A stretch of DNA of 64,000 bases from Gemmatales bacterium (GTDB lineage: Bacteria > Planctomycetota > Planctomycetia > Gemmatales > HRBIN36): contig JBEPZY010000003.1 of the NCBI GenBank assembly GCA_041640595.1, positions 276,773 to 340,772 on the forward strand. Direction: 5' to 3'. Made by a program: the position numbers and the translations under genes. This document shows positions 1 through 64,000 of the stretch, in pieces. The notes beneath the pieces are model-generated. The model was not told the origin of the DNA and did not search any database. It worked only from the letters and a program-made list of their open reading frames with translations. How positions within the stretch are numbered: the stretch's first letter is position 1; every line of letters begins with the position of its first letter.

Positions 1-301
1 CCACGCTGTTGTGCACCAGCTCATAGACGAGGTGGTGCAAACCACGCGGCCCGACGTCGCCGATGTACATACCGGGATTGGCGCGGACGTGCGCAGCGTT
101 TTTGAGCACCTGAATGTTGGCGGCGGTGTAGCCACCATCTCCAGCGTGCAACTGCTCCTGGCCGTCCGCGTGTTCTGCAACACCAGCCGAATCCGCAGAC
201 TGCTCCGAATCCCGCGTCGCATCTTGCACACTCGCAGACGCAGCGCGTTCCTGCACCGCAAGCGTTTCCGAATCGTCCATTCGCATCCGTTTTTCGTCCA
301 T
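1..301 (-). CDS. gyrB: DNA gyrase subunit B, 5' part (runs off the window start)
   Basis: Hand translation of the minus strand from ATG at 301 (AGGAG RBS upstream) gives MDEKRM...[43 protein letters not shown], the GyrB/ParE N-terminal motif. It lies downstream of dnaN. Not in the ORF track because it is truncated. Confidence 0.9.
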
Positions 302-456
302 GGCTCTCCTGCCCAGAAGGTTTGTCGTATCCGTGTGGCCGGGTCTATCCCCGACCGGTCGGTTTCAGTTGGCCACAACCCGATGCGTGCCTGGCTTATC
401 GAGTCGGGAACCCTGGGCTTATTCGGGCAACCGCACCGTGACCGTCGCGGTGCCCG

Positions 457-813
457 TCAGCCCAGCCGAAATCGCAAGCGCGTTACCAGGCCCGGCCCCA
501 GTTCTTCCTGCAATCGTTCCAGCAGCCGCACCGCCTCAAACTGTGCCAGCCGGTGCAGCAACGCGGCATCGGAAGCGATGATTTCCAGCACACCCCTTCG
601 CCAGGCACCGAGACGCAATTTCTGAGCCTGCTCTGCTCCCACAATTTCGACCCACGCCGATTCCAGACGCCGACGGGCCTCCACTCGCCGCAGACCGCGA
701 CGCCAGATCACCTCGGCGACCGCTTCTGCCAGGGGCACGGGGCCGGTCTGCCCGGAACCATCCCCTTCGTACCCGCAGCCTCGGCTGGGCCGCACTTGTT
801 CTTTCGCCATCAC
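457..813 (-). CDS. DUF721 / DciA-like protein
   Basis: Pattern 'L..AW.EIVG...A......GVL.I...DAALLH.L......LLERL.......V..LRF'; position between dnaN and gyrB. Confidence 0.75.
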   Translation of the reverse strand: MMAKEQVRPSRGCGYEGDGSGQTGPVPLAEAVAEVIWRRGLRRVEARRRLESAWVEIVGAEQAQKLRLGAWRRGVLEIIASDAALLHRLAQFEAVRLLERLQEELGPGLVTRLRFRLG

Positions 814-1931
814 GCACCCTCTCGTGCCATGGGCATGACCACGTACAGATAATCGCTCCCGGCACGAAAAGCCGCCGCCTTCTCCCGTCCCTGATACTCG
901 AAGACGACCTCCTGGTCGGCATCCAGCACCGACAGCATCTCCACCAGGAAACGTGGATTGAATCGCACCTCCAGCTTCTCACCGGCGTACTCAATCGGCA
1001 ACTGCACCTTGGCCCGACCACCGCGATCCTGCGAGCTGGCCTCAAGCACCAGCTTGTTTCGCTGGAATGTCAGGTCCACGCCATGCCCACGCTCCGGATC
1101 GGCAACAACTGCCGCCTGCTTCACCGCCGCCAGCAAAGGCCCTGCCGTCAGGGTTACCTTCGCAGTCACGTTCTTGGGAATCACTTCCCGATACGGCGGG
1201 AATCGGCCTTCGACCAGCCGCGCGTGCAACACCAACCGCGAGGTTCGGAACAGGCAATCCTGCTGCCGCAGGCGAACGAAAACCGGCTCACCAGGATCGC
1301 CAAGGTTGCGTTCGAGAATGGTCATTGCCCGTGTCGGCACCACCGGACTTCCCTGGCTCGCATGAGCACCATGCCGAATCGCAACCCCATCAGCTATTGC
1401 CAACCTTCGGCCGTCCGTAGCAACAAGCCGCACCTTTTCCCCGTCCAGCTCCCAGAGCACCCCATTCATCGCATACCGAAAACTCTCCTGAGCCGTGGCG
1501 AAAACCACTCGTTCGATCAACCGCCGCAGAGCATCGGCCTGCACCTGATGACTGTCGCCTTCTTCAAACCCCGCTACTTCGGGATACAGTTGCGGATCCT
1601 CAGCCGGCAACTCATATTCGCTGTACTCGCCGGAAATCCGCACACTGCTGTCGCCGCTCTCCAGCACCACTTCCTCATCGGTCAACGCACGCAGCATCTG
1701 CACCAGTTGCGCCGCGGGAATCAGCACATCTCCCGCCTCGTCCACACGGACACTGCGAAGCTCCATCGTCAGGCCGATCGTCTCCAGATCGGTCGCCTGC
1801 AGCCGGGCGCCGTTCTCTTCGACGATCAGTCGCAGGTTCTCCAGAATCGGCCGCGGTGAGCGGCTTGGCACCACCGAATTGACGATGTTGGCTGCTTGCA
1901 GTAACGCTTCGCGGTCGAATGTTGCCTTCAC
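810..1931 (-). CDS. dnaN: DNA polymerase III beta sliding clamp
   Basis: 373 aa; motifs ATDLE, LVATDGRRLA, RLVEGRFPPY, FNPRFL, YVVMPM. Confidence 0.97.
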   Translation of the reverse strand: MKATFDREALLQAANIVNSVVPSRSPRPILENLRLIVEENGARLQATDLETIGLTMELRSVRVDEAGDVLIPAAQLVQMLRALTDEEVVLESGDSSVRISGEYSEYELPAEDPQLYPEVAGFEEGDSHQVQADALRRLIERVVFATAQESFRYAMNGVLWELDGEKVRLVATDGRRLAIADGVAIRHGAHASQGSPVVPTRAMTILERNLGDPGEPVFVRLRQQDCLFRTSRLVLHARLVEGRFPPYREVIPKNVTAKVTLTAGPLLAAVKQAAVVADPERGHGVDLTFQRNKLVLEASSQDRGGRAKVQLPIEYAGEKLEVRFNPRFLVEMLSVLDADQEVVFEYQGREKAAAFRAGSDYLYVVMPMAREGA

Positions 1932-2722
1932 GATCCCGTGTCTCCGTTGATGTTAGAGATTCATTCAGCCATCCAGAGGCTCAGCAGCGCAGATGCGCCG
2001 AGAAGTTCCGGCTTCTGTTGGTGAAGATGCGAAAGTGGTCTTCGGGCCGCCGATTAGTGCGTTCGGCAGTGTGCACGGCGCGGTCGGTAACGGCGTGGAT
2101 GGGCGTGGAAAGTAGCTAACAGCTGCAGGCCTGACCGGTACCGGGGGCAGCTGTGCACACTCTCCAACACTCAGGCCACGCCAGGAGCAACCGTGCTGTG
2201 CATGCTGAGGCCGGAGTTTGGACATTGCGGGTAGAGCTTTCATAAGCCAATACTATTTTACGAAACGGACGCCGCTGGGAAAAGGCGTGATTTCTGGGCG
2301 TAAGCTGTTCCGTGACAGTAACTTGCGTCTCGAATGTGCGGGAATTGGACGGCGTGTGTGGGTGGATTTGCGTTGACGGAACGGGCGGGTTCACGCGGCG
2401 GGGTGGGGGCAAATGTTTCGGCGTGCGAAACGGTTGCGGCCGGGAACGGTGCATCAGGCGACTGGTCGCGTGGGGGACACAGGGGCGGCGTGGGTCAGCT
2501 TTCGGGCGGGGAAACGGCGACGGTAGCAGGCTCTCGCGCCAGCGTTTCGGTTGGTGAACGGTGTAAGGGCGGGGCTTCGCGGCGAAGGAGCGGGTGCTGG
2601 CTCGCGGAGACGAGGTTCCTGTAAGATTACACGGTAGCCTGTAGGGCAGAACTTTGCTCGCTGGACAGGGCGACGAACCGCAAAGACCTGCGGGGTCTGC
2701 CTCGCCGCTGCGGGGACTGGGA

Positions 2723-3130
2723 ATGATCGGGCAGCAGTATCGGCCAGTGGCATTACGCCGCACAGGGACAATCGGTGTCGAGATTGATTGGAGCGACGGG
2801 CACCGCAGCGAGTACACCTGGCGATGGCTGCGGGAAAACTGTCCCTGCGCCAATTGCCGTCAGCAACGGGAAGGTGCACAGCAGCAGGTCTTACCGACCG
2901 GGCAAGGCGCACCTTCGCCAACCGGCGGCAAAATCTCCCTGGCCGTGGTCGGGCCGGGTCAGGTAGGAGGTAATCCTTTCGAGGCTGTGTCGGTTACTCC
3001 AGTTGGCCGATACGCTTACAAGATCGTCTGGGCCGACGGGCACGACACCGGCATCTACAGCTTTGAGTTGCTGCGCCAGCTATGCCAGTGTAGCGATTGC
3101 CGTGCGCGAAAGCAGGTCAGCGCGAAGTAA
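2723..3130 (+). CDS. DUF971 / GBBH-like N-terminal Zn-binding protein
   Basis: W.DGH.S.Y....LR..CPCA.C and VGRYA..I.W.DGHDTGIYSF..LR motifs; adjacent to mrp. Start taken at ATG 2723. Confidence 0.9.
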   Translation: MIGQQYRPVALRRTGTIGVEIDWSDGHRSEYTWRWLRENCPCANCRQQREGAQQQVLPTGQGAPSPTGGKISLAVVGPGQVGGNPFEAVSVTPVGRYAYKIVWADGHDTGIYSFELLRQLCQCSDCRARKQVSAK

Positions 3131-3375
3131 GTCCTTCCGTCGGCGTGACGGCATCAAGGCGGGATGTGGAAATTGGCGAAGGCTTCCGTCGAGGCTATGG
3201 TGTCGGTTGCGGGCAGCTCGAATCGGCGCGACTGTTGCGTAAACTACCTCAGAGTCCCGGTGTGAGCCTGGTGGCGAAGTGCGGGACCTTGCGGATTCGA
3301 GAGCGGCAGGTTCGCATCGTCGGTGCGTTTCCTGCTGGAGCAGATGCAATAAACCCATTCGGGAAGGAGCGCGAT

Positions 3376-4194
3376 ATGTCTATGCCGGGAATGGCGGCAC
3401 GCAAGATCGTGCTGCCGGGCGTGAGCTATACACTGGCTGTCGCCAGCGGCAAAGGGGGCGTGGGCAAGTCCACGGTCGCGGTGAACCTGGCCCTGGCACT
3501 AAGGCAGAAGGGTAAGCGGGTCGGCTTGCTCGACGCGGACATCTACGGCCCCAGTGTCCCCATGATGCTCGGGCTGGGCACAGTGGATCCGCGGCTGGCA
3601 ACGTTTCCGCTGGAAAAGTTCGGCATGAAGGTGATGTCCATGGGCTTCCTCGTCCCGCCGGATCGCGCTGTGATCTGGCGGGGACCGATGGTGCATAAAG
3701 CGGTGGAGCAGTTTCTCAGCGACATTGACTGGGGGGAGCTCGATTTTCTGGTGGTGGACTTGCCACCAGGAACAGGCGATGCCCAGCTCACGCTGACCCA
3801 GTCGGCACCGCTCACCGGCGCGATCATCGTAACGACGCCGCAGGATGTCAGCCTCATTGATGCACGCAAGGGTTTGCGCATGTTTCAGGAGGTACGTGTC
3901 CCGGTGTTGGGCATCGTCGAGAACATGAGCTACTTCATCTGTCCCAAATGCGGCGAGCGGTGGGAAATCTTCCGACACGGCGGCGGACAGCGGTGCGCTG
4001 CGGAACTGGGTGTCCCGTTTCTGGGAGCGATTCCGATCGATCCAACGGTGGCGGTGCAGGGTGATAGCGGCGTGCCCATTGTGGAAAGCCATCCTGACTC
4101 CGAGGTGGCTCGCGTCTATCACGAACTGGCTGACCGGGTCATCGCCGCCGCAGCTTCAGCGAAAGAACAGGAATCGCCCTTGCCGTCACTCTAG
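3376..4194 (+). CDS. mrp: Mrp/NBP35 Fe-S cluster carrier ATPase (ApbC)
   Basis: SGKGGVGKST, DADIYGPS, WRGPM, DLPPGTGD, GIVENMS and CPKC motifs; GGAG RBS before ATG 3376. Confidence 0.95.
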   Translation: MSMPGMAARKIVLPGVSYTLAVASGKGGVGKSTVAVNLALALRQKGKRVGLLDADIYGPSVPMMLGLGTVDPRLATFPLEKFGMKVMSMGFLVPPDRAVIWRGPMVHKAVEQFLSDIDWGELDFLVVDLPPGTGDAQLTLTQSAPLTGAIIVTTPQDVSLIDARKGLRMFQEVRVPVLGIVENMSYFICPKCGERWEIFRHGGGQRCAAELGVPFLGAIPIDPTVAVQGDSGVPIVESHPDSEVARVYHELADRVIAAAASAKEQESPLPSL

Positions 4195-4398
4195 CGGCAA
4201 CCGACCACGCTGCGAGGGATGGTTGTGCACAACGGAGCCGCTCGATCCCCGGACAAGGGATCGATCTGGGCTATCCCAGGTACGGTTTCTGAACATGGTC
4301 GATTCGCTGGATTTCGGCCTGACACCAGAGCCCAGCCCTGGGCTTGTTGATGTTACACCGGGAAGAAGCGCAGGTAGTGAACGGCTGGAAGGGCACGG

Positions 4399-4797
4399 TT
4401 ACCATTGCTTGAGTTCCCACCAGCCCCAGAACAGGGTCGTCAGGGCGACCAGCCACAATGCCCAGAAACACACCCGAGCGAAAACTCCAGAAACAGGTTC
4501 GAACACGGGCCAGATGACCTGGTCCGCCAGGGCGATAAGTGCAGCACCTGCGGTCATCTTGGCCTGGGCGGTTTGCCACCAGGGTCGGTGTTCGATGCCG
4601 ACGCGGCGAAGGTAAACGTAGGCACTTTCGACTTCGGGTGCTTCGACCCGTTCGCGTTGGTGGTAAATAGCCGCGGCGATAGCAGCTTGTTCCAGGGCCT
4701 GTTCAACCAGACCGATCAGGGCGTGCTTCCTCTGTATGGCCTGGCGTGACCATCGCACCCGCGACGGCTGGTCTGACGAAGCGCTAGCCCGACTCAT
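4399..4797 (-). CDS. Hypothetical membrane protein
   Basis: Two C-terminal hydrophobic segments; starts 3 bp after the upstream gene's stop. Confidence 0.6.
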   Translation of the reverse strand: MSRASASSDQPSRVRWSRQAIQRKHALIGLVEQALEQAAIAAAIYHQRERVEAPEVESAYVYLRRVGIEHRPWWQTAQAKMTAGAALIALADQVIWPVFEPVSGVFARVCFWALWLVALTTLFWGWWELKQW

Positions 4798-4800
4798 ACG

Positions 4801-5151
4801 CTATTCCTGAGGAGTGCAAGCAGGTTCGGAAGAGGAGGCCAGGTATGTCTCCATCTGATTCAGAAACGGTTGAATCACGTCGGCATGTTCGGGGTGGGAT
4901 TCGACGTAGAGTTTGAGCGCATCTTCGAGCACTCGTGCAGCCCGCCGGGCATGTTCCAATCGCACCAGCGGACGAGGTGTGGTTGCGCGGGAGAAGGACT
5001 GGTCTTCGAGGGCGAACTTCGCGGCAAGCTCGGTGATCAGTTCGTCGAGTTGCCTGGGGAGCCAGTCAAACACCCGAAGCGCGTCGCCAGAGATGTCGAA
5101 GTCGGTGGGCAGTTCTAGCTTCGTCGGCGGCATGGTTGCGGCTCCGCTCAT
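4801..5151 (-). CDS. Hypothetical protein
   Basis: Coding-like composition; ATG overlaps the upstream gene's stop. Confidence 0.6.
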   Translation of the reverse strand: MSGAATMPPTKLELPTDFDISGDALRVFDWLPRQLDELITELAAKFALEDQSFSRATTPRPLVRLEHARRAARVLEDALKLYVESHPEHADVIQPFLNQMETYLASSSEPACTPQE

Positions 5152-6095
5152 TTAGCTTCCAGTTTCGGCATGGACGGGCGCTCGCTGCTGACATGGGAAC
5201 GGTACTTGGTTTCCTGTTTGATCTCCATAGTGGAAGTGGGTTCGGCATCGGCGGGTTTGCCGGCGGCAAGTACCAGCACCACGCGAAGACGGTAGCTGGA
5301 ATTAAGTTCGCTCCGGGCGAGCCGGCCGGCCTCACGGTCAAACCACAGCGTGCCTTTCCAGTCCTGTTCGAGGATTTCGCCTTTGCTCACCTGCACAGGC
5401 AAATCCCCGGCGGCTTTCGGCAGCGTGTAGGTCGCGGTCGCGGTCGAACGGATGCGGTCCAGGACTTTTCCTTCCACGGTTTCCGTACCATCGTAGGTCA
5501 GCTTCTGGCGGAGATTGAAAGTGCCGAGAGGCCCGGCGGGGATGGTGAACTGTCGTTCCCACTGGTCGCCGGGCTTGACTGGCTTGTCCGGCAGGAAATT
5601 GAACTCGCCCTGAATCTGCTCGCGCAGCGAGGCTTCGCTCACCATTTCCTGCAAAACTTTCCCCGCCACGGGGTCGTCGGCGCCGATTTTCTTGAGCAGT
5701 TCCTGATGCCCTTCCAGCTTGGTAATCTTGAAGCTGCGGTCCATGTGCACTTTCAGCTTGATGCCGCGCATCTGCGCGAAAATGCTGCCGAGCAGGTCAC
5801 GGTTATCGGTGGCCACGTCTTCTACGGTGTGTTCCAGCACATAGCCGTTCGGAGATGCTTCGAGAACCTGATAGCGATAGAGCATCACCACGCGCATGCG
5901 CTGGGAAACAGTCTGGTCTTTGAGGGTCGTGTCGCTCCTGGCTTCGGTGTCGGTAAGGAGATAAAAGACTTCTCCGGGGCGGAGTTTCCAGTTCAGGGAG
6001 ACTTCCTGAGCAGGCACAGGTGCAGCGACGCACACCAGCCCGACACAGACCAGCCAACCCGTCCCCACCAACCGGCGAATGGCAAAGCGCGACAT
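5148..6095 (-). CDS. Secreted beta-rich protein (DUF6263-like)
   Basis: Signal peptide MSRFAIRR...APVPA-Q; 'L.WKLRPGE', 'FLPDKPVKPGDQW', 'GTLWFD..AGRL'; GGAGG RBS. Confidence 0.7.
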   Translation of the reverse strand: MSRFAIRRLVGTGWLVCVGLVCVAAPVPAQEVSLNWKLRPGEVFYLLTDTEARSDTTLKDQTVSQRMRVVMLYRYQVLEASPNGYVLEHTVEDVATDNRDLLGSIFAQMRGIKLKVHMDRSFKITKLEGHQELLKKIGADDPVAGKVLQEMVSEASLREQIQGEFNFLPDKPVKPGDQWERQFTIPAGPLGTFNLRQKLTYDGTETVEGKVLDRIRSTATATYTLPKAAGDLPVQVSKGEILEQDWKGTLWFDREAGRLARSELNSSYRLRVVLVLAAGKPADAEPTSTMEIKQETKYRSHVSSERPSMPKLEAK

Positions 6096-6770
6096 ACGTT
6101 CCTCCTCCTGTGCGCGAAGGTGATAGTGGTACGCCACTGGATTTGGCAAGTGTGGCGAAGCTCGCAGCAATCGCCGACATTGTAACGTTTCGCCCCAGCA
6201 TGACCAGCCTGAGTCGCGGCAGCGCTGGGGTTAAGCGTAAGGCTCGGCAGCAAAAACGAATCCGCAGGCAGCCCAGTTCGTATCGGCTTACCCGAACCGA
6301 GCAACATCGCCTGGAGTATCGCACCGGCCTTTTCGACAGCCAGCTGGCCGCAGGCAGAACCAAGGCAGCGAAAGAACGTTCGAGCATCGCACCGGGTGCT
6401 TGGCTAGCTCGCAATTGCATGCGATTTATCGTGCCTTGCCTATGGTGCCGTTCTTTTGGACCGCCGACAGTGGCGGCGAGACAAGCTGCGTGAGTCAATG
6501 CTGCGAATTTCGGTGGGGCAAGTGCGAAGTAACTAATGGGTCGAGCCGATCGGCTCGCCGCATTATGCGGGGGAGCAAGGGGCAAGCGGCTGTCCGCTAC
6601 AATGATGGCAGAGCGAACAGGCCAACGTGTCCCAATGGCGGAGGATGTGAATCACGGCTGCCTTGCCCATACGGGGGGACTCGTTGCACCGCAGGGTGGC
6701 GTGATCGGTCAGAGGGGGAATAAAGCTTCCGCGGGGCTGCCAGCCAAAGCAGGTAGGCGAGGAGTTAGCC

Positions 6771-7334
6771 ATGTCCGAACCGATACGTGAACCGCCAGAC
6801 GAGCACCGAGACAAACCGCAACCCGAACCGACCGATGGGCAGGAAGTTCCAGAGCAGACCGAAACACGACCCATCGAGGAGTGGCTGGCGGAGCTCGATG
6901 GTGTTTGCCAGGAGATGGCCAAGCGCCTCCCGAACGTAGAAGAGCGGCTCGATAAGTGTGAAGCACAGCTCAAGGAACATAGCGAAGCGCTGGAAACGCT
7001 GCGTACCCAGCGGCCAGCCGGGGAAGCCTCCGACCCGGTGGAAGCAATGCCCAGCCGCTGGCTGATCGCCGACATCTGGCACGATGTGCGTCTGGTAGTG
7101 CGGATGTTTCGGGATGCGCGTTATCGAGTGGCATGGACGACATCCATCATAGCGTTGGGAGCGTTGATTTATCTGCTGTTCGGGACCTGGTTGCGGAACT
7201 GGCTGGGCTGGGGTTGGAATGTGCCGGTGCTCAGCTATGTTGATATTGTGGTGGTGGCGTATCTCGGGCTGAAAGTGCTGAGCCGGGAGCTCCGCCGCTA
7301 CGAGTATTTCCTGCAGACACGGAGGGGACGATGA
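6771..7334 (+). CDS. Hypothetical membrane protein (coiled coil plus two C-terminal TM helices, loosely YkvA/DUF1232-like)
   Basis: GAGGAG RBS; stop overlaps pdxJ start. Confidence 0.7.
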
Positions 7335-8065
7335 TTCGATTAGGAGTGAACATAGACCACGTGGCGACGGTTCGACAGGCACGCCGTGGCCGAGAACCGG
7401 ATCCGGTCTGGGCAGCGGTCGAGGCTCAGCTCGGCGGTGCCGACGGGATCACCGTTCACCTGCGGGAAGACCGCCGACATATCCAGGACCGCGATGTGCG
7501 TTTGCTGCGGGAGATTGTGGCGGTGCGGCTCAATCTGGAAATGAGCCTGAACGAGGAGATCGTTCGCTTCGCCTGTGAGGTGCGTCCCGACGAAGCCACG
7601 CTGGTACCGGAACGCCGGCAGGAGTTGACGACCGAAGGCGGCCTGGATGTAGTGGCACTGGAAGATCGCGTGCAGGAAGTGGTGGCACGGTTGAAGGAAC
7701 GGGGTATCCTCGTTTCGCTGTTCATCGAGGCGGATGCCCGGCAAATCGAAGCGGCACGACTGGTGGGAGCGGACGCCGTGGAATTCCACACCGGCCGTTA
7801 CGCCAACGCTGCCGATCACGAGTCGCTACGTCAGGAGCTCGACGCTCTCACGCACGCCGCACGCCGTGCTCACGAAGCCGGACTGCGGGTACACATGGGA
7901 CACGGGTTGAATTATCAGAATGTCTGCGCCATCGCGGCCATTCCGCATGTGGAAGAACTCAACATCGGGCACAGCATCGTCGCTCGCGCTATTTTCGTGG
8001 GCATGCGACAGGCTGTGCGCGAGATGAAGGAGGTGATTTGCCTGGCCGAACGGCGAGCCCGGTAG
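7331..8065 (+). CDS. pdxJ: Pyridoxine 5'-phosphate synthase
   Basis: [50 protein letters not shown]. Confidence 0.98.
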
Positions 8066-8106
8066 CTCGTTCGGGCCAACCGTAAGACATGGCATCGCGG
8101 TGAAGA

Positions 8107-8889
8107 TCACCGGGTTTCCAAGGCCCGGCGTCGGGCAATGAGTGCCGCGACATAGCCGCCTTTGAACCCGCTATCAATGTTGACGACAACCACGTTGGCG
8201 GCGCAACTGTTGAGCATGCCCAGGAGCGCAGCCAATCCGCCGAACGATGCCCCATAGCCAACACTGGTAGGCACGGCAATCACCGGGCAACTCACCAGTC
8301 CGCCGACAGCGCTGGGCAACGCCCCTTCCATGCCCGCTACCACGACCAGCACGTCCATCTGCCGCAATCGTTCCAGGTGGCGGAACAGGCGATGAATACC
8401 GGCGACGCCGACATCGGCGATCAACTCGGCCTGGCATCCGAACGCGCGCACGGTCGCCAGCGCTTCGCGTGCCACCGGGAGATCGGCGGTTCCAGCCGTC
8501 ACGATGCCAACCCATCCCGCCGGGCTGGGCCGGTCAGAAACTTCACCCGGTAGCCAGAAGGTTCGCCCCAGGCGATCCTGCTCCGCCTGCGGGAAACGCT
8601 GGCGTAACAACTCCGCCTGGCTGTCATTGACACGGGTAGCCAGACAGGCCTGGCCAGCCTTCCGCAGTTCTTCGACGATCGCCACCACCTGTTCCGGTGT
8701 TTTGCCCTCGCAAAAGATCACTTCTGGAAAACCGCAGCGGCGCTGGCGGTCCATGTCCACCTGGGCAAAACCGAGATCGGCCACGGCGGTTTGGTCCAAC
8801 AGTGCCAGCGCTGCCTCGACCGTCAATTCCTGGCGGTGAAGGCGCTCGAGAATTTCCCGACGCGAAAGAGCGGTGACGGCTAGCGACAT
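8107..8889 (-). CDS. larB: Nickel pincer cofactor biosynthesis protein LarB (PurE-related)
   Basis: R.GFPEVIF.EGK, TAGTADLPVA, DVGVAGIHR, AGMEGALPS, PTSVGYG, VVNID.GF. Confidence 0.93.
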   Translation of the reverse strand: MSLAVTALSRREILERLHRQELTVEAALALLDQTAVADLGFAQVDMDRQRRCGFPEVIFCEGKTPEQVVAIVEELRKAGQACLATRVNDSQAELLRQRFPQAEQDRLGRTFWLPGEVSDRPSPAGWVGIVTAGTADLPVAREALATVRAFGCQAELIADVGVAGIHRLFRHLERLRQMDVLVVVAGMEGALPSAVGGLVSCPVIAVPTSVGYGASFGGLAALLGMLNSCAANVVVVNIDSGFKGGYVAALIARRRALETR

Positions 8890-8903
8890 GGCCTGGAGCG
8901 GGG

Positions 8904-10328
8904 TCAGGGTTGTGCGGGTGCGAAGACGTACAGCTCGGTAACTTTGGGTGGCTGGTTGTCGAGGAATTTGAGCAGCGGATTGATGTCAATGGGTTTGCTC
9001 AAGTCGCGGGCGCGGGTGAGTTCGTCGAGCGGCTTGATCATGAGCGGCAGGAGTTTCTGCACATAGGATTGTTTGGCGTAAGCGGGGTGGCTTTGCACTT
9101 CCAGAAGCCGGGCCCGGAGCAGAGCCGCGTAGAACTGCCACGGTTGGCGGCGTCCTTCGGTGTCGGCGTTGGCCTGGGTAATCAGCTCGGCGACAAACCG
9201 GCCGACCTCGTGGAAAGCGTAGTCGCTCTGGTAGGGCCCTTTCGCATCGGGCAGCAGTGCCAGCAATCCTGCCGCCGCTTCTACCTGTTCGGCGAGGGAA
9301 GGTTGTGGGCTGAATTTCGCGGCTGGGTCAGCTTTCATGACCTGGAGAAAAATTTCCGCGACTCGGCCGGTCTTGGGATTGGCCGGGTCGAGCAGGGGTC
9401 GGCGAAGGTGAGCCAGTGCGCGTAATCCCGCCCGACGGAACGACTGCCAGCCCGCCTGTTCTTCCGATGGCCAGGTTTTGATCAGGGCCGGATCGAGATG
9501 GTAGGCCCAGGTGAGCCAGCGTTCGATGAGGGTAGCGGCTCGGGTTACGATTTCCGGCGGCAAAATGATCCGCTTCGGATCGCGGTTGCTGGCCACGGCG
9601 TGAAACAGCTCACCAAAACCGCGGATCGCCCAGTAGCGCTCGGATTGGTGCGCTGCCGAAGCATCTATCGGATACTTTTCCAGCGGATACAAAAGGACAG
9701 GGTAGATCTCGCCGATCCCTCGTTCGGCAAACAGGTAGGCCATGCGCATCGCGTTGATGCGTACAATCGGTCGCGGATCCTGCAAAACCCGCAGCAAGGC
9801 CGGAACGAACGCTCTGGCCAGTTCGCTGGCGTACTGGCGAACGCGGCGAGTCTGTTCGGGCGGAATATCCTCGCTCAATTCCAGGGCGCGGGCAAACGGT
9901 AACACCGTTTTGGCAAGCTGATCCATGTGTTCGCGGAGGGCGTTTGGTGTCGTGTACATCGGATTTTCATGGGTAAGTCTGTAGGCGTAAAACCGTGCCA
10001 CCTGTTCGAGCAACTTGCGGCGCTCCTGCTCATCCATGCTGAACTCGACATCGCCACTTCGCAACCGCGCCAGGGGAATTCGGTGGGCAGGAAGCAACTT
10101 TCCCTCGTCGAGACGGAGCGATTCTGCGGTCAGTGCGATGCCGGGCGCGACCGGTTTGGCAGGTGCTTTGTCCCCCGCCTTCTGGGCTGCGGGATCCTCG
10201 GCCGGCTTAGCGGGGGCTGGTTTGTCGGTGGGCTTGTCTTTATCGGGCTTTTCCGGCGCGGATTTCTCCTGTGCCACCACCAGTGCCGCAACCACCATCA
10301 AAATAGCGCAGACTGATTTGTGCCGCAT
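8904..10328 (-). CDS. Secreted alpha-helical hypothetical protein (HEAT-like)
   Basis: Signal peptide from MRHKSV, K/P/A-rich linker, 'LQDPRPIVRINAMR' HEAT-like segment. Confidence 0.7.
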   Translation of the reverse strand: MRHKSVCAILMVVAALVVAQEKSAPEKPDKDKPTDKPAPAKPAEDPAAQKAGDKAPAKPVAPGIALTAESLRLDEGKLLPAHRIPLARLRSGDVEFSMDEQERRKLLEQVARFYAYRLTHENPMYTTPNALREHMDQLAKTVLPFARALELSEDIPPEQTRRVRQYASELARAFVPALLRVLQDPRPIVRINAMRMAYLFAERGIGEIYPVLLYPLEKYPIDASAAHQSERYWAIRGFGELFHAVASNRDPKRIILPPEIVTRAATLIERWLTWAYHLDPALIKTWPSEEQAGWQSFRRAGLRALAHLRRPLLDPANPKTGRVAEIFLQVMKADPAAKFSPQPSLAEQVEAAAGLLALLPDAKGPYQSDYAFHEVGRFVAELITQANADTEGRRQPWQFYAALLRARLLEVQSHPAYAKQSYVQKLLPLMIKPLDELTRARDLSKPIDINPLLKFLDNQPPKVTELYVFAPAQP

Positions 10329-10535
10329 GAGGTGTCTCCCAAGGCGGATTGACTGGACTACCTGAAGCAGAGCCCGGCCCCCCAACTGAGATGCCTCCAC
10401 CATCAGGTTATCACCGCATCTCCACCGCGTCAAGCATCAGCGAAGCCGGAGACTTGCGACTGCGGTTCGATCTGACTGTCGGCCACTCACCTGCGAGAGA
10501 ATCGCTCTCTCGCAATGACGGCTGCCGTCGCAGTA

Positions 10536-10876
10536 CCACGGCGGGCTGACGCCCACCGCTCTTGGTCGTGCGTGCGTATGTGCAGCGTAAAAATCGTTTT
10601 TTCGCCGGCAGAGATGCGCGTTCCGCCACAAGAGCGGGGGGCGTTAGCCCCCCGTGGCGCCGATAAACGCGAATGCAACGGCAATCCGCACACACACCGT
10701 CGGCGGTCTGCCGACGAATAGCGGGCGTGTGTGCGGATGCGATTTTGCCGGCCCACGGCGGGCTGACGCCCGCCGCTCTTGTTCGGATGTGCGGATGTGC
10801 AGCGTAAAAATCGTTTTTTCGCCGGCAGAGATGCGCGTTCGACCGCAAGAGCGGGGGGCGTTAGCCCCCCGTGGTG
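10536..10876. repeat. REP-like palindrome cluster 1 (between convergent-side genes)
   Basis: Alternating-orientation copies of CCACGGCGGGCTGACGCCCGCCGCTCTTG and CAAGAGCGGGGGGCGTTAGCCCCCCGTGG with conserved linkers. Confidence 0.85.
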
Positions 10877-11044
10877 TTGCTCTACGCGATGGCAACCCTA
10901 AGGCGACCACAATGGCCTACTGATTTAGTAACGCGTTAGCCCCCCGTGGTGTTGCTCTACGCGATGGCAACGACGGGGTCTGCAAAGTTATCGTGGACCC
11001 CGACGGTCGTTAGCCCCCGTGGTGTCGCTCCACGCGATGGCAAC
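10860..11044 (+). CRISPR. CRISPR-like mini-array built from REP sequence: 3 repeats, 2 unique spacers
   Basis: Repeat GTTAGCCCCCCGTGGTGTTGCTCTACGCGATGGCAAC at 10860-10896 and 10935-10971 (identical) and 11009-11044 (one deletion, two substitutions); unrelated 38 and 37 bp spacers. No cas genes nearby. Confidence 0.55.
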
Positions 11045-11156
11045 GGCGGTCGGCACACGTACTCTCGGCGGTCTTCCGAGCGTTCGCGCTCGGGCCGGAT
11101 AGTACTTACGGGCGATCGTAGCAACCGCGAGGGGGTTTGCGAACCGGAGCAGAGCG

Positions 11157-12128
11157 TTACTCGGCGGGGAAGAGCGGTGTACTCAGATACCGTTCGCCGA
11201 GGTCGGGGATGATGACGACGATGACCTTACCTGCATTTTCCGGCCGATGGGCTACCTGTAAGGCCGCCCAGGTCGCCGCACCGGCACTGATCCCGCACAG
11301 GATACCTTCTTCCCGTGCCAGCCGACGCGACATCTCGAAGGCATCCTCATCCTGGACGGTGATAACCTCATCAATGATGTTGAGATTGAGCACATCGGGA
11401 ATGAAACCGGCACCGATACCCTGAATGCGATGTCGGCCGGGCTTGATCGGCTCACCGCGTAGCCGCTGGCTAATGACCGGGCTGGCGGCCGGCTCGACGG
11501 CAATGCAGCGGAAGGTGGGTTTGCGTTTCTTGATTACCTCGCCCACGCCGGTGATGGTTCCGCCTGTGCCCACGCCGCTGACCAGGATGTCGGCAGCGCC
11601 GCCGGTGTCGTTCCAGATTTCTTCGGCAGTGGTTCGGCGATGGATTTCCGGGTTGGCGGGGTTCTTGAACTGCTGCGGCATGTAGGCGTTGGGGGTTTTG
11701 GCCAGGATTTCCTCGGCTTTGGCAACCGCCCCACGCATCCCCTGATCGCCGGGCGTCAGGATGATTTCCGCACCGAATGCTTTGAGCAACCGCCGACGCT
11801 CGATGCTCATCGTTTCCGGCATGGTGACGATGAGCTTGTAGCCTTTGGCAGCGCAGGTGAACGCCAGAGCAATTCCCGTGTTGCCGCTGGTCGGTTCGAC
11901 AATCACGCTCTCGCCGGGTTTGATTTTCCCCTCGCGTTCTGCGGCTTCGATCATGGCCACGCCGATTCGATCCTTCACCGACCATAGCGGGTTGAAATTC
12001 TCCAGTTTCGCCAGCACGGTCGCTTTGGCGTCGCCGACCACGCGGCGGAGTTTGACCAGTGGCGTGTGGCCGATGGTTTCGGTAATGCTTTCATACACGC
12101 GACCACGAAACGGCAATGGATATTTCAT
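11157..12128 (-). CDS. cysK: Cysteine synthase A
   Basis: [44 protein letters not shown]. Confidence 0.97.
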
Positions 12129-12466
12129 CTCTCGTCCCTCACTGGCATGGCCGGCGTCCCTGGGCCTGGCTCAGTGAGCGGGTTCCAGAGCGTCGGCGCG
12201 GCCGGTCACCGGAACTGCATGCGGCAGCCGGATCAGCGGCGTTGACTCACTCTCCACCAGGTGAAATCCCGCGGCAAGAACATCAGTTCTGCTCGCCAGT
12301 GCCCTGGCGGTGTTCCCCTGCGATCGGCATTTTTAGAATATAGGCGGATTGCGGCGACGAATCCAGGTCAGTTTTGCTGGGGCCGTCTGCGCACGCACGG
12401 CCATCTTGTCTGCCCTTCCGCTTCAGCCGCGTTCCCTGCGATCAGCCGTGTTCCCAGCGATGGGTC

Positions 12467-13372
12467 TTAGCGCGAGCCGGAACGCAGGTGCTTGTCGAAA
12501 AAGTCGGCGATCGTCTTGCGGATCTCCGGGGTGTTGAACTGCGGGCCACCGTGACCAGCACCGTCCAATTTGACCAGCGTAACTTCCACGCCGGCCTTCT
12601 TGAGAGCATCGGCCAGGATTTCGCTCTGGCTGACCGGCACCAGTTTGTCCGCCGTACCGTGCAGGATCAGGAATGACGGGTCGTCTTTGCTGACATGAGT
12701 AACCGGACTGGCGAGCCGGGCCAGGTCTTTCTTTTCCTCCACCGTGCCGCCGAACAAACGCGAGATCGCGGACTTCGGATCACGGTTGGCCGGTTCGAAG
12801 CGGAGAAAATCGGTGGGGCCGAACAGGTCGCACACCGCCTGGACGCGACTGGAAACGCCGGTCGTGCCGAGTTCGCCTTCCAGTTCTTTGACATCCCCGC
12901 CGGTGCCCAGTAATGCTACCAGATGCCCGCCGGCAGAACCTCCGGCCACACCGATCCGCTGCGGGTCTATGCCGTATTTGGAAGCGTTGGCCCGAAGCCA
13001 GCGAATCGCCGCTTTGCAATCGTGAATCTGGGCCGGAAAGACTGCGTGCTGGCTCAGCCGATAACCGACACTCGCCACGGCGTAGCCGCGTTCCAAAAGC
13101 CAGAGCATCGGCACATTATCTTTCGAGCCGGCCTGCCAGCCGCCGCCGTGAATCCAGACCACCAGCGGCAGGGGAGACGTTGCTTTCTCCGGCAGGTACA
13201 GGTCGAGCTTCTGCCGTTCGTGTCCGTTGGGAACGTACTCCAGGTCGCGCAGTACCTTGGTTCCCGGCGGCAAAGTCGGTTTGGGCTTCGCTTTCTCCTG
13301 CGCCGGGGTCTGCAAGAGCAGGCACGCAGTCAGCAGCCCGGCCAGTAGCAGTTGCGGCAGCGTTCGCGGCAT
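12467..13372 (-). CDS. Secreted alpha/beta hydrolase (HSL-like esterase)
   Basis: Signal peptide, IHGGGW, GGSAGG, HG.AD..VP and GAGHG motifs. Confidence 0.9.
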
Positions 13373-13540
13373 GGCCATTCCTCCTGGCACCTTATTATGG
13401 CGCTCCGTCTCACATCCGCCCCGCTGGCGAATGTCCCGGAGCGACAATCTTCGCTGCAAAATCGAGACGTTGTTCTGGCACAAGCAGTGGATAGGCAGGC
13501 CGATTCCCGCTCGACCGTCTTCCGGTTGGTCGGATCGCCC

Positions 13541-14500
13541 TCACTGGAACAACGCGCTGACCGATTCGTTGCGGTGGATGCGGCGGATAGCTTCGCCCAG
13601 CATCGGCGCCAGGCTGAGGATGCGCAGGTTGGGGAGCCGTTTTTCCGGCGGCACAGGAATGCTGTCGGTGACCACGATTTCGTTGAAAGGAGCTTCGCGG
13701 AGTCGCTCAATTGCGGGGCCGCACAACACCGCATGGGTAGCGAAAGCGTAGATGCTGCGGGCACCGTTGCGAGCACACACCTGGGCAGCTCCGACGATGC
13801 TCCCACCCGTCGCGATCATGTCGTCAAAGAGCAGTGCCACTTTGCCCCGCAGCGGATCGCCAATGAGATTCGCCTGACGCGTTTCGGTGGCGCTCGACCG
13901 GCGTTTGTCCACGATGGCCAGACCACCGCCCAGTTTCTTCTGGTGAGCCAGCGCCATTTTGATCCGCCCTTCGTCCGGGCTGACGATCACCAGTTCGTCG
14001 CTCTCCAGTCGCAGCGTTCGCTTGATGTATTCATCGAAAACCGGCGCTGCCAGCAGATGGTCAACCGGAATGTCGAAGAATCCTTGAATCTGATAGGCAT
14101 GCAAATCCACGGTCAACACGCGATTGGCGCCGGCTACCGTGAGCAGATTGGCCACCAGCTTGGCGGAGATCGGCACGCGGCCGACATCCTTGCGATCCTG
14201 CCGGGCGTAACCGTAATACGGCAACACCGCCGTGATCCGTGCCGCACTGGCCCGCCGAAAGCTGTCGATCATGATCAGCAGTTCCATCAGGTTCTCGTTG
14301 ACCGGCGGGCAGGTCGGCTGCACCAGGAACACATCGCGGCCCCGCACATCCTCCTCGATGCGCACCGAAATTTCCCCATCCGGAAAGTTGCCCAGCGACA
14401 TCTTGCCCAACGGCACACGCAACGCCTGGCAGATATCCGCGGCCAGTTGCGGATGAGCCCGTCCGCTAAAAATCTTCATCTCGAAGTTGTTATCCTGCAT
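13541..14500 (-). CDS. prs: Ribose-phosphate pyrophosphokinase
   Basis: FPDGE, PYYGYARQDRK, DLHA.QIQGFF, VSPD.G, DDMI.TGGS. Start could be 14509. Confidence 0.97.
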   Translation of the reverse strand: MQDNNFEMKIFSGRAHPQLAADICQALRVPLGKMSLGNFPDGEISVRIEEDVRGRDVFLVQPTCPPVNENLMELLIMIDSFRRASAARITAVLPYYGYARQDRKDVGRVPISAKLVANLLTVAGANRVLTVDLHAYQIQGFFDIPVDHLLAAPVFDEYIKRTLRLESDELVIVSPDEGRIKMALAHQKKLGGGLAIVDKRRSSATETRQANLIGDPLRGKVALLFDDMIATGGSIVGAAQVCARNGARSIYAFATHAVLCGPAIERLREAPFNEIVVTDSIPVPPEKRLPNLRILSLAPMLGEAIRRIHRNESVSALFQ

Positions 14501-14817
14501 GGTGCGCATATCCTCGGCGAAACCCCCAACACGCCTGCCGCCATTATCGCCCATCGGTTCTCTTTCGTCAACCAAAAACCGAGGCCAGGCCCATCTTCTC
14601 AAGCCGACCAGTATCGTCTTGTTGAGGTGTTACTCGTTGGGCATCCACTGGTGCTACTAGGTTGTGGGAAGTTCGTCCATTCGGGTAAGCCAGACAATAC
14701 CTTCGCCAACTATCATACCTTGGAACTGGCTTCGGATTACGATAACCTCAGCCATCTGGTTCAGATGGTTTCTCTACACACAGCGATTCGCAGAATAGCG
14801 AATGAAGGGTACGAAGC

Positions 14818-15795
14818 ATGAACCGACCGATGCAGCTGACCTTCGATCTTACATCCGAGCAAGAAGCAGAAGTGGAGCAGTTGCAGTCCCTGCTCGTGGC
14901 GGAAATGAGAAATAAGAACAAAAGCGGTAAAGTCTTAGCGATTCGCTGGTACGGTGGTAAGTTTAGCCATCTGGACTGGCTACTACCGCTTTTACCTCGA
15001 TGTCAGCATTTCTGCGAACCGTTCGGTGGCTCTGCAGCGGTTCTGCTAAACAGGGATCCAGCGCCGGTGGAGACGTACAACGACATTGATGGTGACCTCG
15101 TCAACTTTTTCCGAGTGCTGCGGGACAAACCGGAAGAGCTTATCGAGAAACTGGTATTGACGCCATTCTCGCGGGAGGAATTTCGTGCGGCTTACCAGAT
15201 GCGTGGCAGAGCCGACCTACCCGACGTCGAAAGAGCACGCCTGTTTTTTGTCCGTGCAGAACAGGTACGAATCGGACTAGCCCAAACCTCCACGGCGGGA
15301 CGATGGGCTTGGTGCAAGCTTACCAGTAGAAGGGGCATGTCAGGCTCCATTTCCCGATGGCTCAACAGGATAGATGCACTGTGGGCTGTGAGCGAGAGGC
15401 TCCGGAGAGTTCAGATCGAAAATCGGGATGCCATCGAGCTGATCGAGCAGTATGACAGCCCGGAAACGCTATTCTATGTGGACCCACCTTATCCCCACGA
15501 GGCCCGCGGGGACGTTCACTCCTATGCTTACGAGCTGACAGAAGCGGATCACGAAAAACTCGCCTCCGTCCTGCATTCCGTAAGGGGCAAAGTCGCTCTT
15601 TCAGGATACCGCTCTCCGCTCACCGACCGACTTTACCGCGACTGGACGCGAATAGACGCTCCTCAGGCTATCATTCACTCCGTCAAAAAACCACGCACAG
15701 AATCCGTTTGGATCAATTACAAACTCGCGGAGATTGGCCAGTCGGCCGTTCGCAAATTAAAGGAGTTAGGAGTCAAGTTCCATGTCCACGCCTAA
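14818..15795 (+). CDS. DNA adenine methyltransferase (Dam/D12 class)
   Basis: WYGGK, EPFGGS, YNDID and YVDPPY motifs. Confidence 0.93.
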   Translation: MNRPMQLTFDLTSEQEAEVEQLQSLLVAEMRNKNKSGKVLAIRWYGGKFSHLDWLLPLLPRCQHFCEPFGGSAAVLLNRDPAPVETYNDIDGDLVNFFRVLRDKPEELIEKLVLTPFSREEFRAAYQMRGRADLPDVERARLFFVRAEQVRIGLAQTSTAGRWAWCKLTSRRGMSGSISRWLNRIDALWAVSERLRRVQIENRDAIELIEQYDSPETLFYVDPPYPHEARGDVHSYAYELTEADHEKLASVLHSVRGKVALSGYRSPLTDRLYRDWTRIDAPQAIIHSVKKPRTESVWINYKLAEIGQSAVRKLKELGVKFHVHA

Positions 15796-16888
15796 GGATT
15801 TACAAGCCGAAGCAAAAGCGGTGCTGGAGTCGGCATGGGAACAAGTGAAGCGTATCCCCACAGAAGACCTTGAGAGCCACCACTTTGTGGCCGAGGTCGA
15901 GCTTCAAGCAAAGATAAAGGAGTTGATCACTGCTCGCACCACGGCTTTCCGGTATGCAGTTCTGACTCAGGCTCTCGCCAAGGCTTCACAACAAGACCTA
16001 AACTGTCTCGTGCTTCAAGCTGGCGCGGGTCTCCCAGGGGCATTCGACGCCAGGTCGCTTTGTAAAAAAGTCGTCGTTCCGTTTGAGAGGCGATATTTCC
16101 CAGGCGTTCTTGGAACATCTCAGGATCCCTATGTTAGCAAGCCGCTTCGGCGTCCGTGCGTTACTTTGGAAAAGCGGGTTCTTCGCGAAATCAAAAACAA
16201 GGGCGAATGGGAGAAGCTATATGATTTGTTGAACGCGATCGAGCAGCGCAACGACCCCGACTTTAGTCAACGTGTACTCAGGCAGGTCTTGTTGGAAATA
16301 CGCAGGCTCGCATCGCAGCGACTGCCACCTTTGCCCAAAAACATAAGCGCGGGGGCGATTCGGGCCATTTTGGAGAAATACCTTGCCCGTTCTACCCTGG
16401 GTTTGGGACCCCAAGCTGTTGCTTATGCGTTACTGAAAGTTTTCAACAAACGAACTCGCGCCTATCAGGAGGTGATCAGCAATCAGCCAACCACCCCCGA
16501 TGCTGCTGCCGGCCGTGCAGCCGATATCGAGTGCACGGGCCCAGATGGTACTTTGCAGCTCGCTGTCTGTGTAACCCAGAGACTGGATGTTCAAAAACTG
16601 GAAGAGGATTTGAGAAAGTGCAGCCAAAGTGCGGTAGCCAACGTTTTATTCCTGGCCTCCCAGATTACTGTGGACTTGGAGGAGGCGTATCGAAAGGCGG
16701 CCGAGCACGGGGTCAATGCCACGATTAACACGCTCCGTGACTTTGTGTTATCTGTTACGGCTCTGCTGAACGGCGAAATGCGACGGGAATTGATCGAGGA
16801 GGTCGTGCAAGTTCTGGATGATTGGGGCGGTATCAGCGCCGTGACCGAGTTGACCGACGTGATCAGGGAGATATTGGGCTTGCCGTAA
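15782..16888 (+). CDS. Probable type II restriction endonuclease (SacI family-like)
   Basis: Overlaps the methylase; 'GAFDARSLCKKVVVPFE...LG.S.DPYVSKPLR' and 'D...GRAADI' resemble SacI-family proteins; lower GC than flanks. Confidence 0.7.
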   Translation: MSTPKDLQAEAKAVLESAWEQVKRIPTEDLESHHFVAEVELQAKIKELITARTTAFRYAVLTQALAKASQQDLNCLVLQAGAGLPGAFDARSLCKKVVVPFERRYFPGVLGTSQDPYVSKPLRRPCVTLEKRVLREIKNKGEWEKLYDLLNAIEQRNDPDFSQRVLRQVLLEIRRLASQRLPPLPKNISAGAIRAILEKYLARSTLGLGPQAVAYALLKVFNKRTRAYQEVISNQPTTPDAAAGRAADIECTGPDGTLQLAVCVTQRLDVQKLEEDLRKCSQSAVANVLFLASQITVDLEEAYRKAAEHGVNATINTLRDFVLSVTALLNGEMRRELIEEVVQVLDDWGGISAVTELTDVIREILGLP

Positions 16889-17580
16889 GCCAGTCGTGTG
16901 AACGCCGTTGTGATGCGTTGGTGAGCCGCGGCGTTCCTGGGAAACATGCGTTTGTGCACCGCGAATCTCGTTATTTTTGAGTGAACAAACGACGTGCACC
17001 AGGAGCGGCTGGCGTGAGTCAGCCGTGGACAAAGTAACGCGCCCGTCCCTGAAAAGCGCATATCTGCAACCGCATCCGCACGTGCACCAGGAGCGGCTCG
17101 CGTAAGCCAGCCGTGGTTCAGGATAGTCGCACTGGCAGGGGACTGCGCCTTCCGACGATGACCGCGGGTCGCTTGTGTTCATCCGTCGCATCGTCGGCGA
17201 ACAGTACCGGATTTTCGCGGCACAGCGTTCGGTCTGTCGAGCCACGGCGGGCTGACGCCCGCCGCTCTTGCGAGTGGGCGTTCGCACATCGCAAAAATCG
17301 TTTTGTCGCTCGCAGACATCCGTACACCAACACAAGAGCGGGGGGGGTGTAAGCCCCCCGTGGTACCTATTTAACGCGAGTGCAACGGCGATCCGCACAA
17401 ACACCGTCGGCGGTCTGCCGAACAAGTGCGCTTGTGTCTGCGAGAACGTGTTTCCCACACGCACGGCGGGCTGACGCCCGCCGCTCTTGGTTGGACGCAC
17501 GCCTCCGCATCGCAAGTCGCACATCTCGCACCGAACAAACGCCGTGCACCAGGAGCGGCTGGCGTAAGTCAGCCGTGTTC
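16884..17580. repeat. REP-like palindrome cluster 2 (BIME-like mosaic)
   Basis: Copies near 16993, 17082, 17242, 17333, 17462 and 17544, plus a half copy overlapping the endonuclease stop. Confidence 0.85.
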
Positions 17581-18071
17581 GCAGTAGCGTAGCCCAGGTA
17601 AAGAGCGCTTATGCTCGGTAAGCACAATCAGCCTCCGTGCGAAACGAGCAGGGCAACGAAACAAGGAGCGCGGTCCTGTCCGTCTTGGTCGGCATGCAGT
17701 CCCCGATACAAAAGAGCGGTTGCTCCCACTCGGGGTTCACGGACAGTTCCCACGAAGCATAACGCTACAATTGCCGATGGGATATCTCCGTATTGCGTTA
17801 ATCGTCCGTAACGCAAATTTCACGGTTTGCACGACAGACACGCACCCTGGCATCGCCCGTCGCTCGCTGGCTCCAGGTGGAGCAACGCTTACCACTTCAG
17901 GCACGCTGCTGGCGTTTGTCGTGGTGGGCGTCAGGGGAACAGCATTCTGGACGCTATGCTCGCCGGTGCCGTTGGGCCGAATAAAATGGGCAGTCCTCCT
18001 CAATACCCGTTCAACTCGCAACCACCTGGATGTTCGCCGGTACAGCGATCGGGTTCGTACAATGCTGGGGG

Positions 18072-18758
18072 ATGACAGGGGTGGATTTTTCGCAGCTGGG
18101 GAGGGAGGGACCGCTGGCGGTGCTGGTCAGCGGGGGCGTGGACAGTGCCGTGCTGGTGGGTTTAGCGGCGCGGCAGATGGTTTTGCTCCATCCGCTTTAC
18201 ATTCGCTGCGGCTTGCACTGGGAGGAGGTGGAACTTTTGTACTTGCGGCGGTTTTTGGCGGCGCTGAATGCACAACAGGTGCGGCCACTGGTGGTGCTGG
18301 AACTGCCGGTGCGGGATTTGTACGGCGAGCACTGGAGCGTTCATGGTCGGCAGGTGCCGGATGCCGATTCTCCCGATGAAGCGGTCTATCTGCCGGGCCG
18401 GAATGTGATCTTGTTGAGCAAGGCGTTGCTGTGGTGCCATCTGCACCGGGTGCCGGTGCTGGCACTGGGGACGTTGCGGGGCAATCCCTTTGCCGACGCC
18501 ACGCCGGAATTTTTGTCGCGGATGGCTGAAGCGGTGAACCAGGCCTGCGGCGATCGGTTGCGGGTGGTGCAACCGTTGCGGCATCTGGACAAGGCCCAGG
18601 TGGTGGCTCTGGGTCGGGAACTGCCGCTGGGCTGGACGTTTTCCTGCGTGGCTCCGCAGGGTCAACTGCATTGCGGTCGCTGTAACAAGTGTGCCGAACG
18701 TCGCCGGGCTTTTGCCGCCTGTAACCTGCCCGACCCCACCGTCTATGCCCATGCTTGA
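18072..18758 (+). CDS. queC: 7-cyano-7-deazaguanine synthase (QueC family)
   Basis: SGGVDS, YLPGRN and C-terminal C...HCGRC.KC.ERR. Confidence 0.85.
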   Translation: MTGVDFSQLGREGPLAVLVSGGVDSAVLVGLAARQMVLLHPLYIRCGLHWEEVELLYLRRFLAALNAQQVRPLVVLELPVRDLYGEHWSVHGRQVPDADSPDEAVYLPGRNVILLSKALLWCHLHRVPVLALGTLRGNPFADATPEFLSRMAEAVNQACGDRLRVVQPLRHLDKAQVVALGRELPLGWTFSCVAPQGQLHCGRCNKCAERRRAFAACNLPDPTVYAHA

Positions 18759-18783
18759 ACAAGAGCGGCCAGGGAGGTAGTGC

Positions 18784-19194
18784 ATGTATCGGATCAGCCG
18801 CGAGATTTATTTCTGTTACGGTCATCGCCTGCTCAATTACGAGGGGAAATGTCGCTATTTGCACGGCCACAACGGCAAGGCGATCATCACTCTGGAAGCT
18901 GCCGCCTTGGATAGTCGCGGCATGGTGCTCGATTTTGCCCAGATCAAACGGGTCATTCAGGGCTGGATTGATACGCACCTCGACCACAAAATGATCCTGC
19001 ACCGCGACGATCCAATCGTGCCGTATTTGCGGCAGCTGGGCGAACCGTTTTACCTGCTGGACGTGAATCCGACGGCGGAAAACATTGCCCGGCTGATTTA
19101 CGAATACGCCCGGCAGGAAGGTTTTCCCGTGGTGTCGGTGAGTCTCTGGGAAACGGAAAGTTGCTATGCTACCTATATGCCGGAATCACGCTGA
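18784..19194 (+). CDS. queD: 6-carboxy-tetrahydropterin synthase (QueD/PTPS-I)
   Basis: GHRL, KCRYLHGHN (Cx3HGH), GMVLDF, LDH, NPTAENIA, LWET. Confidence 0.92.
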   Translation: MYRISREIYFCYGHRLLNYEGKCRYLHGHNGKAIITLEAAALDSRGMVLDFAQIKRVIQGWIDTHLDHKMILHRDDPIVPYLRQLGEPFYLLDVNPTAENIARLIYEYARQEGFPVVSVSLWETESCYATYMPESR

Positions 19195-19259
19195 GCCAAG
19201 ACACGGGCCCCGGCGTGAACGGATCGGCAGCAGACCCGAATTCGGGCGGGAGGAGGAGC

Positions 19260-19604
19260 ATGGTCGAGTTGCGTGTGCTCAGTGACGAAGAAATCCAGCA
19301 GCGCTTGCAGCAACTTCCTCAGTGGGAATACCGCGAAGGCTGGCTGCGACGAAAATATCGCACACCCGGCTACGCCCACACATTGCTTCTGGCCAACGCC
19401 ATCGGATACATTTCCGAGGCGGCTTATCATCATCCTGATCTGACCCTGGGCTATGCCGAACTCACCGTCAAATTGCAGACGCACAAAGTACGCGGTATTA
19501 CCGAACTCGATTTCGAGCTGGCCAGACGCATCGAACAACTGGCCACCTGGAAACCCGAACCCGGTTCGCCCTTACCAGGTTTTCCGAAAAAGTGGGTAGA
19601 ATGA
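19260..19604 (+). CDS. Pterin-4a-carbinolamine dehydratase
   Basis: E.A.HHPDL and L.TH...GIT..DF.LA motifs; GGAGG RBS. Confidence 0.92.
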   Translation: MVELRVLSDEEIQQRLQQLPQWEYREGWLRRKYRTPGYAHTLLLANAIGYISEAAYHHPDLTLGYAELTVKLQTHKVRGITELDFELARRIEQLATWKPEPGSPLPGFPKKWVE

Positions 19605-19673
19605 GCCGGACAATCGTCGGCGTGGGAATGGTGGCGTGGAAAGCGCCGACCGTCTGGGTGAGCGTTGCCGGCC

Positions 19674-21098
19674 ATGCGCTATTTATTCGTCACCGGCAAA
19701 CTGGCGGAACCGGCCTTGCGACAGGTGCTGGCCCAACTCGCCCCCAAGGCCGGGTTTGAATACGAGATCGCCGTTCTCAACATCAGCGTCGCCGCCCTGA
19801 TGACGCCGGATTGGATCGCCCGACATCTTGAGGTTCCCGACGCGGTGGATCGGATCATGATCCCCGGCTGGTGCGGCGAGGATGCCCGGCCCATCCAGGA
19901 AAAGACGCATTTGCCCGTGGAGATTGGCCCGAAAGACCTGCTCGATTTGCCCGTCTATTTCGGTCAGCGACGCCAGGTGGACCTGCAGGAATATCGCATC
20001 GAAATTCTCGCCGAGATCAATTACGCATCCCGGCTGGATCGGCAGAGTTTGTTAGCCGAGGCCCGGCGATTGCATGCCGAAGGAGCCGATGTGATCGATC
20101 TCGGTTGCGATCCGGCCACGGTGTGGACAGACATTGCCGATGCGGTGAAATGTTTGCGTGAGGCCGGGCTGCGGGTGTCGGTGGATAGTTTCCATCCTCG
20201 GGAAATCGCCGAAGCAGTCCGTGCAGGTGCGGAGCTGGTGCTCAGCGTCAACAGCAGCAATATCGAGGCGGCCCCCGATTGGGGATGCGAAGTGGTGTTG
20301 ATTCCCGATAGCCCGCACCGTTCGGGTGATTCCCGCGCAGACAGTGACAGCTGGCTGACAACGCTGGATCGGCACATGGAATGGCTGGCGAAGCACGGCG
20401 TGGCGTTTCGCGTGGACCCGATCGTCGAGCCGATCGGCAGCGGGTTTGCCGACTCCCTGGGACGGTATCTGGAGTTTCGGCGAAGGTATCCGCAGGTGCC
20501 CATGCTCATGGGAATCGGCAATCTCACGGAACTGTCCGAGGTGGACTCGGCGGGGGTGAATCTGCTGCTGCTGGGATTGTGCGAGGAGTTGAACATCGGC
20601 AGTGTGTTGACCACGCAGGTGGCCAACTGGTGTCAAAGCTGTGTCCGCGAGTGCGATTTAGCCCGACGCCTTGTGCATTACGCCGTTCGACACGGGGTGC
20701 CACCCAAAAACCTCGACCCGCGCCTGGTCATGCTGCGGGATAGCCGATTGCGACGCTACGGAACCGACTGGATCGAACAACTGGCCAGCCGCGTTCGCGA
20801 TCCCAATTTCCGCATCTTTGCCGAGAACGGCCAGGTACACCTGCTCAATAACCGCGGCTACTGGCGTGATGCCGATCCGTTTCGGCTTATTCGGGAAGTC
20901 TTGCGGCAGCAGGCGATTTCGCCCGACCATGCCTTTTACCTCGGCTACGAAATGGCCAAAGCGGTTATCGCTCTCAGTCTCGGCAAAAACTACGTGCAGG
21001 ATGAACCGTTGCAATGGGGCCTGCTCACCCGCCCCGAGCGACCGCATGGCGAAATTAGCGCGGAAGCCCCCGCACCGACGCCCGACCAGCAACGGTAG
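19674..21098 (+). CDS. Dihydropteroate synthase-like protein (DUF6513 + pterin-binding + DUF4346; Orf20 of H4MPT biosynthesis clusters)
   Basis: LFVTGKLAEPAL, VAALMT, GADVIDLGC, MLMGIGNLTEL..VDS.G, HAFYLGYE..KA...L.LGK.Y.QD. Confidence 0.85.
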   Translation: MRYLFVTGKLAEPALRQVLAQLAPKAGFEYEIAVLNISVAALMTPDWIARHLEVPDAVDRIMIPGWCGEDARPIQEKTHLPVEIGPKDLLDLPVYFGQRRQVDLQEYRIEILAEINYASRLDRQSLLAEARRLHAEGADVIDLGCDPATVWTDIADAVKCLREAGLRVSVDSFHPREIAEAVRAGAELVLSVNSSNIEAAPDWGCEVVLIPDSPHRSGDSRADSDSWLTTLDRHMEWLAKHGVAFRVDPIVEPIGSGFADSLGRYLEFRRRYPQVPMLMGIGNLTELSEVDSAGVNLLLLGLCEELNIGSVLTTQVANWCQSCVRECDLARRLVHYAVRHGVPPKNLDPRLVMLRDSRLRRYGTDWIEQLASRVRDPNFRIFAENGQVHLLNNRGYWRDADPFRLIREVLRQQAISPDHAFYLGYEMAKAVIALSLGKNYVQDEPLQWGLLTRPERPHGEISAEAPAPTPDQQR

Positions 21099-21207
21099 CA
21101 GGAGCCGGCAGCAGAGCGGGAGTTCGCTACGCAGGAGGAGTTTGTTGCATGGAAAAAGTTTGCGGCACCGGAGGCGGTTGCTGCATTTCGTCAACAACAT
21201 TGCTTGC

Positions 21208-21835
21208 TGCCCGCCGCTCTTGGTTGCATGTGCGTCTCCGGGTCGCAAATCGCGCATGTTGCAGCCAACGAACGTCGTGCACCAGGAGCGGCTGGCGTGA
21301 GCCAGCCGTGGTAGAGGAAGCGTGCTGGTGGATGGACGACGCAGCTTTGCGCCGGCATTCGGGCATGCAAGGAGGAGCGGCTGGCGTAAGCCAGCCGTGG
21401 TTAGCGAGTCGCGTTTGCAAAAGCGAAACCGCGACTCGCCGGTTACGCCGACCGGTCGCTTCAACGAAACGCCGTTGCAAGTGCGTTACCGAACCACGGC
21501 GGGCCGACGCCCGCCGCTCTTGCGAATGGGCGTTCGCACATCGTAAAAATCGTTTTTTCGCTCGCGGACGTCCGTACACCAACACAAGAGCGGGGGGCGT
21601 CAGCCCCCCGTGGTACCTATATAACGCGAGTGCAAGGGCGATCCGCAGATACACCGTCGGCGGTCTGCCGAACAAGTGCGCTTGTGTCTGCGCGAACGTG
21701 TTTCCCACACGCACGGCGGGCTGACGTGCGGCGCTGTTGATTCTGTGTTGGCCAGTCGCCGAGCATTACGCGATTCTGACCGCAAGACGTTCGGTTCACC
21801 GAGCCACGGCGGGCTGACGCCCGCCGCTCTTGGTT
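21208..21835. repeat. REP-like palindrome cluster 3
   Basis: At least seven copies; 21494-21726 closely matches 17242-17476 including the linkers. Confidence 0.85.
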
Positions 21836-21992
21836 GCATGTGCGTCTGCCCATTGCATCATGCGCGTTTCCGTTGGACGCGGTCGTGATAATGCGCCTGG
21901 TCGCGGTGGTAATGGCGTGGATCGTGGTACCGCGGAATGGAGCTCCACGAGTCAGAGACGCAGTGCACACGGAGGGATGTGGTAATGGCGTG

Positions 21993-22104
21993 GGTCGCAA
22001 TGCCGCCAGATGGGGCGGTACAATGACAGCGTTCGGGCCGGCTGGCTGTCTCTGGCACACCAAGAAGGTCGCGATGCCGCCAGATGGGTCGGTACAATGA
22101 CAGC
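21993..22104 (+). repeat. 38-bp direct repeat flanking a unique 36-bp insert
   Basis: GGTCGC(A/G)ATGCCGCCAGATGGG(G/T)CGGTACAATGACAGC at 21993-22030 and 22067-22104. Confidence 0.85.
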
Positions 22105-22130
22105 AACGGGCGAGCACTGAGGGTAGCGGG

Positions 22131-23645
22131 ATGGCTATGTCGGCTGGTGTACAGACGCAGCAACGCTTACGCACCGCACTGCCGCTGGCGGTGACGTTGC
22201 CGTTGCCGCTTTCGCCATTCGAGGCGTTGCGGCGTGTGGCCCGACTACCGATGGCGATATTGCTGGAAAGTGCGCTGGCGGGTGGCGAATGTGGGCGATA
22301 TTCGTGGCTGAGTGCCGATCCGTTTGCCACGCTGCGAGTGCGCGGCCAGGAGTTATGGTGGCAGTATCGCGGGGCGAGTTACCGTGAGCATGGCCATCCC
22401 TGGCTGGCGTTGCGGCGGGTTCTGGCGACGATGCGACAATGGCCGCGACCGGATTTGCCGCCGTTTCCCGGTGGCGTGGCCGGCGTCTGGAATTATGAGC
22501 TGGCCCAGCATCTGGAGCGCTTGCCGCGAGCTGCCCAGGATGATTTCGCCCTGCCCGAACTGGTGGTCGGCTTTTACGATTGGGTCGCCGTCTGGGATCA
22601 TGCCAGCGGACAGAGCTGGCTGATCAGTACCGGCTGGCCGGAACACGATCCCGAACGCCGATACCGTCGCGCTCAACAACGGCTCGAACAGGTGCGGGCC
22701 TGGTTAGAGTGTGCCGAACCGCAGCCCCTCGAAGCTCGCCATCCCGTCCAGCAAGCCGACTCCGATCTGCGACTGGCCCCGCAATTTCCGTTGCCGCGAC
22801 TGGCCGATTTGGCCAGCAACTTCAGCCGCACCGCTTACTGCCAGGCTGTGCAACGGGCCATTGACTATGTGCATGCCGGCGATTGTTTTCAGGTGAACCT
22901 GGCGCAACGGCTTTTGTATCCGGCCCGGCTCAGTCCGCTGGAACTGTATGGGCGATTGCGGCAGGTCAATCCGGCTCCGTTTGCGGGCTATTTCGACGCC
23001 GGGGATTACGTACTTTGCAGTGCTTCGCCCGAACTGTTTCTGCGAGTGCAACCGGACGGCTGGGTGGAAACCCGCCCGATCAAGGGAACTCGTCCCCGCA
23101 GCGACGATCCTCAGCAGGATGAACAGCATCGCCTCGAATTGCTCGCCAGCGGCAAAGACCGTGCGGAAAATGTCATGATCGTGGACCTGCTCCGTAACGA
23201 TCTCGGTCGCGTTTGCCGCTACGCTACGGTGCAGGTGTCGGCGGTGTGTCAGCTGGAGACGTATCGCACGGTGCATCACCTGGTCAGTGTCGTGCGGGGT
23301 CAGTTGCGGCCGGAATGCGACGCTCTTGATCTGTTGCAGGCGACCTTTCCGGGGGGTTCGGTGACCGGTGCCCCGAAAATCCGCGCCATGCAGATCATTG
23401 CCGAACTCGAACCGACCGTTCGCGGGCCTTACTGCGGCTGTCTCGGCTACCTCGGTTTCGATGGCAGTGCCGAGTGGAACATCCTCATCCGCACCTGCAC
23501 GGTGGCGCGAGGCTGGGTGCAATTTCCCGTGGGTGGCGGTATCGTTGCCGACTCCCGGCCCGAACTCGAATACGAAGAGACTCTCCACAAGGCCGAGGGC
23601 ATTCTCCGCGCTCTCGAAGAACCTGCCTTGTCTCCGCGAGCCTGA
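22131..23645 (+). CDS. pabB: Aminodeoxychorismate synthase component I
   Basis: GDCFQVNL, SASPELF, TRPIKGT, KDRAENVMIVDLLRND, FPGGSVTGAPK, GGGIVADS; sits in a pterin cluster. Confidence 0.9.
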   Translation: MAMSAGVQTQQRLRTALPLAVTLPLPLSPFEALRRVARLPMAILLESALAGGECGRYSWLSADPFATLRVRGQELWWQYRGASYREHGHPWLALRRVLATMRQWPRPDLPPFPGGVAGVWNYELAQHLERLPRAAQDDFALPELVVGFYDWVAVWDHASGQSWLISTGWPEHDPERRYRRAQQRLEQVRAWLECAEPQPLEARHPVQQADSDLRLAPQFPLPRLADLASNFSRTAYCQAVQRAIDYVHAGDCFQVNLAQRLLYPARLSPLELYGRLRQVNPAPFAGYFDAGDYVLCSASPELFLRVQPDGWVETRPIKGTRPRSDDPQQDEQHRLELLASGKDRAENVMIVDLLRNDLGRVCRYATVQVSAVCQLETYRTVHHLVSVVRGQLRPECDALDLLQATFPGGSVTGAPKIRAMQIIAELEPTVRGPYCGCLGYLGFDGSAEWNILIRTCTVARGWVQFPVGGGIVADSRPELEYEETLHKAEGILRALEEPALSPRA

Positions 23646-23648
23646 GCC

Positions 23649-24272
23649 GTGATCCTCGAAGGACTGGTAACCACCCTGACTCCCGACGGTCAATTGCATC
23701 TGGCACCGATGGGGGCGACGCTTTTTGCGGAAGACCTTGGCCCGACCGGCAGACCGGATGGCACGTTGCGGCGCTTCCTGTTACGGCCGTTTCAAACCGC
23801 CCAGACCTACCGCAACCTCGTCGCGCACCGGGAAGGCGTTTTCCATCTGAGCGATGATGTGCTGTTGCTGGCGCAGTCGGCTATTGGTGCGGTGGAACCG
23901 TTCCCGCCGGTTCGCCCCGCTTCACACATTCTCGGCTACGTGCTCGAGGATGCCTGCCGGTATTACGAGTTTCGCGTCGTCCGTCTCGATGACCGTCAGG
24001 AACGGGCCGTGCTGGAAGCGGAAGTGCTGGCGAGTGGGCGAGGCCGGGAATTCCTCGGCTTCAATCGCGCCCGCCACGCCGTTCTCGAAGCCGCCATCCT
24101 GGCCACCCGTGTGCATCTGCTGCCGCGTGAGCAGATCGTGGAGGAGTTTCGCCGACTGGCACCGCTGGTGGAAAAGACCGGCGGCCCCCGCGAACTCGCC
24201 GCCTTCCGCCTCCTGCACGACTACCTCACCACCTCCCGCCCTGCTTCCCACTCCGCAACGTCTGCTCCGTAA
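23649..24272 (+). CDS. DUF447 family protein (Orf22-like, H4MPT-associated)
   Basis: ILEGLVTT...APMG, LRPF...TY.NL and GFNRA.HAVLEAAILATR. Confidence 0.88.
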   Translation: MILEGLVTTLTPDGQLHLAPMGATLFAEDLGPTGRPDGTLRRFLLRPFQTAQTYRNLVAHREGVFHLSDDVLLLAQSAIGAVEPFPPVRPASHILGYVLEDACRYYEFRVVRLDDRQERAVLEAEVLASGRGREFLGFNRARHAVLEAAILATRVHLLPREQIVEEFRRLAPLVEKTGGPRELAAFRLLHDYLTTSRPASHSATSAP

Positions 24273-24299
24273 CGCCGGGCGGCAGGCCACGCCGGGCAA

Positions 24300-24610
24300 G
24301 CCGCAGGCCCCGACTCCCCATTCCGCAACGCTTGAGCCGCAGTTGCCAACGCCTGACTTCCTATTCCCAGTCCCTAAAACCAAGCCCCAATCCGCTATCT
24401 CCAATTCCCGATTGCCCAACCCGAATCCCGAATCCCCGACTGCCAACTTCTAATCCCCAATCGGCAATCCCTGATTCCAAATCCGCTTGCCAGACGCCCA
24501 TCGTGAATGGCCGGTTCCCAGTGCCCAATTCGCAAACTCCTATTCGCAACCCGCAATGGTAAATTGCCGATGGCCCCTCGCTGATTCCCGGTTGTGGATT
24601 CCTCTGCGCC
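24300..24610. repeat. Degenerate heptamer tandem tract (AATCCCG/ATTCCCA/AATCCGC-like)
   Basis: About 7-nt periodic, C-rich tract between convergent genes. Confidence 0.7.
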
Positions 24611-24652
24611 AGCGCTCTCCGCAATTTCCCGCCCTAGCCAGCCACTCGCCGC

Positions 24653-27600
24653 TCATTTCAAATCGCCGATGTACCAGACTCGAATGGTCTTGTCTTCGCT
24701 TCCCGACACGACGTATTTGCCATCGGGCGTCACCGCAACGCTATTGACGTAATCCGAGTGCCCCGTGAACCGCCGCACTTCTTGCCCCGTCGCCAGGTCC
24801 CACACACGCACCGTTCTGTCCCCGCTTCCTGAAACGACGTATCGGCCATCGGGGGTCACTGCGACGCTCAACACCGTGCCCTCGTGCCCCGTGAACCGCC
24901 GCACTTCTTGCCCCGTCGCCAGGTCCCACACACGCACCGTTTTGTCCCCGCTTCCCGAAACGACGTATTTGCCATCGGGCGTCACCGCAACGCTCCTGAC
25001 CCCCCACTTGTGCCCCGTGAACCGGCGCACTTCTTGCCCCGTCGCCAGGTCCCACACACGCACCGTTTTGTCATCGCTTCCCGAAACGACGTATTTGCCA
25101 TCGGGCGTCACCGCGACGCTCCAGACCCAACCCGCGTGCCCCGCGAACCGCCGCACTTCTTGCCCCGTCGCCAGCTCCCACAAACGCACCGTTTTGTCAT
25201 CGCTTCCCGAAACGACGTATTTGCCATCGGGCGTCACCGCGACGCTCCTAACCCAATCCTGGTGTCCCGTAAGCCGCCGCACCTCTTGCCCCGTCGCCAG
25301 CTCCCACAAACGCACCGTTTTGTCATCGCTTCCCGAAACGACGTATTTGCCATCGGGCGTCACCGCGACGCTCTCGACCGAACTCTCGTGCCCGGTGAAC
25401 CGCCGCACTTCCTTGCCCGTCGCCAGCTCCCACAAACGCACCGTTTTGTCGCGGCTTGCCGAAACGACGTATTTGCCATCGGGTGTCACCGCGACGCTCG
25501 TGACCCCACTATGGTGTTCCGTGAACAGCCGTAGCACGAATGATACGTCCCAGTGCCGAGCCAGAACGCCGGAACTGAAACCCTTGCTGTCCACCGCGCG
25601 AAATTCCAGAGCTAGGCTGTCTCCTTTAACCTGTGGGATCAGCAGTTTCGGCTCCGCTAGCCGTTGCCACTGGGACTGTCCCGCATAGCGCCACTCGACG
25701 TGGACGGCTCGGCCCGGCGGCGAAGCCACCTCGAACTCAACGGTGAATGGGTCGCCCGCTATCGGGCCGTTCGGCGGTATATGTCTGGCGAGCTTCAAAA
25801 TAGGGGGACTGGGAGGGGTAACCTGCCAGCGCTGGTCCACAACAAAACCGACGATGCCCTTGCTGTCCACGGGGCGGAATTCGAGGGCGAGAGTGTCGCG
25901 CTGCACTTCCGGAATCTGCAACTTCGGCTCGGACAAGCGCCGCCACTGGGCCTGTCCCGCATAGCGCCACTCGACGTGGACGGCTCGGCCCACCGGCGAG
26001 GTCACTTCGAACTCAAGAGTGAATGGATCACCTGCTACCGGGCCATTAGGCGGATTCTGCTTGGCGAGTTTGAGCCTCGGGACGGGAACGAAGACCGCCC
26101 AGCGCTCTCGGACGATGGAACCGACGACGCCCTTGCTGTCCACGGCGCGGAATTCGAGAGCCAGAGCGTCGCCGTTGATTTCGGGAATCTGCAACTTTGG
26201 ATCGGTCAAGCACCGCCACTGGGCTTGGCCCGCATAGCGCCATTCGACGCGCACCGGACGGCCCACCGGCGAGGTCACTTCGAACTCAATAGTGAATGGG
26301 TCTCCCGCTACCGGGCCATTGGGCGGATTCTGCTTGGTGATTTTCAGCGTCGGAACCGGAACGAAGACCGCCCAGCGCTCTCGGACGATGGAACCGATGA
26401 AGCCCTTGCTGTCCACGGCGCGGAATTCGACGGCGAGAGTGTCACCCTGGATTTCGGGAATCTGCAACTTGGGGTCGGACAAGCGCCGCCACTGGGCCTG
26501 GCCCGCATAGCGCCACTCGACCTGCACCTCGCGGCCGACTGGTGAGTTGGCCTTGAACTCGATGGTGAACGGCTCGCCGGCGATGGGGCCCTTTTCGGAC
26601 TGGTGTCGAGTAATAGTCAACGTCGGCCTTCTGGCCTCGTACCAGGAGGCGGCAAATGGCGGCGGGCGAACGGCAAACTGGTCGGGTATCCAGCCCAGGG
26701 CGAGAACAGCCACTGCCGAGCCGGCCGATGCGAAAAGCAGACTTCTGAACAGCAAGAGCCGCCAGTCCTGAATTGGTCCGGCTCGCACTGGCACTGCGTA
26801 AGACCAGACGGCAGCACCGGTGCCGACCACCAGCCCCACGAGCGCGCCGAGCCACCAGCAGTTCACTGGCCACCACCACTCGGTCAACACCGCAAGGATG
26901 AGAGCCAGTGTCGCAGATGGCACCCCGACAGCCATCACAGCGGGGATGGTTTGCTTCTCGTTGATCCAGGCGAGGCAGAGGGCAAGCAAGACGAAGGGGG
27001 TGAGCACCACCAGGGCCGCGTAAAGAGGCCCCAGGATCGCCCCGACTAGGCAACCAACCACGGTGCCAGCAAGCACGGGAACCAAGGCCCGCAGCAGGGT
27101 GAGGAACGGATTCCAATTTCTGGCAACCCTGGCCGGTTGGAAAATTTGTGGCGTTGACGGCTGAAGCTGGGTTGCGTTACTGTGCAGATTCGGTTGGGTA
27201 GTCGGAACGGGGATCGGTGCCAGGCCGGGCGAGGCTCTCAGTTGGGGGCGGGCGGAAGCTGAGCCGGTCAGTGGTGCGGCATTGGGCACGGAGCGGTCAG
27301 CGAGACCAGCGCTGGCAAACGACACAGAAGTGGCACTGCTTTGCGGCGATAGAGAACCATTGCGCAGTACCTCTTCGACCTGCCCCTGCTGCAACGCCGT
27401 CAAGGGCCGCACCCAACCAGTAGCCGCATCCGGCACCAGTTCCTGCAAACTGGGCGTTTGCTCAAACGGCTGCACACACGCCAGAATCAGGTGCCCCACC
27501 AGGTTCCGCGTGTTCAGCTCCCGGCAGTTCTTCCACAACTCCCGAAACAACTCCGACCGGCCCGGCTGAGCATAATCCTCCTGGCCAAACACCAGCCTCT

Positions 27601-28345
27601 GGTCGCTGAAGTGTCTGGCCAGCTGCTGGTCGAGCATCAGGCAGCGGAGCGTGGTGTAAATGACCAGGTGGGGAAAGCGGTCCATGAGTGGGCCGTAACG
27701 TCGTTGCGGGTGCTGATAGTTGGGCTGACCGCTTTCATTGCTGGGGAGCGTGTCGAGAGCCGGCACCCAGACGCCATCGTAGTCCACCAGCCGAAGCTTG
27801 ACGCTGTTGGGCCGGTTGCCGGGAATGAACAGGACGTTGCCATGCTGCAAATCGCCGTGGGCAAGGCGGTCGCGTTCGAGTTCGCTGGCCAGTCGGTGCC
27901 ACAACTGGGCCATCGCTTCCAGCAGTTCGCGGGTCTGCGGCCCCGGGCGTTGCAGATGGTGTTGCAGAAACTCATCCAGCCGCTGGCCTTCCACCCACTC
28001 CATCCGCACAATCGGGAACCATTGACCGTTGACGAGGATGCCGCGTGGCTGGTACTGGAAGCGTACCAGGTAGCCCGGACGGCGGTTGCTCAGGTGCTTA
28101 TCGAATGCAGCGTAGCGCGTCTCCAGATTGCGGATGTCGCGGTAGAAGCATTTGATGGCGAATTTGCTGCCATCGGGGGATTGGAGCTGGAAGACCGCCG
28201 CGAAACCGCCCGACCAAACCAGAGGCAGGCCCTGCTTATTCAGGGCAGGCTTGCAGCGTTTCAATTCCGGGTCGGCCAGGAAGAGGTGAGGGTTTTGCAC
28301 CGCCTCGCGGTAATCACTGGTGCCGGGCAGACTCGCGGTGCTCAT
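24653..28345 (-). CDS. Atypical Ser/Thr kinase fused to multi-TM segment, four Ig-like repeats and a 7-blade WD40 propeller (TerY-P triad kinase)
   Basis: GGFAAVF, AIKCF, HGDLQHGNVL and LVDYDG; hydrophobic segments; ~91-aa repeats x4; GH...VAVTPDGKYVVSGS.D.TVR.W x7. Confidence 0.9.
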   Translation of the reverse strand: MSTASLPGTSDYREAVQNPHLFLADPELKRCKPALNKQGLPLVWSGGFAAVFQLQSPDGSKFAIKCFYRDIRNLETRYAAFDKHLSNRRPGYLVRFQYQPRGILVNGQWFPIVRMEWVEGQRLDEFLQHHLQRPGPQTRELLEAMAQLWHRLASELERDRLAHGDLQHGNVLFIPGNRPNSVKLRLVDYDGVWVPALDTLPSNESGQPNYQHPQRRYGPLMDRFPHLVIYTTLRCLMLDQQLARHFSDQRLVFGQEDYAQPGRSELFRELWKNCRELNTRNLVGHLILACVQPFEQTPSLQELVPDAATGWVRPLTALQQGQVEEVLRNGSLSPQSSATSVSFASAGLADRSVPNAAPLTGSASARPQLRASPGLAPIPVPTTQPNLHSNATQLQPSTPQIFQPARVARNWNPFLTLLRALVPVLAGTVVGCLVGAILGPLYAALVVLTPFVLLALCLAWINEKQTIPAVMAVGVPSATLALILAVLTEWWWPVNCWWLGALVGLVVGTGAAVWSYAVPVRAGPIQDWRLLLFRSLLFASAGSAVAVLALGWIPDQFAVRPPPFAASWYEARRPTLTITRHQSEKGPIAGEPFTIEFKANSPVGREVQVEWRYAGQAQWRRLSDPKLQIPEIQGDTLAVEFRAVDSKGFIGSIVRERWAVFVPVPTLKITKQNPPNGPVAGDPFTIEFEVTSPVGRPVRVEWRYAGQAQWRCLTDPKLQIPEINGDALALEFRAVDSKGVVGSIVRERWAVFVPVPRLKLAKQNPPNGPVAGDPFTLEFEVTSPVGRAVHVEWRYAGQAQWRRLSEPKLQIPEVQRDTLALEFRPVDSKGIVGFVVDQRWQVTPPSPPILKLARHIPPNGPIAGDPFTVEFEVASPPGRAVHVEWRYAGQSQWQRLAEPKLLIPQVKGDSLALEFRAVDSKGFSSGVLARHWDVSFVLRLFTEHHSGVTSVAVTPDGKYVVSASRDKTVRLWELATGKEVRRFTGHESSVESVAVTPDGKYVVSGSDDKTVRLWELATGQEVRRLTGHQDWVRSVAVTPDGKYVVSGSDDKTVRLWELATGQEVRRFAGHAGWVWSVAVTPDGKYVVSGSDDKTVRVWDLATGQEVRRFTGHKWGVRSVAVTPDGKYVVSGSGDKTVRVWDLATGQEVRRFTGHEGTVLSVAVTPDGRYVVSGSGDRTVRVWDLATGQEVRRFTGHSDYVNSVAVTPDGKYVVSGSEDKTIRVWYIGDLK
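24680..25530 (-). repeat. 126-bp near-identical WD40 coding repeats (7 units)
   Basis: Recurring GAAACGACGTATTTGCCATCGGGCGTCACCGC with 126-nt period. Confidence 0.95.
25545..26625 (-). repeat. 273-276 bp coding repeats (4 units, Ig/FN3-like)
   Basis: CCCTTGCTGTCCAC at about 25581, 25857, 26130 and 26403; protein unit GP.AGDPFT.EF...SP.GR.V.VEWRYAGQ.QW..L..PKL.IP...LALEFRAVDSKG. Confidence 0.9.
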
Positions 28346-28381
28346 GGGCGGCTCCTCAGCAACCGGGCACGCTCCGCATAA

Positions 28382-29404
28382 TCAGCACTGGATGATCAGT
28401 AGCGTAACATCATCATTAGCCAGTTTATTCAGCTTCCGCAAGTGGCCGACCCAGGAACGGAATCGCTCCTGAGCCTGCGTCGCCACCGTAGTGGCGGTGC
28501 CAGAGGCGAGAGGCTGTGATGCGTGATTTTCGCTTTGCTGGGTCAGGTTGGCTGAGTGATTCGGCGTCGTTTCCGGGGAAGCGTGAACAACTGCTGCTGG
28601 CGGGCCGGCTTCGGCGACCGCAGCGGGGTTCGCGGGAGTATCGGCGTCAGGCTCGAGCAACTGGCGATGGATTTCCTGCCACGGCTGGTTTCCCGATTCG
28701 TATTCGCTCAGAAACCAGCGAGCCAGAGCATCGGTCATCAGCAGGAACGTATCGCCTGTCTTCCAGCGGCGAATGCGCCAGCGCACCGGGGCCGTCGGCC
28801 AGGCAGGCGGTCGGCTCTGGGAACAAAGAAGCGGTGGAGTGTTGCTGAAATCCGCCGCTTTTCGCACGGGGAAGCTGAACACCAGCCGAGTATCCCGCCT
28901 CTGCTGGTCATCCCGCAGATGGAACATGCAGGCATCGCCGACGGCCAGGCAGAAGTAGCGCCGGTTTGCCGACCGGCCCGGTTGGTGCCGCTGGCAGCAC
29001 CTGGTCGGGCGCTGCATGTCGGGCAACAGCACCAGTCCGCAGAACGTGGCTACTGCTCCTTCCCGAATCCGGTCTTCCACGAACCAGGGCCACTGCCCGC
29101 CGCGGGAGCTTTTCAGCTCCCCCAGTCGTTCGCGCCACCGCTTGCGCATCGCTTCCAGCCACCGCGAACATTGCTGCTGAATATCCTGGCGCCATTGCGA
29201 CCGGCCACGGGCTTGCTGGAAAAGACCCGTCCAGCTTGCATCCGTCGCGAAGCCCTCGACGAGAATGTTCGCCCATTCTCGGGAAAACGAGCTTTCGGTA
29301 GCCCCGTCGGCCACGGCAAACCGACATGCCCGGTGAGCGCAGGCATCCTCGTATTCGGCTTCGCTATTGCCTTCTTTCTGAAGCCAGAAATGGTGCACAC
29401 GCAC
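28382..29404 (-). CDS. PP2C-like protein phosphatase (TerY-P triad)
   Basis: EYED...FAVADGATES, AVGDAC, LLMTDAL and NDDVTL motifs. Confidence 0.9.
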   Translation of the reverse strand: MRVHHFWLQKEGNSEAEYEDACAHRACRFAVADGATESSFSREWANILVEGFATDASWTGLFQQARGRSQWRQDIQQQCSRWLEAMRKRWRERLGELKSSRGGQWPWFVEDRIREGAVATFCGLVLLPDMQRPTRCCQRHQPGRSANRRYFCLAVGDACMFHLRDDQQRRDTRLVFSFPVRKAADFSNTPPLLCSQSRPPAWPTAPVRWRIRRWKTGDTFLLMTDALARWFLSEYESGNQPWQEIHRQLLEPDADTPANPAAVAEAGPPAAVVHASPETTPNHSANLTQQSENHASQPLASGTATTVATQAQERFRSWVGHLRKLNKLANDDVTLLIIQC

Positions 29405-29417
29405 GTCCAGGCCCTAA

Positions 29418-30299
29418 CTATTGCGGCGCAATAGGCTGAGTAGCTCGAGTGCCGATGTTGAAAAATTTTATTACTCCTTCCAGGTCGCCCTGGTAAACAA
29501 AACCCCGTGCTGTGTCGGCAATCCGACACTGGGGCAGCAACTTGCGGGCCTCAGCGATCAGGAGCTCAGGCATCACGCTCGTCAATCGAAACATCAGCCG
29601 AGCGTATTCATCGGGCAATACGCTCTCGTTGTCCGGAAAGTAGATCACAGGGCCAGGCATCGCCGAAATACACGCATTGAAAAGCAGCACCTGTCCGTCG
29701 GTGGTTTGCAGGTTGCGAATGCGTTGCACCGCCAATTCCACCTGCTGCAGGACCGTCGGCGTCATCCGACCGGATTCATCGGTGGGCTGACCGTCGGTCA
29801 AATTCATGACCACCGGCGGATAGGCATTCGGATATCGCTGCACAAAAGCCTCCAGTGCGCGATAAGCCAGTTCCAGAGCCTCGAACATCGGGGTCGGGCC
29901 CTCGGCTTTTGGCTCGAACCAGATAGGAAAATTCACCGTATACGTGGTCAACCCGCCCGCGCCATCGTAAATCGTTTTATCACGACGCTCGACCCGCAGC
30001 GGATTCATGGCAATCTGGCTGATCGGAAGCAACTCCCCGGACTGCAGCGTTCCGCCCAGGGTGAAGCCCACGTCCGCACCATATCCGATGATGCCCACGA
30101 AATACCGATCCAGTATTTCGTCTCCTTTCGTTGCTCGGGAGACCAGTTCGGCCAAACATCGGTTCAGGGCATCCGCGACACCGTCGGCTTTGCGAATGTT
30201 GGGGTTGTTGCCAAACGGTTCGCTCATCGAACCGGACTGATCGATCAGGAACAGGAAGCAGGTCGGATTTCGGCGACTGATTTCCGCACTGTAAGCCAT
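29418..30299 (-). CDS. vWA domain protein (TerY-like)
   Basis: MIDAS motif DQSGSM, G.TPM and NLTDGQPTD; GGAGG RBS. Confidence 0.9.
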   Translation of the reverse strand: MAYSAEISRRNPTCFLFLIDQSGSMSEPFGNNPNIRKADGVADALNRCLAELVSRATKGDEILDRYFVGIIGYGADVGFTLGGTLQSGELLPISQIAMNPLRVERRDKTIYDGAGGLTTYTVNFPIWFEPKAEGPTPMFEALELAYRALEAFVQRYPNAYPPVVMNLTDGQPTDESGRMTPTVLQQVELAVQRIRNLQTTDGQVLLFNACISAMPGPVIYFPDNESVLPDEYARLMFRLTSVMPELLIAEARKLLPQCRIADTARGFVYQGDLEGVIKFFNIGTRATQPIAPQ

Positions 30300-30394
30300 G
30301 CCGCATCCTCCAACGGTCGAGCCACGATTTTCCAGACGCCGCTGGCTATACGAATTTCATTATTACGGCCCAATAGCCGCCGGACAAGCAGCCC

Positions 30395-30501
30395 GGACAG
30401 CCGTCGGCCGAGCAGCGGGAAACATGCCCGTCGAACATCGCTGGCTCGAATCCGGCCGCTCGGTTGGACACTCGTGGGCCGGGCTGCGGGGAACATGCCC
30501 G
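30395..30501 (+). repeat. Decayed 36-bp direct repeat flanking a 35-bp insert
   Basis: 30395-30430 vs 30466-30501, 30/36 identical. Confidence 0.65.
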
Positions 30502-30559
30502 GCTCAACGCCAGCGCACACCGAGCCAATCGCGTCTATGTCCTGGCCCCGCGGGTGGCG

Positions 30560-31540
30560 TTACTGGCCGGGACGCCACAGGTACCAGAAGACGGCCGCGG
30601 AGCTCTCGGTGCCGAACACGGTATCCAGCCCTGGCACATGCACGCGAACATCCACGCGGCTGGGAAAGCGTGGCCCGGCGTAGATGCTCCCCCGATAACC
30701 GCCTTCCCGATCGTAGGCGACTACGTAAGCGTCGCGGATACCAGCCAGCTCCTTCGCACGGGCAATAGCATCGTCGAGGTAACCGATTTCGTCCACCAGT
30801 CCGTACTGTTTGGCCTCCGCAGCGGTATAAACGCGACCATCGGCGAGTCGGCGGACGTATTCTTCCGGCAATTTTCGTCCAGCACAGACGACAGCGATGA
30901 ACTGGTCGTGATACTGGTTGACGATGTTTTGCAGGATGGTTCGTTCTTCCTCGGTCATTTTGCGAGCGGGATTGCCGAGGTCTTTGTTGACGCCGGATTT
31001 AATGGGCTCGGAGGTAATGCCGAGTTTGCTACACAGCCCCTCCAGATTGTACAGGCTCATGATCACGCCGATGCTGCCGGTGGTGGTTGTCGGATGAGCG
31101 ACAATCCAGTCGCAGGCAGTGGCGACGTAATACCCGCCGCTGGCTGCCACGTCCATCAGGCAAGCCACCACTGGTTTGCCGGTGGTCTGGCGGAAGGCGA
31201 GCAGGTCGCGGTGCATGATGTCGCTGGCGGTCACGGCTCCGCCGGGGCTGTTGATGCGCACCACCACCGCTCGGACGTAAGGATCGCCGGCCGCCGTCTC
31301 CAGTTTCTCCCGAAACTCCGAGACCGGATTGCTCCCATCACTGAGGAAGCCGGGCTTTCGCTCGTTGACGATCAGGCCGTTGACGTCCACCAGGGCGATT
31401 TTCTGCAGTGTCCAGCCGCGGGCCTCCTGAACAATTTGCTCCTCAAAAGGCCCGTCGCTGTGGATAGGTTTGATGAGCAGGGCATTCGCACAGCCACTCA
31501 GCAGCGGTATCAGGAGCACAGCCAGAGTCGCGCGCGTCAT
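30560..31540 (-). CDS. sppA: Signal peptide peptidase SppA (36K type, lipoprotein)
   Basis: Lipobox LSGC, INSPGG, AASGGYY, TGSIGV, ADGR, GLVDEIG. Confidence 0.95.
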   Translation of the reverse strand: MTRATLAVLLIPLLSGCANALLIKPIHSDGPFEEQIVQEARGWTLQKIALVDVNGLIVNERKPGFLSDGSNPVSEFREKLETAAGDPYVRAVVVRINSPGGAVTASDIMHRDLLAFRQTTGKPVVACLMDVAASGGYYVATACDWIVAHPTTTTGSIGVIMSLYNLEGLCSKLGITSEPIKSGVNKDLGNPARKMTEEERTILQNIVNQYHDQFIAVVCAGRKLPEEYVRRLADGRVYTAAEAKQYGLVDEIGYLDDAIARAKELAGIRDAYVVAYDREGGYRGSIYAGPRFPSRVDVRVHVPGLDTVFGTESSAAVFWYLWRPGQ

Positions 31541-31583
31541 AGCGGGATTCCTGCGTGGGGGATAGCAAGTCCTGGATTTTCAG

Positions 31584-31753
31584 GCCGGAGGTGGCGATGT
31601 ATAATGAAGAGAAATTCCGCTGTCAACGGCGTAGTGGTTGTCGCCGCAACACGAACTCTTCCGCCAATTTCCCGCCGACTTCGAGGGAGAAGGAGAATGG
31701 TAGCCACACTGCCCGGATGCGACGTGATCGTCATGGGGGGCGGTCCAGCCGGT
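31584..31753 (+). pseudogene. Duplicated promoter, leader and first ~19 codons of the halogenase-like gene
   Basis: 170-bp near-identical copy of 34273-34442; ORF from ATG 31697 (MVATLPGCDVIVMGGGPAG) then diverges and stops at 31795. Confidence 0.85.
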
Positions 31754-32245
31754 GGCCCAATCTCCAGGGGAGGGCTTGTGCCTTTCTACCAATAGACCGG
31801 TGCAAGGGATGGACCATGTTCCATTCGCCACGGTAGCTTCTGGTGACAGCCACACGCAGTTTGTCATCAACCGGCGTGCAGGTGCATGTGTGTTCCGCGA
31901 AAGCAGCCTCGATATCGGCCCAAACGTGTCTCGTCCACCGATGCGCTCGCTACGGGTATTGCCACCTCCACCGGCAAAAGGCGTATGCAGTTCCTTCGAT
32001 TGCAACAAAAATGGCTAGCCTCTAGCCAGAAACCCGGCCGTGTGCTAATTTGCTTGTACGGGCTGGTCCTGGTCTCCGGGTAAGCGATTGTTGTTGGAAA
32101 AAGCTGGTGGGCGGGCGGAGACCGCTGGAAGCTCCCAACGATAGCCGGTTACTCAGGGGCCAAAAACTCCATCACCGCTGCACTGGCAAGAGGCCGAAGA
32201 CACGAGCCCGGCCAGCGGCGGTCGGTTCGGGAAAGGGTCGCAAGC

Positions 32246-33808
32246 ATGAAAAGTTTGTTTGAGAGCATCCGTGGATTGTGTCCTGGAGTGCCGGAAGAGT
32301 TAGTGCAAGCCCATTTGCGGCGGATGCCAGGGCACTACTTTGACCAGTATTCGCCGAACGAAATCGCGCGTCACGTGCGTTTGCTGGCGACCCTGCACCA
32401 ACAGGGCCGGCTAGCCGCGGTTGAACTCCGCACCCTGGGTAAAAACCAGTACGAGTTGCTGGTAGCCGGCGTAGATGCCAAGGGCGTACTGGCTTGTATT
32501 ACCACCGCTATCGCCGCCCTGGGTTTCAATCTTCAGGATGTGCGGCTGGCCACCTGGGTGCCTGAGGAATCCGAAGAGAACGCTCTGCCCAGCTTGTTTG
32601 TGGATCAATTGCTTTTAGGCGGGGATGTCCGTGGGCAGGACCTGGCAAGCATCGCCGAGAATTTGCAAGAACGTCTCGAGCGGGCTTTTGGATTTTTGCA
32701 GCAGGGGGAGTTTGTGAAAGCTGAGGAAGCGGCAGCGGCGTCGGCTCTATTCCTGGGTGGTCAATCCACAAATCAGCCGGTCTCTTCGCCTACGCTGCGA
32801 ACCTCCCACCTGGTCTGCGGTACGGTGATCGGCCAGGATTTCCGCCTGGAACAGCGCCTCGGCAAAGGCGGTATGGGCGAAGTGTACCTGGCCACACAGC
32901 TCAGCCTGCAGAGGCAGGTGGCCGTTAAACTCGTCGAATACGATCCGGTTACCAATCGCGAGGTGCAGGAGCGGTTCAATCGCGAAGCCAACGTCCTGGC
33001 CCGGTTACAATCGCCTTTTATCGTTTCGGTTTACGCGAGTGGCAGCATTCCTCTGGCCAGCGGACGCCGATTGCAATGGCTGGCCATGGAATACATGTCC
33101 GGGGGCGATCTCCATCGCTGGGTACAAGAGAACGGTCCGCCGCCCATTCCTCTGGCGCTGCGCTGGCTGCGGCAGGCGCTGGAGGGGCTTTTGTCCGCCC
33201 ATCGCCAGGGTATCTTGCATCGCGATCTCAAGCCGCACAACCTCTTCCTCAACACTGATGGAGACCTGAAAGTCGGGGATTTCGGCCTGGTCAAGCCTCC
33301 GCCCGTCAGTTCCACTCCCCAACTTACTTTGCAAGGCACCATTCTCGGTACGCCACACTATATGTCTCCGGAACAGGCGCTGGGGGAATCTTTGGACGAA
33401 CGTTCGGACATCTTCTCGCTGGGAGCAACGTTTTTCCACCTCCTGACAGGCCGACCTCCTTTTGAGCAGGGAAGCTACACCGCCATCTTGATGCGGATCG
33501 CTCAGGAAGATGCACCGCGGTTGGCTTCGGTGCTTCCGGAGTGTCCACCGGCGTTGGATTTGATTTTGGCCCGCATGATGGCTCGGCGGGCGGAACTCCG
33601 TTACCAGGACGGCCAGGTCATACTTCAGGAACTCGACAGCTACGCTCGACGCGGTTATCTAATTCCCGCTCCACTCGGCCCCAATGTGCGTCCGGTGGAT
33701 TTGCCCGGCCGGCCGCCACGCGAAAAGGATTCCTCCACTCCCAACGTGGGGCCGCGCGGCACCGAAACTTGCGAATACCGCCCGCACGAAACGGACTCTC
33801 CGCAATAA
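32246..33808 (+). CDS. Hanks-type Ser/Thr kinase with an N-terminal ACT-like domain
   Basis: GKGGMGEVY, VAVK, HRDLKPHN, DFG and GTPHYMSPEQ; N-terminus 'Y...Y.P.EIARHV.LL' plus 'VAG.D..GVLA.IT..IAA.GFNL.D' as in GlnD-type ACT domains. Confidence 0.92.
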   Translation: MKSLFESIRGLCPGVPEELVQAHLRRMPGHYFDQYSPNEIARHVRLLATLHQQGRLAAVELRTLGKNQYELLVAGVDAKGVLACITTAIAALGFNLQDVRLATWVPEESEENALPSLFVDQLLLGGDVRGQDLASIAENLQERLERAFGFLQQGEFVKAEEAAAASALFLGGQSTNQPVSSPTLRTSHLVCGTVIGQDFRLEQRLGKGGMGEVYLATQLSLQRQVAVKLVEYDPVTNREVQERFNREANVLARLQSPFIVSVYASGSIPLASGRRLQWLAMEYMSGGDLHRWVQENGPPPIPLALRWLRQALEGLLSAHRQGILHRDLKPHNLFLNTDGDLKVGDFGLVKPPPVSSTPQLTLQGTILGTPHYMSPEQALGESLDERSDIFSLGATFFHLLTGRPPFEQGSYTAILMRIAQEDAPRLASVLPECPPALDLILARMMARRAELRYQDGQVILQELDSYARRGYLIPAPLGPNVRPVDLPGRPPREKDSSTPNVGPRGTETCEYRPHETDSPQ

Positions 33809-34385
33809 CCCACCGGCAACAGGACAAAGTTCGCTGGTAAAGAAGCTGTACCGGCGTTAAACCGGCAGGCATCAGTTCCACCGCGAGATCACGCGGCTCC
33901 GCGGAATTCCTCCACGCGCACCAATCAGGCTCAAAGTGCCGGCTTAGAAGCCCTCAATCGGCCTCCCAGCAGGCAATGTGCAGGGACACAGCATGCTCAA
34001 TTTGCAGGTCTGGAAGCTTTCGAACCGAATCTCCGCGACTTTGTTCCACTCGCTCTGGTAGCAGGGCACCAGGAACAAAGCCCGACGTTGCATGTCCGGC
34101 TGCCAACACCGGGCTCGACAGGGTTAGGTTGAAGGCGATCGGACACACGAGCCAGCCGCTGCCGCGGAGCTCTATCCTGGAGCGTCCCAGAATCGGGCAT
34201 AGTGGAAATGGGGCAGCTCCACATCGTGCGTACATTCCACGGTGAATGCCAAGCCGTTGCTTTTCCTACCCAGCCGGGGGTGGCGATGTATAATGAAGAC
34301 AAATTCCGCTGTCAACGGCGTAGTGGTTGTCGCCGCAACACGAACTCTTCCGCCAATTTCCCGCCGACTTCGAGGGAGAAGGAAA

Positions 34386-35636
34386 ATGGTAGCCACACTG
34401 CCCGCACGCGACGTGATTGTCATGGGGGGCGGTCCAGCCGGTTGCACCTGCGCCACCTTGATTGCCCAGCACGGTTACCGCGTAACGCTCTATGAGCGGG
34501 AGAAGTTTCCGCGTTACCATATCGGTGAATCGTTTATGCCGGAAACGTACTGGGTGCTTCGGCGGTTGGGAGTCCTGGATCAGCTGAAGGCCAGCCCGTT
34601 TGTCAAAAAGTTCAGCGTGCAGTTTGTGAGCGAAACCGGGCAGGAGTCGCAACCGTTTTATTTTTTCGAGATTAATCCTCACGAAAGTTCGCAAACCTGG
34701 CAGGTGTTGCGCAGCGAGTTTGATGAATTGTTGCTGAACAACGCCCGCCGGCACGGCGTGGAAGTTTACGAGGGGAGTCGCATTCTGGATGTGGCTTTCG
34801 AGGGCGATCGCGTTCGCCATCTTCGCGTGCAACATGCCGATGGCCGGGAAGAGACCGTCTCCGCTCCGGTGATCGTGGATGCTACCGGGCAGAGTGCCGT
34901 TATCGCCAACCGCCTCGGACTTCGCCGACCGGATCCGCGTTTGAAAAAGGGGGCAGTCTGGACCTATTACGAAGGTGCCTATCGCGACCCCGGACTGGAC
35001 GAAGGCGCCACCCTGGTGCTCCATGTTGCCGGGAAGAAGGGCTGGTTCTGGTACATCCCCCTGCACAACAACGTGGTCAGCGTCGGCGTGGTTTCCTCGA
35101 TTGAGTACCTGTTCCAGGGTCGCGGCAGCCATGAGCAGATTTTTTACGAAGAAGTAGAACGCTGCCCGGCGGTGAAACGGCGGATCGCGTGTGGTCGGCG
35201 AGTGGCGGGCTTTTTTGCCACCAGGGATTTTTCCTATAAAGCCAGTCGCGGTGCCGGGCCAGGCTGGGTGCTGATCGGTGATGCTTTCGGGTTCCTCGAC
35301 CCGATTTACTCTTCGGGAGTGTTTCTGGCGCTGAAATCGGGCGAGCTGGCTGCCGACGCTATCGTGGAAGGTTTCCAGAAGGGCGACCTTTCCGGACCCC
35401 AGCTGGGGAAATGGATTCCCGAGTTTGTCCGCGGCATGGAAGCGATGCGCAAGCTGGTCTATGCTTTTTATGAGGGATTTAGTTTCGGGCAGTTCGTGCG
35501 GGAATATCCGCAATATCGCCGGCACATTATAGATTTGTTAGTGGGCGATCTGTTCAAGGAAGGGGTAGAAGAAGTCTTCGAGGCGATGCGGCGCTACGTC
35601 CCCTTACCGGAAGCGGAAACCGTCGCCGTCGCTTGA
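34386..35636 (+). CDS. Flavin-dependent halogenase-family oxidoreductase
   Basis: GGGPAG, FPRYHIGES, WFWYIP (WxWxIP) and GDAFGFLDPIYSSG; TATAAT at 34289 and RBS upstream. Confidence 0.85.
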   Translation: MVATLPARDVIVMGGGPAGCTCATLIAQHGYRVTLYEREKFPRYHIGESFMPETYWVLRRLGVLDQLKASPFVKKFSVQFVSETGQESQPFYFFEINPHESSQTWQVLRSEFDELLLNNARRHGVEVYEGSRILDVAFEGDRVRHLRVQHADGREETVSAPVIVDATGQSAVIANRLGLRRPDPRLKKGAVWTYYEGAYRDPGLDEGATLVLHVAGKKGWFWYIPLHNNVVSVGVVSSIEYLFQGRGSHEQIFYEEVERCPAVKRRIACGRRVAGFFATRDFSYKASRGAGPGWVLIGDAFGFLDPIYSSGVFLALKSGELAADAIVEGFQKGDLSGPQLGKWIPEFVRGMEAMRKLVYAFYEGFSFGQFVREYPQYRRHIIDLLVGDLFKEGVEEVFEAMRRYVPLPEAETVAVA

Positions 35637-35644
35637 GAAAGTCT

Positions 35645-37036
35645 ATGCGTGTTGCCTTTATAACCGCCGGTGCAGCCGGGATGATTTGCGGCAGCTGTTT
35701 GCGCGATAATGTATTAGTGCGCACTTTGCGAAAGCAGGGGCGCGATTGCCTGTTAATCCCCACTTATACTCCGCCGCGCACGGATTCGCCCAATGTTAGT
35801 CTGCCGGAGGTGTTTTTTAGTGGTCTAAGTGTTTACTTAGAGCAGAAAATCCCTTACCTGCGACGTCCGCCGAACTGGTTGCAGCGCTGGCTCAGTTCGC
35901 CGACGTTATTACGCTGGATAAGTCGCCTGGCCCTGACAACCCGCGCTGAAGAACTTGGCGAGTTGACGCTTTCCATGCTCCGCGGCTTAGACGGTTACCA
36001 GGCCTGCGAAATCGAACGCCTGGTGCACTGGCTGGCGCACGAATATGCTCCCGATTTAGTCTGTTTCTCTAATATCCTGCTTTCAGGTGCGGTGCCAGCT
36101 ATCAAGGAGCGATTAGATTGCACCGTCGTAACCACCTTGCAAGGGGACGATATATTTCTCGAACATCTGCCGCCTTCTTATAAACAGGCCGCTATCGAGC
36201 TGATTCGCCACAACGCCCGCTATATAGATGCTTATCTCGTTCCCTGCCAGGACTATGCCGATTTCATGGCGGACTATTTAGGGCTACCCCGTTCCGCCAT
36301 GACCGCGGTGTATTTAGGTATAGACGTGGAGGAATTCGACCGGGCCCGCGAGACTGTACTTATAGGGAACTCATGTACACTTGATAAAGGTTCGCCGCGG
36401 CGTGCCGAACCGGCTGACCTTCAAGGAACCGAAAAACGGCAGCCGTGGCGCATAGGGTACCTGGCACGGATTTGTCCGGAGAAAGGGTTGCATGTCTTAG
36501 TCGAGGCAGTGGAGGAATTGATCCGACGCGGACGACCGGTAGTCCTGGAAGTGGCCGGCTATTTAGGTCCGGCAGACCGACACTATTTCGAGCAGCAACG
36601 CCAGCGGGCTATCCGCAACGGCTGGCAGGACCGCTTCTGTTACCGCGGAGAACTCGATTATGTGCGGAAAGTACAGTTCCTGACCGGCCTGGATGTCTTC
36701 AGTGTGCCGACGATTTATCGGGAACCGAAGGGGCTGTATGTGCTGGAAGCGTGGGCGGCAGGGTTGCCGGTAGTGCAACCGGCCCACGGTTCGTTTCCGG
36801 AACTCATCGGCAGAAGCGGTGCGGGAATGCTTTTCCCACCAGGCCAATCCTCCGCTCTGGCAGATGCTCTCGACGCGTTGCTGCATCAACCGCAATACTG
36901 CCGCGAATTGGGCCAGCGCGGTCGCCAAGCCGTGGAGACTTTTTTCCATGCCCACCGCATGGCGGAGGAAACCTGGCAGACCTGGCAGCAAGTGCACGCC
37001 AGCCGAAAAGAACCCGCCCCTTCGCCGGTAGGATAG
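35645..37036 (+). CDS. Glycosyltransferase family 4
   Basis: GYLARI.PEKG and EPKGLYVLEA.A.G.PVV (EX7E). Confidence 0.92.
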   Translation: MRVAFITAGAAGMICGSCLRDNVLVRTLRKQGRDCLLIPTYTPPRTDSPNVSLPEVFFSGLSVYLEQKIPYLRRPPNWLQRWLSSPTLLRWISRLALTTRAEELGELTLSMLRGLDGYQACEIERLVHWLAHEYAPDLVCFSNILLSGAVPAIKERLDCTVVTTLQGDDIFLEHLPPSYKQAAIELIRHNARYIDAYLVPCQDYADFMADYLGLPRSAMTAVYLGIDVEEFDRARETVLIGNSCTLDKGSPRRAEPADLQGTEKRQPWRIGYLARICPEKGLHVLVEAVEELIRRGRPVVLEVAGYLGPADRHYFEQQRQRAIRNGWQDRFCYRGELDYVRKVQFLTGLDVFSVPTIYREPKGLYVLEAWAAGLPVVQPAHGSFPELIGRSGAGMLFPPGQSSALADALDALLHQPQYCRELGQRGRQAVETFFHAHRMAEETWQTWQQVHASRKEPAPSPVG

Positions 37037-37235
37037 CGCTGACCTGACGACCATTACGTTCCGTGTTGAAAGCAAGAAGCCGCCCCCTCGCCGGCACGAT
37101 AACGCTGGACTGACGACCGTTTCGATCCAGGTTGAAAACAAGAAGGCGCGCCTTCGCCGGTACGACAGCGCCGGACTGACGACCGTTTCGATCCGTGTTG
37201 AAAACAAGAACCCGTTCCCTCGCCGGCACGATAAC
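37008..37235. repeat. 66-bp tandem repeat, about 3.5 units
   Basis: AAGAA unit starts at 37008, 37074, 37140 and 37206; the whole unit is conserved. Confidence 0.9.
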
Positions 37236-37881
37236 CCTCCGTTGCGTGTCTCGCTCCTCGCCGGTACGATACGCTGCCGTCCCCGCTCGCCGCGCCCTAC
37301 CCAGGGAGAAATGCACCTCCGCAGCGATGTTCACTTACACCGCCAGGATGGGCCGGCGTTAGACCAAAGGCGGTCGGCGTGAGCCGACCATGGGAAACTT
37401 TCACGCTCGCACCGGCGTTGGTTAAACCACGGAGGGCTGACGCCCCCCGCGCATGACTTCGCAGACGTTGTTGGCCGATCATCATCTGCAATGCCCTGCA
37501 ACCACGACTGCTTAAAAGCCGCGGGGGGCTTACGCCCCCCGCTCTTGTTTGGGCTGACGCCCGCCCCTCCTAGTACCGGCGTGAAAATCGCCGAAATGTG
37601 CCGTATCGCGGTTGCAGATGCGGTTCTCATAGTCGCGGGGCGCCGGGGTTTTGCGGTGGCCCCACGATCCCGTGCCGGTTGGAAGGTGGTCTTGGAAGAA
37701 GCCTACCTTCGCTCGCACAGACGCTGGCACAGGATCCCCGGCGCACGCGGGCATGGTCTAGACGGCCAGTGAATACATGCCGGCGGTCGGGCGCTTAGAG
37801 CGATATTTCAGAGCGCCAGCCGATACTCGCCGGCAGCGAATCCGCCGTGTAGCGGTCTCGGCGACAGACGCGGGGTAGAAA

Positions 37882-38952
37882 TTACGCCGGAAACTCGAAG
37901 TTCAGCAGGGTGATTAGACCGGTGTTGCCGAAGACAGGGGCGAGACCGATGAACGGGTCGATGCCAGCGCCGCCGTCCGCATTCAAACCACCGAGGAAGT
38001 TGGAGCCGCTGACAGTAACCGTATCGTTGCCACCGCCGGTCGAGACCGAGGAAGCGAGTGTGAAGTCGCTGTCGGTGATGTTCACGGTGTCGTCGCCGGT
38101 ACCGGTGGTTACATCCAGGCTCACGGCGGTCACGTCATCAACATCCACGGTGTCCTGAATAATGCTGTCGCCGGCCACGACAAACAGCCGCTTGAAGTCG
38201 CTACTAGCCAACGTGATGATATCGCTACCATCGCCGGTGCTGATGCGGGTAATGTTCCCGTCCACGTCGCTGTCTGTAATGTTGATGTTGTTGTCGCCGT
38301 CGTTGGCGGCAATCAGCAGGTTCTTCGCAATCGTGGCATTGGCAAGGTCAATCGTATCGGGGTCATTGCCAGTAGTTATGCTGACGTTACCACCAACGCC
38401 GAAGGTGCTTCCTGTGACCGTGTTGTCACCGTCGCCGAGCGTGGCGGTGAAGTTTCCTTTCAGGAAAGTGGGAATGCCTCCAGGCGTCGTATCAATGTCC
38501 ACAGTGTCGTCGCCGGCGCCTGCGCGAATGGTCGTGGTGCCCCTGACGAAGAGGTTTTCCAGACCGACGGTGTTGTTGCCGTCGCCCAGGTCGATGCGCA
38601 GGTTGCCGAGGATGGCCAGACTTCTACTTCCGCCATTTCCGGGGTTATCGCCCAGGACGATAGTGTCGTCGCCGCCGCGTAGATTGATGAAGACGGACTT
38701 ACCCGTGCCCAGAGAGAACACAAGGGCAGTCGAGGAGCCATTGATGGTCGTCCCAGCGCCCTCGATCCGAATCGCGTTAGCACCGACGTTCCAGAGGGCC
38801 AGGACGTTGTTGCCGCCGTCGCCGATGATGTACAGGTTGCCTCCGGACAGGTACGCCTGGACATTGCCAGTACCGCCGCCGATCGAGCCGACGTTCGGCG
38901 TGGTGCGGGATTCGAGAGCTTCGACACGGAGCAAAGTACGGTTGCTGTGCAT
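37882..38952 (-). CDS. Planctomycete extracellular beta-solenoid protein with LEPR-XLL-like leader, copy 1
   Basis: 'LRVEALESRTTP' leader and G.G.D.(I/V) repeats; GGAGG RBS. Confidence 0.85.
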   Translation of the reverse strand: MHSNRTLLRVEALESRTTPNVGSIGGGTGNVQAYLSGGNLYIIGDGGNNVLALWNVGANAIRIEGAGTTINGSSTALVFSLGTGKSVFINLRGGDDTIVLGDNPGNGGSRSLAILGNLRIDLGDGNNTVGLENLFVRGTTTIRAGAGDDTVDIDTTPGGIPTFLKGNFTATLGDGDNTVTGSTFGVGGNVSITTGNDPDTIDLANATIAKNLLIAANDGDNNINITDSDVDGNITRISTGDGSDIITLASSDFKRLFVVAGDSIIQDTVDVDDVTAVSLDVTTGTGDDTVNITDSDFTLASSVSTGGGNDTVTVSGSNFLGGLNADGGAGIDPFIGLAPVFGNTGLITLLNFEFPA

Positions 38953-39797
38953 GGTCCTCAGACCTCCTGTTGGGAGCTGCCGCAGCACCAATCCGGTGTG
39001 AGCGTACCGCACGCTCAAGGGGAAAGTCGCACCGGATTCGGGCGGACGAGCTCCAGACCCACGATGCATTCGACCGTCCGCGGCGACGCAAAGCCGTAAG
39101 CGTCCCGGTGGACGGATGGTTCACGAAATCCGGTAATGGTTATCCTCGCTCAGTTCGTCTTGAGCCACGGCGGGCTGACGCCCGCCGCTCTTGGTGCCCG
39201 CGCGAAGATTCTCCGAACTGTGCCACGTCTCCGTTGCAAGTGCGTTTCCCGAACCCACGGCGGGCTGACGCCCGCCGCTCTTCGTTGGTCAGTCGGTTGT
39301 CGCGTGTGTGTGAGCGATTGCCGTTGCCGATGCGGTTGCCAGCCACGGGGGGCTGACGCCCCCCGCGCATGACTTCGCAGACGTTGTTGGCCGATCATCA
39401 TCTGCAACGCCCTGCAACCACGACTGCTTAAAAGCCACGGGGGGCTTACGCCCCCCGCTCTTGTTTGGGCTGACGCCCGCCCCTCCTAGTATCGGCGTGA
39501 AAATCGCCGAAATGTGCCGTATCGCGGTTGCAGATGCGGTTCTCATAGTCGCGGGGCGCCGGGGTTTTGCGGTGGCCCCACGATCCCGTGCCGGTTGGAA
39601 GGTGGTCTTGGAAGAAGCCTACCTTCGCTCGCACAGACGCTGGCACAGGATCCCCGGCGCCCGCGGGCATGGTCTAGACGGCCAGTGAATACACACCGGC
39701 GGTCGGGCGCTTAGAGCGATATTTCATAGCGCCAGCCGATACTCGCCGGCAGCGAATCCGCCGCGTAGCGCTCTCAGCGACAGATGCGGGGAAGAAA

Positions 39798-40880
39798 TTA
39801 CGTCGTAGTCTCGAAGTCCAGCAGGTTGATTAGACCGGTGTTGCCGAAGCCAGGGGCGAGACCGTTGAACGTGTCGCCGACGTTGTGAGCGCCGCCGTCC
39901 GCATTCAAACCACCGAGGAAGTCGGAGCCGCTGACAGTAACCGTATCGTCGCCATCGCCGGTCGAAACCGAGGAAGTGAGTGTGAAGTCGCTGTCGGTGA
40001 TGTTCACGGTGTCGTCGCCGGTACCGGCGGTTACATTGACGCTCACCGCGGTCACGCCATCACCGGCCAGGCCAACATCCACGGTGTTAGTGCCGTCGCC
40101 GGCCAGGACAAACAGCCGCTTGAAATCGCTACCAGCCAATGTGATGACATCGTCACCGCCGCCGGTGCTGATGCGGGTAATGTTCCCGTCCACGTCGCTG
40201 TCTGTAATGTTGATGACGTTATCGCCGTCGTTGGCGGCAATCAGCAGGTTCTTCGCAATCGTGGCATTGGTAAGGTCAATTGTGTCGTTATCGGCTCCAG
40301 TGGTGATGCTGACGTTACCACCAACGCCGAAGGTCTGTCCATCGACGTTGTTGTCACCGTCGCCGAGCGTGGCGGTGAAGTTTCCTTTCAGGAAAGTGGG
40401 AATGCCTCCAGGCGTCGTATCAATGTCCACAGTGTCGTTGCCGGCACCCGCGCGGATGGTCGTGGTGCCCCTGACGAAGAGGTTTTCCAGACCGACGGTG
40501 TTGTTGCCGTCGCCCAGGTCAATGCGCAGGTTGCCGAGGATGGCCAGACTTCTACTTCCGCCATCCCCAGGGTTATCGCCGAGGACGATAGTGTCGTCGC
40601 CGCCGCGCAGATTGATGAAGACGGACTTGCCCGTGCCCAGAGAGAAGACAAGGGCAGTCGAGGAGCCATTGATGGTCGTCCCAGCGCCCTCGATCCGAAT
40701 CGCGTTAGCGCCGACGTTCCAGAGGGCCAGGACGTTGTTGTTGGCGTCGCCGATGATGTACAGGTTGCCTCCGGAGAGGTACGCCTGGACATTGCCAGTA
40801 CCGCCCCCGATCGGGCCGACGTTGGGCGTGGTGCGGGATTCGAGAGCTTCGAGACGGAGCAGAGTACGGTTGCTGTGCAT
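39798..40880 (-). CDS. Planctomycete extracellular beta-solenoid protein with LEPR-XLL-like leader, copy 2
   Basis: Near-identical paralog of 37882-38952. Confidence 0.85.
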   Translation of the reverse strand: MHSNRTLLRLEALESRTTPNVGPIGGGTGNVQAYLSGGNLYIIGDANNNVLALWNVGANAIRIEGAGTTINGSSTALVFSLGTGKSVFINLRGGDDTIVLGDNPGDGGSRSLAILGNLRIDLGDGNNTVGLENLFVRGTTTIRAGAGNDTVDIDTTPGGIPTFLKGNFTATLGDGDNNVDGQTFGVGGNVSITTGADNDTIDLTNATIAKNLLIAANDGDNVINITDSDVDGNITRISTGGGDDVITLAGSDFKRLFVLAGDGTNTVDVGLAGDGVTAVSVNVTAGTGDDTVNITDSDFTLTSSVSTGDGDDTVTVSGSDFLGGLNADGGAHNVGDTFNGLAPGFGNTGLINLLDFETTT

Positions 40881-41253
40881 GGTCCTCAGACCTCCTGTTG
40901 GGAGCTGCCGCAGCACAAATCCGGTGTGAGCGTACCGCACGCTCAAGGGGAAAGTCGCACCGGATTCGGGCGGACGAGCTCCAGACCCACGATGCATTCG
41001 ACCGTCCGCGGCGACGCAAGACCGTAAGCGTCCCAGTGGACGGATGGTTCGCGAAATCCGGTAATGGTTATCCTCGCTCAGTTCGTCTTGAGCCACGGCG
41101 GGCTGACGCACGCCGTTCTTCGTTGGTCAGTCGGTTGTCGCGTGTGTGTGAGCGATTGCCGTTGCCGATGCGGTTGTGAGCCACGGGGGCTGACGCCCGC
41201 CGCTCTTGGTTGGATTGACGCGCGCCCCTCTTGCGTGGTGCGGGGAAGTTCTT

Positions 41254-42294
41254 TTACGGGAAGAAGCGTTCGAGCTGTACCAGTCCGGTGTTGCTGCCCA
41301 GGTCCACGAAAGTGTCCGCTCCGAGTCCGCCATCCGCAATCATGCCCAGCTGGAAGTCGTTGAAGGCGAACTCGAGGGAATCGTTGCCCTCGCCCAGGTC
41401 CAAGATGACGCGGGCGTTGAAGAAGTTGAAATCACGCAGTCGGACGAAGTCGGCTCCGCGTCCGGTACTGATGGTGGTCTCACCGGCGACCTGGGTGTTT
41501 CCGATAGTAACGGTGTCATTGTCGGCACTGAAGAATCCCGGCGGCTGGGCTGTATTGATGCGCAGGGAGAAATCGAACTGCCCGCGAGCAATTTGCACGA
41601 AGTCGCTGCCGGCACTGCCACTGATAAACGCCTGACCCCGGACTTCGAGCTGGTTGAGGATGATCATATCGCTGCCATCACCGAGGTCGGCAAAAAAGTC
41701 CCCGCCAACGACGCTGCTGAGGATGCGAACCTGGTCATTTTGCTGGGCGGTGGTGAACATCAACGAACCGCGAATGACAGTGTTCTGGATGGTGAGAATG
41801 TCAAATCCCTGCCCGGTCAGAATGGTGACGTTGCGGTCAAACTGGAGCGTTGTCGCCGGGGCCCGAAGCAAGACGGTGTCGTTCTGGTTGCCGGTGTCAA
41901 TGAAGAAGTGGTTGTGGGCAATGATGTCCTCGATCAGGACACTATCGTTGCCGGTACCGGTGTTGATGAAAACCGGGGCGTTGAAGACGACCAGCCCGCC
42001 GCCGGGCGAGATTTGCAGGACGTCGTCGCCGCCACGCAGGTCAATGCTGATTTTGCTGACGCCGCCGGTGATGATGGTGATGGTGCTGAGGTGGCCATTG
42101 ATTTGCGTGGAAGTGTCGCCCGGTCGGATGATCAAACTAAAGGGATTGGGTTGAACGATCTGGATGCGGTTGCCGGCGTTGTCACCGATGACATTGAGTA
42201 CGCCGCTGTTGACATTAACCATAACATTGCCAGCGGGAACAGAGCGGGATTCGAGAAATTCCAGATGAAGGCGTGTGGAAAGAGATTGCGGCAT
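41254..42294 (-). CDS. Planctomycete extracellular beta-solenoid protein, divergent third paralog
   Basis: 'LHLEFLESRSVP' leader, 'IDLRGGDD', TG.G.D repeats and C-terminal 'ADGG.G.DTF...NTGL'. Confidence 0.85.
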   Translation of the reverse strand: MPQSLSTRLHLEFLESRSVPAGNVMVNVNSGVLNVIGDNAGNRIQIVQPNPFSLIIRPGDTSTQINGHLSTITIITGGVSKISIDLRGGDDVLQISPGGGLVVFNAPVFINTGTGNDSVLIEDIIAHNHFFIDTGNQNDTVLLRAPATTLQFDRNVTILTGQGFDILTIQNTVIRGSLMFTTAQQNDQVRILSSVVGGDFFADLGDGSDMIILNQLEVRGQAFISGSAGSDFVQIARGQFDFSLRINTAQPPGFFSADNDTVTIGNTQVAGETTISTGRGADFVRLRDFNFFNARVILDLGEGNDSLEFAFNDFQLGMIADGGLGADTFVDLGSNTGLVQLERFFP

Positions 42295-42499
42295 GGGTGC
42301 AGCTTCTCCTGTTGCAGCGTCTATGGCGGTTCGGCCAAGCCGTGGACGATGACCTGGTTCTTAGAGCGCATGCAGGGTGCCCAGGCAGTCCGTTCCCGCA
42401 AGGGTGTCGGGGCACGGCTCCGAGCCGGGCGAGTCCCTGTTCGGCCCGATACCAAGCCGAATTGCACCCCGCACTCTTCCCGTCCTGGCGATGGCATTG

Positions 42500-42527
42500 A
42501 TGATAGCAAAAGCAAAAACCGTGTCAA
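42500..42527 (-). promoter_or_regulatory. Sigma70-like promoter upstream of the third beta-solenoid gene
   Basis: Minus strand TTGACA-16 nt-TATCAT. Confidence 0.6.
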
Positions 42528-42895
42528 GTGCAAAACACAAAAATTTTGCGGAGATAGCGCAAAATGCACAAACCGATGCAACCACCGGTTGTAAAACGGC
42601 TTGCGGTGAACGTTGCGAGAAGCCCTTATTGGGAAACGGCATAACCGCGAGAAAATATGTCTTTTGTTCGGGTCGGATCGGGTTGGCAATCGGCTGAAAA
42701 CTTCGAGTCTGCGAGTAAAAACAGCCAGAGGCAGGCGCAGCTGAATACAGCTGCGCAGCGGAACTGCGGACGGGATAATTTTTGGATGGGCTGGAAGGAT
42801 TCACCCGCCAGCGCAAAGGTCAACCGCAAGCAATCCGCGGGGTGAGACGAACAGGACGCGCTAATTTCGTAAAGGATGTAAAGCAGTGAAAACGG

Positions 42896-43957
42896 TTAGT
42901 TCAGCTGGATGTCGCGGAGTTGTTCCCGGAGATAACGTGCGCGAGCCAGGTTCCGCTGTTCGGACTCCATTTCCTCACCGTGGAGCTTTTGCAGGTGGGC
43001 AGGCTGAGTGTGCAGGAGTAACTCATTGACCCGCTGCAGGCTCAGGTCGTCAATCAGCTGCAGAGCGACTCCCAGCCGGACGTTGGAGAGTAAGTCCAGG
43101 GTCTCCTCGGAACTCATCATGACGGCCGAGCGAAGTGTGCCCAGAGCGCGATGAATGCGGTCCTGCATCACGGAACGCATCTCGCGTAACAGAGCCCGGC
43201 GAGCCTGCCGCTCGTACTTGACAATCGCCGGCACCGTCTCGCGGATGGCCTGGAGGATGTCCTGCTCACTGCGGCCGAGTGTAACCTGATTGGAAATCTG
43301 GTAAAAGTCGCCGCTGGCCCGTGTGCCTTCACCATACAGTCCACGCACAACCAGGTTCATCTTCTGCAGAGCGCGGAAGACTTTTTCCAGTTGTTTGGTC
43401 AATCCGAGGGCGGGCAAATGCAAAAGCACGCTGGCCCGCATACCCGTACCGACATTGGTCGGGCAGGCAGTCAGGTAACCGAATTCATCGCTGAAAGCGT
43501 AGCAGACGCGCTCACCCAGTGCGTCATCGAGTCGGTCCATCTCCTGCCAGGCTTCGTCAAGCTGGAAACCGGAGCGGATGACCTGAAGGCGGAGATGGTC
43601 TTCCTCGTTGACCATAATGGCGGCGGCTTCGGTTTCGCCGATGGCTACACCGCGGTGACCGTTGGCGTTGGCATGTTCCCGGCTGATGAGCTGGCGTTCC
43701 ACCAGAAACTGGCGGTCGAGCTCAGGGAGCTTGTGAACCGCGAAGTAGGTGAACTGCCAGACGGGATCAAGCTGCTGGATACGTTCGCGGAGCAGGCTTT
43801 CGATCTCGCCTCGCTGTAATGGGCTGGCGCGATTGGGGAAAGGATAATCGGCGAGATTGCGCGCCAGGCGAATCCGCGTGGAAACAACAATATCCGCCTC
43901 GGGGCCGACTCCCCGTAACCATTCTCCGGTACGCAGCAAAAGGTCGTTGAGAGTCAT
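42896..43957 (-). CDS. mcsB: Protein arginine kinase McsB
   Basis: STRIRLARN, LVERQLIS, NEEDHLR, GYLTACPTNVGTGMRAS, RGLYGEG, QISNQVTLG. Confidence 0.96.
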   Translation of the reverse strand: MTLNDLLLRTGEWLRGVGPEADIVVSTRIRLARNLADYPFPNRASPLQRGEIESLLRERIQQLDPVWQFTYFAVHKLPELDRQFLVERQLISREHANANGHRGVAIGETEAAAIMVNEEDHLRLQVIRSGFQLDEAWQEMDRLDDALGERVCYAFSDEFGYLTACPTNVGTGMRASVLLHLPALGLTKQLEKVFRALQKMNLVVRGLYGEGTRASGDFYQISNQVTLGRSEQDILQAIRETVPAIVKYERQARRALLREMRSVMQDRIHRALGTLRSAVMMSSEETLDLLSNVRLGVALQLIDDLSLQRVNELLLHTQPAHLQKLHGEEMESEQRNLARARYLREQLRDIQLN

Positions 43958-44445
43958 TGTTGGAATCCGTGGCGACGTAACCAGTCCCGCAAATGTGCAG
44001 CGCGTTCGTAATCTTCGTCCAGCACGGCCTGGTTCAGTTGCTGGCGAGCGGTGAGGACCTGGCAAAGCCGTTCCTGGTCTTCCGGACGTCTGGTGGGCAC
44101 CTTGCCGCGATGGCTCGTCCGTCGGTGCAGCCGTTCCAGCAACGGGAGCAATCCCTTGCGGAAGGCCAGGTAATCGTAGGGGCAACCGAGCCGGCCCTGG
44201 TGGCGAAATTCCATAAAGCCTATGCCACAGGCCGGGCATCGCAGCCGCGCCAGTTCCTCCACGATCGGCCCGACATGGGCTCCCAGTAAAGTCTGCACGA
44301 TGGCGGGCAAGTGAAGCTGCTTTTTCTTGAGCACCTGCATTTTTTCCGCACAGGCCGGGCACAGGTGGAGTTCTTTCTTGACCCCGCCCGGCTCGACGTT
44401 GGTCAGGTGCACGGTAGCAGTTTGCTCACAGTAAAAGCATTTCAT
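43954..44445 (-). CDS. mcsA: McsA-like activator (CxxC + UVR domain), paralog 1
   Basis: C..C, HLC..CA, CP.CG, GRLGC..DY, H.GK.P and EDYERAA.LRD. Confidence 0.88.
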   Translation of the reverse strand: MKCFYCEQTATVHLTNVEPGGVKKELHLCPACAEKMQVLKKKQLHLPAIVQTLLGAHVGPIVEELARLRCPACGIGFMEFRHQGRLGCPYDYLAFRKGLLPLLERLHRRTSHRGKVPTRRPEDQERLCQVLTARQQLNQAVLDEDYERAAHLRDWLRRHGFQQ

Positions 44446-44581
44446 GCCAGGATCGCCTGTCGGCAGGCACAGCAGCCAGGCCCGAAAACCACCGGGCTGA
44501 TGCCCGACATTTCCTGTATTCGAGGCAGACCGTAAAGGCCCCAGAGCCCAATCGGGGCCAGACCGACGCCAGCCGGTGCGG

Positions 44582-45058
44582 TTAGCCTCCCAGTTCGCGG
44601 ATACGGTCGCGCAAGCGAGCGGCTTCTTCGTAGCGTTCGGCGTTGATGAGTTCCTGAAGTTCGCGGCGCAATCGAGCAATTTCTTGCCGGAGTTGTCGGG
44701 CTTTGTCTTGCCGGGCCGGCATCTTGCCGGTGTGTTTCAGGTCGCCGTGGATGCTCTCCAGAAGCGGTTGCAATTGTTCGCGAAAATGCTCGTAATCGCT
44801 GGGGCAGCCCAGCCGGCCGGTGTTGCGGAAATCTTTCAGCGTTATGCCACACTCCGGGCAGCGCACCTGTTCCCATACTTCGAGCAATTGCCCTTCGACG
44901 CTGGAGCTAAAACCAGCCGGCATCTGCGTGCCAGGGATCGGCTGGGCAAGATATTCCTGGCCGTGCTCCTCACACAGGTGCACTTCCTCGATCCGGCCCT
45001 GATCGAGTATCTCCGTGATGTGAAACACCGCCCGTTTGTTACAGCGATCACATTTCAT
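44582..45058 (-). CDS. mcsA: McsA-like activator, paralog 2
   Basis: CDRC, HLCEEH, CPECG, GRLGCPSDY, HTGKMP and ERYEEAARLRD. Confidence 0.9.
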   Translation of the reverse strand: MKCDRCNKRAVFHITEILDQGRIEEVHLCEEHGQEYLAQPIPGTQMPAGFSSSVEGQLLEVWEQVRCPECGITLKDFRNTGRLGCPSDYEHFREQLQPLLESIHGDLKHTGKMPARQDKARQLRQEIARLRRELQELINAERYEEAARLRDRIRELGG

Positions 45059-45127
45059 GGCTGACTGCCGCCAATGCTGTTGAGAACCGCCATCGCCCGT
45101 TGGGCTTGATTCAGGCCGTCCGTTGGC

Positions 45128-45155
45128 ATTGTAACAGCCATCGGCTGCCTGTCAA
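45128..45155 (-). promoter_or_regulatory. Sigma70-like promoter of the mcsA-mcsA-mcsB unit
   Basis: Minus strand TTGACA-16 nt-TACAAT. Confidence 0.65.
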
Positions 45156-45178
45156 GCAAACCCGCCAGACCAGGACGT

Positions 45179-45418
45179 TCACGGTGGATCATACCCGCCC
45201 GGCGACCAGGGATGGCAGCGTAAAATCCGCCAGCTCCCTTTCAAGACGCCCCGCCACACCCCGTATTTGCGAACCGCCAGCACCATGTATTCACTGCAAC
45301 TGGGCTGAAACCGACAGCACGGCCCAAACAGCAACAGCAGCACCGGCCGCAACGTCCACCGGTAGGCATACACCAGGCCCACCACGATCATTTCCCCCAG
45401 GCGGCTCAGCCACGCCAT
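45179..45418 (-). CDS. yidD: Membrane protein insertion efficiency factor
   Basis: [10 protein letters not shown]...A...YG...G...[13 protein letters not shown]. Confidence 0.93.
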
Positions 45419-46068
45419 GAATTCTCCACCCTCGCAAATCGAACCGGCCCACCGATAACCGGCACCTCTGTCGCTCCGCCACAAGGATTCTACGCCGCCG
45501 ATGCCCGAACCATGTTCGATCGGCACATTGCTAACGTTGGGCTATTTTGATGGAATGCGTGTTCCCCGTTCTTCCAAACGAACCATGCTTGACCTGCACA
45601 TCTCAATGTCTGGGCTAAAGGGCGCCCACGCAAATGCGTGTTCTTCCAAGCGAGCCATGTCCGATCGGCACATGGTTGCCGTGTGGATGACGGTTATTTT
45701 CGCCGGCTCGACGTCCGGAAAGGCCGGACCGCAAGCGCGATCATCCCCACACAGGATCGCCACCACATCTGGGAATTTGCGAGTAGCCCAGTGTGGTCGT
45801 ATCGCCGGGTTGCAATCTCACCGATTCGCTGCGCGTCTGGGGAGCTGCCAGCAGCCTGTTGTGATCGCGTGGTCAGGTTTCCATCCGATCTGATCGGCGC
45901 CGCGTCTGGTGCTGGGCAAAACGCCATTACTATCAGCACGCAGGTTCCATCCGACTGATCGGCGCGGTGTCTGGGAATCTGGCAATGCCCGGCTACAATG
46001 GCAGCAGTGATGGCTCCGATAGCAGGAGCGGATTGGCCGCGAGGGTCTGGCATTCCAAGGAGTAAGCC

Positions 46069-47019
46069 ATGCGACTATGCCGTTATCAGCACGCCGGCCG
46101 GGTTCGTGTGGGTCTGTACAGCGAGCAAGGTGTGGTGGACCTGCAAACAGCGGCGGAGCATTGCGGTCTGAAACTTCGCGTGGAGACGGACGATCTGCTG
46201 ACCTGGCTGCCACCGGAAGGCCCTGGCTTCGCCACCGCCGCAACCGTTGCCGCAGAGTGGGCCAAACTGCCTCCCAACCAGCAGGAGCGTCTTCGCCTGC
46301 CGCTGCGGGAAATCAAACTCCTGGTACCCGTGCCACGCCCGAATAAAGTGATCCTGCTGGCGGGCAACTACGCCGAACATGTCGTCGAAGGCGGCGGTCA
46401 GGCTCCCGAACGACGCGACACCTTCCCATACTTCTTCTGGAAACCGCCCAGCACGACGCTGATTGCCACCGGTGAGCCGATCCTGCTGCCCAAAGTTTCT
46501 CCCGACCATGTGGACTGGGAAATCGAGTTAGGCGTGGTGATCGGCAAGCGGTGTCGGCATGTCTCCGAATCGGAAGCGCTGGCATACGTGGCCGGCTACA
46601 CGATTTGCAATGATGTTTCCGACCGACGGTTCCGCCTCAATCCCCAGCGCAAACCACGCGAGAAGGATAGCTTTTTCGACTGGCTGCACGGCAAGTGGCA
46701 CGATACGTTTCTGCCGTGTGGGCCGTGCATTCGCTCTGCCCATGTTACGCCCGACCCGCAAAAATTACGCCTGCGTCTGCGTGTCAATGGCCAGACCATG
46801 CAGGACGCCTGCACCGGTCAGATGATTTTTCCGGTCGCGTCGCTGATTGCCACTTTGTCCAGTTTCATGACACTGGAGCCGGGCGACATCATATCTACCG
46901 GCACGCCGGCCGGTGTCGGTGCTGCTCGCAAACCCCCGGTATTTCTGCGAGCCGGCGACATCGTCGAATGCGAAATCGAAGGCATCGGCCTGCTGCGCAA
47001 CTCCGTCTCCCGCGAATAA
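46069..47019 (+). CDS. Fumarylacetoacetate hydrolase family protein
   Basis: GNYAEH, DWEIELGVVIG, NDVS.R, GK..DTF.P.GP and PGDII.TGTP.GVG. Confidence 0.93.
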   Translation: MRLCRYQHAGRVRVGLYSEQGVVDLQTAAEHCGLKLRVETDDLLTWLPPEGPGFATAATVAAEWAKLPPNQQERLRLPLREIKLLVPVPRPNKVILLAGNYAEHVVEGGGQAPERRDTFPYFFWKPPSTTLIATGEPILLPKVSPDHVDWEIELGVVIGKRCRHVSESEALAYVAGYTICNDVSDRRFRLNPQRKPREKDSFFDWLHGKWHDTFLPCGPCIRSAHVTPDPQKLRLRLRVNGQTMQDACTGQMIFPVASLIATLSSFMTLEPGDIISTGTPAGVGAARKPPVFLRAGDIVECEIEGIGLLRNSVSRE

Positions 47020-47091
47020 CGGCCACCACGCCGCGACAACCGCCTGACAACCAGGACCGGCCGGCGTAAGCCCGCTGCGGTTGGACTGTTT

Positions 47092-50000
47092 CTACATCTC
47101 TACTGGTGCAGTGAGTTTGCACTTCTTCAGGTCAACACGCCATGTCCGGGTTTCGAGAGCGTCATCAGGAATTGTGTCATACCGCGTGATACGGACTCGG
47201 CTGGGATCCCTCTCTGCCAGGTGCTCAACGTTCCAAAGTTCCCAGCGGTATTCTTGCTGACCTAAATACTCCTTATACTCCGGTTGCGTGAGTTCCACGA
47301 TTGTTGCGCGACCGCTATGCGCCTTGACTTCAACACGAAGTTCCTGGCCGTTCTTCGTTGCTCGAAGGTCAAAACCGGGATTCTCTAGGGGCATTTCCTC
47401 GACTTGATAGCCCATTTTCTCCAGTTGGCGCTTCACAATGATTCTGCCCGCCTTTTCCAACTCGGCCTTGTCTGCATCCGTCAGCGAACGGCCTCCCGAC
47501 CACGTTCCCACCGCTCCAGTACCGCCACCACCGATGTCGGCGCTTTCGCCGTGTGGGCTGACAAAATCATAGTTAGTCTTGGTTGGATCTTTCAGACGCA
47601 GTGGTTGCTCATCTCTCTCCTGTGGTTCCGCTTCTGAACGGCTCTCCACCGAAGTGTCGCCCGCTTGCCTTATGGAGGCTTGTTCCCGGTAATGCCCCTG
47701 GGTGTCGTCACCCACAGGCGTTTGTGACGTCCCGCTCTCTTGCTGGCCCTCTATCTGCGTCTGGGGACTCTCATCTTGTTCCTCCTGATCGGACTGTCGT
47801 GAGTACTCACGGAGGCACTTGTCTATTTCGGCATCCGCCATACCTTCACTCAGAAGCTTCTCTTTTCGCTGACGGTCATCAGCACAGCGAAGAAGATTCT
47901 CGTAGAAATCCGCCTCTTTCCGTACATCAAGTGCTTTCGTCAGCGCCCGCGCCAACTCAGCCTCGTTCTGGCGGTCTTTATGCAGGTAGATTGTGTCGCC
48001 CTCAACGTGCCAGCGTCGTTCGACCTCGTGATGCACGCCAGCCAAAGACAGCCTCGCTTTCAGGGTGGGCACGACCAGCACCTTCAAACGCTTCAGGCGA
48101 GCTGATAACCGTTCGGCGCTCTCCTGCTTGATCTCCGAGGACCTCCAGGCATACACATAAGGCAAAGACCTCGTGAACTTATCTTTCAGGTCGCCTGACA
48201 ACTGCGACTGCGGTTCCCCTGGTATGACATCCACGTTGACAGACTGCAATAGAGACAGAACACCGAAGTATTTCACGGCATCAGAGTGCAGTCGCGCAGG
48301 GATATGAAAGAGCCAGACGTCCTCAGCAAATGCTGTCGCAAGGCCGTTATCATCGTTCAGGTATCTTGGTTCGTTAGATACGTATTTCCAGTCGTTGCCC
48401 TTTCGGCAAAGGAGGGGGCAAGATTTGAAATCCTCATCTTTGATGTCCTCCTTTTCTGCTACAGTCTCCAGGCACGCCTCATACCATTTCATGACTTTGT
48501 ACCGAAGCTCTTCGTCAGACGCAAGGCGTTCGGCAGGGGCCTTACCGGGGATGCGCGTGGACAGGAGTTGCTTCCATTCTTCTACAGTCAGTTGTTCCAT
48601 TCGCGTGCGAAGGCCGACGGCACTGACAAGCCAGTCGCGGACAACCTCCTTGTCGTCTCCGAAAGCCTCAAGGTTAACGACGGGCAGAAGATCCCCTATG
48701 GCGCGTTCGGTTCGCCCATCGGGCAGCCAGCAATCAATAAGGGCTGCCGATGCTGACCCGCTTCTCGTCCTCGGTCGAACCATGTATAAGATTTGGAACC
48801 ACCAGAATGCACGAACAGACTGTTCCCGGTGGTAGTAGTAGAACCATGTCACTTTCGCTTGGGATCGCACCTTGTAGTAATCATCCCAGTGCTTTGCAAG
48901 CAACGTGAGTAAGGCGCAGACTTGAGTGTCGTTGAGCTTTTCAATAGTGACGGCTTCAAGACGACCAACGGCGTCCACGGTCGGGGTGCGCCAGCCTGTG
49001 TCTGGGAAAGTCTTTCGCCATCCACCGCACTCGACGGGCAATTGGTTCGCAGGAATTCCGTTTCCGTTGGACCCACAATTTTTTACGACACGCGGATAAG
49101 CGGCGCACCCGAGCCATTCGAGAACTGGGAGCTCTCTTTCCGCATCGCCGCTTATGCACTGCACCCAAGCAATGCCATCTTGGCCTTCATATAGCGCCTC
49201 AACTAGGTCGTTGTTCCATTCGATCCCGAAATAAGCCTTCTCAGCCTCGGCCCAAGTTCCACCTCTGACGGGCACGGGACACCGCCTCAGCTCTGCGGAA
49301 GGGAGCGTCGTCTCGTGCCAATCTTGCTGCAGGATGAAACGCAGGAATTGCCCCGGGTCGCCCTGTTTGTCCTTCCAGTACTGGTCAATCGCTTTGCCAA
49401 CGGCGCGCTGGACAACATCTGCGCCCGGTTCTTTGATCTCCAACTCCTCGCTCACTCTCTTGACCGTGGACTTTTCCTTGGCCTCCTTTTGGATGCGATC
49501 GCGGAACCAGTCGTCCACGAAGGTCAGCGGCAACCAATCGGGCAGGTTCCCCACCCCAGCATTCGGTTTCCAGGTCACGATACGCCCTGCAAGGTCTGAA
49601 ACCTTCAACAAACTGCCATCAATAGGCACTATGGGCAGCGCTTTCACGCTCTCGATTCGCTTCCGGTGTTCCTCGCTGTAAGGCGGCTTGCTGGCTACCC
49701 AATCCGCAAGCCATTCCCAGCAAGCCCACACCAAACCTGGGTTGGTGGCGAGTGAAACCGCGTTTTGAGCGATGACCTCCATCAGGTCTCGATCGTGGAT
49801 CTCCTTACAATCCAACGCCCTGAGTGCGTTCCGTGCTTCTTGGTCCGTGTCGAACGAACAATGCAACAATTGCCCTCCAAAGCTCGTAGCTTCGAGCAAG
49901 GTGCGCGCCAGGTCATGGCGGACGGTGACCGAAATTAATCTCGCCTCGCCAAGAGTCAGGCGCTGCTGACCTTCGATGTCTGCGAGTCGCAGGTCTGTCT

Positions 50001-51180
50001 TTGCCTTTTCAGCTATGCGTTGCCAGAGGGCATTGGCGACGGGATGAGACTCTCTGTCCTGGAAAGGTACAAGCAGGGCGGCATGACTGCTCGGCGCTTT
50101 TGTGTCGTAAGAGTCATTCACAAACTTGCAGACATGGTCGGCGAGTCTGTCGGCAACCCACGCGTTGAAGCGATTGCTTTCTATCGGTATGACGGCAGTA
50201 CGGTCGCTTTTAACAAGGAACTCGGCGTGAAGGAGCAGACGCACAGGACCTATTTGCTCTGTCGGATAGAAAACGTGAACGGGAAGGTAATCCTCCGTAG
50301 GTTTGACACAATCGTTTTCAAGCGGAGCAGCAATAATGAAACTGACCCCATCCTCAGAGACGGCTCGCCGCTCATTTGGCCCCAAAAGCTTCAGCAGGTC
50401 CTCGGGAGGGTGCTCTGTATGTTTTGCGACACGCCACCCGACTGGGGTCTGTCCCCGGCTGTCGCGCAGCAACCAAGTACCTTGCTCGCGGTTCCGGATA
50501 ACCTCTACCTCTAGTCCTGGAGCAGTGATTTTCCGAAGATGGCGGAAGGCAAAGAGCGCGTGAGGTGGCCAGTTCTTCAGCAGTTGTTCCACCTCCGTTA
50601 TCTTTTCCGGAGAAAGGCCGGGCAGCTTGACAACCGTTTTGAAGCCCTTCGCCTTGAAATCGTCAAGATGAGGGTCTTGTGCTCGGGCATCACTCCACGC
50701 GATGAAAAACGGAATCCATTGGTAGGGCACGTGTTCCCCGCCCAGGTCGTTGTCTTGCAGCCACCGCACGCTTTTGTCAGGACTGAACTCTATGCCCTCG
50801 CCGTCCACGGTAAGCACCTGGGGATTCCGGGAGACCTCGTACACCGATTTGAATCCTACGCCTTTGCGGCCGATCGCGCCCCCAGTCTTGTCTGAGAAAT
50901 CAGTGCCGCAAATAGCGCCCACGGATTCGGGTTTGAAGCCTTGACCGTTGTCGGCCACATAGACAGCGTCGTTCTTGACCGAAACAAGAACCTCCGTGGC
51001 CTGTGCATCATCGCTATTTTGCAACAGCTCGAAGAGCCATCGCCCCGTGTGGTCGCCCGTGGCGCGCTCTGCGGCCCGCGCGTCGCGAACTATCCGCTCT
51101 GGGTCGGCTTTGTAGACTTTTAAGGTTTTCTTCTTGTATTGTTCAATAGCTGCTTCTAAATGGCCTTTTTTCTTGTGCAT
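47092..51180 (-). CDS. Sacsin-like GHKL ATPase with C-terminal DUF3883 (NO VEIN-type) nuclease-like domain
   Basis: ELLQNSDDA, DNG.GF, IGRKGVGFKSV; C-terminal 'E..G......L...GY......NPGFDL......VEVKA...ELT..EY'; lower GC than flanks. Confidence 0.85.
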   Translation of the reverse strand: MHKKKGHLEAAIEQYKKKTLKVYKADPERIVRDARAAERATGDHTGRWLFELLQNSDDAQATEVLVSVKNDAVYVADNGQGFKPESVGAICGTDFSDKTGGAIGRKGVGFKSVYEVSRNPQVLTVDGEGIEFSPDKSVRWLQDNDLGGEHVPYQWIPFFIAWSDARAQDPHLDDFKAKGFKTVVKLPGLSPEKITEVEQLLKNWPPHALFAFRHLRKITAPGLEVEVIRNREQGTWLLRDSRGQTPVGWRVAKHTEHPPEDLLKLLGPNERRAVSEDGVSFIIAAPLENDCVKPTEDYLPVHVFYPTEQIGPVRLLLHAEFLVKSDRTAVIPIESNRFNAWVADRLADHVCKFVNDSYDTKAPSSHAALLVPFQDRESHPVANALWQRIAEKAKTDLRLADIEGQQRLTLGEARLISVTVRHDLARTLLEATSFGGQLLHCSFDTDQEARNALRALDCKEIHDRDLMEVIAQNAVSLATNPGLVWACWEWLADWVASKPPYSEEHRKRIESVKALPIVPIDGSLLKVSDLAGRIVTWKPNAGVGNLPDWLPLTFVDDWFRDRIQKEAKEKSTVKRVSEELEIKEPGADVVQRAVGKAIDQYWKDKQGDPGQFLRFILQQDWHETTLPSAELRRCPVPVRGGTWAEAEKAYFGIEWNNDLVEALYEGQDGIAWVQCISGDAERELPVLEWLGCAAYPRVVKNCGSNGNGIPANQLPVECGGWRKTFPDTGWRTPTVDAVGRLEAVTIEKLNDTQVCALLTLLAKHWDDYYKVRSQAKVTWFYYYHREQSVRAFWWFQILYMVRPRTRSGSASAALIDCWLPDGRTERAIGDLLPVVNLEAFGDDKEVVRDWLVSAVGLRTRMEQLTVEEWKQLLSTRIPGKAPAERLASDEELRYKVMKWYEACLETVAEKEDIKDEDFKSCPLLCRKGNDWKYVSNEPRYLNDDNGLATAFAEDVWLFHIPARLHSDAVKYFGVLSLLQSVNVDVIPGEPQSQLSGDLKDKFTRSLPYVYAWRSSEIKQESAERLSARLKRLKVLVVPTLKARLSLAGVHHEVERRWHVEGDTIYLHKDRQNEAELARALTKALDVRKEADFYENLLRCADDRQRKEKLLSEGMADAEIDKCLREYSRQSDQEEQDESPQTQIEGQQESGTSQTPVGDDTQGHYREQASIRQAGDTSVESRSEAEPQERDEQPLRLKDPTKTNYDFVSPHGESADIGGGGTGAVGTWSGGRSLTDADKAELEKAGRIIVKRQLEKMGYQVEEMPLENPGFDLRATKNGQELRVEVKAHSGRATIVELTQPEYKEYLGQQEYRWELWNVEHLAERDPSRVRITRYDTIPDDALETRTWRVDLKKCKLTAPVEM

Positions 51181-51662
51181 AAGTGCTTATTGTATGGTCT
51201 CCACCTAACACCTGTGCCCATTTCCATTGGCATAATACGCTTCGGCGGATGAAGTGCTAAGTTCTTCGGTTTCGCCGTGCCTCCTATGTCTTCAAGCATG
51301 GTCGCCATGTTTGGTGGTTTCCATCTAACCTGCGTAGTGCACAACGCATCGCCCGGACTTTACCTTTAGCGTAGGGTAACCTCCAGGTTCACTCGTTAGC
51401 CAGAAACCACTTTGCCACCTCAACGGATCGTCTGAGTCACATTCGAGAATTGGCTGTGCGAGTCTATCACTGGTTAGCTAACAGGCGTTTCGCCACCTCG
51501 ACTCACCCTCGACCTCCCCCGCCCCGGAAGTTTCTGCCTTTTTCGAGAACGTGCTCAGAAAACCTGCTACTCATCCTCGACTTCACTGTTCCCTCGCCGC
51601 TGCTTGGTTGCCAGTCGGCCGTCACGGTGCGGCAACGTTCACCCTTGCCGGTGCGTATCGAA

Positions 51663-51865
51663 CCCACGGCGGGCTAACGCCGCCTGCTCTTTGGTGGCGT
51701 TACTTGCCGAACAGAAATCGAATCGTTCCGCAAATGCGTCTTCCACACCCACGGCGGGCTGACACCCGCCGCTCTTGGTGCGTGTGCGACTCGGCATTGC
51801 AAGACGCGATTTCCCGGCGAACGAACGTCGTGCACCAGGAGCGGCTCGCGTAAGCCGACCGTGGC
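51663..51865. repeat. REP-like palindrome cluster
   Basis: Copies near 51664, 51749 and 51830. Confidence 0.8.
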
Positions 51866-52063
51866 GCGCGAGCGTTCTCCTTCGACGAAAACCTCGCCGA
51901 AAAACGCTCGCCATCGCCGATGCGTTTCCCCCACGGCGGGTGTCCGTGTGCACGGGCGCGTGGCGAATCAGTAGAATAAGCCCTGCGAAAAGCAGGAATA
52001 GCGACCGGGCCGAGTTCCGCTACTTGTGGCGAATCAGTAGAATAATCGCTGCCCCGCTGCTTG

Positions 52064-52160
52064 GTGCTAATCGAACCAACGTGGGATTGAAAACTTACTC
52101 AGGAAGTGAAGGCACGTGTTCGGGCGATGCGTGCTAATTGAACCAACGTGGGATTGAAAA
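52064..52160 (+). CRISPR. Orphan CRISPR mini-array: two 30-bp repeats, one 37-bp spacer
   Basis: GTGCTAAT(C/T)GAACCAACGTGGGATTGAAAA at 52064-52093 and 52131-52160; the ATTGAAA(N) 3' end is typical of CRISPR repeats. Confidence 0.8.
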
Positions 52161-52329
52161 GTAGAATCAGTAGAATAAGCGCTGCCCCGCTGCCCGGCTG
52201 AAGACAAACGGGCAAGCTTTTCCTGCCGCTATCACGGAACAAAGCGTTCGAACCGAGAGGAAAAGCCAGATCGGCCGAGAGTTGCAGCAAGTGACCGCTG
52301 GGACTTTTGCTTGAACAAAGGGGGAAACC

Positions 52330-53745
52330 ATGCGAGTGTTTGCTGCAGCAATTGCGACGTGCCTGATGTTTGGGCTAACAGCCCCGTTCGCCGCCGAGCC
52401 CGAGGACTGGTACTACCACGACGGGCCGTTGGCCGGCTCGCTCAAGAGTGACAAGCCGTTGCCACTCTACGACAAAGACCCAAACCATCTTTGGAACCGA
52501 CTGTTCGCTGTTCTTTACATTCGGCCCGGCGAGAATCCCCCGCCTGGCCAAGCCCGGCGCATTGAAGGAGGCGACGCCTATCTCGATCCGCTGCTGTGGC
52601 CCGAGACGCCACGCTTCACCGCCGACCGCGCTGTCCTGGAGAAGACGATTCGGCTGCTCGACGAGTTCCTGGAACAGAAAGGAGCCGACCTCATCACTGA
52701 CCCGCTCAAGCGGGCGATCTTCCAGCATGACCTGTGGGTCGTGTACGACCGAGTAGCGCGGCAGCGGCCGCGAACGGGCCTGGCGACACTGCACGGCGAG
52801 ATGCTCCGGAAAATGGCCCAAGTAATCCGGGCAGTCGCCCTCTCCAAAGAGGAGATCGCCGCCCTCCCCGACAATTACGCGCTGGCCCTGAAGTCGGGGC
52901 ATTTCGCCGCCGAACATGGATTCGATCCCAGGATCGACTATCTACCCGCTGATTTGCCAACGGGGCCGGGCAATTCCACCACCGGCGACTGGGTGGAGAT
53001 CACCTATCCGGCCCACGTGCCACCGTATCACACCCACGACTTCGGCGGCCGCTCCTACTTCCGCATCTTCTGCCGCTTCCCCGCGGGTCGGCAGGCAGTG
53101 CTCGACTACCTGAAGTATGTGGCCGAAGAAGGCGTTGACCAGAACCATCCCGATGCAGCCAGGAGGGCGGTGCTCAAGAGCAAAGGTCTGCGGCAAATCC
53201 CCGCCGGCACCCAACTCGCCCTGCTCCGCCAGATGGTGGTGCTCGACAAGAACCTGGAACCGGTGCCGACATCCATCGTGCAAGAGCTTCGCATGCGCAT
53301 CTTCAAGAACGTCGAGGGGAAGGAAGATCCCGCTACCACTTCCGGGGAGGGCGTCAACATCTACTCTTACGAATTGAAGCGAGCCCTGGCGTTCGACGGC
53401 CTGCGCAAAGGCGGCCTGGAACGACAGCCGAACAACCTCAAAGTATATCGGCCGCTCTTCCACTTCAACGAGGACTGGGGACGGGCCAAGGGGCGCGAGG
53501 GTCTGGCATTTCTGCCCGTGGCGACCCACTGCATCGCCTGCCACGGTCACAAACCGGGCGGCAATGTCGGTGTTTACAGCATCCATTCCATTCACGCCGC
53601 CTTCAGCCTCGCCGGGGCCACTCGCAATGGCCCGCCAGGTATCGCCACGCCGATGACGAAGGAGGCGCCAACCCAGGCCCAGCGTGCAGAAAAAATAATT
53701 CTCTCGCGTCCGGAATATCGGCAGCTGGTGGAGTGGAGTCGCTAG
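52330..53745 (+). CDS. Secreted hypothetical protein with a single CxxCH (possible c-type cytochrome)
   Basis: Signal peptide; CIACH near the C-terminus. Confidence 0.75.
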   Translation: MRVFAAAIATCLMFGLTAPFAAEPEDWYYHDGPLAGSLKSDKPLPLYDKDPNHLWNRLFAVLYIRPGENPPPGQARRIEGGDAYLDPLLWPETPRFTADRAVLEKTIRLLDEFLEQKGADLITDPLKRAIFQHDLWVVYDRVARQRPRTGLATLHGEMLRKMAQVIRAVALSKEEIAALPDNYALALKSGHFAAEHGFDPRIDYLPADLPTGPGNSTTGDWVEITYPAHVPPYHTHDFGGRSYFRIFCRFPAGRQAVLDYLKYVAEEGVDQNHPDAARRAVLKSKGLRQIPAGTQLALLRQMVVLDKNLEPVPTSIVQELRMRIFKNVEGKEDPATTSGEGVNIYSYELKRALAFDGLRKGGLERQPNNLKVYRPLFHFNEDWGRAKGREGLAFLPVATHCIACHGHKPGGNVGVYSIHSIHAAFSLAGATRNGPPGIATPMTKEAPTQAQRAEKIILSRPEYRQLVEWSR

Positions 53746-53824
53746 ACGTGAGGCACGCTTGCAACCCAGGCCACACCGAACCAATGGCTGAAGCTGAGGG
53801 ATCGCCATCTTGGCTTTCCTCGCT

Positions 53825-54250
53825 TCAACGTTGCTGCAGGCAGGCCCGCCCACGCACCAGCGTGGCCAGCATCAGCGTGCGGAACGACCGCACCTTCGTC
53901 CAGTCCATGCTCGCCACCAGTGGACGCTTCTTCCAGTACCGCCGCTGGCGGACGAGCCAACGCAGCGGCCCCTGCATGGCCTCGGAAATGTGGATGCGTT
54001 CGTTGCTGGTGAATCGCCGGGCTCGCTTGATGCAATGTTTGGCGGTCTTGCAGGTGCTGGCAGCCAGACGGCGACTCAGCTCGGCCAAGCTTACCGATTG
54101 GATTGGCAGGACTGCCGTGACCCAACCCACTAGCGTTTTCTTCTGGCCGATGATTTCAGCCAGCTAGGTAGCCAGACCAGTAACGCTGCCGGAACTAAGT
54201 CGGCCAGCGTTTTCACCTAGCTTTTTCTCAGTGCGACGTATACACTGGTG
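53825..54250 (-). pseudogene. IS4-family transposase remnant (N-terminal part)
   Basis: 'KTLADLV..AL', 'SLAELSRRL...AKHCIKRARRF..N..I' and 'LVASMDWT...TLML...RGRA' resemble IS4/IS10-type DDE transposases; disrupted and truncated after the first Asp. Confidence 0.7.
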
Positions 54251-54404
54251 ATTCAGCAAACGACTTCCGTGAATTTCCTGGCGGTTCCCTCCGTAGGTTC
54301 TGGTGGTAGCGGGCGACCTTTCCTAAACATGTACGAACCCAGGACTTCGTAGGCACCGCCATTTTTCCCGCACCCCCGACAGAACTGTGGATGAGTCAGG
54401 GAGA

Positions 54405-54516
54405 GTGCTGGTGGTTCGGAGATTGGCAGCTTAGCTTGCGGCACCACAAGACAGAAGATACGCAACTATTTTCTCAAGGTGCTGGTGGTTCGAAGATTGT
54501 CAGCTTAGCTTGCGGC
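54405..54516 (+). repeat. 38-bp direct repeat (includes the lon stop codon) flanking a unique 36-bp insert
   Basis: 54405-54442 vs 54479-54516, 2 mismatches. Confidence 0.85.
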
Positions 54517-56877
54517 GGTGGCGGGTTCGGGTTCGCGCAGAGCCAGGTTGGGAATGGCGGCACGCAGCACTTCCAGCAGCTGACTGGCAAAGAAAAATTC
54601 GATCTCCTTACGCACGTGTTCGGGTATCTCGCGGAGGTCTTTCTGATTTTCGCGTGGCAGAATGACCCGTCGGATACCGGCACGGTGAGCGGCGAGGAGC
54701 TTCTCCTTGATGCCGCCGACGGGGAGCACCAGGCCGGTCAGCGTGATTTCGCCGGTCATAGCGGTGTCTTTGCGGGTGGGTAAGTTGGTGAACAGCGAGG
54801 TCAGAGCAGTGACCATGGTCACCCCAGCGCTGGGTCCGTCTTTGGGGACAGCGCCAGCGGGAACATGGATGTGCACACCGTTGCGGCGGAATTCCTTCGG
54901 CGAAATGCCGAGCAATTCGGCGTGGGACCAGACGTAGCTGAGGGCAGCTTCTGCCGATTCGCGCATCACCCGGCCAAGCTGACCTGTCAGCCGCAAGCCT
55001 TGCCCCTGGGGTAAAAGTGCGGCTTCAACGTAAAGCACTTCGCCGCCGGTCTCGGTCCAGGCCAGTCCCGTGGCCACACCGGGAGGAAGTGCCTCGCGGG
55101 CCTGTTCGGGGAAGAAGCGTTCCGGTCCGAGCAAATCGGGCAGGTCTTCGGGGCGGACGGTGACCGGTTCGGTCTTGCCTTCGGCGAAGCGGACGGCGAC
55201 CTTGCGGCAGAGCCGACCCAGGGCCCGTTCCAGTTCGCGGACGCCTGCTTCACGGGTGTATCGCCGGATAATCGCATCCAGCGCGGTCGGCAGAATGGTC
55301 AACTGTTCCGGTTGCAGGCCGGATTCTTTGAGCTGCCGCGGAATCAGATAACGGCGGGCGATTTCCATTTTTTCTTCCGGCGTGTACCCGGCCAGACGCA
55401 GAACTTCCATGCGATCCAGGAGCGGTTCGGGAATGGTCATGAGATTGTTGGCCGTGGTGATGAAAAACACCTTGGACAGGTCGAAGGGCAGATCGAGGTA
55501 GTTGTCGCGGAAGTTGGTGTTTTGAGCGGGGTCAAGGATTTCCAATAGGGCGGCTGCGGGGTCGCCGCGAAAATCCCGACCGATTTTGTCCACCTCGTCG
55601 AGCATCAGGACGGGATTCTTGACGCCTGCCCGACGAATGGCCTGGATAATCCGGCCCGGCATGGCGCCGATGTAGGTGCGTCGGTGGCCGCGAAGCTCCG
55701 CCTCATCATGTAACCCGCCCAGACTTTGCCGCTCGAATTTTCGACCCAGCGCACGAGCAATACTCTGGCCGAGCGAAGTTTTGCCGACGCCAGGCGGACC
55801 GACGAAACACAAAATCGGCGCCTTGGCTTCCGGATTGAGTTTGAGCACGGCCAGATGCTCGAGAATCCGCTCTTTGATTTCCTCCAGTCCGTAATGATCC
55901 TCATCGAGCACCTGCCGGGCACGGGCGATGTCGAGTTGATCCGGCGTCTCTTTGCGCCAGGGCAACTCGAGCACCAGTTCCAGCCAGGTGCGGATGACCT
56001 GATAATCGGGAGCGATAGGCGGCAGACGTTCGAGGCGATTTAATTCGCGTTCGGCTTCCTTGCGTACATCATCGGGGAGATCGGTTTCGGCCAGGCGTTG
56101 CCGCAACTCGTCAATTTCCGCCTTTTCCGGGCTTTTTTCGCCGAGTTCCTCCTGAATGGCCCGCAACTGCTGGCGGAGCATGTACTCGCGCTGTTGTTTG
56201 GTGAGTTCAGACTCGGCTTGCTTTTGAATCTTGTGCCGCAGTTCCTGCACCTGCAATTCGTGCTGCAAATACTGATACAGCAGCCGCAACGCTTCCAGAC
56301 GGCTCGGCGCTTCGAGCAGGGCCTGTTCTTTAGGCACATCCAGGCTCAGCATCGAGCCGATGAAGTAGGCCACACGCAACGGATCGCCCTGCTGCGTGAT
56401 TAATTCCCGCAGATTCTCCGGCGCTTCCGTACCAGCCAGTTCGAGGATGCGGCGGGTGGTGTCGAGAATGCTCCGGTAAAGGGCCTCGACTTCCGGACCG
56501 GAATCTTCCGGCCAGGGAAGCACCTGAACACGTGCCAGCAGATACGGCTCGGTTTGTTCCAGCCGAAGCAGACTGACGCGCTCGATGCCCTGCACCAGGA
56601 TTTCGATGCCGTTGGGCGAACGGGCCATCTTGCGGATCACCGCCAGCGTGCCCACTCCGTACAAATCGTCGCTGCTGGCTGGCTGATCCTTTTGCGGATC
56701 GCGCTGGGCGAAAATGACCAGCGATTTGTCTTCCCGAGCCGCGGCGGCTTCGATGGCGGCGATGGAGGTGGGTCGGCCCGCGGACAGGGGCGCAAAGACC
56801 GACGGGAATATCACCGTGTTCCGCAACGGCAAAACCGGTAAGGTCTGAATCGTGCCAGGCGTCATCGGAGAAGTCAT
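54505..56877 (-). CDS. lon: ATP-dependent Lon protease
   Basis: [45 protein letters not shown]. Confidence 0.98.
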
Positions 56878-57102
56878 AGCCAGGATCCTGTCCAGGGATG
56901 AAATGCAGGCCGGAAAGTTTGCAGCGCCCGACAGGGTGGGCCCCGATCCGAAAGGATGTCCCCGAGGTCACGAAGAACCTGCGTCCCTTGGCGGACCCGC
57001 CTCGGGTTTCGAGAAAGGTCTGCGATTCATCCTGGTTTCCTCCAGGTGGGCATTTCGTCGGGTACGCAGCGAAGTCAGGCGCGGGTATCGCCGGCCGAAA
57101 AG

Positions 57103-57468
57103 TCAGCCACTCGTGTCAATCGCTACCAGCAGCATGCCATCCCGGTAATCCACTTCCAGCTGGGCATGTTCCAGATTCACGGGCAACTCGACGGTGCGCT
57201 CAAATGGGCTGTAAGCGATTTCCATGCGGTACTGAGCGTAGCCGAATTGTTCCACGCAGAAATCGCGGCGCTGCCCGGCCACGGTCAGATATTGGCCGCG
57301 AACCTCGATGCGAATGTCGCCCGGACGCACCCCGGCCAGGTCGAACTTGAGCAGCCAGCCTCGCGGCGTGCGATAAATATCCACCGGAGGCGACCAACCC
57401 GCCTCCTGATGGCTCTGCGCTTGCGGTAAGAAAAACACCTGCATCCAGCGAACAATGTCTCGTGCCAT
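57103..57468 (-). CDS. Hsp20/alpha-crystallin small heat shock protein
   Basis: W.PPVDIY, DLAGV, MEI....FER..ELP and Y.DGML.V. Confidence 0.9.
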   Translation of the reverse strand: MARDIVRWMQVFFLPQAQSHQEAGWSPPVDIYRTPRGWLLKFDLAGVRPGDIRIEVRGQYLTVAGQRRDFCVEQFGYAQYRMEIAYSPFERTVELPVNLEHAQLEVDYRDGMLLVAIDTSG

Positions 57469-57635
57469 CGTGTCCTTCCTGGTTTTTGCGCGACGCTCCG
57501 GTCAGGCTCGGGGACGTGGCCGGAAGATCGGGCAGTGGAATCCACGAATCGGTTCGTCGCCGAGCGCACCACCTGTGGACAGCGGCAGACCCGGCCACTT
57601 GTGAAGTTCGAATGGGCCTGTCGGTTCCTGGCCGA

Positions 57636-60254
57636 TCATGCCGCTGCTGAGCTTACGGCCCGGAAGATTAACATATCGGCCCGGGGGTCATAATCCAATT
57701 GCACGGTCTGACCATCGCGAATTTCGCCGGCAAGCAACCGTTTCGCCAGAGCGGTCTCCACTTCCCGCTGAATCAACCGTTTCAGGGGCCGGGCACCATA
57801 GTGCGGGTCGTACCCTTTCTGGGCGAGGTAATCCCGAGCCGCCGGCGTTACCACCAGGGTGATCCGCCGTTCCTCCAGCCGCTTCTGCAACCGCGCCAGC
57901 TGGATGTCCACAATCTGTTTCAGGTGGGCTTCGGTCAGCGAATGGAACACGACGATTTCGTCCACGCGGTTGAGGAATTCCGGTCGGAAATGATAGCGCA
58001 ACTCCTCAAGCACCGCTTCTTTCATCCGCTCATATTCCGGTCCACCGGGCAGGCCCTGGTATTGCAGAATCCGCTGGCTGCCGATGTTCGAGGTCATGAT
58101 GATGATGGTGTTCTTGAAATCCACCACGCGTCCCTGGCCATCCGTCAATCGTCCATCGTCGAGGATTTGCAACAGCACGTTGAAGACGTCGTGATGGGCC
58201 TTTTCGATTTCGTCGAAGAGCACGACCGAATAGGGTCGGCGACGCACCGCTTCGGTGAGCTGTCCGCCTTCCTCGTAACCGACGTAACCGGGCGGAGCAC
58301 CGATCAGCCGGGCCACCGTGTGTTTCTCCTGATATTCGGACATGTCAATGCGGATCATGGCCCGCTCATCGTCGAAGAGCGCTTCCGCCAGTGCCCGTGC
58401 CAATTCGGTTTTCCCAACACCGGTCGGCCCCAGAAAGATGAACGAGCCGATCGGACGATTCGGGTCTTTCAAGCCCGTGCGGGCGCGAATGACCGCTTCC
58501 GCCACCACGCGCACCGCTTCATCCTGACCCACGACCCGCTTGTGCAACTCCTCTTCCAGGTGCATCAACTTCTGAGCTTCGCCTTCCAGCAACTTGCTGA
58601 CCGGAATGCCCGTCCAGCGACTTACGACTTCGGCGATATCTTCTTCGTCCACTTCTTCCTTAATGAGCCGGACTCCCTGCCGGGTCAGCTCTTCTTCGGC
58701 TTCCTTGAGAGCCTTTTCGAGTCCGAAAAGTCGGCCATATTTGAGTTCGGCGACGCGGTTGAGGTCGTACTGTCGCTCGGCCTGTTCGATTTCGATTTTG
58801 GTGCGTTCAATCTGAGCCCGCAGGTCGCGCAGTCGCTGGATCATCTGTTTTTCCCGTTCCCACTGCGCTTTGAGGGTATCAGCGCGGGAACGGAGTTCGG
58901 CCAGCTCTTTTTCGAGTTTGGCCAACCGTTCTTTCGAGGCCGGATCGGTTTCTTTCCGCAACGCCTCCCGTTCGATTTCCAGTTGCATGACCTTGCGGAG
59001 GATTTCGTCGAGCTCGGAGGGCATGGAATCAATTTCGGTGCGGAGTTTGGCTGCTGCTTCGTCCACCAGGTCGATGGCTTTGTCGGGTAAGAATCGGTCG
59101 GCAATGTAACGGTTGGAAAGCACCGCAGCGGCCACCAGAGCGCTATCCTTGATCCGCACGCCGTGGTGCACCTCGTAACGCTCTTTCAGACCACGCAGGA
59201 TGGAAATGGTGTCCTCGACCGAAGGCGGTTCTACCAGGATAGGCTGGAATCGGCGTTCGAGGGCGGCGTCTTTTTCGATGTATTTGCGGTATTCGTCCAG
59301 CGTGGTAGCGCCGATGCAGTGCAGTTCGCCGCGAGCCAGCATCGGCTTGAGCAGGTTGGAAGCGTCCATCGCTCCTTCAGCGCGGCCCGCACCAACCACG
59401 GTGTGCAACTCGTCAATGAACAGGATGATTTCCCCCTGGGCTTCCTGCACCTCTTTCAGTACCGCTTTCAACCGCTCTTCAAACTCGCCGCGATATTTGG
59501 CCCCGGCAATCAGGGCGCCCATGTCGAGCTGGATGATCCGCTTGTTTTTGAGTCCCTCGGGCACATCGCCGCGAACGATGCGCTGAGCCAGACCTTCGAC
59601 GATCGCGGTTTTGCCCACACCAGGTTCGCCGATCAGCACCGGGTTGTTTTTGGTTCTGCGGCAAAGCACCTGGATGACGCGGCGAATTTCGTCATCGCGG
59701 CCGATGACCGGATCGAGCTTGCCCTGGGCCGCCAGTTTCGTCAAATCCCGACCGTAGCGTTCCAGGGCCTGGTAAGTAGTTTCCGGAGTCGGCGAGGTTA
59801 CCCGCTGATGGCCGCGAATCTGTTGCAACGCCTGCAACAGGTTGTCGCGCTGAATCCCATACTCACGCAGCAAACGCCCGGAAAAACCCGTATCGTCCAC
59901 CAGGCCCAGGAGCAAATGCTCGACCGAAATGTACTCATCGCGCAGTTTCTTTGCTTCCTCTTCGGCCTGCATGAGCAACCGGTTGAGCCGACCCGTGATA
60001 TAAACCTGGTCCGTAGCGGCAGGTCCGCTGACCCGCGGGAGCCGACGCAGCTCCTGCTCCAGTCGTTCCTGCAGCCTGTCCACCCGGCTCAAACCAGCCT
60101 TTTGCAGCAGCGGCACCGCCAGCCCATCGCTTTGCTCCAGCAGAGCCAGAAACAAATGCTCCACATCCACCTGCTGGTGCGATTCCCGAAGTGCTCGCCG
60201 GTGCGCTGCTTGCAACGCTTCCTGAGCTTTTTCCGTAAAGCGGTTGATGTCCAT
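57636..60254 (-). CDS. clpB: Chaperone ClpB
   Basis: Two AAA modules ([16 protein letters not shown]), long M-domain coiled coil, GARPLKR. Confidence 0.98.
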
Positions 60255-60382
60255 AGCGGAACCCTTCCTTTCTGCGTGGGTGATGGTGGCCCAGGTGGTT
60301 CCTGCTGGCCACGCGGTTTACGCTCGCAAACGGCCCATCTGCAACCCCGATGCCGATGCGTGCACTGAGTGAAATCCGCAGA

Positions 60383-60435
60383 ATTCTAGGCTATTCCCAG
60401 CCACTAGTCAAATTGGCAGTAGCAGTCGTACTGCC
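60383..60435 (-). promoter_or_regulatory. Sigma70-like clpB promoter with adjacent inverted repeat
   Basis: Minus strand TTGACT(60406-60411)-17 nt-TAGAAT(60383-60388); GGCAGTA-N7-TACTGCC at 60415-60435. Confidence 0.65.
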
Positions 60436-60464
60436 TGATTGGCAGTTTCGCTGGCCGAGTCGGT

Positions 60465-61637
60465 TCAAGTCGGCTTGCGTTCGCTGGCCAGGACCTGAAT
60501 CAGGCCGGCGGTGTAATCCACCAGATTTCCGCGTCGCTGGGCAATATCCACCAGCGGTCGGTAGTCGCCGAGCTTCTGGCACAGCTCGTAAATGGTCGGG
60601 CAGCTACCCAATTGTTGCGGGTCAGCCCGGGTGAGGTAACGAGCGTAAGCTTCGACGGCCTCCCGATGCCGACCTAATCGTTCCAGCAGACCAACGTAAA
60701 CTGCCGCCGGGTAATACCCGACCTGTTCCAGATCGGCAGTTTCGGCCTTGTGGCGGAAATGTTCCAGTCCAGCCTCGACTTCTTCGCCCAGCAGTGTGCG
60801 GAAGTAAATGTGGTAGTCGAAATAAGTCTGCTCAAACGGCGGGTCGCCGGGATACTGAAACCTCGGATTGATGTGCTGTCCGTATTCGCACAATTCCACG
60901 GCCAGCCGCAATTCCTCGCACACCGGCAGGTAGTAGGCGAACTGCACCACGGACGACAGGTGCGAGGTGTCAATATGGTAAAAATCCTCGGCAAATAGCG
61001 TCTGTTCGCGTCCGCGGAGCAATTCGCGCACAGAAAGTTCCGGCGGCGGTTCGATTCCTTCACGCTGCGCGATGTCGGTTCGCAGACGTTCCCGCAATTC
61101 CTCGTAAAGCGCTCGCACCAGTTGCTTCAGGCAATCCACGCGGTCTTCCTGAGTGCCAGGAAAACCCTGCGAAAACGTCGTGATGGCATTGCAAATCCCG
61201 TAGTATTTCAGCACCCAGCGAAATCCCAGACGGGGATGGGCCCCTTCGTACAGAGCAATCTGAACGTATTGCTGACACTGTTCCGGTTCCTGCGGTTCGA
61301 CCTGCTCGAGAGCCTGAGCGATCTCCTGGTGTTCCTGGATCATGCGAAAGAAAGGCCAGGCAGAAACGATATCCTGATTGGCCAGCGCCAGCCGACCCGC
61401 TTGCCGGGCTGCCTCGCGGATGCCCTGTTCGTAAGCCGGGGCCAGTTCCTCCGGCACATCGCTATCGAAACGCGGCTGCACGGCCGGCAGACCCAGTTCC
61501 AGGCGTTTATCCAGCACCAGCGCATAAAAGTAGCCGGTATAATCCCGCCGCTGGCGCAGCTCCTCCAGTAACCGGGCCACTGCCGGGCGCGGACCTCGTT
61601 CGTGCACCAGGTTTTCCAATTCTTCGTAAATGCTCAT
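60465..61637 (-). CDS. Alpha-helical hypothetical protein
   Basis: 390-aa ORF with AGGAG RBS and host-like codon usage; no recognisable motif. Confidence 0.8.
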   Translation of the reverse strand: MSIYEELENLVHERGPRPAVARLLEELRQRRDYTGYFYALVLDKRLELGLPAVQPRFDSDVPEELAPAYEQGIREAARQAGRLALANQDIVSAWPFFRMIQEHQEIAQALEQVEPQEPEQCQQYVQIALYEGAHPRLGFRWVLKYYGICNAITTFSQGFPGTQEDRVDCLKQLVRALYEELRERLRTDIAQREGIEPPPELSVRELLRGREQTLFAEDFYHIDTSHLSSVVQFAYYLPVCEELRLAVELCEYGQHINPRFQYPGDPPFEQTYFDYHIYFRTLLGEEVEAGLEHFRHKAETADLEQVGYYPAAVYVGLLERLGRHREAVEAYARYLTRADPQQLGSCPTIYELCQKLGDYRPLVDIAQRRGNLVDYTAGLIQVLASERKPT

Positions 61638-61715
61638 CGGCTCTCCTGAGCGCGGAGGCTGGACCGGCTCGCGCTGGCCGGGCCGGCAAAAGCACTGCCG
61701 CTCTACACTGACATG

Positions 61716-63746
61716 TTATTCCGATCCCGTAAGTTTCCAATTACTATCGAAAAGTCCGGCTCGCACCACTTCGCAAGCCAGCGGATTGTCGCCAGCACTG
61801 AGCCGAAGCAGAGCGTAGTCGCCCAACCGGGGAAATAGCAGAGCGTTGGTCCCTTCAAAATCCGCGGCATGGAAGGTGTGACCGCTGTTGATCACGACCA
61901 AGCGACCCGCCGCGAATGGGCTGGCGTAACACAGCACCGGCACATGATCCCGAGCGGGGTGAGTATGTCCGGCAAAGCGGAGACTCGTTTTGTCCCACGT
62001 CAACGGTAGCTGGTCGAGAATACCTGCCAGAATGCGGTTGGAGCCAGGATCGCCGAAGAGCACCACGTGATGTCGAGCTAATACTTCGCTGGTGACCTCC
62101 ACGTCCCGCACCATCGGAAGGTCCCCGCGCATGTATTTGCTCCACTCGCGCTGAAACCGCTTCAGCTCCGCCTGAGCATATTCTTCCACCCGCCGATTCC
62201 ACGGTTGCCCCGTTCCCACCACGCACACAAACCGGGAGCGGAACGCCTGGTCTATCGGCCCGGCGGCAGAGCCAGTCTTGCGCATCTGGCGTACCTGGAA
62301 GTAGCTCAGCTGGGCCCAGGGTACAGCTTGCCATTGTCCATTTCGTTTCCATAACGTTACCGCGCGGATTCGCCTGGGTCGCCAATCTCCGGTATCATTC
62401 ACCACGTCCACCGCGGCCTCCACGCTTTGACCATCAATCTGGCAGTTCACCGTGGCAGCCGTGTGGTCAGACGGCAGCGTGATTCGTATGGCCCAGAGAT
62501 TGTCCGTTTGCACCACGTAGCGGTTTCCGTCCCAGTGAGCATCTACTCGACTGGCCTGGTAAAGGTTTTCCGGCACGACATGGATCCAGTGTGCCGTTGC
62601 ATATTGCGGATGATAGGTAACAAAACGCACACGCTCTGGATAACGGGCTCGACCTGTTTGGGCATGTTTGGCCTGCAACTGCAAAATGGTTCTCAGCGAC
62701 TCCGGATGATACCGATGCTCCGTCTTCGGCCCGATGATCAGGGTCATGGGAATCTTGAGAGGCTGAAGACGAGCCGCGATATTCTTAGCTGCCTGAAGTT
62801 GCGGATCCAGTTCCCCGCCATACGCGACAATAGGCACGTTATAGGCATTCTCGGCGTATTCCACCGCATCATATATCTTGAGACACGCCTCCTGATAAGG
62901 TGGTAACGGTTGCGGCAAGCCCTTGACATAACCATGCGTGGTCGTAAAGCCGGCCCCTGGACTTACTGAGCACCACAGGTGCGGATAATGTAAGCCCAGG
63001 TGCCAGGCTCCCGCTCCGCCCATCGAAAAACCACGCAGCACTACCCGATCGGGATCGAACACCTGCGGAAACCGCGCCGCCCAGTCATGCACCGCCTCCA
63101 GGACATCGCTTTCGCCGGCCCAGCGATAGGCATTATTTCCCCGACCATAGACGTGCAACTCTATATAATCCCGTTCCTCGCCGGGCTTAGTGGTCGGATA
63201 GGAATATAGAAATTTCACCTCATTCAGCGTTGCGTCTCGCCCATGCAGAATCACATCAAGCCGATGTTGAGTCTGCTGTTTCGCTCCGAAACCGCGAGGC
63301 AGAACCACGATGTAAGGCTGCACGCTTCGATCGACATCCGAGAAATAACCCAGTGCAACCGGCCCGCCAGCCAGGAGCCAGGTTGGCTTGCCATGCTGAA
63401 GATAGTCATCCGCACGCCGGATCCCACGGTCTAAAATTTCTAATGTCCATTGCGGATATTCGGGACGATACCATTCTTGATGTTCGGTGATCCACCTGGC
63501 AGCCTTGTGGTATATCGAAATGTCAGCAAGTATAGTCAAGCCAGCCGGGCTGTTTTGCAGACCCAGTTGCTTGAGGCGTTCTTCGACCAGCTGGAGCTTT
63601 TTGTGAAGGAGATCCATTTTCTCCCGTATTCGTGCCTGAGTCGCTGCGTCTGGCGCATAGGATTTCTTTTGCAGGGCGCTCTGTGCCAGTAAAAGTGTGC
63701 AGGTCAGGGCACTTAGTGCTAATGCGAGACAGGTTCGTTTGTTCAT
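61716..63746 (-). CDS. Secreted alpha/beta-hydrolase-fold protein (esterase/peptidase-like)
   Basis: Signal peptide, LHGR, GFSMGG nucleophile elbow, GELD and H.Y. Confidence 0.8.
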   Translation of the reverse strand: MNKRTCLALALSALTCTLLLAQSALQKKSYAPDAATQARIREKMDLLHKKLQLVEERLKQLGLQNSPAGLTILADISIYHKAARWITEHQEWYRPEYPQWTLEILDRGIRRADDYLQHGKPTWLLAGGPVALGYFSDVDRSVQPYIVVLPRGFGAKQQTQHRLDVILHGRDATLNEVKFLYSYPTTKPGEERDYIELHVYGRGNNAYRWAGESDVLEAVHDWAARFPQVFDPDRVVLRGFSMGGAGAWHLGLHYPHLWCSVSPGAGFTTTHGYVKGLPQPLPPYQEACLKIYDAVEYAENAYNVPIVAYGGELDPQLQAAKNIAARLQPLKIPMTLIIGPKTEHRYHPESLRTILQLQAKHAQTGRARYPERVRFVTYHPQYATAHWIHVVPENLYQASRVDAHWDGNRYVVQTDNLWAIRITLPSDHTAATVNCQIDGQSVEAAVDVVNDTGDWRPRRIRAVTLWKRNGQWQAVPWAQLSYFQVRQMRKTGSAAGPIDQAFRSRFVCVVGTGQPWNRRVEEYAQAELKRFQREWSKYMRGDLPMVRDVEVTSEVLARHHVVLFGDPGSNRILAGILDQLPLTWDKTSLRFAGHTHPARDHVPVLCYASPFAAGRLVVINSGHTFHAADFEGTNALLFPRLGDYALLRLSAGDNPLACEVVRAGLFDSNWKLTGSE

Positions 63747-64000
63747 ACTGGATATCCTCCCGATATTAGTGGGGTCTGGCTTCTAAGTCCGGTTGAAAGA
63801 GCAGCACATAGAATCTAGTCGGGCAGGCCTAATAAGTTAAGGAGCCAGTCACGGAAAGCGGTCATCGGCAGGGATGTTCCGGGAGATGGCCCGTCACTAA
63901 TCAGTACCGGCCGATCGAGCGGATCGCTTGCCGCTAAGCCGTGGCTTCCGCCGACTAAACTCGCATCCAGAGGGATTACATCAAAAAGCACGCGAAAGCC

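Follow-up and report, generated by a model that had tools for sequence, protein, structure and literature searches.

Off-target spacer integration is known mainly from forced expression in E. coli and from work in vitro. In E. coli, non-canonical integration by type I-E Cas1-Cas2 creates neo-CRISPR loci (Nivala, Shipman and Church 2018, Nat Microbiol 3:310; via bioRxiv 10.1101/148544, PMC6698737). Cas1-Cas2 was artificially raised in that work, and the preprint, which offers only circumstantial natural cases from two other species, calls the natural commonness of off-target integration unclear (bioRxiv 10.1101/148544). In vitro, Cas1-Cas2 of the 30-bp-repeat system of Pyrococcus furiosus uses off-target sites in plasmid DNA that share repeat features, and a G1A-C30T repeat mutant was among those assayed (PMC6698737). 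Streptococcus thermophilus is described as acquiring spacers ectopically within its arrays (PMC7999890). Isolated and orphan arrays, described as common in prokaryotes (PMC13142298), have in part been explained by spacer acquisition at off-target sites (Shmakov et al. 2020, CRISPR J 3:535; via PMC13142298). Our literature search found no report of a natural genome with many such scars, and what is new here is the scale.

The window, a stretch of 64,000 nucleotides from a Gemmatales bacterium, contains sites that share with the E. coli neo-CRISPR loci, as these are described, a spacer-sized insert, a repeat-length duplication, a non-CRISPR location and a resident adaptation module. Together with their counterparts elsewhere in the genome, these sites are very probably scars that the two CRISPR adaptation modules of the genome left when they integrated spacers off target. 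All six repeat-insert-repeat sites cited in the initial annotation were verified, and the features of the window are as follows.

10860-11044, no strand assigned: a 37-bp unit present three times, two successive events of the 37-bp class
21993-22104, no strand assigned: event of the 37-bp class, period 74
30395-30501, no strand assigned: event of 37-bp-class size, period 71
37008-37233, no strand assigned: tandem repeat of a 66-bp unit, 3.4 copies, whole unit 81% conserved
51960-52052, no strand assigned: event of the 30-bp class, period 66
52031-52193, plus strand: nested locus, in the order X, TTG, R1, spacer, R2, GTA, X
54343-54373, no strand assigned: site empty in the window and occupied in run X2
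54405-54516, no strand assigned: event of the 37-bp class, period 74

The first locus has repeats at 10860-10896, 10935-10971 and 11009-11044, the third being 36 bp long and diverged, around two mutually unrelated inserts of 38 bp (10897-10934) and 37 bp (10972-11008); its start-to-start periods are 75 and 74, as originally claimed. The unit starts inside the loop of a REP-like hairpin, downstream of a PALP-enzyme gene (11157-12128, minus strand), and has single-copy paralogues, which are empty sites, near position 323790 of contig C4 and near 165745 of contig C2. The third repeat is nearest to these paralogues and the first two do not differ from each other, which makes the upstream insert the younger of the two; the arrangement may have arisen when one copy took up a second insert. 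At 21993, 38-bp copies (21993-22030 and 22067-22104, 36 of 38 positions identical) enclose a 36-bp insert (22031-22066), and the duplicated sequence is a promoter-like TACAAT segment lying 27 bp upstream of the gene for anthranilate synthase component I (22131-23645). The dimensions and the identity recur at 54405 (copies 54405-54442 and 54479-54516, 36/38; 36-bp insert 54443-54478), where the second copy extends over the terminal 12 bases of the gene for Lon protease (54505-56877, minus strand) and the target contains its stop codon and final three codons. In a contig of run X3, homology to the window breaks off precisely at 54478, where that second copy has its left edge. Because the events duplicate promoters and gene ends, such as the region upstream of anthranilate synthase and the end of Lon, integration may also yield regulatory variation. 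The site at 30395 (36-bp copies, 30/36 identical; 35-bp insert) is an older, diverged event of 37-bp-class size that was not picked up by the seed-based genome scan. Its score is 24, and a score of at least 20 occurs in just 1.2% of random 80-bp pieces of the window; its period of 71 is also given by 3 of the 246 spacers of the 37-bp-repeat array.

In the smaller class, the copies at 51960-51986 and 52026-52052 are identical at 25 of 27 positions at period 66, the lower of the two values (66-67) first proposed; 67 does not hold at this site. Its target overlaps target X of the nested locus, offset 5 bp upstream. The two copies of the 30-bp target X (52031-52060 and 52164-52193; 29/30 identical) lie on either side of TTG, R1, the spacer, R2 and GTA. 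R1 (52064-52093) and R2 (52131-52160), also 29/30 identical over 30 bp, enclose a 37-bp spacer (52094-52130) at period 67. One repeat with its TTG and GTA makes 36 bp, and the X-to-X distance of 133 is the sum of 30, 36 and 67. R differs from the rest: it matches the 30-bp type I-B array repeat at 26 of 30 positions, and the initial description of the duplicated units as ordinary local DNA, which is borne out at the other sites, fails here. The nested structure is also present in a contig of run X3 and in one public metagenome contig. At 54343-54373, a segment whose first base is G and whose end is AC, one contig of run X2 (depth 9.66), from a wild strain, carries the 31 bases twice around 36 other letters, again at period 67. 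Among hot-spring metagenomes, 20 runs of 15 studies contain all or part of the window, and 10 of these runs contain at least half of its words.

Genome-wide and outside arrays, isolated direct-repeat pairs with a unique insert number 94 at periods 65-68 and 160 at periods 72-76. Every other single period value between 30 and 125 gives 0-7 pairs, the hairpin class at 87-96 excepted, and the period distribution is thus not flat, having two sharp peaks. Shuffling abolishes the signal (129 real pairs in contig C3, 0 after shuffling). A same-genus genome has 0 isolated events in 224 kb, and 400 kb of a same-family genome contains 2 weak pairs at periods 60-80, one of which is a 24-bp tandem repeat. 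This same-genus genome, G002, lacks scars in the 224 kb sampled yet possesses the 37-bp system. Scar density is also uneven within the genome under study, from 0 events in contig C6 (256 kb) to 73 per Mb in C2. Among 162 canonical events, the duplicated sequences form 143 clusters (130 singletons) and the inserts 155 clusters (150 singletons), in agreement with the view that the inserts are unique. Most of the events are old, to judge by sequence divergence: median copy-to-copy identity is 0.93 and 0.915 in the two classes, and just 10 of the 162 pairs are identical. Between 26 and 30% of events lie inside open frames of at least 200 aa, compared with 81% of random sites, which fits either counter-selection of hits in genes or a preference for intergenic DNA.

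The 188 pairs at periods 87-96 were rejected as scars; they belong to a dispersed hairpin family of 922 copies, which are not unique duplications and for which no Y1 transposase was found. Two further candidates for spacer integration were rejected: a 67-bp skip of run X3 at 41120-41188, which is flanked by copies of the hairpin family, and the many joints between 41208 and 51749, which lie between such copies. Rfam gave no family match anywhere in the window.

A rival explanation is that the sites are simple products of tandem duplication or slippage, or periodic repeats within protein-coding sequence. Some pairs at periods 72 and 75 are indeed protein-coding repeats, leucine-rich-repeat coding sequence at period 72 among them, and they inflate the loose counts; protein repeats of the window occur at periods 126 and 273 as well. 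Whole-period tandem repeats also exist, such as the one at 37008-37233, and across the genome they are over-represented at periods 65-68 (15 loci) and 72-76 (41 loci). Slippage, however, duplicates the entire period without leaving a unique insert and favours no particular period, the periods seen most often here (66, 67, 73, 74 and 75) are not all multiples of three, and the proportion of events in long open frames is low for coding repeats. We therefore regard this explanation as very unlikely for the sites as a whole; it accounts for a minority of the loose counts only. The 37008 tandem, which was absent from the original list of sites, is probably a repeat-spacer unit of 30 plus 36 bp amplified by unequal recombination, and tandem amplification of such a unit may be a secondary process.

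The dimensions of the isolated pairs match those of the genome's own arrays. One array consists of 344 repeats (30 bp) and 342 spacers (mode 36), the other of 247 repeats (37 bp) and 246 spacers (mode 37). Duplicated lengths are mostly 28-31 bp in the first class (58/97 events; array pairs peak at 30) and 36-39 bp in the second (55/122; array pairs peak at 37), and no significant difference separates the periods of isolated events from those of the arrays (chi-square p 0.10 and 0.09). The proposal of two repeat classes, of about 30 and about 37 bp, is thus upheld by both period and duplicated length. The whole genome has two Cas1 and two Cas2 matches, all full-length and without stops, and each Cas1-Cas2 pair adjoins one array, so that there are exactly the two adaptation machineries that had been predicted. 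The first module is type I-B, with Cas1b (425 bits against a cut-off of 304), Cas4, Cas3, Cas5, Cas7 and an adjacent Cmr set; the second consists of Cas2, a group-II-intron-like reverse transcriptase and Cas1. The type I-B repeat begins with GT and ends with AC, and both array repeats share the ATTGAAAC end.

It could be argued that the isolated sites are remnants of many true CRISPR arrays, horizontally acquired or decayed, that have been reduced to two repeats each. Isolated and orphan arrays are, as noted above, described as common in prokaryotes (PMC13142298), and the unit at 52064 is truly a CRISPR repeat variant. This account would nevertheless call for some 140 distinct repeat sequences that come in exactly two lengths. 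The units are local DNA (a gene end, a promoter, a hairpin loop) for which single-copy paralogues exist, and no isolated duplicated unit except that at 52064 has the ATTGAAAC end. Outside the arrays, only the two 52064 copies come within 5 mismatches of the type I-B repeat and nothing does so for the 37-bp repeat. The 52064 variant itself is confined to its own locus: no copy within 3 mismatches was found in 20 relatives and none in viral contigs, and its sole metagenome match is the same locus in a near-identical strain. Judged by recognised repeats, which carry the ATTGAAAC end, the isolated sites are not functional CRISPR arrays, and descent from such arrays is extremely unlikely.

Off-target integration would instead proceed as follows. 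A Cas1-Cas2 integrase loaded with a prespacer would attack both strands of ordinary DNA at a spacing set by its own ruler. The type I-B module (Cas1b, Cas2, Cas4) would measure 30 bp, and the Cas1-Cas2 module linked to the reverse transcriptase 37 bp. Repair of the gaps would then duplicate the DNA between the attack points, leaving target copy, spacer and target copy at a period of 65-68 or 72-76. The sequence evidence suggests that these two Cas1-Cas2 enzymes made the scars. The survivors would be mostly intergenic because genic hits were lost, and spacer integration may act as a mutagen, as was first suggested.

As expected from insertion, the inserts are derived and not ancestral. A paralogous empty site was found for 11 of the 162 events, aligning straight through the restored junction at 75-94% identity, and the two paralogues of the 10860 unit and the event that is present in run X2 and absent from the window point the same way. 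A search for empty sites in sister species (query window 21500-22600) found the coding part 70-75% identical in same-genus genomes and the intergenic part unalignable. The idea that the inserts record past invaders is supported for only a few of them. The 52064 spacer matches contig C15, a mobile element, at 34 of 37 positions with CCG directly upstream of the match; a second, independent isolated insert matches C15 at 30/36; and another resembles array spacer A131 at 31/36. C15 is targeted by 31 array spacers, with CC at -3/-2 in 27 of 33 match rows. A few inserts therefore share an invader pool with the array spacers. In the 37-bp class, no insert could be traced to a source. The evidence on a shared PAM was mixed: once boundaries had been corrected to the 30-bp ruler, CCN was exactly adjacent in 2 of the 5 inserts with protospacers, two more had CCC displaced by 2 nt and one had none, and a strict shared PAM for isolated inserts was rejected.

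The origin of the inserts also bears on an unrecognised transposon or MITE family of elements of about 36 bp with unusually long, 30- or 37-bp target-site duplications, which has in its favour that a target duplication around an insert is the layout of transposition, that Cas1 is a relative of transposases and that a genome with a 922-copy hairpin-repeat family tolerates small dispersed elements, and which is largely refuted, its chance being close to nil, since the inserts are unrelated to one another (150 of 162 are singletons) where one family with conserved ends would be expected, the match of two size classes to two arrays would be coincidence, and some inserts have counterparts in contig C15 and in array spacer A131. 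The period peaks, the match to the arrays, the two modules and the derived inserts together support promiscuous integration by the two adaptation machineries, as the initial annotation had proposed.

The targets suggest how little these enzymes may require. Among 67 targets of the 30-bp class, 39 begin with G and 34 end with C; in the 37-bp class the corresponding counts are 32/67 and 34/67, against a base frequency of 0.29 (p from 1e-6 to 1e-3 across both classes). Target choice would thus need little beyond a 5'-terminal G on each of the strands attacked. A strong resemblance of targets to repeats was rejected, as the excess of matches to the cognate repeat is only marginal (mean 11.96 against 11.35 for random sites, and 14.39 against 13.81; p about 0.01 each). 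The survey by Shmakov and colleagues is said to concern integration into sequences that resemble the repeat. Our sites are like the isolated arrays attributed to them in that they are mini-arrays far from cas genes that point to misplaced integration, and unlike them, as far as those are described, in that the targets barely resemble repeats and the density per genome is striking. The G1A-C30T mutant assayed in P. furiosus parallels the G-first, C-last preference seen here, although the record here is chromosomal and evolutionary, in contrast to plasmid sites with repeat features used in vitro (PMC6698737). The events share with those described in S. thermophilus an integration away from the leader-proximal repeat; those events occur at genuine repeats inside an array, whereas ours lie outside arrays (PMC7999890). 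Relative to the E. coli neo-CRISPR loci as reported, we see about 160-220 fixed natural scars in one genome, which would come from two modules at once, type I-B and reverse-transcriptase-linked, together with second hits, amplification and a nested event.

The nested event at 52031-52193 raises the possibility that off-target integration is more than noise and a route for the birth and spread of CRISPR arrays, a reading we offer tentatively and hold to be somewhat doubtful. A 36-bp spacer comprising a whole CRISPR repeat with 3 nt on each side was seemingly inserted into ordinary DNA, duplicating a 30-bp target. The inserted repeat may then have served as a genuine integration site, gaining a spacer that targets a relative of the mobile element at which the main array is now directed. 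An off-target insert bearing a CRISPR repeat would in that case have been used later as a proper target, and one misplaced repeat-bearing spacer would have seeded a new mini-array with proper repeats. On the same reading, the scars of the 37-bp class would be the first natural chromosome-wide record of a reverse-transcriptase-linked integrase, possibly including RNA-derived sequence.

In the wild genome of this hot-spring planctomycete, what is very probably an error of integration has become fixed on well over a hundred occasions. The roughly 160-220 dated natural events left by two integrases form a data set on what these enzymes need in a target. They allow the mutational cost of CRISPR adaptation to be estimated, and they let the origin of new arrays be asked.

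Our scan of all 42 contigs (4.45 Mb) of the genome carrying the window clearly shows the predicted peaks near periods of ~66 and ~74, the period being the start-to-start distance of two copies. Counting direct repeats of at least 24 bp with 15 or more unique bases between the copies, and leaving out the large arrays, we found 94 pairs at periods 65-68 (14, 38, 31 and 11 at successive values), 160 at 72-76 (29, 38, 43, 40 and 10) and 188 at 87-96; other values between 30 and 125 held 0-7 pairs each. Shuffling contig C3, which contains the window at 276773-340772, within 200-bp blocks reduced its pairs from 129 to 0. Once unit boundaries were redefined by the best-scoring segment, the duplication measured 28-31 bp in 58 of the 97 events at periods 65-68 (the 30-bp class) and 36-39 bp in 55 of the 122 at 72-76 (the 37-bp class). 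The 64 remaining period values then held 82 pairs altogether, without a favoured duplication length.

Canonical events, 162 in number, fall at 146 loci: 135 single, 9 double, 1 triple and 1 sextuple, the last amplified in tandem. Whole-period tandem repeats were enriched too (15 loci at periods 65-68, 41 at 72-76), which fits later amplification of repeat-spacer units, with an example in the window at 37008-37233. At C8:39323-40091, six 74-period units alternate between two inserts, so that a 148-bp unit recurs ~5 times; this looks like a two-spacer scar that was tandemly amplified, and C1:329495-329593 is a related copy.

Every repeat-insert-repeat site listed by the initial annotation was found in the window sequence.

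Repeat-insert-repeat sites in the window
10860-10896, 10935-10971, 11009-11044: 37-bp unit in three copies; the two inserts, 38 and 37 bp, are unrelated
21993: 38-bp units, 36/38 identical, 36-bp insert, period 74
30395: 36-bp unit, 30/36 identical, 35-bp insert, period 71
51960: period 66, 25/27 matches
52064: two 30-bp units, 29/30 identical, 37-bp insert
54405: 38-bp units, 36/38 identical, 36-bp insert, period 74

The 30395 site was missed by the seed-based scan and picked up by a diagonal scan, where it scored 24; of random 80-bp stretches taken here, only 1.2% score 20 or more. The description of the duplicated unit as local DNA holds at 10860 (hairpin-repeat loop plus linker), at 21993 (a promoter-like segment 27 bp upstream of an anthranilate synthase gene, whose best protein relatives are from Planctomycetota at 50-60% identity) and at 54405 (the final 12 bases of the Lon gene plus DNA downstream). 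It fails at 52064, where the duplicated sequence is a variant of the 30-bp CRISPR repeat of this genome, matching it at 26/30 positions. Two long tandem arrays at 24690-26521 have periods of 126 (6.7 copies) and 273 (3.1 copies), both multiples of three; they presumably code for protein repeats and have no bearing on the scars.

The dimensions of the scars agree with those of the genome's arrays. In array A (C8:2-21080, continuing at the end of C10), which is linked to a type I-B system, 344 copies of a 30-bp repeat alternate with 342 spacers, 35-40 bp long with a mode of 36. Array B (C1:359749-377935), linked to a reverse transcriptase, comprises 247 copies of a 37-bp repeat and 246 spacers, 33-40 bp long with a mode of 37. 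Duplications are mostly 28-31 and 36-39 bp, against these 30- and 37-bp repeats, and a chi-square test finds no significant difference in period between the canonical events (n=78 in the first class, n=84 in the second) and the arrays (p 0.10 and 0.09). The repeats of both arrays end in a common sequence, ATTGAAAC. Exactly two Cas1 and two Cas2 matches occur genome-wide, one pair per array, in support of the two adaptation machineries proposed initially. Array A is accompanied by Cas2, Cas1b (425 bits, cut-off 304), Cas4, Cas3, Cas5 and Cas7 of type I-B, and a Cmr (type III-B) set comes next. Array B is accompanied by Cas2, a 101-aa protein, a 550-aa group-II-intron-like reverse transcriptase and Cas1, and this module has no adjoining effector genes. 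On the leader side of array A (C8:21350-21700), five CCCCAATAACGATGGCCCC-like motif copies lie upstream of the leader and two period-66 pairs were scored; the motif copies are possibly a run of off-target events beside the true leader.

Several lines of evidence indicate that the inserts are derived. Sister species are too distant for reading intergenic sites, and the empty-site evidence comes from paralogues and from a metagenome strain that is occupied where the window is empty. An empty paralogous site, with one unit copy and no insert (75-94% identity), exists in the genome for 11 of the 162 events, and these paralogues align straight across the restored junction. The 10860 unit has two single-copy paralogues elsewhere; repeat 3 is nearest to them and repeats 1 and 2 are identical, sharing derived changes. 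This makes the upstream insert the younger of the two, added to the hairpin-adjoining copy. An origin from one mobile-element family is very unlikely, because among the 162 events nearly all units and inserts are unique (143 clusters with 130 singletons, and 155 clusters with 150 singletons, respectively).

The locus at 51960-52195 is nested, with the following order.

Order of elements in the nested locus
52031-52060: target X, 30 bp
TTG
repeat R, 30 bp
spacer, 37 bp
repeat R
GTA
52164-52193: target X, second copy

The copies of X are 29/30 identical and lie 133 apart (30+36+67), and TTG, R and GTA together make 36 bp, which is the commonest spacer length in system A. We propose that a 36-bp spacer bearing a complete CRISPR repeat would first have integrated off-target at X, and that the inserted repeat may then have served as a regular target for a spacer against an element like contig C15. 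Alternatively, a 103-bp fragment may have inserted once with a 30-bp duplication; the same integrase would still be implied, but this demands an abnormal prespacer length. Besides the two proposed integrations, a third event (51960, period 66) used a target overlapping X, shifted by 5 bp.

C15 (9.6 kb, GC 0.50; locus L055, 9585 bp) is matched by 31 array A spacers, most at the cas-proximal end; among 33 hit rows, CC stands at -3/-2 in 27, and 30 are on one strand. It is low-GC and gene-dense, encodes mostly unknown proteins, one matrixin-like peptidase and a weak, below-cut-off match to protein-primed DNA polymerase, and is probably a virus or linear plasmid now infecting the lineage. The suggestion that inserts record past invaders is borne out for a few inserts only: the mini-array spacer 52094-52130 matches C15 at 34/37 with CCG immediately upstream, a second isolated insert, found at two paralogous sites, matches it at 30/36, and one more resembles array spacer A131 (31/36). 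A search for sources of 37-bp-class inserts found none, and only 1 of 246 array B spacers has a match in the assembly outside arrays. For three isolated inserts, protospacers lie at other chromosomal positions. As for the anticipated shared PAM, with boundaries set to a 30-bp ruler, CCN was displaced by 2 nt in 2/5 inserts and absent in 1/5; the agreement is suggestive only, because CCN was exactly adjacent in just 2/5.

Most runs holding the window carry a hot-spring or microbial-mat metagenome label, and contigs from four public runs were aligned to window 40000-56500. The nested locus is intact in the run X3 strain (98.5% identical), and a public metagenome contig has an equal structure. 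In one run X2 contig (depth 9.66), window bases 54343-54373 are doubled around 36 other letters: a 31+36 event, empty in the window, whose segment starts with G and ends with AC. A 4.85-kb segment, 47084-51934, is missing from X2 and X5 contigs (joint 47083 to 51935), and depth over it falls in X2, X5 and X8, with no drop in X3. It holds a hairpin-repeat cluster and one gene of 1362 aa (47092-51180, minus strand), whose product has HATPase_c_3/sacsin-like and NO VEIN C-terminal domains. This island varies between strains, and its end lies 25 bp ahead of the nested locus. A 22.9-kb X3 contig matches the window up to 53797 and resumes at 54478, ~4.2 kb of other sequence replacing the 680 bp of 53798-54477; its right breakpoint is the left edge of the 54405 site's second copy.

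Target sequences show hardly any likeness to the cognate repeat (mean matches 11.96 vs 11.35, and 14.39 vs 13.81; p ~0.01 each), and they match the repeat of the other system no more often than expected. The clear signal lies in the terminal bases: targets of the 30- and 37-bp classes begin with G in 39/67 and 32/67 cases and end with C in 34/67 of each (background 0.29 for either base). Taken strand by strand, this is a preference for a 5'-terminal G on both attacked strands, and it parallels the GT...AC termini of repeat A. Off-target sites were also reported for P. furiosus Cas1-Cas2 in vitro, in a study that has a G1A-C30T repeat mutant among those assayed (PMC6698737). Only 26% and 30% of events, by class, lie inside open frames of at least 200 aa, against 81% of random segments. 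Most events are old, with median copy identities of 0.93 and 0.915 and identical pairs in 10/162.

Events number 73 per Mb in contig C2 and 0 in C6 (256 kb), a density that parallels that of a hairpin family, and a hairpin lies within 300 bp of 30/162 events, against 3.6% of random sites. This GC-rich hairpin is the unit of the 87-96 period class, which we rejected as unique local duplications; it occurs 922 times within 5 mismatches, and the class is therefore a dispersed repeat family. In the window it lies at 16992-17116, 21284-21401, 39165-39475, 41090-41210 and 51660-51940. Its copies are often paired at 87-96, and it belongs to longer units that are themselves dispersed (189 matches to window 21500-21850). 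The 95%-complete genome yielded no Y1 (RAYT-type) transposase.

The scar phenomenon is lineage-specific, because 224 kb of a same-genus genome held no isolated events (~12 expected at the mean density here) and 400 kb of a same-family genome only two pairs at periods 60-80, one inside a 24-bp tandem repeat and the other a weak 24-bp pair. The same-genus genome has an array with a closely similar 37-bp repeat. In E. coli, non-canonical spacer integration is reported to yield neo-CRISPR loci (Nivala et al. 2018), and Shmakov et al. (2020) reportedly proposed that some isolated arrays have an off-target origin; our scars match both in process. Our literature searches on off-target spacer integration found no description of a natural genome with many such scars. 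What is notable here is the scale of the process, together with the probable involvement of two integrases, one of them reverse-transcriptase-linked, and the nested locus.

Follow-up and report, generated by a model that had tools for sequence, protein, structure and literature searches.

The locus lies in a window of 64,000 nucleotides (contig C3, positions 276773-340772, of the source genome, G000), between two genes on the minus strand: one, at 8904-10433, encodes a hypothetical protein without a Pfam match, and the other, at 11157-12128, a PLP-dependent enzyme (PF00291), presumably cysteine-synthase-like, read-through from which would cross the repeats on the minus strand. Further along the window, at 14818-16888, lie two ORFs, the first resembling a DNA adenine methyltransferase and the second a restriction-endonuclease-like protein, as read from the translations. 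The intergenic region opens with a REP cluster, three hairpin copies of which lie at 10536-10564, 10629-10657 and 10753-10781. The last hairpin of the cluster (10846-10874; z = -4.3) has a 9-bp stem, formed by 10851-10859 and 10864-10872, and a 4-nt GTTA loop, and it is at this loop that a three-copy unit begins (10860-11044). The first copy, R1 (10860-10896), covers the REP loop, the right arm and the linker, with the hairpin still intact; it is followed by insert 1, of 38 nt (10897-10934), by R2 (10935-10971), identical to R1 over 37 nt, by insert 2, of 37 nt (10972-11008), which folds into a hairpin (z = -3.2), and by R3 (11009-11044), a degenerate distal copy of 36 nt, all on the plus strand. 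The left arm of the REP hairpin (10846-10859, plus strand) lies on the side of the newest insert and, from the hairpin fold and the order of insertion described below, we infer that it stands in for a leader. The exact match between R1 and R2 reaches 2 nt further upstream, giving 39 nt (10858-10896 and 10933-10971), and the duplicated unit may be one of 39 nt starting at 10858, in which case the inserts would be 36 nt (insert 1 then ending at 10932) and 35 nt.

The initial annotation described the unit as the right half of a REP plus its linker, a segment that stands singly in other REP clusters, and both statements proved correct: uninterrupted paralogues, including one within the upstream cluster at 10643-10679, run directly into GGC.ATCCGCA or GGCG.TCGGC, like the REP-linker continuation that follows R3 (11045-11090, plus strand). 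R3 is indeed the degenerate copy, having lost one C of a C-run and differing from R1 and R2 by two T>C changes, and at the differing positions its linker carries the letters seen in the paralogues, which are of the ancestral type. The earlier proposal of two unique pieces of 38 and 37 bp, added with duplication of the repeat, stands as regards their uniqueness, the lengths depending on whether the register is 37 or 39 nt. Other matches of the two inserts in the 4.45-Mb assembly do not exceed 14-16 nt, and we thus found no recurrence of the inserts as linkers of other REPs. The unit itself has only two exact copies genome-wide and, because solitary direct repeats outside the two favoured periods described below number only about 0.5 per period, the three-copy unit is not a product of chance. 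No Rfam family came close to its gathering score.

G000 contains a 37-nt-repeat array on contig C1, with 247 repeats at periods of mostly 73-75, beside cas2, a group-II-like reverse transcriptase (RT) gene and cas1. These genes precede the array in that order (L018:11435-14615, corresponding to C1 ~356200-359600), the RT being stand-alone and no effector genes adjoining. Arrays with 30-nt repeats lie on C8 and C10, have periods of 65-69 and stand beside cas1b, cas2, cas4, cas3 and cmr genes (type I-B with Cas4/Cas3); Cas6 is encoded on C7 and the Cas10/Cmr genes on C8. A third type of array, with six repeats of 30 nt and the type III-A genes csm4, csm5 and CARF, was seen on a 4.7-kb contig (L022; C20) that may or may not belong to G000. 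The suggestion that the start of the unit mimics a CRISPR repeat failed on comparison with the 37-nt repeat of this genome, which begins with CTC rather than GTT and shares only 14 of 37 positions with the unit; the two ends are alike (ATGGCAAC versus ATTGAAAC, 6/8). The 3' half of the 30-nt I-B repeat on C8 resembles the REP arm (CCACGG.GGG), a likeness that is absent from the repeat of the sister species G003 and is therefore due to chance or recent convergence.

Outside the arrays, solitary direct repeats in G000 peak at periods of 65-68 (59/185) and 72-76 (69/185), their duplicated lengths have modes of 30 and 37 and their inserts a mode of 36, values that match the two arrays of the genome (30+36 and 37+37 nt). 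After filtering, 276 repeat-insert-repeat scars remained outside arrays, 142 of the 30-nt class and 134 of the 37-nt class. A third copy with another insert accompanies 36 of the 276, compared with 5/1104 at wrong lags; by eye, about nine of these 36 are coding or tandem repeats, leaving roughly 25, and a second acquisition is not special to the REP. Scar density ranges from ~4 per Mb on C6 to ~100 per Mb on C2-C4. The window itself contains further 37-class scars at 21993-22104, 30395-30501 and 54405-54516 (periods 74, 71 and 74), as well as a tandem repeat of period 66 at 37008-37230, which probably arose when recombination amplified a 30+36 scar. The idea that deamination had acted with a strand bias on the two copies found no support, as mismatches are near-symmetric (AG 141, GA 116, CT 135, TC 130).

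Relatives were sampled for scars at 4-8% of each genome. G001, whose sole cas1 is of the RT type, gave 15 non-array events at periods of 71-77 and two at 69 in 242 kb; G003 gave eight in 285 kb and G004 one in 186 kb, and cas1-negative G010 none in the 172 kb sampled. G002, by contrast, has the same RT-cas1 and repeat and yet shows only about one scar in 199 kb.

A metagenome scan for the unit returned two loci, L023 and L024, the best-matching runs being hot-spring and mat metagenomes. In L024 (99.4% identical) none of the three copies is missing. L023, with 98.1% identity over 1518 nt, consists of the REP arm and a single unit followed by insert 2 and R3, insert 1 being absent as a clean block, and its R3 is one C shorter still than that of the window. 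Insert 2, common to the window and L023, is the older insert and insert 1 the younger, L023 fitting the predicted intermediate. The copies themselves point the same way: at two positions where R3 and the paralogues have C, a derived T stands in both R1 and R2, which makes the R1/R2 duplication the later one unless the two copies have been homogenised. L023 could also have arisen by recombinational deletion between identical R1 and R2, and would then not be ancestral. A piece that spans insert 1 had depths of 5.5, 23.6 and 4.8 in three DNA runs, in which the flanking gene reached 20, 64 and 25, and in the RNA run X9 (contigs only) two contigs join the REP arm straight to R2; these results hint that insert 1 is polymorphic in the hot-spring runs, a contig depth not being a share of cells. 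Insert 2 carries SNPs among the same kind of runs. A joint of 10853 to 11005 in X6 (depth 10.6) may reflect two deletions or come from a paralogue; the metagenome runs gave no clear view of an orthologue without any insert, and in other species the corresponding intergenic DNA is not conserved.

These alleles bear on one alternative, namely that the locus reflects ordinary turnover of a REP cluster by tandem duplication and decay, the 'inserts' being diverged linkers. REP clusters do duplicate readily (same-strand spacing is mostly 87-95), and some units of 66 and 72 nt end in a decayed left arm. However, the uniqueness of the inserts contrasts with the identity of R1 and R2, insert 1 is missing from L023 as a clean block, and the periods match those of the array rather than the REP spacing; we regard turnover as highly improbable. 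The reading that we prefer, and consider likely, is that the three copies around two inserts record putative off-target events in which the RT-associated Cas1-Cas2 integrated first one spacer and then another.

REP copies in G000 number 818-1059, according to stringency, and are extragenic, clustered and palindromic. Searching for an intact REP, 37 nt from the loop, a unique insert of 36-38 nt and a copy without the left arm, we found this architecture at seven more sites in G000: C5:180127, C3:358804, C10:24235 and a six-copy family (C2:313019 and others), together with C2:165822, C2:578699 and C2:296293, which are weak in linker likeness, 5-8% of REP linkers scoring as well. One REP-loop insert is now present in six copies in G000. 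The searches were motif-anchored and so detect old events more easily, and before counting we set aside families with lags of 62-66 and 71-72 in which the end of the insert is a decayed left arm, a 33-nt tandem at C3:540005, C2:75484 (lag 78, linker unlike) and N-gaps. G003 has four loop-register sites with four different inserts among its 18 exact (23-28 lenient) REPs, two of them in neighbouring REP units that adjoin a third, empty one. Among the four, one site is weak (35%), the null linkers having been taken from G000. In all, 13 insertions start at the loop, at 12 REP sites (nine at eight in G000 and four in G003), with periods of 73-75. Seven of the 13 have a period of 75, whereas only 20% of array periods are at least 75 (P = 0.006), and seven of the 13 inserts end in GC, against 15% of array spacers (P = 0.001), from which it follows that the left cut probably often falls 2 nt inside the stem, giving a duplication of 38-39 nt. 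C's have been lost from the distal copy in 5/13. In G003 a REP-loop-anchored unit of period 66, tandemly amplified, was also observed (L030:1981-2420; G003:C342), possibly a 30-class event in the same register. A class-wide search for the REP double-arm pattern in 400 other genomes, a draw that did not include G003, gave none.

It might be argued that Cas1-Cas2 made the scar and that the REP is incidental, the arms being easy to detect and REPs lying in tolerant noncoding DNA. Consistent with this, 269 of the 276 clean scars have no overlap with a REP core and only 23 lie wholly inside ORFs of at least 300 aa; and when counted by a single pipeline, 2/134 37-class scars start at a REP loop, compared with 0.28-0.68 expected (P ~0.03-0.15, by hand), so that the enrichment in G000 alone is modest. 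The main arguments for a hotspot are therefore G003 and the constancy of the register: four events among so few REPs speak against an incidental role, as do the ~8 G000 sites at offsets -3 to 0, compared with ~2-3 for the remaining registers within 45 nt taken together (by eye). We consider an incidental role unlikely and the REP probably a true integration hotspot.

A boundary tied to the hairpin would also be expected if a REP-associated Y1 transposase (RAYT/TnpA-REP) had cut the hairpin and joined foreign single-stranded DNA to it, duplicating part of the REP, and the same REP family does flank Y1 matches in genomes of sister genera. In G009 (C193), REPs at 38683, 39354 and 39408 surround a PF01797 match at 38959-39165, and in G005 (C42) a Y1 match lies next to one REP. 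However, PF01797 was found neither in G000 (95% complete) nor in three genomes of the same genus; G009, which has Y1, 12 REPs and no cas1 that we could find, has no loop-register units; and the geometry is common to hundreds of scars without a REP. We know of no target duplications of 37-39 nt by HUH enzymes. The transposase reading is largely excluded and appears to us scarcely credible.

The sequences at which the scars formed were examined for likeness to the repeat. Of 86 37-class scars, 15 end in GnAAC, compared with 2.2 ± 1.5 in displaced controls, while in the 30-class the numbers are 3/117 and 2.8. The 37-class scars are enriched for T2, G27, G33, A35 and A36 of the repeat, all five of which are present in the unit on the plus strand. 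In 80 of 818 REPs, GCAA[C/G] ends exactly at +37 from the loop, which is its modal offset; because linkers end in this motif most often at 37 nt, a REP with its linker offers both ends at the distance of the ruler. Two other candidates were discarded, namely a motif obtained by Gibbs sampling (n = 21 and 26), for which the sample was too small and which was overfitted, and mimicry by the REP of a hairpin at the leader-repeat junction, since the 6-bp stem seen there in G000 has no counterpart in the leaders of G001-G003.

The source of the two inserts was sought in several collections. Exact or degenerate pieces gave no protospacer in IMG/VR (one search returned six loci, the best, at 25/37, being at chance level), the GTDB protospacer search gave one match of only 24/37, and BLAST of both inserts against INPHARED and PLSDB gave E values of 3-4 only. 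The true spacers of the 37-nt array fare little better, 1/244 having a match in the assembly, and their sources must therefore be poorly sampled. Contig C15 (L025, 9585 bp) is virus-like, with a weak hit to protein-primed-type DNA polymerase B and a matrixin-like peptidase; its other ORFs have no Pfam family, and its 657-aa protein has no IMG/VR relative. It is matched by 36/341 spacers of the 30-nt arrays, 29 of them with a 5' CCN motif, by 1/244 of the 37-nt array and, at 83-86% (shuffled maximum 65%), by 3/276 scar inserts, but the two inserts of the locus match it at only 21/38 and 21/37. One further scar insert repeats the array spacer A30_185 (30/31). All four foreign-matched inserts are of the 30-class, two being copies of one event and one lying in a near-cognate repeat, and no 37-class insert with a foreign match was found; a foreign origin is thus shown for the sister class. 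One example lies in the window at 52064-52160, where two near-cognate copies of the 30-nt repeat surround a 37-nt insert that matches C15 (32/37, next to CCG); this is a relic array or an ectopic scar, the start of the repeat being closer to the version in G003. Another scar of period 66 adjoins it, at 51960. A preference for hairpins among the inserts was considered, because hairpin-biased spacer choice is described in the available text of PMC8860593, and was rejected: z < -2 was found in 2.2% of 37-class inserts against 9.8% of array spacers. As the class lacks this bias, the hairpin of insert 2 does not count as evidence.

Could the locus function? A working orphan mini-array, with a transcript processed by Cas6 and loaded into a type III or I-B effector, would find Cas6 and the Cas10/Cmr genes in the same genome, and the unit in isolation can form a short helix with 8 nt remaining on its 3' side, like that of the real repeat. 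This helix has a probability of no more than 0.04 in the whole transcript, though, and the fold of the unit is no better than that of shuffled sequences (z = -0.7); no sigma-70-like promoter was found in 10300-11300, the flanking genes are on the other strand, only 14/37 positions agree with the repeat, and the sequence of insert 2 drifts from population to population. A mini-array of this kind is very unlikely, and the chance that the locus works as an immune array in any form appears correspondingly slight. Given the missing promoter-like site, the opposite-strand genes, the lack of a repeat-like helix in the transcript and the SNPs in insert 2, a silent scar is the most likely reading of the locus.

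In one respect the locus resembles a canonical array, in that direct repeats surround unique spacers of similar length and growth appears polarised, R3 being degenerate and the proximal insert absent from L023 (where it may have been lost). It differs in that the unit is not the cognate repeat of any Cas module in the genome, and in that a REP arm, unlike a real leader by eye and without a promoter-like site, lies upstream. The agreement with neo-CRISPR loci is closer: a duplication of 37-39 nt with an insert of 36-38 nt, compared with 37 and 35-39 in the array; forms preceding integration, in the one-insert allele L023 and the empty paralogues; a target partly like the cognate repeat, through its end motif; and intact cas1 and cas2 in G000. 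The locus thus stands outside the canonical arrays but was likely built by the same reaction. We propose that Cas1-Cas2 of the 37-nt-repeat RT module would have mistaken the REP and its linker for a leader-repeat junction, twice. The integrase would attack at the hairpin loop, or 2 nt before it, and then ~37 nt downstream, where the linker ends in TGCAAC or GGCAAC, like the TGAAAC at the end of the repeat; gap filling would then duplicate the attacked segment. Only the proximal copy would keep the REP arm, so that a second spacer would enter there, giving a CRISPR-like polarity, while the distal copy would decay. The initial annotation's main proposal, that spacers were acquired repeatedly at a pseudo-repeat derived from a REP, finds support in a CRISPR geometry like that of the 37-nt array, in the strain with one insert and in the recurrence of the register in two species; it needs the qualification that, with ~276 ectopic scars, the REP would be a favoured target among others, and its enzymology and function are deduced from sequence.

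Formation of neo-CRISPR loci by off-target spacer integration has been reported for the type I-E system of E. coli (Nivala, Shipman and Church 2018, via 10.1101/148544 and PMC6698737), for two other species with only circumstantial evidence in the available text of 10.1101/148544. As described there, those loci share with ours a repeat-length duplication around a spacer-sized insert at a partly repeat-like non-CRISPR site. The present case differs from that account in being natural, fixed or polymorphic in wild populations and obtained without induced Cas expression, in involving an RT-associated module, and in having as its target a high-copy REP that is used in the same register in two species and, here, twice in order. 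In vitro, Cas1-Cas2 integrates beside non-CRISPR inverted repeats or cruciforms (Nunez et al., as summarised in PMC5389526), and in P. furiosus integration occurs at repeat-like plasmid sites, cruciform formation being unnecessary according to the portion of PMC6698737 available, from which it follows that sequence may matter more than structure. Our sites, like those in these two accounts, are palindrome-adjacent and motif-driven; unlike the half-site or plasmid events that they describe in vitro, the junction here lies at the hairpin loop and the events are complete and inherited. The type III-A Cas1-Cas2 of Thermotoga profunda, similar in being a type III adaptation module from a thermophile and in integrating substantially off target, has a low intrinsic fidelity that is corrected by HU (available text of PMC13769266; in vitro data only). 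G000 encodes two HU/IHF-family proteins, and also cas2, so that their loss does not explain the scars. The REPs themselves resemble REP or BIME-like elements associated with Y1 (RAYT), in forming ~1000 extragenic, clustered palindromes whose hairpins, in sister genera, enclose a Y1 gene, but differ from them in that no Y1 gene was found in G000. Off-target array formation is therefore known, and the new part is a natural, repeatedly used REP target; within the literature searched, which included few subscription journals, we found no report of REPs as spacer acceptors or as targets of Cas1-Cas2.

It is likely that very small CRISPR-like arrays, probably silent ones, arise again and again at REP hairpins. 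A broader view, which we put forward only as a speculative and rather doubtful one, is that REPs are leader-repeat mimics that provide ~1000 latent integration sites per genome, nucleate polarised arrays whose captured spacers are carried along by duplication of REP clusters, and so offer a route to a new working repeat family. Evidence on the origin of new CRISPR arrays and repeats has so far come mostly from induced E. coli or from work in vitro, and the present locus provides a natural time series, from empty paralogues through a one-insert to a two-insert allele, at a defined target and repeated independently in a second species. The target rules of RT-associated Cas1-Cas2 become testable in terms of hairpin versus end motif and of a ruler of 37 versus 39 nt, and small orphan arrays called beside REPs can be integration scars rather than immune loci.

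Follow-up and report, generated by a model that had tools for sequence, protein, structure and literature searches.

Positions 52031–52193 of the window (the whole 64,000-nt stretch of DNA analysed, which corresponds to positions 276773–340772 of contig C3 from a Gemmatales bacterium of hot-spring source) hold a CRISPR mini-array of two repeats and one spacer, nested inside a repeat-length duplication of ordinary DNA. This nested scar was probably made by the resident type I-B Cas1-Cas2(-Cas4) machinery, with its 30-bp ruler, in two and possibly three rounds of integration.

The outer duplication consists of copy A (52031–52060, GAATCAGTAGAATAATCGCTGCCCCGCTGC) and copy B (52164–52193, GAATCAGTAGAATAAGCGCTGCCCCGCTGC), which are identical at 29 of 30 positions and whose motif, in a search of the whole assembly, is confined to this locus. 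The bases bordering the two copies are unlike on both sides (C and A before them, T and C after them), and the duplication is therefore exactly 30 bp long. Enclosed by it are, in this order, the triplet TTG (52061–52063), inner repeat 1 (52064–52093, 30 nt, GTGCTAATCGAACCAACGTGGGATTGAAAA), a spacer of 37 nt (52094–52130), inner repeat 2 (52131–52160, 30 nt, with the change C9T relative to repeat 1) and the triplet GTA (52161–52163), all read on the plus strand; this arrangement, described in an initial annotation made from the sequence, was borne out base for base. The inner duplication formed by repeats 1 and 2 is likewise exactly 30 bp. The enclosed insert measures 103 bp, or 36 + 67, and subtraction of one 67-bp repeat-spacer unit would leave a captured fragment of 36 bp, made of one repeat with TTG on its left and GTA on its right.

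The locus is intergenic and lies between a gene for a sacsin-like ATPase (1362 aa, 47092–51180, minus strand) and an unknown ORF of 471 aa (52330–53745), with lon also among the neighbours. Neither phage nor plasmid genes were found among the genes around it, nor any cas gene beside it, those of the genome sitting on contigs C8, C1 and C5. Additionally, the conserved leader of related arrays is absent upstream of the mini-array, and an Rfam search of positions 51500–52400 returned nothing relevant. Single inner repeats fold weakly (−1.1 to −3.7 kcal/mol).

The dimensions of the scar are those of a CRISPR system resident in the same genome (assembly of 4.45 Mb in 42 contigs, G+C 57.6 %). The main array contains at least 344 repeats of 30 nt (GTACTAATCGAACCACGGTGGGATTGAAAC) spread over two contig ends (C8:4–21080, 317 repeats, and C10:65237–66999, 27 repeats). 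Its 341 readable spacers are 35–40 nt long with a mode of 36 (36 spacers of 35 nt, 165 of 36 nt, 108 of 37 nt and 26 of 38 nt); an apparent spacer of 103 nt is a masked run of N and was left aside. The array is of type I-B/III-B and its cas genes adjoin the leader, including those for a Cas1 that matches the type I-B model TIGR03641 (E 1.4e-127), for Cas2, Cas4, Cas3, Cas5 and Cas7, for a 466-aa protein that occupies the position of Cas8 and for a type III-B set of Cmr1-6; Cas6 genes are also present in the genome. The initial annotation had asked for a resident cas1/cas2 locus with 30-bp repeats and spacers of 36–37 bp, and Cas1, Cas2 and Cas4 beside an array with these values are what the genome contains. 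The system has been active recently: 22 of the first 26 leader-side spacers match the small contig C15, 12 of them at 100 % over the aligned stretch. Contig C1 carries the Cas2 and Cas1 of another adaptation module, next to a second array with 247 repeats of 37 nt and a period of 72–76 nt.

The inner repeat belongs to the family of the main-array repeat, to which it is identical at 26 of 30 positions (the differences are at positions 3, 16, 17 and 30), and it ends, as the family does, in an ATTGAAA(N) handle, the 8 nt that precede the spacer being AUUGAAAA. A search with a degenerate family pattern led to 18 related array loci in thermophile assemblies from several phyla; their commonest repeat, GTGCTAATCGAACCAAGGTGGGATTGAAAC, stands two changes from the inner repeat (28/30 identical) and two from the resident one. 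The substitutions G17C and C30A, carried by both inner copies, are absent from the repeat variants of these 18 loci, none of which shows the AC variant or a final A. Because they share these two private substitutions, inner repeats 1 and 2 are copies of one another, a descent expected if the repeat was duplicated during integration and not if it was exchanged by recombination with a donor array. No further stray copies of either repeat family were found in the genome.

The immediate source of the repeat is another matter. The initial annotation sought it in the cell's own array, and a family array is indeed resident, but its repeat differs at the four positions mentioned, none of its 344 repeats (0/344) shows the junction TTG-repeat-GTA, and the exact inner repeat had no match in a collection of genomes from 185,579 species (one genome per species). 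The claim that the captured piece came from the array now present in the cell is thus not supported. In related arrays the leader closes with TGG, GGG or TTG just ahead of repeat number one, and the leader resident here closes with TGG. The TTG that precedes the captured repeat equals or nearly equals these endings and may itself be the end of a leader, in which case the captured fragment would span a junction of leader, repeat and spacer. The hint is weak: a triplet of this kind would be expected by chance with an estimated frequency of about 0.07.

The 37-nt spacer matches C15:696–732, on the plus strand, at 32 of 37 positions (86 %), with CCG immediately upstream of the match (blastn-short). 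It is the only significant match in the genome, the remaining ones being of 11–14 nt with E values of 0.34 or worse, and a 20-nt core of the spacer had no match in a collection of viral contigs. C15 is a contig of 9.6 kb with a G+C content of 50 %, against 57.6 % for the genome, and is targeted by 33 spacers of the main array; we call it a mobile element only because of these two features. None of its nine ORFs matched PHROGs (0/9), and a Pfam search identified a matrixin-like peptidase and a sub-threshold hit to a protein-primed DNA polymerase B (E 7.8e-4). Among the 33 matching main-array spacers, 26 have CCN upstream of the target (the frequency of CC is 5.2 %) and 29 match the plus strand, as does the inner spacer. 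With the length, motif and strand of the resident system, the inner spacer therefore reads as a real one. Its identity to C15 is comparable to the 88 % shown by spacer 9 of the C10 portion, which lies towards the trailer and is the oldest of the matching spacers, indicating that it was acquired long ago or from a relative of C15.

Ectopic scars with the dimensions of the resident arrays are frequent in the genome. Outside three big array stretches we found 640 pairs of direct repeats of at least 20 nt separated by distances of 40–130 nt. These pairs concentrate at distances of 65–68 nt (95 pairs; 13, 40, 30 and 12 for the successive distances), the periods of the 30-nt array, and of 72–76 nt (130 pairs), those of the 37-nt array, against a background of 0–6 pairs per distance at most other values. 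A further peak at 88–93 nt (149 pairs) corresponds to one family of hairpin repeats, to which 140 of 152 pairs belong and which has about 918 core copies, and its attribution to CRISPR was rejected. Separately, 55 pairs lie at a distance of exactly 126 nt, with widely varying repeat lengths, and were taken for a tandem repeat, perhaps genic.

The length of the duplicated sequence follows the distance. Repeats of 28–32 nt make up 43 pairs at distances of 65–68 nt, or 10.75 per distance bin, compared to 0.04–0.9 in the bins at 40–64, 77–87 and 94–125 nt and 2.33 at 69–71 nt; those of 36–39 nt make up 33 pairs at 72–76 nt and only two at 65–68 nt. The duplicated sequences are specific to each locus (80 families for 89 pairs, and 86 families for 98 pairs), and the inserts of well-bounded scars are 34–38 nt long. 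After merging, there are up to 80 loci of the 30/36 kind and up to 87 of the 37/37 kind outside the arrays, mostly of single units, these counts being upper bounds because some pairs at 65–68 nt are plain tandem repeats (e.g., C2:461746 and C10:6062). Each of the two classes reproduces the dimensions of one of the arrays, and the sole explanation that we see for both is that the two resident integrases have acted off target.

Long open frames contain only 27–37 % of the scars, whereas they contain 81 % of sites chosen at random. Counted on either strand, the duplicated targets begin with G in 43 of 86 and in 34 of 74 cases, G making up 29 % of the genome. Targets of the 30-nt class resemble the true repeat slightly (9.75 vs 8.37 matches of 30, p = 7e-4), with C at position 30 in 61 % of them against 28 %. 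The outer flank of the nested locus itself begins with G and ends with C, and its likeness to the true 30-nt repeat (12/30 matches) is in the top 8 % of random 30-mers.

We also inspected what the ectopic inserts contain. Five of them, together with one of the 37/37 class, have matches elsewhere in the genome and were looked at singly. Two of these six turned out to be paralogous copies of one scar, in two the motif CCC adjoins the match in reverse orientation only, which is not decisive, and one is a near-copy of a main-array spacer. The sixth, at C9:139927, with a match of only 23 of 24 bases inside the cas1 gene, was set aside as a probable chance match. Searching for repeat sequence in the other ectopic inserts gave a 9-nt match in 2 of 187, compared to 0.8 % of random 40-mers, and tests of insert ends with 8-mers gave no match. 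Repeat sequence is thus confined to the insert of the nested locus, and its capture is a one-off in the present genome.

The site may have a longer history. A 27-nt sequence upstream of the flank (51960–51986, plus strand), here designated copy 0, matches positions 52026–52052 at 25 of 27 bases, with a start-to-start distance of 66 nt; its register is shifted by 5 nt relative to the 30-bp flank, and the initial annotation did not mention it. The stretch that separates it from its partner (51987–52025, plus strand) may be an older ectopic insert of 39 nt, or of 36 nt if the target had 30 nt. This suggests that the same site may have been attacked once earlier and speaks for a more complex history, although copy 0 weighs less than the other parts of the evidence because the match ends after 27 nt and not 30.

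The filled structure is shared by several strains. The metagenome contig L031, from a second, independent assembly and the one contig returned by a metagenome scan, carries the same structure and spacer and departs from it by two additional changes, of which repeat 2 has one and flank copy B the other. In contigs from three DNA runs and one RNA library, belonging to four studies, the stretches from flank A into repeat 1 and from repeat 1 as far as flank B are continuous; no joint skipping the element or one unit was seen in these contigs, a form of data that drops rare variants and whose silence does not argue that such alleles are missing. The scar is therefore fixed and shared and not fresh, and the idea, also from the initial annotation, of a snapshot of a process under way does not agree with this distribution or with a spacer only 86 % identical to today's target. 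Neither the empty allele, with a single flank, nor an intermediate one (flank-TTG-repeat-GTA-flank) was found among the contigs of the four runs or in the assembly that contains L031, and for this reason the order of events is one that we infer. The agent and the source of the repeat are also inferred. In 40 relatives there was no alignable DNA at the locus, the only matches being to a dispersed hairpin repeat, and synteny could not be used to look for an empty site because the downstream protein occurs in only one of 14 other genomes of the family (38 % identity).

Between the two strains, only 3 of the 4,121 bases to the left of position 52152 are different (99.9 % identity), and to the right of the element they diverge by 5 % (52194–52329) and by 1 % in the ORF, being unrelated after position 53846. 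This jump in divergence indicates a recombination boundary at or adjoining the element. A promoter-like site (TTGAAC-18-TAGAAT, 52138–52167, plus strand) spans repeat 2 and the junction of GTA with copy B and faces ORF 52330–53745; it is one site in a kilobase in which shuffles expect 0.3, it takes its TTG from the C9T change of repeat 2, and it is a consensus match only. Contigs of the RNA library cover 52063–52159 and 52131–52297 (51994–52297 in pieces) and show neither ends nor strand. The library had no cover at 51300–51623, and that stretch was not counted as evidence.

The reading that we favour would run as follows. In a possible preliminary round, an earlier ectopic attack near the same site would have left copy 0, out of register with the later target. 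In the first of the two main rounds, the integrase would have attacked an ordinary intergenic site of 30 bp, inserting the 36-bp fragment and duplicating the site; the fragment would comprise a whole family repeat bordered by 3 nt at either end, perhaps the junction of a leader, a repeat and a spacer, and would derive from an ancestral or foreign array whose repeat was of another variant, and not from today's resident array. In the next round, for which the support is strongest, the misplaced repeat would have been used as a normal target, being a much better substrate than DNA of random sequence, and would have received a 37-bp spacer from a relative of the C15 element, in canonical orientation and beside a CCN motif, with duplication of the repeat. 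The initial annotation had also proposed two steps, and the geometry, the ruler, the adaptation module and some 80 scars of the same kind agree with its scheme, while its choice of the cell's own array as donor is not supported. What the data establish is the geometry, the dimensions of the resident system, the match of the spacer, the scars across the genome and the occurrence in several strains. The mini-array is now a fixed and probably near-neutral relic, which may still yield one crRNA.

A single ectopic event would suffice if a 103-bp fragment (3 nt, repeat-spacer-repeat and 3 nt) from some array had been inserted whole, by Cas1-Cas2 or by another enzyme, with duplication of the 30-bp target. 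Seven pairs of direct repeats lie at such two-unit distances (131–135 nt), and the nested locus is the only one with a distinct inner direct repeat; three of the others have a middle copy or are tandem, two are additional candidates at the same spacing whose masked middles could not be read, and the last one (C2:36453) is a 33-nt direct repeat around 98 unstructured bases, which means that repeats of about 30 nt can also come to stand far apart by another route. Nevertheless, the ruler is tight both in the array (341 spacers of 35–40 nt) and in well-bounded ectopic inserts (34–38 nt), both inner repeats bear the same two private substitutions, and the spacer shows the resident motif and strand, as expected of local acquisition; we regard insertion in one step as quite unlikely. 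The mini-array could also be the remnant of a canonical array that once had more units, or a fragment that recombination introduced, next to a 30-bp flank repeat of unrelated origin. The inner repeat has fewer differences from a variant common among other thermophiles than from that of the resident array, and the shift in identity between strains at the locus (from 99.9 % to 1–5 % divergence and then to unrelated sequence) hints at recombination nearby. Erosion, however, does not produce a duplication of exactly 30 bp whose copies stand at the same distance of 3 nt from the two repeats, no homologue of the leader exists upstream, and cas and phage genes are absent beside the locus, all of which makes a relic or a transplant improbable.

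Whatever its origin, the locus might have been selected as a regulatory element, either as a guide similar to CreA/CreR or as a promoter of the downstream gene. Spacer and repeat 1 are unchanged between the two strains, the C9T change helps to form the sole promoter-like site in the kilobase, and RNA-library contigs cover the region in pieces. This conservation is uninformative because the left flank is equally invariant between the strains over several kb, and the RNA contigs cannot show ends, strand or processing. Moreover, the only significant match of the spacer in the genome is to the mobile-element contig. CreA/CreR sit in or beside the cas operon, with a pseudo-spacer that partly matches a toxin or cas promoter; here there is no cas gene on the contig and, beyond C15, the spacer has only chance-level matches of 11–14 nt, and an element of this type was rejected. 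We consider selection for regulation an unlikely account of the locus, and such a role would be compatible with an origin by integration, not exclusive of it. As for a chance arrangement of unrelated repeats, nothing more than the general repeat richness of the genome speaks for it. The repeat pattern has two matches in the window against 0.00 expected (100 shuffles) and the first 15 bases of the flank have three against 0.02, and both duplications are exactly repeat-length and both inserts spacer-length, making coincidence extremely improbable.

New, multiple and orphan arrays have so far been explained largely by duplication, recombination and transfer. Off-target integration in the laboratory yields repeat-spacer-repeat units whose repeats are host sequence that the system cannot use. 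The nested scar shows a way round this obstacle, in which a misplaced repeat insert would allow the next acquisition to make a unit with proper repeats. More generally, and as a tentative proposal that we find doubtful, arrays could bud: a repeat sampled as a spacer and misplaced would seed a cognate array able to take antiviral spacers. The sampled piece might be the junction of leader and repeat, which is where the integrase nicks. If this were true, the new array would be readable by Cas6 and the effectors, budding would be a recombination-free route to multiple and orphan arrays, and the locus would be its first natural record. The genome also offers a natural test bed: it has about 170 ectopic scars left by two integrases that differ in their rulers, its main array is evidently active, and the element targeted by that array was assembled along with it.

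Off-target integration by Cas1-Cas2 in E. coli, as Nivala, Shipman and Church reportedly described in 2018 in Nat Microbiol, gives rise to neo-CRISPR loci. In both cases ordinary DNA of repeat length is duplicated around an insert of spacer length, and the scar can be attacked once more and become longer. The E. coli loci differ in that their repeats are duplicated host sequence that the effectors cannot recognise, whereas here the insert is a cognate CRISPR repeat, and in that they came from an over-expressed type I-E system and not from a type I-B module in a wild genome. Isolated or orphan arrays and mini-arrays away from cas genes are reportedly the subject of Shmakov et al. 2020 (CRISPR J), a reference given in PMC8616872. 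The locus is similar to them in being a two-repeat array far from the cas genes, with the repeats of the system elsewhere in the genome; unlike them, it retains in its flanks a target-site duplication that indicates its mode of arrival. A full-text search, with most subscription journals outside its scope, found no description of a repeat captured as a spacer that then seeds an array.

Viruses and proviruses can carry mini-arrays and solitary repeat units, as PMC8616872 summarises from Faure et al. (2019). Like the solitary units, the inner repeat is close, but not identical, to that of the host and lies outside an array. In contrast to viral mini-arrays, no viral or plasmid genes flank the locus, whose left flank is chromosome conserved at 99.9 % between strains, and its spacer targets a mobile element and not the host. 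A solitary repeat unit on foreign DNA is nevertheless a possible source of the 36-bp fragment.

Non-canonical integration and neo-CRISPR loci are taken up in passages of two further sources that cite the E. coli work (bioRxiv 10.1101/148544; PMC6698737). In the part of PMC6698737 that deals with Cas1-Cas2 of Pyrococcus furiosus in vitro, a system with 30-nt repeats, integration sites are set by motifs distributed over the whole repeat and by their fixed spacing, and off-target sites share fragments of those motifs. The weak likeness to the repeat and the G and C ends of the scars described here agree with these rules, which were obtained in vitro and in another organism. What sets the present locus apart is its nesting: what had been inserted at the wrong place was a cognate repeat, and the acquisition that followed thereby gave a unit with the system's own repeats.

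Across the whole genome of the source assembly, about 80 loci carry a locus-specific duplication of ca. 30 bp enclosing 34–38 bp, and about 87 carry a duplication of ca. 37 bp enclosing 34–39 bp. Each of these two classes fits one of the two big arrays of the genome (the main I-B/III-B array, with a 30-nt repeat, and the second array, with a 37-nt repeat), and the loci have the appearance of off-target spacer integrations that became fixed. The three example scars in the window (10858–11045, 21993–22104, and 54405–54516), one of them with three copies, all belong to the 37-nt class.

The mini-array at 52031–52193 coincides with a recombination boundary between this genome and a second strain, represented by an independent metagenome contig (L031) with the same filled mini-array. 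To the left of the mini-array the two strains are 99.9% identical, and from repeat 2 onwards (window 52152–53846) they diverge by 1–5%; beyond position 53846, the second strain carries 2.2 kb without a match in the assembly. A promoter-like site spans 52138–52167, where a C9T change private to repeat 2 creates TTGAAC, 18 nt ahead of a TAGAAT situated at the junction of GTA and flank copy B. This is the sole promoter-like site within 51500–52500, and it points toward an unknown ORF at 52330. In one sequencing run (X5), both outer flank copies showed the same T>C at their eighth base (52038 and 52171), which suggests either that gene conversion acted between them or that contigs were aligned to both positions.

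Immediately upstream of the mini-array, at 51636–51890, there are copies of a dispersed hairpin repeat family with core CCACGGCGGGCTGACGCCCGCC, which is not CRISPR-related and resembles REP elements. Across the genome its core occurs ca. 918 times, and the family forms tandem clusters whose period is 88–93, located on contigs C2 (308–314 kb), C3 (148–151 kb), and C9 (87–88 kb).

Contig C15 (locus L040) is small (9585 bp) and of low G+C; nearly all of its ORFs are unknown, apart from a matrixin-like peptidase and a sub-threshold match to protein-primed polymerase B. It is matched by 33 spacers from the main array; 29 of these matches fall on a single strand, and 26 have CCN upstream. Such a distribution is the one that primed adaptation to a live mobile element produces.

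The assembly also contains a third, small array with a related 30-nt repeat, GTTTCAATACCACACTGGTTCAATTAAAAG, present in six copies on the 4.7-kb contig C20 (1210–1581) and in one on contig C13. In a Blastocatellia assembly, an array of the inner-repeat family (L019, 1497–1593 in the repeat orientation) contains only two repeats, yet its conserved leader is complete; it lies midway along a 325-kb contig. This minimal canonical array serves for comparison with the scar mini-array.
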